Positions 1 through 64,000 are shown, numbered from the stretch's first letter. The stretch is 64,000 nt of DNA from Azolla caroliniana (GCA_043228905.1 JBHGNT010000014.1:5084001-5148000); one strand, 5' to 3'. A program made the numbers and translations. The notes: generated by a model from the sequence alone, not told the origin.

Positions 1-3000
1 TAAAAAAAATTCATCCTCATTTTCTATGAAATTAGGTTCGGTTTCTTCTCTTCTTTTAAAAATCTTTATTCTTTTCCCTGCAATCAACGTCTGTATCTCA
101 GTCCCATCCAACTTGTTCAAGGAGTAGGTAGCCTTATCAGTCACCTTCCGTACTTCGTAAGGCCCAAACTACTGTTTTGCGAACTTCCTCATTGTACTGT
201 ATTGGTTCTCGAGGCTACTGTCCAGTACTAACACCCAGTCTCCTTCTTGAATCTTTCATGGTCGTAATCTGTTTACTTTGTCAAATCTTGCTTTGTTCTT
301 TATTCGAGCTTCCTTCAATTTCTTAGCAGCCTTTTCTACAACTTCTGCTTGACATTGTAGTTGTTGGATACGAACAACTAGCAAGTCTTCTCTACTCATC
401 TCCGACTCCCATGGTAGCATTGCCCATGTAGCAATCTTCTCTTCAATCGGCATCACTGGCCTTTGTCCTGTCATGAGCTCTATCAGCATATATCCTGTCA
501 CCGAACTATGTGTGGTCCTATCCGCCCACAATGCATATGGCAAGACCTTCGGCCAATTACCTACTTTACCTTTGCATGTCTTTGCAAGTGCTTTAACTAT
601 CGGGCTATGACCTCTTTCTACCTTTCCATTTGCCTCAGGATTATATGATGTTGTCAATCTACATACTATATCCTCTAATATGAATTGACATACTACCGAC
701 GTGGTCTTCCTTCAACTTGATTTGTAAGGTCTTCTCTAGCAAGTACCAAGAACTTCTTTTGACCTGTCCCCATTGGCATTGCCACTATATCTACAATCCA
801 TTTGTAATATATAGTCGGCGAGTAGTTCGGGTGCAACTCATCTCTATGCTTAATGTTGGCGTAGATTTGACAGGTTGGGCATGTCTCGACAGATTTGACA
901 GGTTGGGCATGTAGAATCCTGGCCATCGGTATCTTTCCTTTATTTTGCTGAATGTTTCCCAGACTCCACGGTGTCCGGCCCACTCCTTGTCATGTAATTC
1001 CTTTTATATCTGTTCCCGCTGCACTTGGACACAAATAACCCGTTGTGGACTTCCCATTTTACACTTTGGGCGCTTCCAAAGGTAACCTTGATGCAAGAAA
1101 AATCGGTGTGCCTTCTTTCAGAAATTTGAGAAGTTTCTCCCACTCAAAGTTCCTTCCTTCCATGGTGCTTGTAGATACTTCCCGATTTCCTTAAACTCTT
1201 CATTATATTCTTCTTCTTTAAACTCATGTTCTTCATGTGGCTCACCCCCTCTAATTGCATTTATGGCTAAAGCTGATTCTTCTTCGTCACTATCTGATTC
1301 TGCCACTTCCTCATTTTCGTATTTCGCTCTAGACAACATATCAGCTATTGCGTTCTTCTCACCAGATATATGTCGAACTTCTGGGTTGATGGTTTTGATG
1401 TAGACACACACCACCTAAGCATTGCTTGGTTTGGAATATTGCAATTTGCAATAATCCCAAGAATTGGCAAGCAATCAGTCTCCACGATCACCTCTACACC
1501 AACTAGATAGTCCCTATCCGTCTTGATAGCGATGACTATCCCCCAAAGCTCTCTCTTCACTTGTGCATACTTTTTTTGACGTACACTAAGTACCTTCGCA
1601 CCAAACCGAATCAGATGTCTTTCTCCTTCCTTATCTTGTTGGCTTATCACCCACCCGATTCCAATTGCACTTGAATCAACTGTAAGGATTATCGGTAGGG
1701 TGTAGTAAGGTTGTTTCAAAGCAGGAGCTTTCGTCAAATTCTCCTTCAGGCTTATAATTTCATTTGAGTGTTCTTCTGTCCACTCGGATCTGATACGTGG
1801 GCATAATGTGGAATCCACTTGCAATAGAAGACACATGCACCCAAGAACCTCCGAACTTCAGATACAGAGTTGCATTCCTCTTTCATATTCTGTATTGCAT
1901 TAATCTTCGCTGGTGCTGGCTTGGTTTTGTATGGCCCACACATATTTCCTACCACTAGTACTTCTTAAACCCCGAATATTGATTTTGGAGCCGAAAGTGT
2001 TAGGTGTACCTCTAGTCTAGTCTTGAAAGCACTTTATCACAATCTTCTATGTGATCTCGGACAAACTTCCGACATCTACCACTATCCAATTCTTCATTCT
2101 TCATTCTTTCCTCACATCCTTCAATGGGTATATCATCCAAGAAAGGCATGGTTATGTGGAATAAAATCTCGGAGAACTTTGTGCATACCATTCATCATGT
2201 GAGAGATCGAGTTGGTTGCACCTTGAGGTAGGGTACACATCTGAAGTAATCCACTAGGAGTCCTAATCGAGGTGATATCTCGACTACCGACCGCAAGCTG
2301 GAACTGGTCGTAGCCGGAGTAGAGATCACACATGGAGTAGCTTTCAGCAAACATCTCTGCAAACTCATCTACTATCGGCCCCACTCCTGAATTCCGGATA
2401 GTAACTTGATTCATACGTTGCATGGCTTGAATGAATCGAAGCCGCCCATCCTTCTTTTGCACCGTAAACCATCTACTCGAGTATGGAGCGTTTGATGGTT
2501 CCAAGATGTCCATCTTCACTCTCTCTTTTAGAAGCTCGATTAGTTACGGTATCCTTGCTCTTGGTATTGGGATTGACTTTAGATTCCATGGAATGTGTGG
2601 GATCGTGAAGATGACCATTGGTTCAACTACTTTCGGATCCACACATCCAATTTCTTCAGGGTTGAAGGAGAATGCTTTCCCGTGCCGCCCTAGCATTTTT
2701 CTAAATTATGCTTCCTCCATAGGCGTTAGGAAGTCCCCCCTCCAATTCTTAGTTGTTTAATCATTTCTTTTGTGAATTTGTGCCCAATTCTCTTTGGATC
2801 CTGAAGAATTGGCTCGGTTGACACCTCCTTCATTATCTTTTCACTGTCTTCTAGAAGCGGTGTTGCTGCTGCCCGGACCTTCTTCTCCACTGTTTTGTAC
2901 TTTGTGTTTATTCGAGCTTCTTCATTTTGAAGATACTCCTTGATGGTTTTGAACATCTCAATGGAGTTTACCATAACTTCAACTTCATGATCTTCCGTCA

Positions 3001-4251
3001 CTAGAGACTCTAACTCTCCTACTGTATCTTTAAAACAATATTCTTCAAATATATTCACTAATTTTTCTTTTTCTATTTTTAGGAATTTATTTCCTTTGAA
3101 ATCTTCTATTATAGTTGCGCCATCTACTGATGCAACATATAATTTACATTTATCTTCAATGCTATGAATGGGGCTTCTTACCTCCCTGAGGCCATCACAA
3201 CCCCTTTTTGTAAGGGTCCACTCTAGAAATCTTGTACGAAATCCCCCACATCTCATAGTGGATGATCCCGAAGATACTCCTTATTCCTTTCATGATTTGG
3301 TCGAATAGTAAGGAACTATACCGACCTCTTCCCATCCTTGCTTTGAATCCTAGCAAATGCCGCTCTGTTATCAAGCACTTTAGTCTCCATTCGTACTATT
3401 GTGATGTACGGTTGCCTCAGGATTACCGGATAAAATGACTTCTCCTGGATGAAGAAGTTTTGATCTACTAACACATCCCCAATTGTAACTTTAATATTTG
3501 GGCATGCGCCACATAAATCCTCCACGACCTCGGTTGCTGCTCTCACCTTCCACCCGTGGTTTCTCTCTATTGGCCATCTCCCGCGATTGTAGAAATCAGA
3601 TCATATGATGTTAATCTCGGAGCCGTGGTCGATGAGTGCCACGCACGGTTCCATTTGATCACCAATTCTGACTGGAGCGTCAGTTGTCGCCCGAGCCTAG
3701 TGCATGCGGGTGTAATGGCTTCTTTCCTCTCCATGATTACACTGTATGTCAGCACTCCGTACCCAGGCTAACAATGCAGTCTCCATATCTTCATCTTCCT
3801 CCTATATCATGACGTCATTTACACCACCCATTTCTTCAACCACTTGTCTTTTTCTCCGGATCACATCGATGATCGCTTCATGAAATTCCTTCTTCGCGAT
3901 CCCTGGTACTTCTCGTAGTGTTAACTCGACTTTATTATCGAGAATCCTAAATTTGAGCACATGCTTTAGGTTGGTGGATGTTTCTATGTCAGAGGCGAGT
4001 TTGAATGACAAGGTGACCTTCTGATTACCCTCGTCTTCTTTCATTGCCTCCACAGCAGCTCGTTCCGTTTCCCATTTCTTTTGCTCTCGGGTCTTAGGTT
4101 TTCTTGAAGGTCCCACTTCTTCAGTTCTCCTTCTCTTTTCTTCGATTGTCACTTCGTGGGCATTCACCCCTACTATCTTTGTGATTGTTGTGAATGAATC
4201 TACTGGGTCATCCCACCTAGTACTATTCCTAATTTTGTCGCCGGCCTTTCG

Positions 4252-4802
4252 TAAGTCCTATGGTTGGGACTCTTTTGTCAGTAACAGACTTTATCACTTT
4301 TCCCCAGAATCCTGATCCAATATGGGGATCATCGACCTTCAATCCGGAGGTAGTCGAAAAGTACATTGCTTGAACATTCTTCGACTCTTTGTCCTCCATC
4401 ATTTTCTTCATCCCACCTTTGTCGAAGTTGGTTTTTAGGGGTTGTTGGGTCTTCGACGAGTGGATTCTCCCATTTTGATAGAAGATAGTGTTTCTTTCTA
4501 ATGCTTCCTTATGGCTCTTTCTAATGCTTCCTTTCATAAGTCCTGTGGTTGGACTCTTTTGTTTGTAGCAGACTTTATCACTTTTCCCCAGAATCCTGAT
4601 CCAATATGGGGATCATTGACCTTCAATCCGGAGGTAGTCGAAAAGTACATTGCCTGAACATTCTTTGACTCTTTGTCCTCCATCATTTTCTTCATCCCAC
4701 CTTTTCCAAAGTTGGTTTTTAGGGGTTGTTGGGTCTCCGACGAGTGGGTTCTCCCATTTTGATAGAAGATAGTGTTTCTTTCTAATGTTTCCTTATGGCT
4801 CT
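4252..4802. repeat. ~285-bp tandem duplication inside gypsy gag/pro
   Basis: 4252-4518 is repeated at 4537-4802 with scattered substitutions. Confidence 0.9.
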
Positions 4803-5800
4803 AGCAATCCCTTTTTTGGTGCTCTGTGCTATCGCACCATATGCATCAGCGAACGAATTCTCCCTTTTCCCCTTCATTGGGATTTTGTCTTACACTTGAG
4901 CTTCCACCCTTCTCAAGCTTTATGAACTTGAGGTGTAAATCTTGCATTCCCATTATCAGATCATCGATCGCGGACTCTGGCTCCTTTCCCTTGCAAACAT
5001 CCGTTCGGGTTCTTGATTCTTGTTTTGGATGTTCTTTGGTTGTTGTCTTTATTCTGTTGTCATAGCCATCCTCCATCCATAGTGCTCTCCTTCGTAGTAC
5101 TCGACAAGCCTCGGGTACCTCCGCCCAATCGGACACCAAACCAGTTGTGCTTGTCCGGTCTTCTAGAAGGATAGTGATATCTTTTCTAAAATATTGATCT
5201 ACAGCTTGGACAAATAAATCCACCTTTTCTGACTGTAATAGTTCTTGGTCTTTTACTGAGAGCTCATTATATCTTTTCCCGAACTCCCTCAACAACTTTG
5301 AGACTGAGAGTCCTTTACCCCCTTTCTTGGTCCATTCGGGAAAGCTTTTCTTTGACATTCGGGTCCGATCTTCTACCATATATTCATCAAGAAATGCTTG
5401 AAGAAACCCGGCCAATCTTCACGAAATTTCTCCGATAATTCCGTTACCCTTGCTCGGACATCAAGTGTGCACACCGGTTAATATGTTACACTATTTGTAC
5501 TCTGGTTGCCCCTCTACTGGCCATCTTGTATATCATAGACCTCGAGGAACCGAGTGACGTCCTCACCATTAACTTTGCTTATCCTCTCAATGATCGTTTA
5601 TACGGCGAGTGTTAACTCACTTTCCATCCGATTCATCACACTTTGCTCTTGCAACATATGACTCATCATCGTCATCATGAAACTTGCCATATCTTCATTG
5701 AAGCCCTTATTTGCCATTTTCTTTGATTTTCCGCCATTTTCTTTGATTTTCGAACCTCTTTGGAAAACTTTAGCTCCGAAACTCTCCTTGTCATCGACAC

Positions 5801-5818
5801 TTCACATCGGGTTCACCA
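5801..5818 (-). promoter_or_regulatory. Primer-binding site complementary to tRNA-Trp 3' end
   Basis: Minus strand reads TGGTGAACCCGATGTGAA, 1 mismatch to the complement of plant tRNA-Trp as recalled (…TTCACGTCGGGTTCACCA); lies 6 nt inside the LTR edge. Confidence 0.8.
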
Positions 5819-5824
5819 AATTTA

Positions 5825-6730
5825 TGTCGTAAAGATTGTGGTTATGTGTTGCAACTACTGGGGATGATCGTGTGGATGGTGCAATGACAAGAAGCTGAGA
5901 AAGCAAGATTGATGCGACGTTGTCACGAAAAGAACTTTATTTGTAAAACACCACTTACAATATTTATTTGCCAAAAGTTTCTTAGCAAGACTTGAACTCA
6001 TGACCTCTATTTGAGAAAAAGAATTATGAGATAGACAACTTCAACTTATTTCATTTCCATTCATTTAAGTCTCTTTCTCCTTATTTATATATACCAAATT
6101 TATATTACAAAATTTGTTTACTAAAAAATCGTTGTTCTGAGAGGAATCAATCTCACAAATGTTTGTTTGCAAGGAGCCATTTAAGATACACCAGTTCAAC
6201 TTCTCAATTTTCTTGTTTCATCTCTCTTTTCTTTACTATTTCTCTTCTGTTCATCAGGCCCCTAGCTTCATGAGCGACCTCTACATCTCTTCTTCTTGCG
6301 AGCTTCCTCCCTCCCTCCCTCCCTCCCTCCCTCCTCTCCCTCCTTCTCCTCTTCCTTTTTCCCGCTCTACCCTTTCTCTTTAGCCACCATGGGAGTGGCT
6401 TTTATAGGGTGGTCAACCACCCTACCACCCACTTGAGGCGGTTGACAGACCGCCTCATGTAGGTGGTTATTGTTATTATTATTTATTTATAAATTCTACA
6501 AATTCGATTTTGTAGTTGTACATTTGAGAAATTACAAAAATGGCCCTTATTTAATTTCGAATCCCCCTTTTTACATAATTACATTTGTGTCCCGAGTTGC
6601 ATTAGTCCTTCTGAAGCTTGTATCTTGGGGTTTTGAACTTCGATTCACGAATTGAAAATGCCTACATGCTCCTCATCATAAGCTCCAGATGAGAAATGTA
6701 CTTCTATAGATTTTTGACATTGTTTTGACA
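5825..6730 (-). repeat. 5' LTR of the tRNA-Trp-primed gypsy (outer boundary uncertain)
   Basis: Begins TGTCGTAAAGAT next to the PBS; reverse TATA (TTTTATAGG) at ~6400; right end only tentatively at …TTTTGACA. Confidence 0.55.
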
Positions 6731-6744
6731 TTGTGAAGCAACAA

Positions 6745-7375
6745 CTTCATGACAACGTGAATAAGAAACTATTAGATGGTGGGTCTAAGTTTTCTAGTGA
6801 TTGGATTAATGTGTGGGAGTCTTTTAGATATTGTGGTTGGTGAAGGAGGATTTGTAGAAGTTGGTGGTGTAACCACTTTGATGTTTGTTCAAATAAGGAG
6901 TTATTATATGAACAAATGGGTCGAAAACCCATAGGTGTTTTGTGTAATTTAGGGAGGAACTAGAGGTTGGATACTTGATATTCCTTTTTGGGTTTGTGGA
7001 GGAAGAAATTGGTTTCAGTTAGCGAAAATGTGCGTAAGTGTTTTGTTATTATGTTATTGAGGCAGTATAGTAACTCTTCCTAGGGGTGGTAGAATTTGAG
7101 AGGTGTTCTATGGGTTTGGTGTAGTATGTGTCTTTATCTAGGACACATACTCCCATATTTTTATCAGTTGGGAGGATGATAATGTGTTTATTGTTTTGGA
7201 GGCATTTTAAGGCTCTAGAGAGGTGGTATGGGATTCTATTGTTGTGTTTTTCTATGATGGACACTAGGGGTGGATATTCTATTGGTGGCATCCAACTAGG
7301 GTTAGGTAGTTTGACGGGGTTGAGAGGAAGTGAAGTTGTATCTCTAAAAAAATGTTTTAGCTTGAGGGATCTATA
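6745..7375 (-). mobile_element. Penelope-like element (PLE) reverse transcriptase fragment
   Basis: Reconstructed motifs NPSWMPP, IIILPTDKNMGVCVLDK, L*FLPKLHKTPMGFRPICS and YLKDSHTLIQSL are typical of the PLE RT N-terminal half. Confidence 0.78.
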
Positions 7376-7377
7376 GA

Positions 7378-10300
7378 GATGGCGAGCTCACTTTTGACTG
7401 AGAAGCTCGATAGGAACAACTATGTATCTTGGTCATACAAGATGCACCAGTACTTGTTGCGGCATGGTTAATGGAGTTATGTCGAAGGAGTGAGTGAAGT
7501 AGCGTCGTAGCCGACACACAAGGACTTCTCGGCGTGGGAACAAGGAGCAAGCAGAGTGTTGTACTACCCCGTGTCCTGTGTGCAAGATCAGATGCTCGAC
7601 TACATCAGAGACGCAAAGTTGTCGAAGGAGGCCAGGGAAAATCTCAAAAAGATTTTCACTACCAGTACCACAACCCAGAGGTTGAAGCTCCAACAAGAGC
7701 TCAACAACAGCTTGCGGAGAGACATGTCAGTTACATAATATACCACCAAGATAAAGGAGATCTGCGACGCACTCAAGTTCATCAACATGCCTATCCAAAC
7801 GAGATGGTGAAAATTTGCCCCGGTGGTCTAGCGAAGAGATGTGCCTATCCAAACAACGATTTGCACTTGAGAGAAACCATCGTCCTCCCCTGACTTGCAA
7901 TCAATGCTAATGGTGGAAGAAAACCACATGAGTGGGTCGACGACCACTCAACTGGACAAATGGATGTTGTACACATAGGCGGATCAGCCCCATGGGCGTA
8001 GTAGACAATGTGGGTCAGTACGCAACAATGGTGGCCAAGAAGAGCATAATCGGAGGCACGAAGATAGTGCTGAAAACAGTTTCGGACCCTCCCGACAGGG
8101 GGAGTGAAGACGGTGCCAGGAACCGTCAATCGAAAACCGATATAGAAGGCTAGTATTGTGAACTCGTTGAAGAAGACCACTTCCAAATCAGAGGAAGTGT
8201 GGTATGTTGACTCTAGTGCGTCGAACCACATGACGAGCCATGAAGAGTGGTTCTCATATTAGGAAAAGCCGGAGCAACCGGGTGTTGTCGAAATCGGAGA
8301 CGACACTCCTCATCCGATTGAGCATGTCGGAGAAGTCCCTTTGAGTCATGTCGGACTAAAGGAAAAGTTGATGAATGTTTTACATGTTCCAAAAATCACG
8401 AAGAACCTAGTGTTGGTTGGACAGATCGTCGACGAGGGGATGCAGGTGCGGTTTACGGACCTCGGGTACTTCATTGAGGAAGAGGACCGGATCATCACGC
8501 AAGGGCGTCAAGATGGGAGGATGTCTAACCTCGACACCAACGATGCATGCACCACATTGTTCGCAAAAGGATAGAAATTTGAGTCGTATATCGACTTGTG
8601 TCACAAGAGGATCAGCCACAATAATTATCGAAGGCTTCAGAACCTACAGTTGAAACAAGTCGTGTTTGGACTGCTGAAATCCAGTGGTTGGAAGGCCCAT
8701 ATTGTGAAGCCTGCCAATTTGGGAAGCAACACCGGCTTCCATTCCTCACCAAAAGAAACCGGAGCTGTAACAAGCTCAACTTAATACATTCAGACATATG
8801 GGGACTGACATAGAACGTTAGTCTTGGCGGGAACCGATATTTTGTCTCCTTCATCGACGACTATAGCCGACACACATGGATCTCCCTAATAAAAAAGAAA
8901 AGCAAAGTTTTCGATTGTTTCCGGAACTTACAGAATTTAGTCGAATAGGAAACGGAGAGGAAGATCAAGTGCTTGCGGTCGAATGGCGGAAAAGAATTCA
9001 GTTGTAGATACACACTAGAACAAAACGGTGTGGCCGAAAGGAAGCACCAATCTATTGTGGAGGCGGCACGGGTGATGCTAGAAGAGAAGAGCATGCCCAA
9101 GTTCTACTGGGCCGAAGCAGTTTGGACGACTGTCTACATAGAGGTCCGAACAGCCTTCTACATCCAAAACCAGATCAGGGAGAAGGTGTTAGCACAGGAG
9201 TTGTATTTCAGGCGGGAGTCGAATTTAAGACACCTTGTGGTATTTGGTAGCATAGCCTTTTTGCATGTACCAGATGAGAAGAGGAGAAAGGTGGACCCAA
9301 AGTTGGCTACTCTTATGAGCAAAAGGGGTATAAGTGCTCCAACCCCCGGACAAAGAGAACCTGAGTAAGTCACGATGTCAAATTTGACGAATCGGCATCC
9401 TGGTACTCTCTACCGACTCTGCCTCCCGACTCCGACCACTCGATTCCGGAAGATGAGGCCAGTGAGCCCGAAACAATCCGAGCAGAAGAGGAAGAAGAGT
9501 TCGGTACTCTAGATGAGAGTCTGATCTCATTTCGGCTGAGCGGGGCGAACAAGCGACTAAGTCGGAACGACCAGTCAGATGAAGAGCCGGTGAGTAGTGG
9601 AGACTCAACCGGGTTGTCCCTGTGCAAGGAACTGAGGAGACGGTTCACACGCAAAGAGAAGGGGAAGAAGACGATGCCGGAATATGGCACCGGTAGAGAT
9701 GAGTCGGATCGGAATGAATCCGACTCTGGAAAGAACGAAGATGGACCTTTGGGAACGAAGTCTGAGTCGGCCAAGAGGGCCTTGAAATCGGCTAATGAGA
9801 AATTACGCCAATGGACTCGCCAAAACAACTCCGTAAAACGGTACGACTATAGTGAGTACATGGCGCATCACTATGCGTACATGAAAAACGTGGCGGTAGT
9901 ACGTGAGCCGAAGAGCTATGGAGAAGCGGCCAAGGACGCAAATTGGCGTGCTGCTATGGAGGAAGAAATGCAGGCACTTGATATCAACGACACATGGAAC
10001 CTGGTTGACCCTCCCCAACATTGCAAACCGATTGGTTGCAAGTGGGTATAGAAGGTAAAGTACTACGCCGACGGTTCGGTCAACCGGTACAAGGCCCGAT
10101 TAGTTGCCAAAGGATATGCACAGACCTACGGAATCGACTATGACGAGACCTTTGCTTCGGAAGCAAAGATGACAACGGTTTGTGTGGTGCTAGCGGTTGT
10201 TGCGGTGAGGGGGTGGCATCTTCACCAAATGGACGTGAAGAATTAGTTTCTTCAAGGTGACCTTGGAGAACAGGTCTACATGATCCAACTCCCCGGTTTT

Positions 10301-12333
10301 CAATCGGAGATGAACAAGTCGGCAGTCTACCGACTCAAGAAGTTTTTTTACGGCCTAAATCAAGTTCTCCATGCTTGGAATTCGAAAATCACGAACCGAT
10401 TGCGTAAGTTGGGGTTTACGGCCTCCAAGTCCAAGTCCTTGTTGTTCATTTGGAGAGGCCCAAAAGGTCTAGTATGTATCAGATTCTTGTTATATGTGGA
10501 TGATCCAATCATCATTGAACCCAGACTCGCTAAAATCGGCTGAGTGAAGTCCCAACTGTTAGAGGCATTCGAAATGAAGGAATTGGGGGACCTTCATTGC
10601 TTCCTCAGGATCGAAGTGAACCATACCCCCGATGGCATATTGCTTTCACAACGATACTATGTGTTGAATATGTTGTACAAGTTCGGCATTATGTATTGCC
10701 GACTAGTCTCCACACCCTTGGATCAGAACCTTAAGCTTCGTCCTGACTCCGGACCGGTTTGCAACGAGAGATGGTTCCGAAAAATTGTCGAAAGCCTTAT
10801 TTACTTAACAATTACTCGACCCGACATCAGCTATCTGGTCGGACCGATCATGAAATTTATGCAGAGGCCGACCGTCGAGCCCCTTTAGTGCGTGCATAGA
10901 CTATTGAGGTATGTGAGCGGCACTAAGGATCATGGATTTTTATATCTACACGGTATAACGGAGCACATAGAAGTTGGCACGATCTACTACGACATGGATT
11001 TTTATATCCCGATCTACTATGACAACATGAGTAGCATGCTGCTGGCCAAGAACCTCGTGTTCCATGCTCGGACGAAGCACATAGAAGTTCATTATCAGTT
11101 TTTGCGCGAGCGGGTCCTCAACAGTGAATTCAAACTTCAGTGTGTTCAGACGGATCGGCAAGTTGCCGACATCTTCACCAAGACACTTGGTACCAACAAG
11201 CTGCAACATTTTTCGGAGATGCTTCGGAGATGCTTGTGGGGGAGAACCGATATTGATACGGGTAGAACTAGAACCAGAACAGAAACTGAGAAAATAGGTA
11301 ATGACACCGGACAAGCAGTCGGAGAGAAGGAAACCAAAACAGGGGGAGACAAGAAGAAGAAGGGGCCCGAGTCGACTAAAGAAGTCCTCACATCTGATCA
11401 AGTTAGAACAAGTGGCGACAGTGGTAGAGTGAAGAAGGACAGAGCCGACCAGAAGAATAAGGCCAAGATCTAGACATGGTCTGATGTTGTAAAGGGCCTA
11501 AAGATTGAAGACGAATTGGAGACAGCCAATTCATACAAGAGTTGGAACGAATTGGACGCACCCGATTTGGAGGAGCCGAATTAACTAAAGGCCAAACGGA
11601 TGAGAAAGCACTAGAAGTTGACATTGACATGGAGGAACTCACGGGTTGAGGAGCGCGAGCAAGGTGGGCAGACGCTAGGAGGAGCTAGAGGGAAGGACCG
11701 GCAGTCACTGAGACCACGATCCGACCTCAAGTTGAGCTTGAGGGGGGAGTGTTGAGCAAACAAGCGCAGTATCCGAAACGGAGAACTGGATGGGTATTCG
11801 GATCGATATCCGGAACCAAGAGCCGGATCGGGAGCAAGGTGGGCAGACGCTAGGAGGAGCTAGAGGGAAGGACCGGCAGTCACTGAGACCACGATCCGAC
11901 CTCAAGTTGAGCTTGAGGGGGGAGTGTTGAGCAAACAAGCGCAGTATCCGAAACGGAGAACTGGATGGGTATTCGGATCGATATCCGGAACCAAGAGCCG
12001 GATCGGATTGTAACCGGTAGGCTGTTAGAGCCCTACGATCCTAGCCTAGTACGTAGGCATATTTTTAGGAGTCAGTGTCAGTCGTTCATATGAGCATTGA
12101 AATACATGTTAGTACTTTTGTGAGTCCTTTTAAGGACTTGTATAAAAGTGTTGACTGAAAACATTAAATATGTACAAAGTGTTATTTTGAAATTGTTTTT
12201 ATGTTGTTCTGCTCTCTCTATCTCTCCCGTGTACTCTATGTGTAATTTAACCTTTCCATTAAACCTAGTTCTGGTTTTCTGTTGTTATCCGGCTAAGTCG
12301 GTTTGTCTAAGCTTCCGCACATTAACCTTCACA
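7378..12333 (+). mobile_element. Degenerate Ty1/copia family B (5' LTR missing)
   Basis: gag from 7378; protease WYVDSSASNHM ~8200; integrase EQNGVAERK; RT LLYVDD ~10490; RNase H HARTKHIEVHY; PPT TTGAGGGGGGAG; 3' LTR 11925-12333. Confidence 0.92.
11657..12006 (+). repeat. 175-bp tandem duplication spanning the PPT/3' LTR junction
   Basis: 11657-11831 appears identical to 11832-12006; two PPT+TGTTGAGC LTR starts (11750 and 11925). Confidence 0.93.
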
Positions 12334-12385
12334 CTAACTGACTTAGGGCAATTTCCCTTTATATTATTTACAAAGATAGCCTAAC

Positions 12386-12770
12386 TATTGAGAAGCAAGC
12401 TCAATAGGACCCGGATCGAAGAACCGGATCCGCGGGGAACCGGCAGGCCGTTAGAGGCCTAAGCTTCTAGCCAAGTATGCAGTTATATTCCTAGGAGTTA
12501 GTGTCAGCAGTTCAATTATGAGCATTGAAGTACTTGTCAGTACTTTTGGCCATCCTTTATGTACTTGTATAAATATGCTTACCGAGCACATTAGTATGTA
12601 CAGAGTGTTATTATTTTGAATCTGAGTTTTAGTCTTCTGCTCTTTCTGTCTTTCCTGGGTACTATGTTTTCTCTCCATTGTTTTTCTCTATTTTCTGTTG
12701 ATGTCCGGCTGAGCCGGTTGTGTCTGTTTCAGCTTCCAAATGGTATTAGAGCGAGGTTTCGATCCTCGGA
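12386..12770 (+). repeat. Copia-B-type LTR plus extended tRNA-iMet PBS
   Basis: Homologous to LTR 11925-12333; followed at 12741 by TGGTATTAGAGCGAGGTTTCGATCCTCGGA. Confidence 0.8.
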
Positions 12771-12899
12771 GACATGTTCGATGGGATGTGAGGTGTCATC
12801 ACTGGTTTCGACTACCCCCCTGTTGTTTAGGTTTCTCCAAATATAAGAGCCACTCTTTCGTGGTTCTTCATGTGGTTTGACGCTCCAGAATTGATATAT

Positions 12900-14992
12900 T
12901 GTTAAGCGGACAAATTCAACATGATCCGGATCGGCTGAATAAGCCATGAGTCGGATCGGTGTCTGGATTTGAGTGTAATCGGTAGGCTATTAGAGGCCTA
13001 TGATCCTAGCCTAGTACGTAGGCATATTTTTAGGAGTTAGTGTCAGTCGCTTGGTACGAGCATTGAAGTACATGTAAGTACTTCTGTCAGTCCTTTTATT
13101 GTATGTACAATGTGTTTATAATTTTCGAAAGAGAGTTTACGTTCTACTCTCTCTGTATCTCCCGTGTATTGTGTATTCTCAAGCTGAGCCGGTTTATCTA
13201 TGCTTCCGCACATTAGCTTTCACATGGTATCAAAGTGTGAGGGTTGAAAATCCTTTGCTGCCAACAGAAAGCACTACATAGACGAAAACCTGACTTCCGG
13301 TAAAGAATAGATAGAAGAAGGAAATGGACATAGGAATGGCTTGCTCGCTTCCGTCAGAGAAGCTCGACAGAAGCAACAATGCATCTTGGTTCTACAAGAT
13401 GCACCAGTACCCTTTGGGGCACGGTTACTGGAATTATGTCGAAGGAGGAAACAAAGTAGTGCCGGAGCCAGCACACAAGGACTTCCGGGCATGGGAGCAA
13501 GGAGCGAGCATATTGTTGTACTGGCTCGTGTCCTGTGTGCAAGGTCAAATGCTCAGCTATATCAAGGATGCAAAAGCGCTGAAAGAAGCTTGGGAAAATC
13601 TAAAGAAGATTTTCTCCGCAATCACCACGACTGGGAAGTTGTAGCCCCGACAAGAGCTCAACAACATCTAACAATGGGATATGTCGGTTATCGACTATAC
13701 CACCAAAATAAAGGAGCTCAACGATGCCCTAGGGTCCATCAATGTGACGGTGGATGAGGAAGAGACGGTCCAGATCTACCTCGGTGGTTTAGCGCAAAGG
13801 TACGAACCTATGCAGATGGTAATTTGCACTCAAGAGAAGCCACTACCCTTCTTCGACTTGCAATTGATGCTGATAGTCGAAGAAAACCATGTGAATGGAT
13901 AGAGGACCACTCAATCAGATAGTCAGATGTTGTACACGGAGGTGGATCAGCGAGTGGTAGAAGAAGCGCGCCGATTCAGATAAATCCGGATGGGCAAGGC
14001 CAGACAAGGGAATCGACAGAGCTCGCACTACGCCGAAGGATCAAAAGGATTTGGAACCAGAAAGAAAGGAAAAGGGACAACCTTCTTGATGAAGCACAAG
14101 GTAGACTTGAGTCAAAATAGGTTGTATTGGAACTGCCGAAATTCAATGGCTGGAAGGCCCAAATTTTTTGAAGCCTACCAGCTATGGAAGCAACACCAAC
14201 TTCCATTCCCCAACGAGTAGCGACAGTGGCAGAGTCAAGAAGGACAAGGACGACCGGAACAAGAATGCCTAGACCCGGACATGGTTTAATGTGGTAAAGG
14301 GCCTGGAAGATGAGGACGAATTGGAGACAACCAATTCAGACCAGAGCTGGAACGAATCAAATGCATCTGATTCAAAAGAGTTGTTTGATTTGGAGGAGCC
14401 GAATCAACTGAAGGCCAAATGGATGAGAAGGTAGTGGAAATCGACATCGACATGGAGCAACTGACGGGTCCAGAAGTGCCGAAGTCATAGCAGGGTGAAA
14501 TCATGTGAATGGAAACACTATTATAGCTAACATGTAGCTAAAATGGAAAATTGTAAAGATACATATCATTTATTATGGGGATGGAAATATTACCATTTAT
14601 GGTCCACATTTTAACTAGTCTTTATTTGAGACCACATTCAAATAATCCCTAAAATTGCCAAAATATGTAAATTACATGCATATTTTTGCATAGCTAATTC
14701 ATTATGTCAAGGACACAACTAATTGTTCTCATTCCCATGCTTTCACCCAACAGTGAAGGAGTTGTGATAGGCCTTATGAGTAGACAAGACAATCGAGAAG
14801 ATTGAGGTGCGTGGAACCAGACAGGTTGAGGAGCACAAGCAAGGCTGGAAGACGTCAGGAGGAGCCAGAGGGAAGGACCAGCAGACACTAACACCACGAT
14901 CCGACCTCAAGTTGAGCTTCAGGGGGAGTGTTGAGCATAGAAGCTAAACATGATCCGGATCGGCTGAATAAGCCAAGAGCCAGATCGGTGTC
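12900..14992 (+). mobile_element. Internally deleted copia-B element
   Basis: 5' LTR 12900-13224; PBS 13225; gag 13324-13960; short INT and 3' remnants; PPT ~14921; truncated 3' LTR 14929-14992. Confidence 0.85.
14493..14748. mobile_element. Putative MITE
   Basis: ~28-bp imperfect TIRs (GGGTGAAATCATGTGAATGGAAAC / GTTCTCATTCCCATGCTTTCACCC) around an AT-rich core; no clear TSD. Confidence 0.55.
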
Positions 14993-15107
14993 CTTTCTGG
15001 CGACAATACCAGCATTCCCCATTTCAGCCTTCCCTTGCCGATTTCCAGCACTGCCATGCCTCGCCCTACTTGTGGAGGGTCCAAAACTGTTGTTGGCATG
15101 TCGATTA

Positions 15108-18100
15108 TGTACAAAATAGTACTCGGCCTCTACCAAGTCTCAATCTCTCAATAAAAAAATAGAATAGAAATAAAGATTAATGCACTTCCACAAAATGAGA
15201 CAACACAGTATATTTACATGGAAAACCTCAAGAGGCAAAACCACAAGAGTTCGCAGACTCCGAACAGGTCGATTATAGGGTAGAGGTACTACAAAGTGAG
15301 ACTCAGAGGCAACAACCTCGAGCTCTGTCTTCGCTAGTCAACAGTTACAACAGAAAAGCTTTATGTATCTCTCTCTCTCTCTCTCTCTCTCTTTACCTCT
15401 CTCTCTATACAATGATAATGATACCAACAACTAGAATAACAAATTAACACACCAACAGTATTGCCCTAGTTATATTTATAGTTATATAACGTTATTTACA
15501 AATGTGACCTCAACAGTCACATTGGAACATATACATATACTAATATGTCTGGCCGGATACCAAACCGGATCCATTTGGTCTGATTCCTTCCTTCGGCTCG
15601 TCCGGTTCTCCTCTAGAGGGACCGAATTCCCAACAAACTCCCCCTTCACTCTAGCATGGGATGTATTGTCAATCTGATCCGTTTCTGGCACACATCCAGC
15701 TTCTTAGTTGACAACACCTTGGTCAACATATCTGACCCGTTTTCCTCTGTATGGATCTTCATCAGCAAAAATTATTTATCTTCTACCTTCTCTGGAGCTA
15801 GTGATATCTTCTCTGGATGTGCTTGGTCCGGGACTGGTAGGCCTTATTCTTTGCAAGGTGGATGGCACTTTGACTGTTATAGTAGAGTCGATATTCCTCC
15901 TGTCGAATCCCTAACTCTCCAATGAAGTCCTTCATCTAGATTACTTGTCGGCTTCTATAACCGCCATGTATTCCGCTTCCGTTGTAGACAATCCCACCGA
16001 TTTCTGCAGTCTTGACTGCCATGATACCGTTCCCCCTACATAGGTCATCATGTATCCGGATGTGATACGGTTGGTATCTACATCAGCTGACATGTTCCCT
16101 TCCAATAGGGGTTTACCCGAGCCAAACCAGAGGCACATGCTTGAGGTGTCTTTCAAGTACTGGACTATCCACTTGACGACGGCCTAGTCTTCTCTTCCCG
16201 GATTGCTCATGAACCGGTTGACCACTCTGACTGCGTATCCAATATCCGTTCGTGTACACAACATTGCGTACATCAAGCTTCCAACTATAGGGGCATATGA
16301 TACCTTTTTTATCTCCGCTTTCTCTGCCTTTGTCTTCAGACTTTGTTTTTCCAGACAGTTTGCAATTTGTCGGGAGTGTCGACCTGACCGGCTTGGCATC
16401 CGACATGTTGAACCTTTGAAGCACCTTTGTCACATACTTCTCTTGTGACAACCACAACAGCTTCTTAGTCCAGTCCTGGACTATGTGCATTCCCAATATT
16501 TGTCTTGCCAGACCCAGATCTTTCATTGAGAAGGTCCAGTTCAAAGCCTTCTTTAGATTCCCGATTTTGATTTGGTCCGGTCCGACGATTAGCATGTCAT
16601 CCACATACAACAGAAGTATCAGGAAGTTTCCTTCGTCGAATTTCTTCACGAACACGTAGTGGTCGGCCTGCTTCTTGTGATATCCTTGGTCGGTCATGAA
16701 GAAGTCGAACTTCCGGTACCATTACCGAGGAGCTTGCCATAGTCCGTATAAGCTCTTCTTCAACTGGCATACTAGGTTCTCCTTCCTTTTTGTTGACGAA
16801 TCCCTCCGGCTACTGCATGTACATCCCTTCTTCGAGGTCGCCATGTAGGAACGTCGTCTTGACGTCTAGTTGCACTACCTCGGGGTCCATGCTTTGCACT
16901 ACCTCAAGGTGCATGCTTGCCACTATGCTCAACATTGTCCTAATGGATGTCATCTTGACTACTAGGGACAAGATCTCATCGAAATCCACTCCTTTCTTAT
17001 GTTGGAAGCCCTTCACCACAATGTGGGCTCTGTACCTCGGTGAATTTCCGGCGTCTCCCGGTTTCCGCTTCTACACCCACTTGTTTTGGAGTGCTCTCTT
17101 TCTGTTCGAAAGCTCCGTCAATTCATATGTGTGTTTCTCATGCAAGGAGTCCATCTCATCATGCATGTCACTTACCCACTTGTGGTTGTGGGTGTCTTTA
17201 TTTGCTTTTTCGAAGCTTTGCAGCTCCCCCTCGTCGGTCAATAAAACATACATCTGGAAATCTCCGAGGGGTCCTCTCTGTTAGAGGGTATCTAGGTCCT
17301 TGGTTTTTGACAACCGGCTCCTCTGTCTATTCTTCACCCGAATCTGATTCGGGGTCTTGTCTGGTTCTGGTGTCCGATTCTTCTTCTTCGGTCGATTTGG
17401 TTCTTTGTCCCAATCCGGCCAGTTCATCATGGTCTTCCGTTGACATCCAACATCCGACCGGATGTGTCCTAGCATCTTCCAACCAATTTTTGTCGGTCGA
17501 CCCGAAGTCCACTATCTTCTTCTCCGACTCCCAATTGACAATGGTCATGTCGTCCATGAAGACTATGTCTCGACTTCAGAAAACCTTCTTGTCGTCCAAG
17601 TCCCACACTCAATACCCGAACTCATCATCGTCATATTCAAGGAACGGTGAATTCGGGGTCTTCGGCATGGTGAATTCGAGCCAGATTCCCTTTGACCGAC
17701 AATACTCCTCGAACTGTCCCCGGTATTCGCCTCCATAGTGTGCCCCAACCACCTTCATCTTCCGGTTGGTTTCCCTTTCCACGATCATGTGGAATTCCTT
17801 GAAGACGGATGATACCTGGTTCTTCGTCTTCAATGGTGAGACTCGGAGTTGACCACCCATGTTGTCTCGTCACTCAAAAAGTGCAACTCATTTTCCTTGG
17901 TGATGAGAAGCAATTCTTCTTCACTTGTCGCAATTACTGATGTTACTTTCAGATCAGAACTCCTCCGGTTCAGACCCTTCTTTGAGTCGGGATTGTCGGT
18001 TCCTTTTTCCTTCCAAAAGTGTCAGCAATTCTTTTGGAAGTGTCTCAGCTTCCCACAGTAGAAGCACCTAGGCCACCCTCTTGACTTGGAGCTCGTCCCT

Positions 18101-19298
18101 GATTGTCTGATTCCGGCCTCTTCCTCGGTTATTGTCTTCATCCGTAACCAAAGCCTTCGGATTGTTTCCAGATTCCCGGTCCTTCTGGCGAGCTTCTTCA
18201 TCTACCAAGCTCCATTTTACCCTTGCTAGGGATAGTGTTTCCCTTCCGGCTTGGCGTTGCCCAAAGTTACAACTAGCGTCTCCCAACTATCTAGGAGGGA
18301 ACCGAGCAGCAACAGCACGAGTACCTCGTCAGTTAGAGGTACTTCCAACGAGGTATTTTGGTTTATAAGCCCTTGGAAGGCATTCATGTGCTCTGTTATA
18401 CTTGCGTCATCTTGGTGTCAGAGTCTCATTAACTTCTAGAATACTGAGACCTGATCCACAACATTTTTACTCTCCAATATGGTATTGATTTTCACCTAGA
18501 GCACATGAGCCTTACTTTCTTCATTGAAGTTGTTGTACAGACTCATCTCGATGAAGCATCTTATGTATGTCGTCGTCTTCATATGCATCACCTCCCAGGT
18601 CACGACATCAATATTGTCTAGTCTTTTGTCTCCAAACTGTACCAGCAGCTAGAGATCTTTAACCACCAACATGTCTCTCATCTTCGACTTCCACAGTGGG
18701 TAGTTGGAGCCGGTGAGCTTGAACATGCCGCCGAAAGAATCTTCCATTTTCTTTCCTTTGTTGTTTGTTCTGATACCAATTTGTACGAAATAGCGCTCGG
18801 CCTCTACCGAGTCTCAATCACTCAATAAAAAAAATAAAGATTAATGCACTTCCACATAATTAAATGACACAATATGTTTACGTGGAAAACCACCAGAGTT
18901 CACAAACTCCGAACAGGATGAGGCAACGACCTTAAGCTCTATCTTCGCTAGCTGGCGGTTACAACAGAAAAAAATTTGTATCTCTCTCTCTCTCTCTTCG
19001 TCTCCCTCCCTCTCTCTTTATACAATGATAATGATACCAACAACTAGAATAACAACTCAACACACTAACAGTATTGCCCTAGTTATATTTATACTCATAT
19101 AACTTTAGGGTTATTTACAAATGTGACCTCAACAGTCACATTGGAACATATACATATACTAATATGCTTAGCCAGATACCAAACCGAATCCATCTGATCC
19201 AGTTTCCGGATATCTTCCGGATCCATCCAGTCCGATTCTTTCCTTCAGCTCGTTTGTTTCTCTTCCGGATTCCATTTGGAGGAACCGAATTCCCAACT
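15108..19298 (-). mobile_element. Degenerate Ty1/copia family A-related element with both LTRs
   Basis: LTRs 15108-15635 and 18782-19298; PBS TCTGATACCA 18769-18778; PPT ~15636-15647; RT LLLYVDDML; imperfect TSD GATTA/GATTT; internal deletions. Confidence 0.9.
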
Positions 19299-20504
19299 GA
19301 TTTTCTGCTCTTGTTAGCTGCCACCATTGTGTGCCAATCCACCTTGTCCTCCACGACCACATGGACGATCCACCTCCATGTACAACATCTGGATGTCTGA
19401 TTGTGTGCTCCTTGACACACCGGCGTGGTTCTCTTCGACCATAAGCATTTGACTACAGGTCGAAAAACGATGGTGGCTTCTCCCTTGTGCAGATACCCGT
19501 CCGGATCGGCCCGTACCTTTGAGCTAGACCACCGAGGCAAATCTGTACCATTCCGTCCTCGTCCTCCATCACATTGATGGACCCCAAGGCATCACAGATT
19601 TCCTTGATTTTGGAGGTTTAGTCTGTCACTGTCATATCCCTCTATCGGATATTGTTGAGCTCTTGACGGAGCTGCAATTTCCGGGTTGTGGTACTTGTGG
19701 CGAAAATCTTCTTCAGATTTTCCTAGGCCTCCTTCAGCATCTTCACACCCCGAATGTAGCCCAACACCTTGTCGTGCACACAGGATGCAAGGCAGTAAAA
19801 AACTCTACTTGCTCCTTGCTCCCATATCGAAAAATCCTTGTGTGCCAGTTCTAGTGCTACTTCATTTTCTCCGTGGATTTAACTCTAGTAACCCTGCCTA
19901 AGTAGGTAGTGGTGCATCTTGTACTCCCAAGATGCGTCGTTGTGTCTGTCCAACTTCTCTGTCGGAAGAGAACCACCCATTCCTCTATCCATTTTCTTCT
20001 TCTCTGTTCTTTTCCGAATATTCGGGTTTTTCTGTGTTGAACGCTTGCCGGTAGCAGAGGATTCTCAAGCCTCACGCTCTAACATGGGACAAATGTGGAG
20101 GCTCACACTTCACACATTATACTACACATGTTGCACCCATAGAATGAACCATACGTATCATACGTGCATTCGCATTTGAGAATTATTCAATCAAACGTGT
20201 ATGGTAAATCATCTCAAAGTTGGATTGGATTGACTAGGGTCTATATTATAAATTGATTCACTCTCAATCCTAATAAGTGGACACTAATCCATTGTGAACC
20301 ACCAACATAAGTATGGTTGCAATATTTGCATTGTATCACATGCATACTTTTGGGATGCGAATCAAGACATCTCTATCATCCTCAGTTTAGAACTTTACAA
20401 AAGAATGAGTATGAACTATAGAGATTGAATCAAAATATGTCATTATAAATTATAATCAAACGTTCAAAAACTCATAAAACGTATATTTGAGAATTTGAAG
20501 AAAA

Positions 20505-21005
20505 CATGACATAGGCAGTATTAGCATAACAACTTACCACTAGGGTGACCTAATTTCTAATAACAAAGAAAGAAAGAAAGAAAGAAAAAGGAACATGACA
20601 CTAACATAAAATTTTGCCATGACATAGGCAGTAGTAGCATAACAACTTACCACTCAGGTGAGCTAATTTCTAATAACAAAGAAAGAAAGAAAAAGAAGAA
20701 AAAGGAACATGACACTAATAAGAGGATATGAGAAAGTTGGGAATTGAACCCAAGACACGAGTAATAGTAACACAACAACTTACCACTAGGTTGTGCTTAG
20801 TTGTAACTTATAATAATAATAAATAAAAGAAAAAAATTATTATAACACTAACATAAAATTTTGCTATGACATGGTACTAATGAGAGAGACAAATGAGAAA
20901 ATTGGGAATTGAACCCAAGACATAGACAAGAATAGCGTGACTCCTTACCACTAGGGTGAGCTAAATTGTAATGATAATAAATGAAAAAGAAAAAGAAAAA
21001 TAAAG
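20505..21005 (-). repeat. Tandem cluster of tRNA-derived SINE-like heads
   Basis: Four related units. Two show an A-box (TAGTGGTAAG) and B-box (GGTTCAATTCCC) on the minus strand (20739-20800, 20904-20964), flanked by GAAA/A-rich tracts. Confidence 0.55.
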
Positions 21006-21099
21006 GAGCATGTATTTTTCCCATTTCAAACGTGTTCGTTTCCAAACGTTGGAATGCTTGCACGAACACGAATATTATGTTCTATGGTTGCACCTAACT

Positions 21100-21560
21100 A
21101 CAAAACCATATTCTTTGCAGAATGGGGAAATCGTACACATCGATACATATTAGAGCCCATATCGTTATCTATCATTTGAACCATTGCTTGCATGCGACTT
21201 AGCTCACATGCATTGCGATGTGAGATAGGGTTTTGGGGCACAAGTGATGAGAGTGGTCGGCTATGTACACTTTGCCCTAAACAAGTTCGCGAGTCTGAGT
21301 ATCACACTTTGATACAATGCTCTACCTTTGTTAATATTCGACCATGCTTTCCACATCTCTTCGATGGAGCCCAATCCTTGCATGAATTCCTCTCACAACC
21401 ACAATGTGCACTCTCGATTGCAACATTCATTGATAAAGTTCTTGAACATCGAGAGTCACTACTCACTTTCACAAATATCACGTGAAATGTAATATTTTTG
21501 GTCTCATAGGTCATATTTGACCTCCGAAGATGATAATATAATTTATCTATCAATCAATCA

Positions 21561-21596
<36 letters not shown>
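21100..21596 (+). mobile_element. LINE 3' end fragment with (ATCT)n tail
   Basis: RLSSHALRCEIG…CTLC…ESEYHTLIQC (C-terminal CCHC of ORF2), then a short UTR and an ATCT microsatellite 21545-21596. Confidence 0.78.
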
Positions 21597-21597
<1 letters not shown>

Positions 21598-21602
21598 ATA
21601 CC

Positions 21603-21955
21603 ATGTCGAACAGAAGGGGAAACTAATGAACATCTTGCATGTTCCGAGAATCACGAAGAACTTGGTGTTGATCAGACATATTGTTCACCAAGGAATGCAG
21701 GTCTGGTTCACACAGCTCAGATGGTTCATCGAAGAAGAAGACCAGATCATCACGCAAGTGCACCGAGAAGGGAGGATGTTCATTCTCAACACAAACGACG
21801 TCGGCACTGCAATGTTTGCCAAGGGCAAAAAGGTCGATTCGGATGTCGACTTGTGGCATAAGCAGATCGGCCACGTCTACTATGAAAGGCTTCAAGAGTT
21901 GCAAATGAAACAAGTTGTGTTCGGTTTGCCGAAGCTCAATGGCCGGAAGGCCCAA
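21603..21955 (+). mobile_element. Copia-B pol fragment, left part (continues at 55637)
   Basis: LHVPRITKNLV…DLWHKQIGH…GRKAQ; reading resumes as VCEA…GKQHRLPF after 55641. Confidence 0.88.
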
Positions 21956-22322
21956 TGTTGATGAGTGGGGGTGGAGCCAAGAACGGCTCCACCCCCTTCC
22001 CAAGGGGGTTGAGCATGAGGAAGAGAGAGAGAGAGAGTAGGAAAGAGAGAAAGAAAGATATGTTAATGTCTTCTAAGGCCAAATTTGGCCCATGAGACAA
22101 TTGGTTTACAACAAAATGAGTATTTATCCAGTCATCATAACTAAAATAAAATAAAGTAAACATAGAACTTAAGCTAAAAGTGTTCTAGTAGTGTACAATA
22201 CGTGGTATACTTGATAAAGGAAGTGACTTTACACTAATCCTACTTTTATTTCCACCCAAGCCTCTCGAAAAGAAGTGGGGGGTCGAAGGGTTTTGATGTG
22301 GGTGTGACCCGTGGTTCCAATG

Positions 22323-25300
22323 TGTTGGGATTACGGTCCCTCCGGATGGGATGTCCGGAGATGAATGACGGCAAGCCCGGTTGCGGTTACGGAACCGGAT
22401 GATGAAGAGTACCCGGCATAAAGCCGGATGACGAGTACCCGGTTACGGATCCGGATGCTGAAGACCCCGGTTACGGAGCCGGATGCTGAAGACCCCGGTT
22501 ACGGAGCCGGATGACGAATGTACCCGGAGAGAGATTCGGATGCGGGGACATATTTGTGAATATGTTTGCTAAGAGCCCTTGAGGCTATATTTGTAAATAG
22601 CCCGAAAGTCATATATGTATAAATATGACTTAGGGCAAACAGTTTTATGTTGTTGCTCACTTTTATGAGAAGTGAGAGCAGCCAAGAGAGAGAGAGAGAG
22701 AGAGAGAGAGACGAAGAGGTCGACGCCTCTGTGTATTACCGCCGCCTGTGGCGAAGACAGTGAGCTCAAGGTTGTTGCCTTGTAGCTTCACCATTGTACA
22801 TCCCTGTCGATAGTGATAGTTGGAGTTAGAGGACTCCCGTGGTTTTTCCCATTTAGGGTTTTCCACGTAAAACACTCTGTGTACTCTTCTCTCTATAGTC
22901 TTCGTGAACTTTGTATTTTCTTGTTTTCTGGAGTTTATCCTATTCCTCAGTTGTGGCCGAGAGTTGGTTTGCAACAAGTGGTATTAGAGCGACGGTAACA
23001 CAGAAAATGGAAGGCGGCGGTAGTGGGCCTCCGGGCATGATGGTGCTGAATGCGCAGAACTACGCCGACTGGAAGATCAAGATGGAAGATCTTCTGATTG
23101 TTCGGGACCTGTACGAACCGATTGACAGGTCGGAAATACCGAAGGGGGTACTTGAGTCGGAGTGGAGGCTTCTGAACCGGAAAGCCGTTGCAACCATTCG
23201 GCAATACGTCGACGTGAGCGTTCTACAACACGTGGCGAACGACACCAACGCATATGAGATGTGGAGGAAGCTGTCGGGCCTCTACGAGAGGAAGAATGCG
23301 TTGAACCGGACCTCCCTGATGAGAAAGATAGTGAACCTCAAGTACCGGGACGGCGAGAGTATGGTGGAACACGTGAGCACGTTCATGGGATTCGTGAACC
23401 AGCTTGCGGCGATCAAGTTCCCGTTGGAGGATGCAATGCAAGCCATCATCCTGATGTGTACTTTGCCGGACAGCTGGGAGAACTTGGTGGTGACTCTCAG
23501 CACCTCCTGCACCGAAGATAACTTGTCCCTACAAACGGTAAAGACAAGTATTTTGAACGAAGAAGCGCGTCGGAGAGATAAAGAACCGGTCTCCGACTCG
23601 AAGGCGCTGCTTACCGAATCGGAACGGGGAAGACAATGGAACCGGAGTCCGCAAAGACGGGAGAAGTCGGGGACCCGGTCGCAGTCAAGAGGAAGGCCAA
23701 CATGTTTCCACTGTGGGAAGCCGGGGCACTTCCGGAAGAATTGTCGGCATTACCGAAAGGACAACGGAGCCGACGACACCGATTCGAAGAAGTCACCGGA
23801 GAGAAACGGTGCATACCGGGGAGCCACGGACCGGAGAGGTTCGGATCGGCGAGGGCAGGACCGGAAAGGAACGACGGCACTCGCGGCAAGTGAAGAAGAG
23901 ATAATGCTCATTACCGAAGAGAGGGAGCTGAACCTTGCCGGTGTAGAGATGACCTGGGTGGTCGATTCCGGAGCGTCGTTCCACTTGACCCCGGAGAAGA
24001 AATACTTCTCATCCTACACAGCCGGTGAGCACGGCTTTGTCCGGATGGGAAATGAAGGTACATGCCGGATTGCCGGCATAGGAGACGTGTGGCTGTTAAC
24101 ATCAACCGGATGCAAGATGCTGTTGAAGGATGTGCGACACGTTCCGGAGGTCCGATTGAACCTGATCTCGGCCGGGAGGCTAGATGATGAAGGCTACACG
24201 GGTAGCATCCGGAACGGTGTCATGAAGTTCAGCAAAGGGAGCCTAATAATGGCTCGGGCCCGGAAAGACAACACACTGTACCTGATGAATGCCCGGTTAT
24301 ATCCGGAAGAGCTGAATGTGGCAGCCGACACTGCCGGTGAGCTGTGGCACAAGAGACTGTGCCACATGAGTGAGAAGGGGATGAAGAGGCTTGCAGAAGA
24401 CAACCTTATTCCGGTGAAGCATGTGCACCTGGAGAAGTGCACCGACTGTCTGGCCGGTAAGCAAAACCGGACCTCCTTCCACTCAAGGCCACCGACGAGA
24501 CGTAGCGCACCATTGGAGTTGGTGCACACTGATGTGTGTCAGGTAGAAACGAAGTCACATGGCAGAGCCCAGTACTTCGTGACTTTCATTGATGATCACA
24601 GCCGGAAGCTGTGGACGGCGCCGTTGAAGACAAAGGACCAAGTGTTGTTCGTCTTCAAAGAACTCCACGCGAGAGTGGAAAGAGAATCCGGCAAGAAGCT
24701 GAAAGCGATACGAGCGGATAACGGAGGGGAATACCGGGGGCAGTTCCAGGAGTACTGTCGCTCGAAGGGAATCCGGCTCGAGTTTACTGTGCCGAAGACG
24801 CCGGAACTGAACGGGCTGGCCGAGAGGATGAACCGGACCATAATGGAGAGGGTCCGGAGTATGCTGGCGCATGCGAAATTACCCAAGGGGTTTTGGGCTG
24901 AGGCAATGTCGACGGCGACATACGTGATAAACAGATCACCCTCAGTACCTTTGGACGGAGACACGCCGCAGAAAGTGTGGACCGGTAAGGAAGTGTCCTA
25001 CCGGCATCTGAAGGTGTTCGGGTGTCTCGCTTACGTGCATGTGGCAAAGGACCGGAGAGGAAAGCTAGATCCAAAGACCCGGCCATGCATATTCCTCGGT
25101 TACGGCAACGACGAGTTCGGCTACCGAGTATGGGACCCGGTCGACAAGAAGATATTCAGGAGTCGAGACATCATCTTCATGGAGGACAAGACACTCGCCG
25201 ACTTGGAGTCGGAGAAGAAGATGAAGAGCTCCAAGTCGACCGGTGAGGATAAACTCTACGAGGAGCAGTCCCGACCGGCAAGGGACCGGTTAGCACTCGA

Positions 25301-27750
25301 GGATCCGGCCGAAGACGGTGAAGAAACAGAACCGGCCGAAGAAGAAGATGAAAATGATACCGGAACCGGCCCCAATCCCGAAATGGATTCGGATGAAGAA
25401 GAAGAATCGGAAGAACCGGTTACCGAAGCTCCCGAACGGAGATACCCTCTAAGAGAGAGAAGGGCCCCCCGGAGATTTCCGGAACCAGAGCACGTGCTGC
25501 TAACCGACGAGGGGGAGCCGGAGAGCTTTGAAGAAGCAAAGCATGACACCCAGAGCCGCAGGTGGTTAAGCGCCATGCAGGACGAGATGGATTCCCTGCA
25601 TGAGAACCACACATATGAACTTGTGGAGTTGCCGAAAGGAAAGCGGGCACTTCGAAACAAGTGGGTGTTCAAGCTGAAACCGGGAGATGCCGGAAACCCC
25701 CCGAGATATAAAGCTAGGATCGTAGTGAAGGGGTTCCAGCAGAAGAAGGGCGTCGACTTCGACGAGATATTTGCCCCGGTAGTGAAGATGACCTCCATCC
25801 GGACGGTGCTGAGCATAGCGGCAAGCATGGACCTCGAGGTAGAACAGATGGACGTGAAGACGGCATTCCTTCACGGTGACCTCGAAGAAGAGATCTACAT
25901 GCAGCAACCGGAAGGATTCGAGAAGAAAGGGAAGGAGCACCTGGTATGCCGGTTGAAGAAGAGCCTTTACGGACTGAAGCAGGCTCCCCGGCAATGGTAC
26001 CGGAAGTTCGACTCCTTCATGACCGACGAGGGGTACCTCAAAACGCAGTCTGACCACTGCGTGTTTGTGAAGAAATTCGAAGGAGGAGACTTTCTAATAC
26101 TCCTCCTGTACGTGGACGACATGTTGATCGTCGGACGGGACCAGGTCAAGATACGGATGCTGAAGAAGGCTCTTCATCGAACCTTCTCAATGAAGGACTT
26201 GGGTCCGGCGAGACAAATACTAGGGATGCACATCATCCGGGACCGGAGCAAGAAGCAGTTGTGGCTGTCACAGGAGAAGTACGTGACAAAGGTGCTTAAA
26301 CGGTTCAACATGTCGGAAGCAAGACCGGTCGGATCGACCCTTCCGGCAAACTGCAAGTTGTCCAACAAGCAAAGTCCCAAGACAAAGGCTGAAAAGGAGG
26401 ATATGATGAAAGTGCCGTATGCCTCAGCCGTCGGGAGCTTGATGTATGCCATGGTGTGTACGAGACCGGACATAGGATATGCAGTCGGAGTGGTGAGCCG
26501 GTACATGAGCAATCCCGGCAAAGAGCATTGGAACGCGGTCAAGTGGATACTACGATACCTGAAGGGCACGGCAAACGTGTGCCTCCGATTCGGCTCCGGT
26601 AAGCCCGAACTCGACGGCTTTACCGATTCGGATATGTCGGCTGATGCAGATACCAGCCGGTCCACATCAGGGTATGTGATGACCTATGCAGGGGGAGCCG
26701 TTTCGTGGCAGTCGAGGCTGCAGAAGACGGTTGCGTTGTCAACCACGGAGGCGGAGTACATGGCAGCTGTTGAAGCCGGCAAGGAAATAATATGGATGAA
26801 GGACTTCATTAGAGAGCTCGGTATCCAGCAGGAGGAGTACCGACTCTACTGCGACAGTCAGAGTGCCATCCATCTTGCAAAGAACGCGGCCTATCACTCC
26901 CGGACGAAGCACATCCAGCGAAGATATCACTGGATCCGGGAAAGGATAGAAGACAAGGAGTTCGTGCTGACGAAGGTCCACACGGACGAGAACGGGTCGG
27001 ATATGCTGACCAAGGTGCTCACACCCGACAAGCTGGAAGCATGCCGGAAGAGGATCGGATTGGAGAGACATCCCATGCCGAAGTGAAGGGGGAGTTTGTT
27101 GGGATTACGGTCCCTCCGGATGGGATGTCCGGAGATGAATGACGGCAAGCCCGGTTGCGGTTACGGAACCGGATGATGAAGAGTACCCGGCATAAAGCCG
27201 GATGACGAGTACCCGGTTACGGATCCGGATGCTGAAGACCCCGGTTACGGAGCCGGATGCTGAAGACCCCGGTTACGGAGCCGGATGACGAATGTACCCG
27301 GAGAGAGATTCGGATGCGGGGACATATTTGTGAATATGTTTGCTAAGAGCCCTTGAGGCTATATTTGTAAATAGCCCGAAAGTCATATATGTATAAATAT
27401 GACTTAGGGCAAACAGTTTTATGTTGTTGCTCACTTTTATGAGAAGTGAGAGCAGCCAAGAGAGAGAGAGAGAGAGAGAGAGAGACGAAGAGGTCGACGC
27501 CTCTGTGTATTACCGCCGCCTGTGGCGAAGACAGTGAGCTCAAGGTTGTTGCCTTGTAGCTTCACCATTGTACATCCCTGTCGATAGTGATAGTTGGAGT
27601 TAGAGGACTCCCGTGGTTTTTCCCATTTAGGGTTTTCCACGTAAAACACTCTGTGTACTCTTCTCTCTATAGTCTTCGTGAACTTTGTATTTTCTTGTTT
27701 TCTGGAGTTTATCCTATTCCTCAGTTGTGGCCGAGAGTTGGTCTGCAACA
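22323..27750 (+). mobile_element. Intact, young Ty1/copia element (family A)
   Basis: 654-bp LTRs 22323-22976 and 27097-27750 (one difference noticed by eye); TSD CAATG; PBS TGGTATTAGAGC 22979-22990; PPT GAAGGGGGAG; single uninterrupted ORF. Confidence 0.98.
23007..27086 (+). CDS. Copia Gag-Pol polyprotein (1359 aa from ATG 23007)
   Basis: Zinc knuckle CFHCGKPGHFRKNC; protease VVDSGAS; GAG-pre-integrase WHKRLCH; integrase DNGGEY…NGLAERMNR; RT LYVDDML; RNase H TKHIQRRYH. Confidence 0.96.
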   Translation: MEGGGSGPPGMMVLNAQNYADWKIKMEDLLIVRDLYEPIDRSEIPKGVLESEWRLLNRKAVATIRQYVDVSVLQHVANDTNAYEMWRKLSGLYERKNALNRTSLMRKIVNLKYRDGESMVEHVSTFMGFVNQLAAIKFPLEDAMQAIILMCTLPDSWENLVVTLSTSCTEDNLSLQTVKTSILNEEARRRDKEPVSDSKALLTESERGRQWNRSPQRREKSGTRSQSRGRPTCFHCGKPGHFRKNCRHYRKDNGADDTDSKKSPERNGAYRGATDRRGSDRRGQDRKGTTALAASEEEIMLITEERELNLAGVEMTWVVDSGASFHLTPEKKYFSSYTAGEHGFVRMGNEGTCRIAGIGDVWLLTSTGCKMLLKDVRHVPEVRLNLISAGRLDDEGYTGSIRNGVMKFSKGSLIMARARKDNTLYLMNARLYPEELNVAADTAGELWHKRLCHMSEKGMKRLAEDNLIPVKHVHLEKCTDCLAGKQNRTSFHSRPPTRRSAPLELVHTDVCQVETKSHGRAQYFVTFIDDHSRKLWTAPLKTKDQVLFVFKELHARVERESGKKLKAIRADNGGEYRGQFQEYCRSKGIRLEFTVPKTPELNGLAERMNRTIMERVRSMLAHAKLPKGFWAEAMSTATYVINRSPSVPLDGDTPQKVWTGKEVSYRHLKVFGCLAYVHVAKDRRGKLDPKTRPCIFLGYGNDEFGYRVWDPVDKKIFRSRDIIFMEDKTLADLESEKKMKSSKSTGEDKLYEEQSRPARDRLALEDPAEDGEETEPAEEEDENDTGTGPNPEMDSDEEEESEEPVTEAPERRYPLRERRAPRRFPEPEHVLLTDEGEPESFEEAKHDTQSRRWLSAMQDEMDSLHENHTYELVELPKGKRALRNKWVFKLKPGDAGNPPRYKARIVVKGFQQKKGVDFDEIFAPVVKMTSIRTVLSIAASMDLEVEQMDVKTAFLHGDLEEEIYMQQPEGFEKKGKEHLVCRLKKSLYGLKQAPRQWYRKFDSFMTDEGYLKTQSDHCVFVKKFEGGDFLILLLYVDDMLIVGRDQVKIRMLKKALHRTFSMKDLGPARQILGMHIIRDRSKKQLWLSQEKYVTKVLKRFNMSEARPVGSTLPANCKLSNKQSPKTKAEKEDMMKVPYASAVGSLMYAMVCTRPDIGYAVGVVSRYMSNPGKEHWNAVKWILRYLKGTANVCLRFGSGKPELDGFTDSDMSADADTSRSTSGYVMTYAGGAVSWQSRLQKTVALSTTEAEYMAAVEAGKEIIWMKDFIRELGIQQEEYRLYCDSQSAIHLAKNAAYHSRTKHIQRRYHWIRERIEDKEFVLTKVHTDENGSDMLTKVLTPDKLEACRKRIGLERHPMPK

Positions 27751-27860
27751 CAATGTAGAGAGTGCCCTAGCCATGGCTTCTAAGCGGTGTAGCTCACGTT
27801 CCCTTATTTTCATTATTGCTTCCACACCACGTCGAGTTGCTTTGAAACCCGGCATGCGAG

Positions 27861-30800
27861 TGTAGAAAGTAGCGTGCGGAAGCAAGTATGAAGACAGAAC
27901 AGAGGAAGGAAACTCAGGTTCAATGGAGAGCTTAGGCTTACACGGTATACGTGGGAGAGACAGAGAGAGAAACACAAAAAACTATATTCAACAATAATAC
28001 TCAATCTCTGTACATAAGACGTGCTCAGTGAGCACTTTTATACAAGTCCTAAAAGGACTGACCGAAGTACTGACAGTACTTCAATGCTCATCAAGAGCCC
28101 CTACACTAACTCCCAAATATATTCCTCATGGAATATCTTTCCTAACGACCTCCCGGTTTATGTACTCGGCCTAACCGATCGGTCCCAACCGATCCGGTCC
28201 TCGGCTTCTTCAGCCGATCCGGCCGATGTTGAGCTTGTCTCTCAACACTCCCCCTCAAGCTCAACTTGAGGCTCTTCGGGATCTTCACAGCACCGGTTCC
28301 TCCTGGCTTCTCGCCTCGCTCGCGCTCCTCGACCTATTCGACTCCGCGCGCTTCGACCCTTCTGGTCGGTTTGTCTGCTCATGCGGCCCTTATCAGCTCT
28401 TCTCCTGTTGCGGTGTTGACGCTTCTCCTGCTGCCTTTTCTTCCGCTTGGGCCTCGGTTGATTCAACGTGTCTGAATCAAACATCCGAACCGACTCGGCT
28501 ACCTCCGATCGGTCTTTGCTCTCGTCCAAGTTGGCTGTCTCCAACTCGTCTTCGGTCTTCTCGCCCTCGATGGCGTTATCTTCCCCATGCGCGGTTGGCT
28601 TCGGCTCTCTCCTTCGGTTGCTCCCCTTCTATCCTCTTCCGAACTTTTCCACTGGTCCGCCCTCGGCTTCTTCAGCCGATCCATCTTCAACCGAGTCAAC
28701 AAACGAGTCAACCGACTCGGTGTCATGGTCACCGCTCCTTTCCTGCTGCCTTGCTTGGTCGTTCGGGACTATTCTCCCCCTCAAGCTCGGCACGTCGAGG
28801 TGACGCAACCCGAGCGTACCTGAGAATTGCCGCAACTTGTCCAGACCAAGAGGCTTTGTGAAGATGTCGGCAGTCTGCCGATCCGTCGGAACGTACTGAA
28901 GTTCGACTTCACCGGAAAGGACACGCTCACGGACGAAATGGTAATGCACCTCAATGTCCTTGGTTCATGCGTGAAAGACGGGGTTCTTCGCGAGTTGGAT
29001 GTTGCTAAGGTTGTCGCAGTAGATCGTCGTTGGATCGGACACCTCCTCTTGCAGGTCCTTAAGTAGCCGCTTCAACCATATGGCTTCGCATGTCGCGACA
29101 GCCGCTCCTCGGTACTCAGCTTCGGTGCTCGACAGTGCAACTGTCGGCTGCTTCTTACTGCTCCACGCGATCGCGGCATTCCCGAGGGAGAACGCGTATC
29201 CAAACGTGGATCGACGATCGGCGGCGTTGCCAGTCCAATCAGCATCGGTGTAGCTGACTAACTGCGCGACTGTACCGGTCCGATATAGCAGTCCCCGGTC
29301 CTTAGTGCCGTTGACATACCGAAGTATGGGTTGCGCACACTGAAGGTGCTCCTCGGTAGGTGGCGCCATGAACTGACTGATCACCCCGACCGGATAACTG
29401 AGGTCGGGTCGGGTGATGGTCAAGTATATAAGGCTTCCGACAATTTGTCGGAATCTCGTCGGGTCGCATACCTTTCCCGTATCGGGACGAAGCTTGAAGG
29501 TTCTCTCCAGAGGAGTCGAGATGGACTTACAGTCGGCCATCCCGAGTTTGAAGAGCATACTCAGCACGTAGTGACGTTGGCTGATCAATATGCCTTCGGG
29601 GGTACGGATCACTTCGATCCCGAGGAAGTAATGAAGGTCCCCCAGATCCTTCATGTCGAACGATGCCGCAAGTTGGAGCTTCACGCGATCGATTTCACCG
29701 AGGTCGGCGCCAGTGATGACCAAGTCATCAACATACAGTAAAATACTAACCGGTCCGAGTCGACCTTTCCGGATGAACAGGGAAGAGTCCGATTTTGACG
29801 TGACAAAGCCCATCCGACGCAGTTGTTGCGTGATCTTCGCGTTCCAGGCGCGCGGGGCTTGCTTCAGTCCGTAAAGGGACTTCTTCAGTCGACATACTGC
29901 CGAGGAGTTCGTTCCGGAGTGAAATCCAGGGGGCTGTACCATGTACACCTGTTCCTCAAGGTCACCTTGCAGGAACGCATTCTTTACATCCATATGATGT
30001 AAGTGCCACCCCTTGGCCGCGGCTACTGCGAGCAAAACACGAACGGTTGTCATTTTTGCGACCAGCGCAAACGTCTCATCGTAGTCGATGCCGTGTTTCT
30101 GCGCGTAGCCCTTTTCCACTAGCCGAGCCTTGTACCGGTTGACCGAGCCATCGATGGTGTACTTGACTTTGTACACCCATCTACACCCGATCAGCTTCAC
30201 ACCCTTCGGTGCGTCAACCAGGTCCCAGGTCTCGTTCTCCGCCAATGCGTGCATCTCTTCCTCCATCGCGGCGCGCCAATTCGCATCCTTCGCCGCTTCT
30301 GCGTAGCTCTCCAGCTCACGCACTTCCGCTACATGAGTAATGTGCGCATAATGATGCACCATGTACTCATTGTATCCGAACCGCACAACTGGGTTCTTCT
30401 GGCGGGTAGATCGGCGTAATCTCACATTAGCCGATGTCGAGGCCTTCTCGGTCGACGCGGTCTTCATCTTTAAAGACCCGTCACCCATTCCCTCAGAGTC
30501 GGACTCGCGTCGGTCTGACTCGTTCCTTTCCATGCCGGAATCCGACACCTTCTTCTTCCCTTTCTCCTTGCGCGTAAGCCGTCTACTCGGCTTCCTGCGC
30601 GGGGATTGCACGACCGAGTCTCCACTACTCGCTGGCTCTTCATCGGACTGGTCGTACCGACTCAGTCGTCCAATTGGTCCACTTAACCGGAGTGAAATCG
30701 GACTCTCTTCGCGGGTCTCGATTTCTGGCTCATCCGGAGGCATCTCAGCCTCACTGACCTCATCGTCAGAACTCATATTGGAGTCGGGGTTCCGAGTCGA

Positions 30801-33526
30801 GGGCAGGTACCAGGACGCGGACTCGTCAAACACAACGTCGCGGCTGACACGCGCTTGTTTGGTGCGAGGGTTATAGCACTTATAACCCTTCTGCTCGTTC
30901 GAGTAACCGACCAAGATGCACTTCTCGGCCTTTGCGTTCAGCTTCCTCCTTTTCTCCTTCGGTACATGCACATACGCAATGCTACCGACCACCCTCAAGT
31001 GTCTCAAGTTCGGCTTTGTTCCGAAATATAGCTCGTGCGTCGACACTTTGTCTCCAATCCGGTTCTGGATGTATACCGCGGTCCTTACCGCCTCGGCCCA
31101 GTAGAACTTGGGCAAGCTCTTCTCCTCCAGCATTGCCCGTGCCGCTTCCACAACTGACCGATTCTTTCTGTCGGCCACGCCGTTCTGCTCTGGCGTGTAT
31201 CTACAACTGAATTCGCGCCGAATTCCCATTTGTTGTAGGTAACCGTTGAATTGACTAGAAAAGTACTCTTTCCCGCCATCCGACCGTAGACACTTGATCT
31301 TTCGTCCCGTTTCGGCTTCCACGAACCCTTTGAGGTCCCAGAAACAGTCGAAGACTTCGCTCTTCCTCTCAATGAGGTAGATCCATGTGTGCCGCGTGTG
31401 GTCGTCGATGAAGGAGACGAAATATCGGCTCCCACCAAGACTAACATTTTGTGCCGGCCCCCACACATCCGAGTGTATAAGGTCGAGCTTGTTCCGGCTC
31501 CGGTTTCGCTCGTTGGGGAAAGGAAGTCGGTGTTGCTTCCCGAGCTGGCAGGCTTCACAAATTTGTGCCTTTCGGCCACTAAACTTGGGCAATCCGAACA
31601 CTACCTATTTCGATTGCAGATCTTGAAGCCGCTGGTGGTTGACGTAGCCTATCCGCTTGTGCCACAAGTCGATGTCTGACTCGGTCTTTTGTCCCTTCGC
31701 GAACATTGCGGTGCCGCCGTCAGTGGAGTCGAGGATGAACATCCTCCCGTCTCTGCGTCCTTGCGCAATCACATGGCCTTCTTCCTCAATGAAGCACCCG
31801 AGGTGTGTAAACCGAACCTCCATCCCTTGGTCGACGATCTGTCCGACCGAGACCAAGTTCTTCGTGATTGTCGGAACGTGCAGCACGTTCTTGAGTTTCC
31901 CTTTCTGCCCGACATGGCTAAGGGGAACTTCTCCGACATTCGCGATCGGATGCGGAGTGTCGTCTCCTATTGCGACTACTCCAGGTTGTATCGGTTTTTC
32001 AAGGTACGAGAACCACTCCTTATGGCTCGTCATGTGGTTTGACGCGCCGGAATCTACGTACCACACCTCGTCCAATCTCGGGGTGCTCAGTTTCATTGAG
32101 TTTGCTTCGTGTCTCGTCACGAAGACAGACCCTTCTCCGGCTCTCCCGGAGTCTTCAGCGTACTGCGATTGCTGCCGATTTCCCTTGTCGGTATGTCTGG
32201 AGCTGTTCCCGGAACCAGTTCTCTCCGAATCGGCACGCTTCTTCCACCACTCACTTTCCCTATGGTCTTTCTTGCCACAGTACCAACACTCCGCGATGGC
32301 CTTCCCTTGCCGGTTCTCATCGCTTCGACTCCCCCTATTTCCGGAGGGTCCGGAGTTGCTGTCGGCATCACTTTGGTGCCTTCTTCCTTGATCACGTCAG
32401 ATGCCTCCATTGCGCGCCGACTCACCTCGTCCGCCACGACCACGGGGCCTTTCTCCCTCTGTGTACAACATCTTGCTGTCGGTGTGCGTGCTCGTCGACG
32501 CACCCGCGTGGTTCTCCTCTACCAAGAGCATCGACTGTAAGTCGAAAAAGGACAGCGTATTCTCCCGGGTACACACGGCCGTTCGGAACGCTCTGAACTT
32601 CGACACCAAACCTCCGAGACAGATCTGGACCATCTCGCTCTCCTCGATGTTCACCTCTATGGAGGCGAGCGAGTCGCAGATATCCTTGATCTTCGAGGTA
32701 TAGTCCGCCACCGACAAGTCGCGTTGTCGTAGGTTGCTCAACTCCTGTCGGAGCTGAAGCTTCCTAGCTATGGTGCTTGTGGCGAAAATCTTCTTCAGAT
32801 TTTCCCACGCACCCTTCGGCGTCTTTGCATCCCGAACATAGCTCAATAGTTTTTCGCCCACACATGACGCGAAGCAGTATAATACCCTGCTCGCCGATTG
32901 CTCCCACGACGGGAAGTCTCTGTGTGTCGATTCGGGTGCCGCGTCATTAGCTCCTTCGACATAACTCCAGTAGCCGTGCCCGAGCAAGTACTGGTGCATC
33001 TTGTAGGACCAAGAGGCGTAGTTGGTTCTGTCGAGCTTCTCTGTTGGAAGCGAGCTCGCCATGCCTCTATCCATCGTTCTTCTTGTTCTTCTTCGTCAAG
33101 CTGTGTCGGTTGCAGAGAGGTTCTCAACCCTCGCGCTCTGATACCATGTAGAAAGTAGCGTGCGGAAGCAAGTATGAAGACAGAACAGAGGAAGGAAACT
33201 CAGGTTCAATGGAGAGCTTAGGTTTACACGGTATACGCGGGAGAGACAGAGAGAGAAACACAAAAAACTATATTCAACAATAATACTCAATCTCTGTACA
33301 TAAGACGTGCTCAGTGAGCACTTTTATACAAGTCCTAAAAGGATTGACCGAAGTACTGACAGTACTTCAATGCTCATCAATACACTAACTCCCAAATATA
33401 TTCCTCACGGAATATCTTTCCTAACGACCTCCCGGTTTATGTACTCGGCCTAACCGATCGGTCCCAACCAATCCGGTCCTCGGCTTCTTCAGCCGATCCG
33501 GCCGATGTTGAGCTTGTCTCTCAACA
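27861..33526 (-). mobile_element. Full-length copia-B element with nonsense mutations
   Basis: LTRs 27861-28247 and 33147-33526; PBS TGGTATCAGAGC ending 33146; PPT 28248-28258; imperfect TSD GCGAG/CCGAG; gag-pol broken by stops near 32397, 31605 and 28965. Confidence 0.96.
28629..33074 (-). pseudogene. Copia-B gag-pol pseudo-ORF with acidic C-terminal extension
   Basis: ORF pieces 32397-33074, 31605-32120, 28965-31601 and 28629-28949 lie in the same frame, separated by stops. Confidence 0.9.
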
Positions 33527-36500
33527 CCGAGGACGTCTGGTTCTTCTTTGGTTTTCTGCCTCATCAAGGGAAAGGTCGAGTGGTGCAAGCGTGTCGACAT
33601 TTGTTGGCTCCCCCTGTTCCTGAAAAACTTCATTTGTCACATGTTGGTGAACATTAGCAACATTATTGTCAACATTTTGTAACTTATTCTCTCTGTGTTG
33701 TTTTAGCTCTAGAATGTATTTGCCTAATTTCTTTATATCTAGAGTATCGAATAGTTTGGGGAGGGTGGGAGAGGAACCAAGTATGTCTTGGTATTTTGCC
33801 CTTATCTCGGCGTAGATTGGGCACTTGCATATAAAGTGATACTCATCCTCTATCTCTATGTGACATAACCTACATATCCTTTCCTCCCTAGGGACTCCAT
33901 TAGTACGGCCATTCTCAATCTCAAGTTGGTGAGATGATATTCTAAGTTGTCCAATGGCAACCCTTAGTGCATGTGGTAAGAATACATCTAGATATTTTGG
34001 CCGCGTGATAAAACCTAACTCAAAGAAGTGCATGAAGTGTTCCTTATAGTACAACATTTTAGATGGGAGTGGCTCTCGTGGGGTGATCCATTTATACCAA
34101 GTGTAAATTTGCCAAATGTCTTGGCGTATTACTTTATTGCGGTCCTCATGAGAGATTAAAGTGTTATCAATCGTGTGGTTGTACCTAAGGGGAGGTAGGT
34201 TATTAATGTCTAGACCATTCACAAGAAGCCAACTCACCATCATCCCATACCATGAGCTAGTATAGCCGGACTCATACAATGATCGAGAGGCCTTAAAGGC
34301 TTGATGAGATATTCTATCATGTGGTTGGCTATGTATCCTATGAAGAAAGACTACAAGTTGGAAAAGTGCCTCTACTAACATTGGGGGTAACGTGAACTCA
34401 GTCCTAATAATTTAATGTGGTACTATCGATTTGCTTCGGAGTTGGCGTGATAACATCGTCACCAATGCTCTCTCTAATTGCATCCACATGAAAGATGGTA
34501 ATCCTGGAGCCCAAACCGTTGATGCATACATGAGGGAGGGGGTCACTAATGAGTCAAAGAGCCAACCTTTCGTCAGTGGCTCTTGAAAGTATGCTTGGTG
34601 GCATTGTCTCTCTAGGAGTGAGAGGGATGCATGTCCTCTCGTAAGTCTATCCTTTGTTGCATGTGTCATCGAGAATTTACATGAGCGAGCACTGAACGTG
34701 ACTCCGAGATACATGTATGATCCAACCTCCTCAATTGGGCTATGGGAGATAGTTAGGTGACACTTAGCTCTAACTTGGGCCGATGTGTGGAAGATAAGGA
34801 CTTTATTTTTCCCTAGATTCACTACCGATCCTCGTTGTGCACAAAAGTCATCTAAGGCATTAAGGTGCCTTTGTAGGTCGTGTTCGGATTCAGAGAGCAA
34901 AACAATGTCATTCGCATAGAGCAAGATACGAACCTGCGTATCCCCAAGGACTACTCCGTTGCCTCCCTTACGAGCAATAAAATATGTGATCTCATCAATG
35001 TAGATCCCAAAAAGTGTCGGTGAGAGGGGGCAACCTTGTTTTACACCAATAGTGCTAGTGAAACAATTGGATAGGCCACCTGGGCATCAGACACACCCAG
35101 ACACTTGTTCATATAGTGCGTAGATGGCCCAGACCATGTCATCTAGTATCGTCAAGCTTTTAAGCCTATCAAACAACCACTCTCTAGGGACTGTGTCAAA
35201 GGCCTTGCGGAAGTCCACAAAACAACAATATAATTTCTTCTTGCGAGCCTTAGTTTGGTAAATTAAGCATACAAGTGTGAAGATATGATCAATGGTGGAG
35301 AAGGCTTGTCTAAAGCCAACTTGTTCAGGTGCACGAAGATTTAGGGTCTCCATATAATCACTAAGCTCTGCTTCCATTACTACACCATATAATTTAGCAA
35401 GGGTATGACCTATCATAATGGTCCTATATGTATTTGGGTCCATGGGGTCCCCCCCTTTATGTATGGAAAACCCTCCCCAAGGGCACGATTGAAGATTAGA
35501 GTTAGCAAGGGAGCTAGGCACTCTCTCGTATATATAATGTGTTCTGCTCGCAATCCTGTGTGGTCCATGGACTTCCTATGTTGTAATTTCTTTATGACCT
35601 TCGCGACCCTAGAGGTCGTGAAAAGTGTCCCCACGGTAGGTCGGGGTGTGGAAGGCATTGGAATGGGTGGTTGGTTTGGGATTTGGTAAAGTCTCTCTGT
35701 ATATGTGTGCTAGGTTTCGGGATCCTCGACGGGTGTTTGTGGTCTTGTCTCTCATAGTCTCTTCCATGCCGTGGCGCAATCGCTACTCATGAGCATATGG
35801 TAGAGTTCCCAAAATTGGGATGCCTCCCACGCCCGTCTCTTATGACATGTCAACTTGCGCATTTCTTTGCAAGCTTGTATTGAGGTAATACTACCATTGA
35901 GTTGTGATACTGTAAGTTGTTTATGTAAGTCCCTACAATCCTCATCATACCATTTATTTTGTGGCATAGATCTTGATCTAGCTTGATTTGAGTGTTTTGT
36001 ATATGGGAAACTACTAGTTGCTCCGGAGTGAAGGATGTGTGTGAGTTTCGTACTAAGGCTTTCTAAAGGTAGGGAGGGATCAAGGGAGGAGAGATGGGCC
36101 TGAACATGTTGAGAGTATATGTCAGAGAGCTCATGTGTGAAATGTATTGTGGTGTGATGACGTGGTTGACTAGAGTTGGTGACCTTAGAGATATCACATT
36201 TTAGCTCGAAGTATAAGAAACTATGGTCTGTGCCAATAGGGCATGGGGCCACCTGGAAGGAGTTAAGCATGTGGGTAGCTTCAAGGCGTCCTATTAGATA
36301 ATCAATTATGCTTTCCCCTCCTCCATGTGGGAAACATGTGAGCTCTTCCGAGCCCGGCCACTTGGCTAAACCATTATATATGACCATCCGATGCCGACTA
36401 CCAAGTTCGAGCAGATGACGGCCAAAGCTCGTGGCGTCTGCACCTTGATCCTTTGATCTACGTGCGGTGCCTATGTCTAAAGGATCGACATTTACCATTT

Positions 36501-38237
36501 CTAGGTTTCTATTCATCTGAAATACTGTGCATTGTCGGGATTGGGTTCTCGCATTGAAGTCTCCTACAAGGAATACTTCTCCTTGGGAAGAATATCGGAT
36601 TATGTCATCCAAAAGAGGTTCGTATGGGGAAGGCCCATGTGGCATTCCTTCATCGACTAATCTCGCCAAGCCAGCAATATTATAACGAGATCCTTTTGGG
36701 GGAAAGTAACAAATGGCGAAAAATACTACCTGGTCCTTGCTTGTGGAGACTTTCACCCACATAAAACGAGCTTCTGGGTCTGTCCTCAGTATTTCTATCC
36801 TATTATTTAGCTCTCTACGAAACAATATTGCGACACCTCCAAATCCCCTGGTAGTGTGTCAACGTGAGGTTTGTTTAAAAGCGGACTCCCAACGGAATCC
36901 TTCGACCCATGGGAGTCCTCTATTTGGGCTTTGGTGTGTTTCTACCAAGAAAAGTATATCTGATGCCTTTAATATCTCCTCTAGGTGGCCGGGGTGTGTC
37001 CAAAGTGCGTCGTTACAATTCCATAAGGTCATCCTAAGTGCATTTTCTGTCACATGGGTCACACGCCATCAATTAGTAGTGCGATCATTTATGATCACTC
37101 GCCCGTCTTGGTAAAAGGCGCGATGCCCTTCTTTACGAGCTTGCATAACTCGTGGCATACAACTCTTGTGATGCTCAATTTGCATCTTAGTGAGGTCTTC
37201 ATCGAGATAGATAGGGTCCCCACCCAATCCTCGAAGAATTGGTCTCTTCTTAAAGAAGGTGATTCTAGAGTCTAAGTCTTTAAATTGAAGGACTAAGGCT
37301 CTCTTCCTAGTTGTGTCACGTCCGGCCCTCCATGCTTTGGTGATAGGTAGGGCCACTGTATACCCTAACATGTTCCCAATTGTTTGTGCATCCTCATCTG
37401 GGGATGCACCTTCCTTGAGCCCAGTGACACGCACATTTAAGCGTTAGGCCTGGTGCATTTTCTCTTCTTCAAGGGTGGTATTAACAATATTTTCATCTTT
37501 TATTTCTTTTTTAATGTTTCTTTTAACCACAAATATTGAGAGGCAAAAACTTCTACTATTTCTATATATCCATTCATGCCCCTTGGGTGGAGTTATATAG
37601 GTACATTACATGAGGGTTCCAAATCAAGAACATACAATGGGGTTTGTAGGTTAGTTACATAACCTTGTAACAACCTAGACCCACTTTACCATATTAATAT
37701 ACTCACACTTATATACACATTTGCACATACACTTAAACATGATTTTAATACAAAGACTTTACGTATCTATCCACGTACCAACACACTACACTCATACGCT
37801 TTCAATCCCACGGAAAACACATATGGCACACCCGTGGGACAGTGCCTTGCACGGGTGAACCCATATGCCTTCAATAACACAAACATCAGTCCTTGGACCA
37901 GAACTTACGACCGGAACTCCCTCGGTCTTCTCCTATTGCGTTGGTCAGAACTCCATCGACCGGAACACACGTAACACGAACACAAACTCAACGACGCGAA
38001 CATCTCGTTTGGTCGGAACATCCGCGAACATAGAAACTTCAATAGTCCTTTTTTTTGGTCTTACAATGATGTTTTGTGTATGTGTGTGTGTGTTTGTTTT
38101 ATTTTATTTTATGTGAGTTATTGTGAGTTTTATTTTATTTTATGTGAGTTATTGTGAGTTTACAAAATTTTAAGATCTACCCTCATGTTTTATATTTTTT
38201 ATATTTTTTTTTGAAATTCTATTTGTTGCCCTCAAGT

Positions 38238-38600
38238 TGTCATGATATAGATTGCTATGGCATTGAAAGGATTTGAACCCATGACCTAGTGTCACATGGG
38301 TTGAAGCCCTACCATTAAGCAATACATTGTAACACAAAGAATATTGTTTTCATTTATTATTTCACTATAGAAAATTGATGTATATTCTAGATTTCTCTGG
38401 AACATTCTAGAAACTTCAGGAATATTCCTGACAACACTATAAAAAGAGGCACAAGGCATTATTTCGAACCAATTCAGTTCAATGCCAGTCTTAAGCCTCC
38501 TAGATATTCTTGTACTTACTCTTCATATAATATATCACCTATTATCATCATTCTCTCTCTCTCTCTCACCCTCTCTCTCTACACCCTCCTCCTCCTTGAG
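38238..38600 (+). repeat. Diverged LTR related to 38979-39397
   Basis: Starts TGTCATGATAT and shares the TTCTCTGGAACATTCTAGAA and TATA…GAGGCACAAG blocks and the CT tract. Confidence 0.75.
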
Positions 38601-38850
38601 ACGGGATCGCTTCCCATTGAGATCATGGTCATGGAAAGGGTTGTTGAATAAATGCTTAAGGTTCAAAAAAGTCCCTCACATCGACTTCCTAGAATTGCAT
38701 GGGAAGCAAGCAAAAAGATTCAAAAGACACATAAAAGCTAAATTTTGTGTTCTAATTGGATGCAAGATATAGAAAAATAGTTTGGTAGATGGGATGCGAG
38801 ACACTTGCTTTATGATGCATCATTAGATTCCTCTCTAAATGAGGTCTTTT
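38600..38850 (+). mobile_element. LINE ORF2 post-RT fragment
   Basis: Translates TGSLPIEIM…HRLPRIAWEAS…WMQDIEK, resembling the region between RT and CCHC of RTEX-like LINEs. Confidence 0.5.
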
Positions 38851-39274
38851 TGCTATCACAACCAAGAGAGAAGATAGAGTGACAGAAGAAAGGTATAAAG
38901 AGATCACAAGAAGAGAGGAATGAAATTATAAGAGAAGAATGAATGCATTAAAGTAGAATGAGTATGGATACAACATAGTGTCATGATATGGCAAGACTCA
39001 AACCCATGATCTTATGTTACATAGGTCGAGCTCTTGACCATTACACTATCTATTGTAATACGTAGGATATTATTTTTATTTAAGTTTTACTATAGAAAAT
39101 TAATGTATATTCCAGATTTCTCTGGAACATTCTAGAAGCTTCAGGACTACTCATGAGAACACTATATAAGGAGGCACAAGCCATTATTTCGAACCAAATC
39201 AGTTCAACGTCAATCTTAAGCCTCCTAGCCTTCCTTGTATATTCTTCTCACATAATATATCGTTGTCATCATCA

Positions 39275-39336
<62 letters not shown>

Positions 39337-41587
39337 TTCTACACCCTCTATTCCTCTTAGTACTAATTTCTTCTTTGTCTCAGTACTATTCTTGACAGTT
39401 TGAACCAATTACCCCTCCTTCCGTCTCCTCCTTTCCTCCTCTTCCTTTTATCTTCTTACATATCCCCTTTTTTCCGGTCTTCTCTCCAGTTTCCCTCATC
39501 TTCTTACCCCTTTTTTCCCTTTATACTAATCCTCTTATCCTCCCTAGTAAAATGGAAACTGTTACCGGTCAGGAATACCAATCTGTTTTCTTAGAGCTCC
39601 GGTGCTTAAAAGAGAATTTGTAGCACTAGAACAAGAAAATCATTGTTTGTTAGGGGATCTTCAACAAATAGCGCTAGAAAAACAACAACATGGGGAGCTA
39701 ACGTTACGTGTACAACAACTTGAAGGGACTATTGTATCACTACAACAACAAGGATCAAGCACTCAAGGGATTAACAAAGAACCCAAGATCGGTCTTCCTG
39801 CAAAATCACAGTTTAGAGGTTTTCTGAATCAGGTACGTTTAGTGATTCAAATGCATCCTTCTCGATATCCCACCGATGCATCACGAGTGGAACTAGTAGC
39901 CACTCTACTTAGTGGCTCAACATTGGCATGATTCGTTCCGTTGTTAGAAACGGAATCTCCATCACTAAACAATTTTGAAGAATTTATAAGTGAGTTTAAT
40001 GCTGTTTTGGAGATACTGATAGCATAAGGACAACAATTAACAAAATCCGACGATTATGCCAAGGTGATCATCCAACCTCCGCATACGCTATAGATTTCCG
40101 CCTACTCGCCACCGATATCCCTTGGGATGATCAAGCATTGATGGAGCAATTTCGTTATGGTTTACACAACGATGTCCAAGATTTACTCTTGACCTTCCCC
40201 AAAGAACCAAAGTCATTACCAGAAGCAATCAGTCGTGCGGTGAGATGCGACAACCACCTTTTTGAACGACGGTCGGAACGACAATTCCAGATGCCGAGGG
40301 CAAGATAGTGGTAGTGAAACCTTTTCCGAGGGAGTCATCTAATGCGTCTCCACTGAATACTCCGACTCCGATGGATATTGACACTACACGTCATCGCGGA
40401 CCATTATCGGAAGAACAAAAGCAACAACATCGAGCAAATCGACTATGTCTTTATTGTAGTGGACCAGGGCATATTGCAGTAAATTTTCCCCATAGGCGAA
40501 GATGATAGGTAAAGCAAATAGTTCCTAGTTCTAATTGCAGTAAACCCGAGTTTATTTCAGTAGGAATATCTGGTAGTCCTAATAGTACTAATAGCCCAAA
40601 TCTAGCGAACAAATTTGATGTCCTTAGTCAGTTAGAAGAAGAGTTAAATGACTAAGTCCAGCCAAAATAGGAGTCATTTGGTTGGACAGCCCTAGATCTG
40701 TGCAACCCATTAGTGGTTCCATTCCCTCTAAGCAAGTTAGCAATGTGTTTGTCGCCCAAGTAACAGTTAGTACTAAAAGCACCCCTCCAGTACATGTCTT
40801 AGCACTTCTACATTCCAAAGCTAATTCTTTCTTCATGGATAGGAATTTTGCCCAAGCTCATCAGATATCTCTCAGAAAACTCCCATGTCAAGCCTCTATA
40901 GTAGTCATTGATGGTCGTCCCATTGCTTCCGGAAATATCATAGAAGAGTAAGAGCCCGTTAATATTGTCCTAGATAATCTAGCGTGTGTAGTATTATTTA
41001 ATATAATTAGTATCCCAGAACATCCCATTGTTTTAGGATTACCATGGTTCGAATTACATAACCCAGACATAGATTGGAGAACAAGAGACCGGTATCGACA
41101 AGCCGGAGGATCTACTCATAAGATTGCAACCATTTCGCTACATCAGTTGCGGGAAGAAGGACGGAAGGAAGAAATGTTTCTCTTTGCTATATCAGTAAAA
41201 CCCTCCGACACCACTAAAGAGGAGTCCACCGTTCAACTTCCAAAGAAGTATCATCATTATGCCGATGTGTTCGATAAAATACAAGACAATACGTTTCCTT
41301 ACCATCGACCGTATGATTTGACAGGAACTGCACGTTCCCTATACGCAACGCTCGGCCACAACCGAGCTTAGAATCATACATAGAAAAATGGGAGATAAAT
41401 GCACGACACAGTGAAGAGAAGAGTACACAGGATGTTTACGTGGAAAACCCAAACTAGGGAAAAACCACGGCAGCCCACAGGCTGCAAACTATCACTATGT
41501 TAGAATGTACAACAGTGAGTTCACGAAGGCAACGACCTCGTGCTCACAATCTTCGCCACAGGCAGCGGTTTCAACAGAGGCAACGAC

Positions 41588-41634
<47 letters not shown>

Positions 41635-44600
41635 CACGGTTACACACTCTCTCTCTTCTTGCACCAACAAGAATAACAACCACACTAAAAGTTTGCCCTA
41701 AGTCATATTTATACTAATATGACTTTTCGGCTATTTACAAATATAGCCATGATGGACTCTCAGAAACATATTTACGAATATGTCCCTTCATCCGGTGAGC
41801 ACTCCTCACTGGGTCTGCACCATCCGGCTCTCCGTAGCCGGGTACTCCTCATCCAGTTTGTTCATCAGCACTGTTCTTCTCCCTTCCCATCCGGAGGGAC
41901 CTGTCTCCCAACAAACTCCCCCTTCACTTCGGCATGGGGTGTCTTACTAGTCTAATCCTCTTCCGGCATGCATCCAGCTTGTCGGGTATTAGCACTTTGG
42001 TCAGCATATCTGACCCGTTCTCGGCCGTGTGGATCTTCGTCAGTGCGAACTCCTGGTCATCTACTCTTTCCCGGATCCAGTGATATCTTCGCTGGATATG
42101 CTTCGTCCGGGAATGGGAGGCTGAATTCTTAGCAAGATGGATGGCACTTTGATTGTCGCAATAGAGTCGGTATTCATCTTTCCGGATACCGAGCTCTCCG
42201 ATGAAGTCCTTCATCCATAATATTTCCTTGCCGGCTTGCACAGCCGCCATGTACTCCGCCTCCATGGTTGACAATGCAACCGTCTTCTGCAACCTCAACT
42301 GCCACGAGACAGCTCCCCCTGCATATGTCATTACATACCCGGATGTAGACCGGCTGGTATCCACATCAGCCGACATGTCCGAATCGGTGAAACCGTCAAG
42401 TTGAGGTTTTCCGGAGCCGAATCGGAGACACATATTTGAAGTGCCCTTCAAATACCGGAGTATCCATTTGACCGTGTTCCAGTGCTCCTTGCCGGGATTG
42501 CTCATAAACCGGCTCACCACTCCGATTGCGTATCCTATATCCGGTCGGGTACACACCATTGCGTACATCAAGCTCCCGACGGCAGAGGCATATGGAATCT
42601 TCATCATATCCGCCTTCTCTGCTTTCGTCTTCGGGCTTTTCTTACCGGATAGCCTGCAGTTTGCCGGAAGTGTCGATCCGACCGGTTTCGCATCTAACAT
42701 GTTGAACCGGTGAAGCACCTTTGTCACGTACTTCTCCTGTGACAGCCATAATTGCTTCAATGACCGGTTCCGGATAATATGCATCCCCAGCATCTATCTT
42801 GCCGGACCTAAGTCTTTCATTGAGAAGGTCCGGTTGAGGGCCTTCTTCAGCATCCATATTTTGACTTGGTCCCGTCCGACGATCAACATGTCATCCACGT
42901 ACAGAAGGAGTATCAGGAAGTCGCCTCCTTCAAACTTCTTCACAAACACGCAGGGATCGGCCTGCGTCTTGTGGTACCCTTGATCGTCCATGAAGGAGTC
43001 GAACTTCTGATACCATTGACAGGGAGCCTGCTTCAGCCCGTAGAGGCTCTTCTTCAACCGGCAAACCAGGTGCTCCTTCCCTTTCTCCACAAATCCCTCC
43101 GGTTGCTGCATGTAGATCTCCTCTTCGAGGTCGCCGTGAAGGAATGTCATCTTCACGTCCAGTTGTTCTACCTCGGGGTCCATGCTTGCCGCCATACTCA
43201 GCACCGTCTGGATGGAGGTCATCTTTACTACCGGGGCAAATATCTCGTCGAAGTCCAGGCCCTTCTTCTGCTGGAACCCCTTCACCACGATCCTGACTTT
43301 GTATCTTGGGGGGTTGCCGGCATCTCCCGGTTTCAGCTTGTACACCCACTTGTTTCGGAGTGCCCGCTTTCCTTTCAGCAACTCCACCAATTCGTACGTA
43401 TGGTTCTCATGCAGGGAATCCATCTCATCCTGCATGGCACTTAACCATTTGCCGCTGTGGGTGTCATCCTTCGCTTCTTTGAAGCTTTCCGGCTCCCCCT
43501 CATCGGTCAGCAGAACATGCTCGGCATCCGGAAATCTCCGGGGCGCCCTTCTCTCTCTGAGAGGATATCTCTGTCTTCGGGCTTCGGTAACCAACTCCTC
43601 CATTTTCTCTTCATCTAAATCTGATTCAAGGTCTTGGCCGGTTCTGGTTTCAACTTCCTCTACTTCTTCTTCAGCATGTTCGGTATCCTCACCGTAACCG
43701 GTTGGTCCCTCGAGTGCTAACCGGTCTCTTGCCGGTTGGATCTGCTCATCGTAGAGTCGATCCTTACCAGTCAACTCGGAGTTCATTATCTTCTTCTCCG
43801 ACTCCCAGTCGGCAAGCGTCTTGTCCTCCATGAAGCTAATATCTCGACTCTGGAATACCTTCTTGTCGCTCAGGTCCCACACTCGGTAGCCGAACTCATC
43901 GTCACCGTAACCGAGGAATATGCATGGCCAGGTCTTTGGATCTAACTTTCCTCTCCGGTGCTTAGCTACATGCACGTACGCGAGACACCCGAATACCTTC
44001 AGATGCCGGTAGGGTACTGAGGGTGATCTATTTATCACATATATCGCCGTTGACAATGCCTCAGCCCAAAACTTCTTGGGTAGTTTTGCATGCGCTAGCA
44101 TGCTCCAGACCCTCTCCATTATGGTCCGGTTCATCCTCTTGGCCAGTCCGTTTAGTTCCGGCGTCTTCGGCACAGTAAATTCGAGTCGGATTCCCTTCGA
44201 GCCGCAGTACTCCTTGAACTGCCCCCGGTATTCTCCTCCCTTATCTGCTCGAACCGTCTTCAGCTTCCGGCCGGTTTCTCTTTCCACTCTCGCGTGGAGC
44301 TCTTTGAAGACGGATAGCACCTGATCCTTCATCTTCAACGGTGTGGCCCACAGCTTCCGGTTGTGGTCATCTATGAACATGACGAAGTACTACGCTCCGG
44401 CATGTGACTTCGTGTCTACTTGACACACATCCGTATGCACCAACTCCAGTGGTGCATTACGTCTCATCGGTGGCCTTGGTCGGAAAGAGGTCCGGTTTTT
44501 CTTAACAGCCAGACAATCAGTGCACTTCTCCAAGTGCACGTTCTTCACTGGAATGAGGTTGTTGTCTGCAAGCCTCTTCATCCCATTCTCGCTCATATGT

Positions 44601-45328
44601 TACAGCCTCTTGTGCCACAGCTCACCGGCAGTGTCGGATGCCACGTTCACTTCTTCCGGACATAACCGGGAATTCATCAGGTACAGTGTGTTGACCTTCC
44701 GGGCCCGAGCCACAATCAGGCTCCCTTTGCCGAACTTCATGACACCATTCCGGATGCTACTCGTGTAGCCTTCATCATCTAGCCGACCGGCTGATATCAG
44801 GTTCAGAAGAACCTCCGGAACGTGTCGGACATCCTTCAGCAGCAACTTGCATCCGGTTGGTGTTGTCAGCCACACGTCTCCTATGCCGACAATTCGGCAT
44901 GTTCCTTCATTCCCCATCCGGACACAGCCGTGATCACCGGCTGAGTAGGATGAGAAGCATTTCCAATCCAGGGTAAGATGGAACGACGCTCTGGAGTCGA
45001 CCACCCAGGTCATCTCATCGCCGGCAAGGTTTATCTCACTCTCCTTGGTGATGAGCATCAACTCTTCTTCACTTGCCGCGATTGTCGTCGTCCCCTTCCG
45101 GTCCGTTCCCCTCCAGTCTTTACCGTTCCGGTCCGGTATCCGCTTCGAATCGGTACCGTCGGTTTCCTTGTCCTTTTGGAAATGCCGACAGTTCTTCTGG
45201 AAGTGTCCCGGCTTGCCGCAATAGAAGCAAGTAGGTCTCCCCCTTGACTTTGACCGTGTCCCCGACTTTTCCCGGTTCTGGGGACTACGGTTTCTTTGTC
45301 TTCCGCGTTCCAATTCGGTAAGGAGTGT

Positions 45329-46558
45329 TGTCGTGAAGATCCGTCACTACGCGCGGATCGTGAGGCGGAACCGCCGGGGTTCTGAACCGGAAGGATTCAA
45401 AGTCGGTACAAGCTTTGGCGTAAGCTTTAGCGAGAAAGTACTTAAGATAGATTGGGAAAGAGAGAAGTTGAGATTAAACGATTGAGAGAGATTGATTGAA
45501 CTTTTAACTTTAGATTTAAGAAACAAGTTACACGATCAATTTGATAACGAATTTCTTCTTAAAAAAAACCGTGTGTTTTCTCCTCCCCCTTCCTTCTTTT
45601 ATAGATGCTCTCATGCATATGATGCATGTGAGGGTACAAGACATGCATAAATTGCATGTTTGCCATTTGGCGCTTATGTATTACATGTGGTGCATGATAA
45701 CCATGTCACTCATTTTAGCTCTCATATATGAGAATTTACATGTAAAAGTACAATGATAGAAATATAATTTCAACTAAATAGCATGGCTTAATGGTAAGCC
45801 AATTGACTACTAACTTGGAGGTGCAAGGTTCGAATGCTTACTTGCCCTCCTTGTATATGTATATATATGTATATATATTTATATATTTATTTATCGGACG
45901 CCGGTTCCTCGGATGCCGCCAAATACCGGTGCCGCCGCCAGATGCCGTCGGTTACCGGTGCCTCACCAGATGCCGTCGTCTTACCGGCGCCGGATACCGG
46001 TGCGTCGCCGGTTGCCGCCGGATGTCGTCTACTCACCGGCGCCAGATATCGGTGCCTCGCCGGATACCGGTGCCTCGCCGGATGTCGTTGTCTCACCGGC
46101 GCCGGATACCGATGCCGTCGGTTGCCGGTGCCTCGCCGGATGCTGTCGGATCACCGGCTCCATCGTCGGTCCGGTTTTGGTTGGCCAAAACCCTTTACGA
46201 GTAGCTAGCCCACCTCCACTCTTAGTTCAAGTTACCTTGAACTCTCTATGCTCCACACATAGACACAAAGATAATATCTTTTGCTCTACCTCATATATGA
46301 TGAGAGCCGTATTTGTCGTGCCTACGTGGGATATCTCACAATTTTCTCTTTTCCTTTCACAAACTTTATACCCTCATATCTTGACATTTAGTTGTCCGTT
46401 TCTCGTGTAATAAAGTGCATTCGAAACCTCCATCATTTTGTACTTAGATATTAAATTTATTTAAAACGTTATCTTCACAATCATTGTATTATGTGATTCA
46501 TACTCGATTTCGTACGTTTTATGGGATTTTCACACTATTGCCGAAAATCTTCACGACA
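45329..46558 (-). repeat. Solo LTR (gypsy-like) inserted in copia A' gag
   Basis: 12-bp inverted termini TGTCGTGAAGAT…ATCTTCACGACA; flanks GTGT/GCGC consistent with a mutated 4-bp TSD; host gag resumes across it; internal GC-rich ~18-bp repeat array 45895-46175. Confidence 0.82.
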
Positions 46559-47450
46559 GCGCTTTGGAGTCGGAGCTCGTATCTTTATCTTTTCGACGCG
46601 CCTCCTCATCTAGCAAGCTCGACTTTACTCTTGCTAGGGATAACCGCTTTCCTTCCGGCCCGGCGTTGCCCAAAGTGACAACCAATGTCTACCAGCTATC
46701 CGGGAGGGAACCGAGCAGGAGTAGCGCTAGTACCTCGTCGGTGAGAGGTACTTCCAATGATGTTGCCTGGTGTATCAACCCCTGGAAGGCATTCATGTGC
46801 TCCGCCATGTTGGAGCCATGTACCGGAGTCTTACTAGCTTCCGGAATACCGAAACTTGATTAACAGCATTTTTGTTTTGAAACTTTATGCCGATCTTCTC
46901 CCAGAGCTCATGAGCCTTGCTCTCTTCATTGAAGTTGTTGTACAGGCTCATGTCGATGAAGCACTGTATGTACGCCGTTGTCTTCATGTGCATCACCTCC
47001 CATATCGTGGCGTCGATTTTGTCCGGTCTCTTGTCCCCGAACTGAACCGGCAGCCAGAGGTCTTTAACCACGAGCATGTCCCTCATCTTCGACTTCCACA
47101 CCGAATAGTTGGAGCCGGTGAGCTTGAACAGGCCTCCCAACGAATCGTCCATTTTCTATGTCGTTTCGCTCTGATACCACTTGACAGGAACTGCACGCTC
47201 CCTATACGCAACGCTCGGCCAAAACCGAGCTTAGAATCATACATAGAAAAATGGGAGATAAATGCACGACACAGTGAAGAGAAGAGTACACAGGATGTTT
47301 ACGTGGAAAACCCAAATTAGGGAAAAACCACGGCATCCCACAGGCTGCAAACTATCACTATGTTAGAATGTACAACAGTGAGTTCACGGAGGCAACGACC
47401 TCGTGCTCACGATCTTCGCCACAGGCGGAGGTTTCAACAGAGGCAACGAC

Positions 47451-47489
<39 letters not shown>

Positions 47490-47656
47490 CACGGTTACAC
47501 ACTCTCTCTCTTCTTGCACCAACAAGAATAACAACCACACTAAAAGTTTTCCCTAAGTCATATTTATACTAATATGACTTTTCGGCTATTTACAAATATA
47601 GCCATGATGGACTCTCAGAAACATATTTACGAATATGTCCCTTCATCCGGTGAGCA

Positions 47657-47985
47657 CTCCTCACTGGGTCTGCACCATCCAGCTCTCCGTAGCCGGGTAC
47701 TCCTCATCCGGTTCTCACCGGGTCTGCACCATCCGGCTCTCCGTAGCCGGGTACTCCTCATCCGGTTCTCACCGGGTCTGCACCATCCGGCTCTCCGTAG
47801 CCGGATACTCCTCATCCGGTTCTCACCGGGTCTGCACCATCCGGCTCTCCGTAGCCGAGTACTCCTTATCCGGTTCTCACCGGGTTTGCACCATCCGGCT
47901 CTCCGTAGTCGGGTGCTCCTCATCCGGTTCTCACCGGGTCTGCACCATCCGGCTCTCTGTAGCCGGGTACTCCTCATCCGGTTTG
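47657..47985. repeat. 54-bp tandem array (6 units) in U3 of the copia A' 5' LTR
   Basis: Unit CCGGGTCTGCACCATCCGGCTCTCCGTAGCCGGGTACTCCTCATCCGGTTCTCA; only one unit in the sister LTR. Confidence 0.93.
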
Positions 47986-49680
47986 TTCATCAGCACTGTT
48001 CTTCTCCCTTCCCATCCGGAGGGACCTGTCTCCCAACATGATTGCCCCATCAATTTACAACTGGGAAAAGAGCCACCATGGGGACCAATCTACAATTTGT
48101 CACCAACCGAGCTAGAAGTCCTTTGAGCCTATATAGAGGAGAATTTGGAAAATGGTTTCATTTGGCATTCGAAATATCCAACCGGCGCACCCATTTTCTT
48201 CATCAAGAAAAAGGATGGATCACTTCGTCTCGTTGTAGATTAATGTGGCTTGAATAAGGTCACCATCAGAAATAGGTATGCACTTCCCCTTATCTCAAGT
48301 CGTTTAGAACGGATCAATGCTGCAAGGTTCTTCACGAAGATCGACTCGCATATAACCTCGTACGGATCCGACCAAGAGATGAATGGAAGACCGTCTTTCG
48401 CACCAGATATGGGCACTTCGAGTATACGGTCATGCCGTTCGGCCTCACTAATGCGCCGACAATCTTCCAGCACATGGCAAATGATATATTTTGGGTGCAA
48501 CCAGGTGGAATTTCTGGGCTATGTCCTCTCCTCGGAAGGCATCTCCATGCATCCAGCTAAGGTCAAAACGGTGGTAGAGTGGCAAACTTTGCGTTCCTTG
48601 CGAGATGTGCAATGCTTTTTAGGCTTTGCCAATTTCTACCGCAAGTTTATATAGGATTACTCAAAGCTTGTTGTGCCTCTCACACAACATACTAAGAAGG
48701 GACAATCGTTCGTTTGGTCTGAAGAAGTGGACATGACTTTTGAGACTCTTAAGAAGGCATTTACATATGGTCCTATTCTAGCTCACGTTGATCCAGAAAA
48801 ACCATTCATCATGGAAGCGGACGCATCGGATTTCGCATTGGGTAGCATTCTGTCACAACAAGGTAATGATGAAAAGCTACATCATGTGGCTTTCCACTCA
48901 CACAAGTTTGACGCCGCCGAAATCAACTATCAAATTCATGATAAGGAGCTATTAGTAATAGTGGACTCTTTTACGAAATGGAGGCATTTTCTAGAGGGAT
49001 CCTCTCATCAAGTCATTGTATTCAGTGATCACAAAAACCTTGCCTACTTTTAGAGTGCTCGTGTGTTAAATCGACATCAAGCTCGGTGGGCCCAATTCCT
49101 CACGCGTTTTGACTTCAAAATTAAATATCGTCCGGGGAAGCACCAAGGGAAGGCAGATGCATTATCACGGCGTTCGTATCTAGCACCACGTCCCGACAAA
49201 CCAGCTTTCGATAACCAAAAGCAAGTAATCTTGGGACCGGCACGACTGCAAGCAACACAGGTCTTCGGCATGCCCTTGGATTCCCACGTTATCGATATCA
49301 TACGTGAGGACTTGAAGACGGATGCTTTCGCCCAAGCCATTCTAGCACAAATTGATCCCTCTCGAGCATCTTGTTCACAGTTGCAACAACCAGGTACGAA
49401 CTATCGACAATTCGAATGTCACGATGGATTACTATTCTTTAAGAAACTCTTGTATGTTCCTAATGGTTCTTGCCGCCTTCGAGTAGTCCAAAACTGTCAT
49501 GACACATATACAACTGGGCATTTTGGTAGTACTAAGACATTAGTTTTAGTACAACGATCATTCTAGTGGCCCTGTATGCGACAATTTGTCGAAGATTTTG
49601 TTCGGACTTGTGATACATGTTGCAGAGCAAAAATGCCAAAGCATCATCCATATGGTTTATTAGAACCATTACCAATTCCA

Positions 49681-52600
49681 AGCTTTATTCAATTTTTCTC
49701 TATAAAGTATGCCACCATTTCTATCCAAGGTTGTACACCTTCAAAATGAATCGAATGAAAGTAAATTGACGAGCCACCATATGCTCATATAGATTCAATA
49801 TTGATGCCCCACCAAGACGCTTCGGAGTATAAACATGATCCTATGCCAACCATGACAAGGCACTTTTCCCTTTTCTTTTCCATAACATCATTCGCATCGA
49901 GCGTGACAACATTTCAAGAGCTTTCTTTGACCATGGGAGCAAAGGAAGATAATACGATACCATAGAGACCATAATCGATTGGACCACCTTAAGTCGTACA
50001 TGAAAAGGCCAAAATTGAGACCTCCAATACATAAACTTATCCTCCAACCTTTTAGATACCCATTCAATAAGTTTCACATGAGAAATTTCCACCCCAATTG
50101 GATATCCAAGATGACGACAAATCATACCATGATGTACTATCCTTCCTGACCACCCCAACCCTAACACATCTTGTTTTGTACATGAAATGAGGACAGATTT
50201 ATGTATATTAATTCTCAACCGTGAAGCATTTGAAAACAATTCCCACACATCTTTTGTCTTACGAATATTTTCCCGATTAGGTGCCAAAAACATAATATGG
50301 TCATCTACGAGAGCTCGAACAATAAATGGCTTCCCTGATGGCAACCTTAGTCCAAGCAATTCTTCCTCCATAGCCATATTGTGTAACTTAACAAGAATAG
50401 GATGTGTAACAATAGTGAATAGTAAAGGACTTATCGGGCATCCTTGTCTAACTGACCTCCGAATAGAAATCGGTTGTGTTACTCCTCCATTAAACATCAC
50501 ATGTGAAACTGAATCCTCCCCTAATGTGTATATCAACTTAGACATACAATCACCAAAACCCATATGAGACATCAATTGATTTGTAAATGACCAATACACA
50601 ATATCATAGGCTTTCTCGATATCCAATTGTAGCAACACTAAATCTTGTTTAGACTCCTTTGCATAGTCAATTGACATTTGAACATTTAAAATATTATGTA
50701 AAATGTCTCTTTTTGCTAAAAACACATATTGAGCATTATGAATAATAGAAGGCAAAACCTTATGCAACCTATTGGCCATCACTTTTGCAAAAATCTTGTA
50801 CATTCCCCCCATCAATGAAATGGGCCTCCATTGAGCAAAGGAAGATAGAGAAGGCACCTTCGGCAAAAGCTTGATCAAACCAATCTTCCAAGAATGAAGC
50901 ATTTCCCCCTGATGTCCACACCTTCTGAAATAAAACCGTAAAAGGCCCCTTTAACTTAATCACATATTTCTTAAAGAGATCATGTGTTAATCCATCCCAC
51001 CCAGGACTCTTATCATTAGCAAGATGTGACATGACATGTTCCACCTCATCCTCTAAAATATTAGCGTCTAATGATTGTGCCACATATGTGATACATGATT
51101 TTTCACTCCATTAAAAAATACATCTCTATCCTTTTTAACATTATCATCGATACACACTTGTACATCCAACAATTGTGTATAATATTCTATGCATTTCTTC
51201 ACAATTTCTTGAGGATCAGAACACATGATACCATTTTCCTCTAACCTTACCACATTATGTCGTGCATGTGATTCATGAAGGTCATGAAAAAACTTATGTG
51301 ATTGACAATTATCATCATCCACTTCTTGTCTTAGACTAGCATGTTGATCATTTTTTGCCGTTAGGTCACGCATCGCAGAAATTAATACCTCTTGATATCC
51401 CATCAACTCTACATCCATTGTCCAATAAGTTAACAATGAGTTGCATTTATCAAGCAAATTAACTAGGAGACTTAATTTCTTTCTCCTTTTAAAAGCATGA
51501 TGAATTCCGTAATATCTAGTTAACCTCTGAACATTTGCAACAAATACTTCCCATGCTTCATACCCATCAAATTGAACATGATAGGCAAATGCATCAATCA
51601 ATTGACACATATAGGCATGGAAGACCTCATGATCCAAAAATGATGAATTAAAAAACAACGGTGGTTTTCCTAAAAGCTCATGAAAACCTTTAATTGAGTG
51701 GTGATTGAACTCAAAAATTAATGGGAAATGATCTGATATAATTGACCTATAAGACATTGAAATATCCAAAATCTCTGGTAAAAAACCTTCGGTATACATT
51801 ACATACATTCGATCCAACCTACTCCAAGTATCCTTATATTGAGCCGATTGAAAGGTATAACCAGGTTCATCTCCCTTGATCCATTTCCATACATCCCTTA
51901 ACATGACTTCAGTCTCAAAATCTCCCCATTCTTGAGCCTCTGGTCCATCCATAATAGAGTGGATAGATGTTGATTGATCTGTCTCACAACAAACATTAAA
52001 ATCTCCCATCAATAAACCTGGTCTACCATTATCAAGCACTGAGTTTAGAGATCTCCATAACAACTTTCATTCTTGTGAAACATTTGATGCATACACACCA
52101 ACTAACCAAAGAGCTTGCCCTTCATAACATATCTCTACCACAATAAATCTTCCAAATTCATCTGAACAATTACTTTTGGGTGAAATTTATCTCTTATAAA
52201 CATGACAATCCCAGAATAATCCCCATGAACCTTGCCAGCATAACATAATGTATAACCCTTAGAATAACTAATTAAACTAGCATTACAATGATCTTTATGC
52301 TCTACTGCACATAAAACATCTCATTGCTCACTTAACACAATCCTCCAAACCTCATGCATTCTAAATCTAGAACACAATCCCCTCACATTCCATGTGGTGA
52401 TCTTCATACTTTATTTTTTCCTTTTATTCGAGAAATCTCCTTCTCCTTCACTACTAATGTTTCTGCCATATCCTGAAATAAATCCCCTAAGATTGCATAT
52501 GAATTACTATGGGAATGCAAAACTCTAGATCCCAATGGCTCCTCATGTGAACGAGGCACCGATTTCCGTGTATTCCAAGGAACATACAAATTACCTTTAT

Positions 52601-54000
52601 TATCAAAAGATAATTTCTTTGGATATTCCTCTTGACGAGCCCATGGTTTATTCCGCATGGGATGTGTCGGTGTGACCTTCTCCATAGATATATTATGCCC
52701 AACCTTTTTATTAGACTTCTTTATCTTTCCAGAAACTATTGACCATTGTCCTTCATCCTCTAGAGTCTTTCCATCCTTTTCATTCACAATTTGTGGTTCC
52801 TTTGTTTGCTCTGAAATTGTCAAAGCTTGAATCTGATCATAAATTGTAGGCTCTTCATGTACCACTTCCACTACATTATTTCTTTTTTGAGGACACTCAA
52901 CCATAAAATGCCCCAACACACCACAATGGAAACAATGTCCTGCAAATGTACCCCATTTAAGCCGAAAGTACATAGGCAGCATACTAGAGCATGCAATCTG
53001 TAAACAACTTGGCCTCTTTATAGCAGTATTCCAAAGAATACACATCCGATATCGATTTTGAGCATTAGCACTAGGAGGCACCAAGATCTTTCCCAACTTT
53101 TCTGTCGCTGACCGTAATATTGGCCAAACCACTGAATATGTGCACTCTACCTCAACCCATACGGGACACTCTTGCTTTAATATATCTTGGTATTCCACTA
53201 GTGGTCTCCACGGAACAATATGAACCAAACTTTTCTCATAAAAAACTGGCAATTTATTGAGTAATTTCTCTTTATACTCTTGTGATACCAAAACAACCTC
53301 ATAAAATCCACGAGGACCGGCATAAACATCCTAAACACAATCAGCTTGTTAAATCCCACGTAACCATTGTTTGACCCTCCAAAGGAAAGGTATCTTTCCT
53401 ATGAAAAACAATATGACCCCTTTATCACAAAAATTAGCAAATGAGCCCAAAAACTCCTTATTGTCTATTTCTACCTTAGCCACTTCATCGTCAACTTTCA
53501 CATTCTCCCTTATACAATCTTCCATTAATATATTTGCCATGCATTATAAATGTTCCCAATGACTATCATCTTTCTCAATATCATCTTGTCGCATTGCATC
53601 AACGTAAGACATGTCATTACTATTATCTCCAATACATCGTTTTCTTTTACCATCCCCTCTTGGGCTTGATACTAACTCAACCATGTATGCATCCTTTGAA
53701 GAATTTGGAGACTCATCCATATTCATAAAAACACTACCATCCATATGACAAGAAATAGGAGAGAGCTCACTTACAAGTAATTGTGTTGGAGAAGGAATCA
53801 AAGCAAGCGATCATGAGATGCATGCAATCGAATGGAATTTTTACTCATAACATTCTACCAAGACCACCAAATTATACATGCAGATACTCTTTAGAAAGCT
53901 CTATGTGCAGGCTTCGAAACGAGCTAAAGAACAAAGGAAACGGACATCATAGCAAGAAGATACATCAAAATTAGTGTTTGGCCTTCTCCAACATCTCCGA
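49681..54000 (-). mobile_element. L1-clade LINE, degenerate, 3' end lost
   Basis: ORF1 52404-53800 with CFHCGVLGHFMVEC knuckle; ORF2 starts MKITTWNVRGL ~52405; APE (MGDFN, SRLDRMY, SDH); RT (LDIEKAYD, VRQGCPISP). Confidence 0.92.
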
Positions 54001-54007
54001 ACTTTGC

Positions 54008-54009
<2 letters not shown>

Positions 54010-54062
<53 letters not shown>

Positions 54063-54156
54063 GTCTTACACACTCCCTTCCTCTTAGTACTAATTCTCAT
54101 AGTACTTTCCTTCTCTAGTACTAATTCTCTCTCTGATTTTAGTACTATTCTTGGCG
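54010..54156 (+). repeat. 3' part of an LTR related to 38979-39397
   Basis: (CT)n followed by CGTG…CCTCTTAGTACTAATT…AGTACTATTCTTG, as at 39330-39397. Confidence 0.65.
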
Positions 54157-54464
54157 CAAGCTTCTGAAATTTGATTTGGTGCCCTCAGGTTATTGTAATT
54201 GGGTTAATGCCCTTCCATTTTTAAATTTACTCATATGCTCTCTCTTTCTTCTCTCTTGTAACTCCTCCTCTTGCTTGATTTCTTCTCCTCTAATTTTCTG
54301 TCTTAAATTTCTGTTCCTATTCTGTCATCGTCTTCTATCTTCCTCTTGTTTCTTCCTCTTTTGGTCAACTTCACCATCTTCTTCTTCTTGTTTGTCTGTC
54401 TGTTTGTCTATCCCGGTCATCTCAGTCTGTCCACTGTGTCTTTGTACGGCTATCTCCACTGACT

Positions 54465-54930
54465 GTTCGTGGCCGTCTGTCCGTCTGTTGTCTGGCTGCT
54501 ATCCGGATGCCACTTGGCCGTTGTTGGCTACTGTTTGGCCAATCGTTGTTGCTATTCAACTGCCACTCGGCCACTGCCGACAACTATCCAGCTAATTGCC
54601 ACCACTCAGCCGTTGTTCAGCCATTGTCTGGCCATTATTCGGCCAATCGTTGTTGTTCGGCCACCATTCGGCCAATCGTCATTGTTCAGCCATTGTCCGG
54701 CCATTGTTTGGCCACCACTTGGCCATTGTCGACCACTATCCGGCCAATCACCGCCATTGTTCGGCTATTGTCGGCCACTTCTCGGCCAATTACCGTTGTC
54801 CAACCATTGGCCGCTACTATGTGGCCGCTGTCGGCCACTGTTTGAGCATCGGTCGCTGCTATTTTGGCCTCCACTCAGCCACTGTTCGGCCGCCACTCAG
54901 CCATTGTCCGGCCAATTGTTGCCATCAGAG
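54465..54930. repeat. Degenerate GGCCA-rich minisatellite
   Basis: Recurrent GCCACTGTCCGGCCAATCGT-like units. Confidence 0.75.
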
Positions 54931-55636
54931 GTCTCACTGAAAGATATCTTCTCCTCTTTCATGGAATCCATAGCTGCTAGCTTACGGTACTGATAATAAG
55001 GACTACGATGAAGACAAAAATTAATTACATGGAAAGGATGGTTTTAATCAATTGCCGATTAAAATGCAGACAAATTGTGTTTTCTTTTTCAATTATTACG
55101 AAACAGAAGGAATTTCCCAATTCTCTTGAGAGGAGGGTGAGTGGGATTGCTGCAAATATAATTGCAGGTGTACATGGTCTATATATACATAATGTATGGT
55201 TATTGATTATTGCAGAGGAGGGTGGTCTATATATATGTGTGTTATACATGGCATTGAAAGCGTATGAGTGTAGTGTGTTGGTACGTGGATAGATACGTAA
55301 AGTCAAAGTCTTTGTATTAAAAGTCATGTGTAAGTGTATGTGCAAATGTGCACATAAGTGTGAGTATATTAATATGGTAAAGTGGGTCTAGGTTGTTACA
55401 AGGTTATGTAACTAACCTACAAACCCCATTGTATGTTCTTGATTTGGAACCCTCATGTAATGTACCTGTATAACCCCACCCAAGGGGCATGAATGGATAT
55501 ATAGAAATAGTAGAAGTTTTTGCCTCTCAATATTTGTATATCTCTCTCTCTTTCCCTCTCCCTCTCTCTTCCTCATGCTCAACCCCCTTCAGAGGGGGGT
55601 GGGGCCGTTCTTGGCTCCACCCCCCACCCATCAACA

Positions 55637-58400
55637 CCCAAGTTTGTGAAGCCCACCACCTAGGAAAGCAACATCGACTTCCATTCCCCAACGAGCATAA
55701 TCGGAGCTGCAACCAGCTCGTCTTGATACATTCGGATGTATGGGGACCGGCATAGAATGTGAGCTTAAGCGGGAGTTGATACTTCGTCTCCTTCATCGAC
55801 AATTAAAGCGGACACACGTGGATCTACTTGATTGAGAAGAAGAGCGAGGTTCCACAACTTGCAAAATCTTGTCGAAAGGGAAATAGACAGGAAAATCAAG
55901 TGTTTGTGGTCAGATGGTAGAAAGGAATACTTTTTCGGCCATTTCAACTGTTATTCGCAACATATGGGAATTCGGCACGAATTCAGGTGTAGATATAAAC
56001 CATAGCAAAATGGCGTGGCCGAAAGGAAGAACCGGTCGGTTGTGGATGCGACACAGGTAATACTGGAGGAGAAGAGCATACCCTAATTCTATTGGGCAGA
56101 AGCTATTCGGACGGCTGTATATATCCAAAATCAGATTTCGACAACCGGAGAAAAGGTGTCAACTCATGAGGTATATTTCGGGCGCAAGCGTAACTTGAAG
56201 CACCTTAGGGTATTTGGTAGCATTGCATATGTGCATGTACCGGATGAGATGCGGAAGAAAATGGATGCCAAGTCAGAGAAGTGTATCCTAGTTGGCCACT
56301 CACATGAACAGAAGGGGTATAAGTGCTACAACCCCCGGACCAAACAGGTACGAGTAAACCGAGATGTCATGTTCGACAAGTCGGCATCCTTGTATTCCCT
56401 TCCAACCCTCGACTCCATTCCGATTACTGAGGATGAGGTCAGTGAGCCCAAGAGGATTCTGGAAGAAGAAAAAGAAGACATTGACACTGTAGAAGAGAGT
56501 CTGGTTTCATTCCGGCTAAGTGGCTCGAATGGAGAGCTGAGTCGGAATGATCATTTGAATGAAGAGACGGTGAGCAACGACGACTCAGCTATGCAGTCCC
56601 TGTGCAAGGAACCGAGGAGATAGTATACGCGCAAAAAGAAGGGCAAAATGAAGATGTCGAAGTACGACACATATAAAGGTGTGTTGGATCATGGAGAATA
56701 TGACACTAGTCAGCGTGAATACAGACCTCAAGAGTTGAGGACAGATGCGGCCAAGAGGGTCCTAAAATCGGCGAATGAGAATTTACACCGATCGACTTGC
56801 CACAAGAACCATGTAATCTAGTACAAATACAACGAATATATGGCGCATCATTATGCGTACATGACGAAGGTGGCTGAAGTCCGTGAGTTGAAGAGCTATG
56901 CGGAGGCATCACGGGATGCCAAATGGTGATCAGCCATGGAGGAAGAAATGTGGGAACTTGATGCCAACAAGACATGGGACCTGGTTGACTATCCTCGACA
57001 TTGCAAACCGATCGGATGCAAATGGGTATACAAGGTACAATACAACATTGATGGTTCGGCCAACCGGGATAAGGCCTGATTAGTGGCCAAGGGATATGTA
57101 CAAACCCATGGCATCGACTACGATGAGACTTTCGCACCAGTGTCAAAGATGACGCCAATCGGTGTGGTGATGGCGGTCGCACCGGCAAGGGGGTGACATC
57201 TCCACCAAATGGATGTTAAGAACGTGTTTCTTCAAGGAGACCTTGAAGAACTGGTATTTATGGTCCAACCCCCTGGTTTTCATTCGGAAATGAACAAATC
57301 AACGGTATGCCGACTAAAGAAGTTGCTTTACACCCCCGACAGCATATTGCTCACTCAACGAAATTATGTCTGGAATATGTTGTACAAGTTCAGGATGATG
57401 GATTGTCGATCCGTCTCCACTCCTCTCGATAGAAACCTGAAGCTTCGTCCCGACTCGGGAGCGGCCTACGATGAGAAATGGTTTCGACAAATTGTTGGAA
57501 GCCTAATATATTTAACTATCACCCGACCCGACCTTAGCTATCCGGTCGATGTGATAAGTCTATTCATGCAGAGACCCATGCAGAGACAGACTATTGAGCT
57601 TCTTCAGTGTGCGCACCAGATATTGCGATATGTGAGTGGCACAAAGGATGGAGGACTGTTCTATCAGCACAGCATTGCCAAACAATTAGTCGGATATACT
57701 AATGCCGACTGGGCCGGTTTCATGTTCTCTATTGGGAGCACAGTTGTAGCTTGGAGCAGCAAGAAGTAGCCGAGAGTGGCCTTATCAAGCACCGAAGCTG
57801 AGTATCGAGGCGCCACCGTCACAACTTGTGAGGCTATATGGCTCCGGCGGCTAAGTTCCCACTCTGATCCCGATCTACTACGACAACATCTGTAGCATGC
57901 AATTGGCCAAGAACCCTGTGTTCCATGCTCGCATGGAGCACATAGAAGTGCATTATCACTTTGTGCACGAGAAGGTTCTGAGCGGTGACGAAGAACTTCA
58001 ATACATTCGAACCAATCAGCAGATAGCCGACATCTTCATCAAGGCACTCAAACCAGACAAGTTGCAACACTTCTCGTAAATGCTTGGTATCTAGCACCTC
58101 GACATGCCACACTTGAGGGGGAGAGCAGTTGATGAACCATAGAAAGAACCAGCTGGAAAGGAGGACAAAAGGAGAGCTGAAGCAGATGCCAAATTGACTG
58201 AGGAAGTCGAAACATCCAGTAGAGCCGAAGCAAGCCGCAAAGGCGGCAAAATCAAGAAAGACAGAGCCGACCAGCAGAAAAAGACCTTGACCAAGACATG
58301 GTCGAATGTGATCAAGGGTCTAAAGAAGGATGACGAATTGGTGACACCCAATTCGAACAAGAATAGGAACAAAGAAAACAAAGAAATACATATACAATAG
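55637..58400 (+). mobile_element. Copia-B pol remainder (INT-RT-RH plus extension), degenerate
   Basis: IHSDVWGP, HLRVFGSIAYVHVP, MDVKNVFL, NPVFHARMEHIEVHY, KTWSNVIKGL; RT deletion near 57328. Confidence 0.9.
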
Positions 58401-59486
58401 GGAGGATGATATTCTAGGATTTCGGTCGTAGTTGGACCAAATTTTGCTTCGGAGTTTGCCGAGCCGAAATCATCTCCACACCCATTAGTTGGCAAATAGA
58501 CCGAAACCGGTCGGTCAAAAGAATCTTCGTCATCGCGTCCACAACATTGTTGGCAGTAGAAACCATCTCCAAGTTGAGCTTTCCTTTGTTCACGCAATCC
58601 TAAATGAAATGGTATCGACCTTCGATATGCTTCGAGGCATTGTGGTGAACTGAATTCTTCGCCAAAGCTACTGCTCCTTGACTATTGCTCAAGAAAACTA
58701 GAGCCAAATTTGAGTCCGCGAGCCGTAGTGCTTTTTTAGCCGCATCGCATGCGGTGACATATTCGGTTTCAGTCGTTGAGGTAGTCGTACGCTCCTGGAT
58801 AGCTCCATGCTCGAATCAAAAGAAATATTCAAATGTCAACTAGAACAACATTGGGTGAGCCAGTCCGCGGATTCTGTTCGGAGTGATTACAGTCAATCAA
58901 CTTAGCCGAATTGGACTCAAATTTGCCGATTCGATTTCGAATGTCAATTTCAAGATTCTTAACATAGATTATGTGCCGATTATCCAGGCCAATCCTGCTT
59001 CGGGTGACTGATTTGATGAGAGGGACGGAGCTGACTGGTCCTCTCGAAGGTCGTTCAGTTGAATGAAGCACGGATTGGGGTTGTTCCCTATAACTGGATC
59101 TGCTTTGAGAGGTTACAACAAATGAGTAGATAGTGTCTAACCTGGTAAAGCACGATCGAGGCCAATTTGATAGAGATTCCACTCCGAGCAGTTACAATCA
59201 CAGAAGCAAGGTACTACCGGCTGGCCTACCTCAAGAGTGATCTAGCTCGATGGAGTGAAATCTTTTGTTTTGTTTTTCTCTTCTCAAGGTGAGATCTTGA
59301 ACTCGAGTTCTTCGAGGGAGACGAAGCAAGAATGTTGTTGAAAACTGATGACGGCTGGCAGCAAGTTGAAGAACCTTCTCTCTAATACCATATGTTGAGA
59401 ACTAAGGTCGTCAATGCAGAAACATCAACAACACTTTTATATGAATATCACCGAGTACACAAGTCGAAGACAAGATCAGAGATGAG

Positions 59487-59533
<47 letters not shown>

Positions 59534-59677
59534 CAATGTAACAATTTATTTAGAATGGTTACAATACAATAGAGCCAACAACTCTCTCACAATAACAACA
59601 ACAACCCTTTTTGAGCTAGGTTACAAAGGCCTTTATATACTAACTGGGCTAGGACAACTGCCCTTTGACATATTTAC
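58400..59677 (-). mobile_element. Non-autonomous copia derivative: partial LTR + PBS + RNase H relic
   Basis: LTR-like from 59393 with (GA)n; PBS TCTCTAATACCA ~59379-59390; minus-strand relic TTSTTETEY…HHNASKHIEGRYHF ~58530-58800. Confidence 0.6.
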
Positions 59678-60257
59678 TGTTGGGAATTCGGTCCCTCCAG
59701 ATGGGATCTAGATGAGAACCGGACGAGTCGATGGAAGGAACCAAACCGGATGGAACCAGAAGGTATACAAAAACCGGATCAGACGGATCCGGAAGGTATC
59801 CGGCCGGATCCGGTGGTGAACAAGAGAAGAGACATATTTGTAAATATGTTCCTATGTGTTGTTGAGGCCATACTTGTAAATAGCCTGAAAAGTTATATGA
59901 GTATAAATATAACTTAGGGCAATCATGTTGTAGTTGAGATATAGTGAAGTTGTATTGAGACAAAGAGAGGGAGTGAGAGACAGAAAGTCTTTTCTATTGT
60001 AACCGCTTGTTGGCGAAGATACAGAGCTCGAGGTCATTGCCTCTGAGTCTCATTCTGTTGTACGCCTTCTCTTATAGTGATAGTTGGAGCTTGTGGACTC
60101 TCATGGTTTTTTCCCTATTAGGGGTTTTCCACGTTAACATCTGTTGTCATCTCATCTCATCTATCTCATCAAGTGCATTGTTATTTTCTATTTATTTCGT
60201 CCATCATGTGATTGAGACTTGGTTGTGGCCGAACTCTATTACTTTCAATTTGGTATC
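59678..60257 (+). repeat. Copia-A-type LTR plus 7 nt of PBS
   Basis: TGTTGGGAATTCGGTCCCTC…ACTTTCA (60247), then TGGTATC at 60251. Confidence 0.85.
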
Positions 60258-61314
60258 TTCGTGTGGATCTTCGTCAACAAAAACTCTTTGTCTTCTACTT
60301 TCTCCCAGAGCCGTGGTATCTCCTCTGGATGTGCTTGGTCTGGGAATGGTAAGCCGCGTTCTTTGCGAGGTGGATGGCACTTTGGCTGTCACAATAGAGT
60401 TGGAATTCCTCTTGCCGTATCCCTAGCTCTCCGATGAAGTCATTCATCCAGATTATCTCTTTTCCGGCTTCCACGGCTGCCATGTACTCCACTTCCGTTG
60501 TCAACAGTGCAACGGACGTTTGTAGCCTCAACTGCCACGATACAGCTCCCCCTACATAAGTCATGAAATATACGGATGTAGACCGGCTGGTCAGCATCAG
60601 CCAACATATCCGAATCCGTGAATCCTTCAAGTTGGGGTTTACCTGAGCCAAATCAGAGGCACATGTTCAAGGTGCCTTTCAAGTACCGGAGTATCCACTT
60701 TACAGAGGCCCAATGTTCTCTTCTTGGATTGCTCATAAACCGGTTGACCACTACGACCGCATATCTAATATCCGGTCGTGTGCACACCATAGAGTAGATC
60801 AAACTCTGATGGTAGAGGCATATGGTACCTTCATCATCTCCGACTTTTCTGTCTTTGTCTTCGGGCTTTGCTTCCCAGACAGCTTGCAGTTTGCCGGAAC
60901 TGTCAACCCGACCACCTTCGCATCCAACATGTTGAACCTTTGAAGCACCTTTGTCACGTACTTTTCCTGTGATAGCCACAATTGCTTCTTCGACTGGTCC
61001 CGGATTATGTGCTTCCCCAAAATCTGTCTCGCGGGACCCATATCTTTCATTGCGAATGACTGGCTCAAGGCCCTCTTCAGCATTCTGATTTTGATACGGT
61101 CTCATCCGACGATCACCATGTCGTCCACATATAGCAGTAGTATCATGAAGTATCCCACATCGAACTTCTTCACAAATACGCAATGGTTGGCCTACGTCTT
61201 ATGGTATCCTTGGTCGGTCATGAAGGAGTTGAACTTCCAGTACCATCATCGGGGAGCTTGCTTCAGTCCATATAAGCTCTTCTTCAACCGGCACACTAGG
61301 TGCTCCTTCCCTTT
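60258..61314 (-). mobile_element. Copia-A-type RT/RNase H fragment
   Basis: KKSLYGLKQAP, LLYVDDM, SQEKYV, AIHLAKNAAYHSQTKHIQRRYH. Confidence 0.9.
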
Positions 61315-64000
61315 TGTTAATCGGCTAATTACTAACTACTACCGATACAGAAGAGTGAACGTCGCTACTCCACGTTCTAACAAGGAATTGTGTTTTACGA
61401 ACGGAAATATACTATATTAATCGGTAATTACCGTGATCGTTACTTAGTTATAAAGTAGGAAGATTACACTTAACAACATAGACAATAGAAAGAACACAGA
61501 ATCCGTACACGATATTCCTAACTTAAACTTATATTCCCAAATAAACGACCTTTCTTACAATGCCTTCGGTTCCCTTTTATAGGTATACCGAAGGTCTTTT
61601 CTCATCAAGAACTATTCCTACTTACTATCAAGAATTACAAAATTATCTAACTAACTTAGTTCTCTTCGTTCACTGCTGAGTCATTGATCCGAACAGTCGA
61701 TCCGAACCGACTCCGTTTTCGACGCTTTCCCACTTGTTCGGTAAAACTGACTGTCCGGGTCCGGGTAACACTTGGCACGTCCGTGGGCCAGGACCTTGTC
61801 CAGCGAACCCACGCCTATTCCTGTAGCTCTTCATCCGAATCGTTCAGAATATCAAAAATCGAACGCTCTTCTGGCCTTGGATGTATTCCATCTATATCTT
61901 CCTCTTCATCTTCATCTTCATCTGTGTCACAGTTGTCATTCGGAGCAGGTTTTGAATGTTATGATTCGGTTGGCTGCTCTGGTTCACTTCTTCCGGGAGC
62001 TTGAAGACCAGGAGTCTTGCTGGTTCTTTCGGCTTCAATTTTATCCAACTGGACGGAAGTGCCTATATCATTTTTGTCGAATTCTTGCATAATACGTTGA
62101 ATTTCTTCTCTATAAAATGCCGCAATTTCGTCCATATCTTTCATGATATCCTCTTGGATATTGTCAATATCCTTTTGTGCCATTTTAAAAAAACCTACAC
62201 CTTGGACCTGACGGTTATTTTTGTCGGCACGCAATAACTGTAATTCCGCCGCTTGTGCCGTCCATAACTTCCATCCTTGCGCAAGGGATTCATCGATCAT
62301 TTTCTTTGCTAGGTTTCGATGTTTCCCTATGATGCGTTGCACTTTGTCCTTAGTGATGCTTGCGACGAATTGAGCGGCTTGCAACTCTTTCCGTAAATCC
62401 GTAATAGTGGCTCGGTTTTCACTTTCAGCCCGCATTAGTTTGGATTCGACTACATATATGTCCAGCCGCCTTTGTTCCGATATCTTCCGAATTTCGTTCA
62501 GTTGTTGTTCGAATGCCGATTTCTCTTTGCTCCATTCCTCCTGGTGTTCCGTAATTCTTCTGTTGACTTCTTCAAGACTCCGCTCTTTTTCTGTCAATTG
62601 ACTTTCCTGTGACACTATATACCTTTCGAATTCCTCAATTTGTTCGGTATATGTATGATTGGCTGTCTTAGCTTCTTCCAGATTTTTCTGTAATTCGTTT
62701 ATTAATTGATTTTTTTCTTCGAGAACTTTGTATTGGCCATTCTGAATGGTTTCTATTTGTTTTTCTAATTCTGTAGTTTGAAATACAGCATTGTTGGCCC
62801 TTGTTGTTTCTGCTTGACGTGCTTTCTCAGCGTCCTCCAATTTCTACTGCCATTCTGACTCCGACGCCATAGGTCGTTCCTGTGTTTCCCATTTGTTTAG
62901 ACTTTCTTTTAGTTCTTTATTTTCTGTCTGTATGTTACAAAACTGACGTTTCAGCACCTCCGCCGATGCTGATACACTTTTGTATCTTTCAGCCATATCA
63001 CTGGCTGCTTTGCGTGCCGTTTCATATTCTCTATGAATTTCGACCAGTGCTTCATGTAATGGTGGCATTTCAATAGCCTCCCCTCTATTCTGTGCATTTC
63101 TTTTCCGGCCGATTTTCTCTATCTCTGCTTTTTCTTGAGGTTCCAACACTCCTCGTAAGGCCTTCTGTATCATTATTCGGTCATTATGTTCTTGAGCCAG
63201 CCGTTCTGATACTTCTGTCAATCTTCTAGCCAACCATTCAACCAGTTCGTATGAAGTTCCGAACTGTAAAATGGCAGCTAATTCATGTGCTGTTGGTGGA
63301 ATATCCAAGCACCCATGTGCTTCCCGAATTGCTACTTTTGAAGATTGTCCTTATTGAAGTTGTGTCGAAACGCTCTCATTCCCTGGTTTTATTACTTCTG
63401 CTACTACAGGCGTATTCGAATTTTCCTTTGTGCATTGCCTTTTCGGTGCTGACCCATCACTGTTTTCTGGTTGGAATTGCCGATTAGCCTTTTGTTTAAC
63501 CCTTGTCCTTTGTCGCATCTTCTCTGCTTGTTGTCGATTTTCTGTCGGCTGCTGCTTGTTTATCAAATGGTCAACTGTTTCTTGTTCGGCTGCTGGTTGC
63601 CTGTTTTCGGAATTCTCTGGTCTTGGTGGTTCCGACTGAGGCATATCCGTTTGTATATTATCGGCATGTGCCGATTCTTCCTCTATCCATTCTTCATGTG
63701 CTACCTGTCGGTGTCTTCGAGGTGCTTGTACTATCGGTGGTCTTCTTGACTAAACAGGAGTTTCCGATTCTTGAATCGGAAACAATACCGATAGCCAACG
63801 ACCAAAAATTTGCTTCATTGGTTTTCCTGTTTTTACCCCTTGTAGCTGCTCTCTCAGAGCTTCCCCCGACAATAGTGGCTAGTTGAAATCCTCTTTTTCG
63901 TATGCGGCTATGATAAACCCAGCCCTTTTTTTCGGCATACAATAAAAACGGGGACTGACAAATCCCACCTCTAGTAAAAATCTAGCCACTTCATGGAAAA
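61315..64000 (-). mobile_element. LTR (61315-~61770) and decayed accessory ORF of a probable gypsy element running out of the window
   Basis: TGTTAATCGG…CCGGGTAACA interrupts the copia RT; reverse TATA ~61574; minus-strand ORF pieces 63351-63644, 62844-63308 and 61959-62840 (coiled-coil-like, E/K/Q-rich). Orientation is not certain. Confidence 0.6.

What the first reader, a model, noticed from the sequence alone, without database searches (positions are those of the whole stretch)
21956..55636. 33.7-kb unit with ~400-bp LTR-like inverted terminal repeats and a perfect 5-bp TSD
Seen: a copia-B pol reading GRKAQ|VCEA is cut by an insert flanked by CCCAA on both sides. The insert ends TGTTGATG…/…CATCAACA are reverse complements. 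After removing the LINE at 22062-37528, the left repeat (21956-22061 + 37529-~37825) matches the right repeat (~55235-55636) over ~400 bp. The repeat looks like an LTR R-U5 (TATA-like box, CT microsatellite, CA end), with both U5-like ends facing outward. Established: LTR retrotransposons have direct repeats; DIRS have inverted repeats but no TSD; Ginger transposons have TGT-starting TIRs and 4-5-bp TSDs; recombination between two inverted solo LTRs would not leave the two halves of one target site on the outside. Inference: either a non-autonomous integrase-mobilised DNA element built from two inverted LTR ends, or an aberrant integration using two U5 ends. No transposase is visible; the non-nested core is only ~2 kb.
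Basis: partly seen in the sequence, partly recalled or inferred. Interest (0 to 1): 0.85.

Follow-up and report, generated by a model that had tools for sequence, protein, structure and literature searches.

The report
Retrotransposon inserted by two tail ends
A small non-coding plant retrotransposon, since bloated to 34 kb by later insertions, carries its two terminal repeats facing opposite ways under one insertion scar; its relatives have ordinary same-direction repeats, so it is likely a one-off copying accident that integrase still pasted in, not a new kind of DNA transposon.

Summary
The structure is real: inverted ~400-bp repeats (4% diverged) and a perfect CCCAA duplication inside a copia pol gene; 93% of the 33.7 kb is later nesting and the core is ~1.5 kb. 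The repeat is the LTR of a ~2.4-kb non-coding LTR-retrotransposon family. In 19 related loci, 0 show an inverted pair, 5 show direct LTRs around a 1.5-1.9-kb interior, and 15 of 20 tail ends lead into a primer-site motif. In runs holding this DNA the other LTR end also borders unrelated DNA. TATA polarity puts both U5 ends outward. This copy keeps the 3' LTR and interior, lacks the primer site and normal 5' LTR, and joins an inverted LTR through a 13-bp filler; contigs of 4 of 4 runs bridge that junction. Best reading: a stalled reverse-transcription product inserted by two U5 ends, dead for RNA copying. A maize inverted TRIM pair under one TSD is in print, and this scan noted similar insertions on other DNA, including this genome. 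Side feature, also noted earlier by the scan: a tRNA-end-like cassette sits where the polypurine tract belongs.

The parts
21951..21955 (+). Target-site duplication CCCAA, left copy, in the gag-pre-integrase region of the host copia
21956..22061 (-). Normal 3' LTR, R/U5 part (CT repeat, GC hairpin, CATCAACA end outward)
   Evidence: hairpin folded on the right copy, z -3.55
22062..37528 (-). Later LINE inserted in the LTR's CT-rich part, itself holding copias 22323-27750 (TSD CAATG, K2P 0.0015) and 27861-33526 (K2P 0.013)
37529..37819 (-). Normal 3' LTR, U3 part; TATATAA at 37599-37593; starts TGTT at 37819
37820..37862 (-). 4-nt spacer plus conserved ~40-nt hairpin cassette ending GTGCCA, at the place of the polypurine tract; its last 10 nt mirror the family's primer-site motif; likeness to a tRNA-Arg 3' end is recalled, not shown by a tool
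   Evidence: Rfam gave no tRNA hit
37863..38237 (-). Family interior, 3' part, colinear with relatives (331 of 432 columns to the L015 unit, shuffles max 75 vs score 448)
38238..54156 (+). Later nested block (TSD-like CAAGT/CAAGC): gypsy LTRs and broken gag-pol, copia 41319-48038 (TSD TGATT, K2P 0.021), LINE fragment ~49690-53990
54157..54924 (-). Family interior, middle part with CGGCC-rich repeats, colinear with relatives (54600-54923: 226 of 359 columns, score 171 vs shuffled max 79; 54167-54448 only weakly above shuffles)
54925..55224 (-). Low-copy segment Y at the place of the family's variable 5' region; paralogs stop matching at 55213-55224
   Evidence: no match in the 19 loci
55225..55239 (+). 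13-bp filler repeating 55177-55187, then TG spacer; no primer-site motif
55240..55636 (+). Inverted LTR: U3 start (TGTT) inside, U5 end (CATCAACA) outside; TATA box changed to TGTATAA
55637..55641 (+). Target-site duplication CCCAA, right copy; host copia integrase region follows

Best explanation
This is one copy of a non-coding LTR retrotransposon family whose 5' LTR and primer site are replaced by an inverted LTR, likely because a reverse-transcription product that stalled before the second strand transfer was inserted by a partner element's integrase through two U5 ends. Shown: the LTR identity, the direct-repeat relatives, the single 5-bp TSD, the missing primer site, the filler junction. 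Inferred: minus-strand DNA ran from the 3' LTR through the interior and stopped in Y, short of the primer site; it was then joined at the plus-strand start (the TG just before U3) to a second LTR duplex, either by fold-back copying in the particle or by host end-joining after two half-products were inserted together. Both LTR promoters now point outward, so the copy is predicted to be unable to copy itself through RNA. Later insertions made up 93% of its length.
For: Relatives: 0 of 19 loci inverted; 5 loci with direct LTRs around 1475-1875 bp; 15 of 20 CATCAACA ends followed by the primer-site motif, 5 by other DNA. In the runs that hold this DNA the inner LTR end is preceded by the cassette (3 contigs each in X1, X2) or by at least 3 different unrelated flanks, as normal 3' and 5'/solo LTRs would be. 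Polarity: TAT[AT]TAA at one aligned spot on the right-copy strand in 12 of 13 LTRs covering it; a second clade member in the window has TATAAAA and its long ORF on the same strand, ending before its cassette. Junction: bridged in 4 of 4 runs (3 studies) at about single-copy depth; paralogs of Y go on with other letters at 55213-55224 in all 4 runs; the filler 12-mer occurs only here and 48 bp upstream. The two LTRs are each other's closest copies (289 of 306 vs at most 269 of 319 to others) and older than 3 of 3 dated nested elements. Precedents: PMC4717578 Fig. 2C legend; PMC2939329.
Against: The 19 loci are short (1-5 kb), collapse to about 13 distinct ones, are only ~73-90% identical to the window's LTR and may come from related species, so rare inverted copies would be missed. 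No whole genome was available. The outer junctions were not read-checked. The TG spacer is only 2 nt in TA/TG-rich filler. That Y paralogs lead on to a primer site and normal LTR was not shown. No gag-pol partner was seen, so polarity rests on TATA position and one ORF without a Pfam family.
Confidence: 0.62

Rival explanations
1. Snap-back at the mirrored sites: the finished minus strand ended in the 10 nt that pair with the cassette copy on the same strand, primed there and copied the LTR back, giving two U5 ends with the primer site intact; a later deletion with filler removed the primer site and 5' leader.
For: The two internal-end motifs are complementary (16-17 of 24 positions, a 10-nt core) in 5 of 5 loci holding both; the product has exactly this end polarity; both LTRs would be identical at insertion (K2P 0.040).
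Against: No primer-site motif at the junction or anywhere in the insert; the deletion would have had to stop within a few bases of the LTR start; no such product among 19 loci.
Confidence: 0.2
2. A normal direct-LTR insertion whose 5' LTR was flipped later by break repair using the 4-bp TGTT/AACA ends, with loss of the primer site.
For: Filler at the inner junction looks like break repair; both LTR ends share TGTT/AACA.
Against: Needs one break exactly at the LTR/TSD border and an exact U5 terminus placed there; homologous recombination between inverted LTRs cannot change which end faces out (reasoning).
Confidence: 0.08
3. A non-autonomous TIR DNA transposon (Ginger/GingerRoot-like) built from two LTR ends and moved as DNA.
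For: TG...CA ends, inverted repeats, 5-bp TSD; GingerRoot occurs in bryophytes and lycophytes.
Against: The repeat is a primer-site-flanked LTR in relatives; the inner end borders host DNA elsewhere; interior and junction are low-copy while the repeat is deep (depth is not a copy number); GingerRoot has 6-bp TSDs, 100-150-bp TIRs, mostly TA...TA; no transposase frame in the core.
Confidence: 0.06
4. Assembly artefact.
For: Outer junctions and left side not read-checked; the best run may be the assembly's own source.
Against: Exact TSD with in-frame host gene halves; inner junction bridged in runs of 3 studies, one labelled as another organism; the two LTRs differ at 15 sites plus indels.
Confidence: 0.04

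Closest known systems
[quoted passage not shown] 2016, PMC4717578; passages, section 8 with Fig. 2 legend, one supplement search; figure not seen)
   Same: Non-coding LTR retrotransposon, inverted arrangement, one 5-bp TSD; tandem arrays occur in the family here too (L001, L012).
   Different: There two small elements in 559 bp; here one interior plus one inverted LTR, no primer site, filler junction. Which ends face out in maize could not be seen.
Ty1 composite elements and non-Ty fragments inserted by Ty1 integrase (PMC2939329; abstract and passages)
   Same: Integrase inserts any DNA ending TG...CA with a 5-bp TSD; composites are ascribed to paused replication intermediates, mispriming and strand switching.
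   Different: Experimental yeast events with foreign DNA; no inverted-LTR genomic copy described in the passages read.
Non-autonomous LTR retrotransposons of 1.5-4 kb, 'long TRIMs' (PMC13570524, passages; PMC4717578)
   Same: Parent family: two direct LTRs, non-coding interior, variable modules, tandem copies.
   Different: A mirrored primer-like cassette stands where the PPT belongs; this copy has inverted LTRs.
GingerRoot / IS3EU and Ginger DNA transposons (PMC6839031, PMC10045372; passages)
   Same: TIRs with LTR-like termini, integrase-type chemistry, non-seed plants.
   Different: 6-bp TSD, 100-150-bp TIR, mostly TA...TA, own transposase, many copies; none holds here.
One-ended aberrant integration of HIV-1/ASLV (PMC5041404; passages)
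   Same: Host repair can join viral ends to viral DNA in either orientation.
   Different: Those events lose the short TSD; here both outer ends are clean integrase junctions.

Membership tests
Non-autonomous LTR retrotransposon (parent family) | Two direct LTRs with TG...CA ends | tested here: met
   5 loci with direct LTR sequence on both sides of a 1475-1875-bp interior; not met by the window copy itself
Non-autonomous LTR retrotransposon (parent family) | Primer-binding site behind the 5' LTR | tested here: met
   TGG-starting motif behind 15 of 20 U5 ends; tRNA-Arg assignment is recalled; absent in the window copy
Non-autonomous LTR retrotransposon (parent family) | Polypurine tract before the 3' LTR | tested here: not met
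   Conserved hairpin cassette there in 5 of 5 aligned stretches
Non-autonomous LTR retrotransposon (parent family) | No retrotransposon protein in the interior | tested here: met
   Only low-complexity frames in the core
Non-autonomous LTR retrotransposon (parent family) | Full copies flanked by different TSDs | tested here: inconclusive
   No locus spans a whole copy with both flanks; different host flanks seen at single ends
TRIM sensu Gao 2016 | Under 1,500 bp | tested here: not met
   Interior alone 1475-1875 bp plus two LTRs
GingerRoot / Ginger TIR transposon | TIRs outward with TSD | tested here: met
   (this copy only)
GingerRoot / Ginger TIR transposon | 6-bp TSD, 100-150-bp TIR (GingerRoot) | tested here: not met
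   5 bp and ~397 bp
GingerRoot / Ginger TIR transposon | Several copies with the same inverted ends | tested here: not met
   0 of 19 loci; junction at about single-copy depth; no genome-wide search possible
GingerRoot / Ginger TIR transposon | Autonomous partner with DDE transposase, no RT | not testable with these tools
   No whole genome; none in the core
DIRS | Inverted repeats without TSD, tyrosine recombinase (recalled) | tested here: not met
   TSD present; no recombinase among 21 + 12 frames scanned
OTA/Tat Ty3/gypsy (likely mobilising partner) | RT/RH/IN phylogeny | not tested
   No linked pol sequence found; non-Met PBS and extra ORFs fit non-chromoviruses per PMC6317226

The most novel reading that the evidence does not exclude
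Because this clade's primer site and its plus-strand cassette share the same 10 nt, its reverse transcription repeatedly yields inverted-LTR products with two U5 ends that integrase inserts, so the genome holds a class of ready-made TIR-like units, a live route from LTR retrotransposon to Ginger-like DNA transposon; the junction here, which keeps the spacer but no cassette base, would be a fossil of the tRNA-primed plus-strand start.
Probability: 0.12. Interest if true: 0.7.

Novelty: new member of a known kind. Interest (0 to 1): 0.3.

Why it matters
As a one-off it is a clean natural example that a plant LTR integrase can use two identical ends, and a warning that such copies look like TIR transposons to annotators. 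It adds a non-coding family to the clade with a tRNA-end-like cassette in place of the PPT and gives one weak, independent hint of where plus-strand DNA starts in that clade. It would matter much more if inverted copies proved recurrent in this clade.

Tried and rejected
Whole-genome search: none held. First read the 17-nt motif at 37824 as the PBS and the outward ends as U3 (notes); dropped after earlier scan notes prompted the TATA and ORF-strand tests. Viral contigs: 0 hits for two DNA patterns and one protein. 3 of 22 metagenome loci (L006, L016, L022) dropped as chance pattern matches. Rfam: no family in 5 loci, only chance hits at the cassette; ARAGORN 0 tRNAs. The PBS motifs were not found in the 5 held supplements of PMC6317226 (17,418 characters; the large tables may not be held). 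Protein searches did not name the host or the partner. First lay was swamped by the high-copy copia, so outer junctions were not shown. L015 has the clade's ORF on the opposite strand next to a 28-nt LTR stub; read as a junction into another element, it is a point not fitting the polarity argument. Nested gypsy LTRs could not be paired for dating. Paper searches for inverted LTRs with TSD or tRNA-primed plus strands: 0; 1, unrelated; 7; 2, unrelated; 0; 67, 15 listed, none with 'inverted LTR'; bioRxiv 10.1101/452573, part 1 of 2 read, covers direct three-LTR forms only.

Full report
Observation. The insert runs 21956-55636 between two CCCAA copies, inside a copia pol gene whose halves are colinear with an uninterrupted paralog in the window. 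The left repeat (21956-22061 and 37529-37819, split by a LINE) matches the reverse complement of 55240-55636 at 88 of 95 and 286 of 296 columns, K2P 0.040. Three nested copias date younger (0.0015, 0.013, 0.021). About 93% of the insert is nested LINE, copia and gypsy DNA; the rest between the repeats is ~1.5 kb without a recognisable protein.

What the repeat is. No genome was held, so I searched metagenome contigs with the outer-end motif: 22 loci, of which 3 had no further likeness and were dropped. The 19 kept fall into about 13 distinct groups. All LTR hits within a locus lie on one strand: 0 of 19 inverted. Five loci hold LTR sequence in direct orientation around an interior of 1475-1875 bp, some in tandem units. 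Of 20 CATCAACA-type ends, 12 are followed within 3 nt by a TGG-starting primer-site motif, 3 after a short duplication, 5 by unrelated DNA. The window's interior is colinear with one such unit. In runs that hold the window's DNA, the repeat is far deeper than the core (X1: 1349-6118 against 41-385; the tool warns this is no copy number), and the repeat's inner end is preceded either by the cassette or by at least three different unrelated flanks. So the repeat is the LTR of an ordinary-looking non-coding family of about 2.4 kb, and both of its ends are used at host junctions elsewhere.

Polarity. The interior of this family is bounded by mirrored motifs sharing 10 nt, so either could be the primer site. 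I first took the longer one (37824) as PBS. Earlier scan notes on coding relatives (unchecked) said the opposite, so I tested it. TAT[AT]TAA stands at one aligned spot on the right-copy strand in 12 of 13 LTRs that cover it, ahead of the CT repeat and the CATCAACA end. A second clade member in this window (61314 onward) has TATAAAA on the same strand and a long coiled-coil ORF ending just before its cassette, homologous to the ORF beside the cassette in L001 (36% identity, E 4e-16). One locus, L015, has that ORF on the other strand beside a 28-nt LTR stub. No gag-pol was in reach. Its likeness to a tRNA-Arg 3' end is recalled; Rfam and the held supplements did not confirm it.

What is abnormal. 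Where relatives have variable DNA, primer site and 5' LTR, the window has segment Y (54925-55224), 13 bp of filler, TG, and an inverted LTR. The primer-site motif is absent from the insert. Contigs of 4 of 4 runs (3 studies; X1 and X4 are one sample and may be the assembly's source; X3 is labelled another organism) bridge 55157-55282 or further with 0-1 differences, at depths of 1 to about 2.4 times nearby single contigs. Paralogs of Y in all 4 runs stop matching at 55213-55224 and go on with other letters. The filler 12-mer occurs only at 55224 and 55176 in 64 kb, the mark of a templated join. So this is not a clean integration junction of a solo LTR into Y, and the junction looks unique.

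Mechanism. Both outer junctions are exact integrase products at U5 ends (established: integrase makes the 5-bp TSD; Ty1 integrase accepts any TG...CA DNA and inserts composites made from paused intermediates, PMC2939329). An intermediate that has not made the second strand transfer has only a U5 end, a double-stranded 3' LTR and a minus-strand tail. I infer that such a tail, stopped in Y, was joined to a second LTR duplex at the plus-strand start, by fold-back copying or by host repair after two half-products were inserted together (0.62; the two cannot be told apart). Snap-back through the mirrored 10 nt followed by a later deletion gives the same end polarity (0.2). Post-insertion flipping (0.08), a TIR transposon (0.06) and misassembly (0.04) fit worse. 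One-ended retroviral accidents lose the short TSD (PMC5041404), unlike this case. With both promoters facing out the copy is predicted to be dead for RNA copying.

Known kinds. GingerRoot has 6-bp TSDs, 100-150-bp TIRs, mostly TA...TA ends and a transposase (PMC6839031; PMC10045372): not met. The parent family falls among 1.5-4-kb non-autonomous LTR elements (PMC13570524; over the TRIM limit of PMC4717578). Gao et al. 2016 list a PCR-validated maize TA-TRIM of two inverted TRIMs with TSD CTTCA (section 8 legend; figure not seen). Other searches found nothing closer; the library lacks most subscription papers. Earlier scan notes describe two-U5 or two-U3 insertions in other genomes and one copia case in this genome, and the PPT-less cassette in coding relatives here; these are unchecked leads, not support.

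Verdict. Real, explained, most likely a single event: a new member of a known kind, interest 0.3. The open question worth a genome-wide count is whether the mirrored primer sites make this clade prone to such insertions.

Noticed in passing
window 61314-64000: Second member of the same clade: a different LTR (TGTTA...TAACA, 61770-61314 on the minus strand), a cassette variant at 61773-61812, and a broken ~880-aa coiled-coil ORF with 6 unnamed homologs (67-89% identity) and no curated Pfam family. The best entry point to the autonomous partner.
   Followed up: partly
L012 1850-1885 (as flipped), L002: A subfamily carries a different 10-nt motif (GTGGTCGCCA side) at the primer-site position with the same G-run beside it; by recall it fits another tRNA-Arg isoacceptor, which would be covariation in favour of true tRNA priming.
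   Followed up: no
L013 end; window 22055-22108: Another copy of this LTR with a different flank carries the same LINE 3' end at the same place behind the GA/CT repeat (90% over 154 bp): the LINE family may target these repeats.
   Followed up: partly
L001, L002, L004, L012, L015: Tandem LTR-interior-LTR arrays with different interiors, like TA-TRIMs; may partly be short-read assembly collapse.
   Followed up: partly
L004 695-1072 (as flipped): The family's variable region holds a 126-aa gene-like frame in one subfamily and unrelated DNA in others: possible capture of host sequence.
   Followed up: no
window 22323-27750: Very young intact copia: 1392-aa single ORF with all domains, LTRs differ at 1 of 654 sites; best database relative only ~69-72% identical.
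   Followed up: partly
window 1-5700 (minus strand): Broken gypsy with a DUF4100-like region and a 274-bp tandem duplication at 4245-4802.
   Followed up: no
window 47660-47983: Six 54-bp tandem units inside one LTR of the copia 41319-48038, absent from its other LTR.
   Followed up: no
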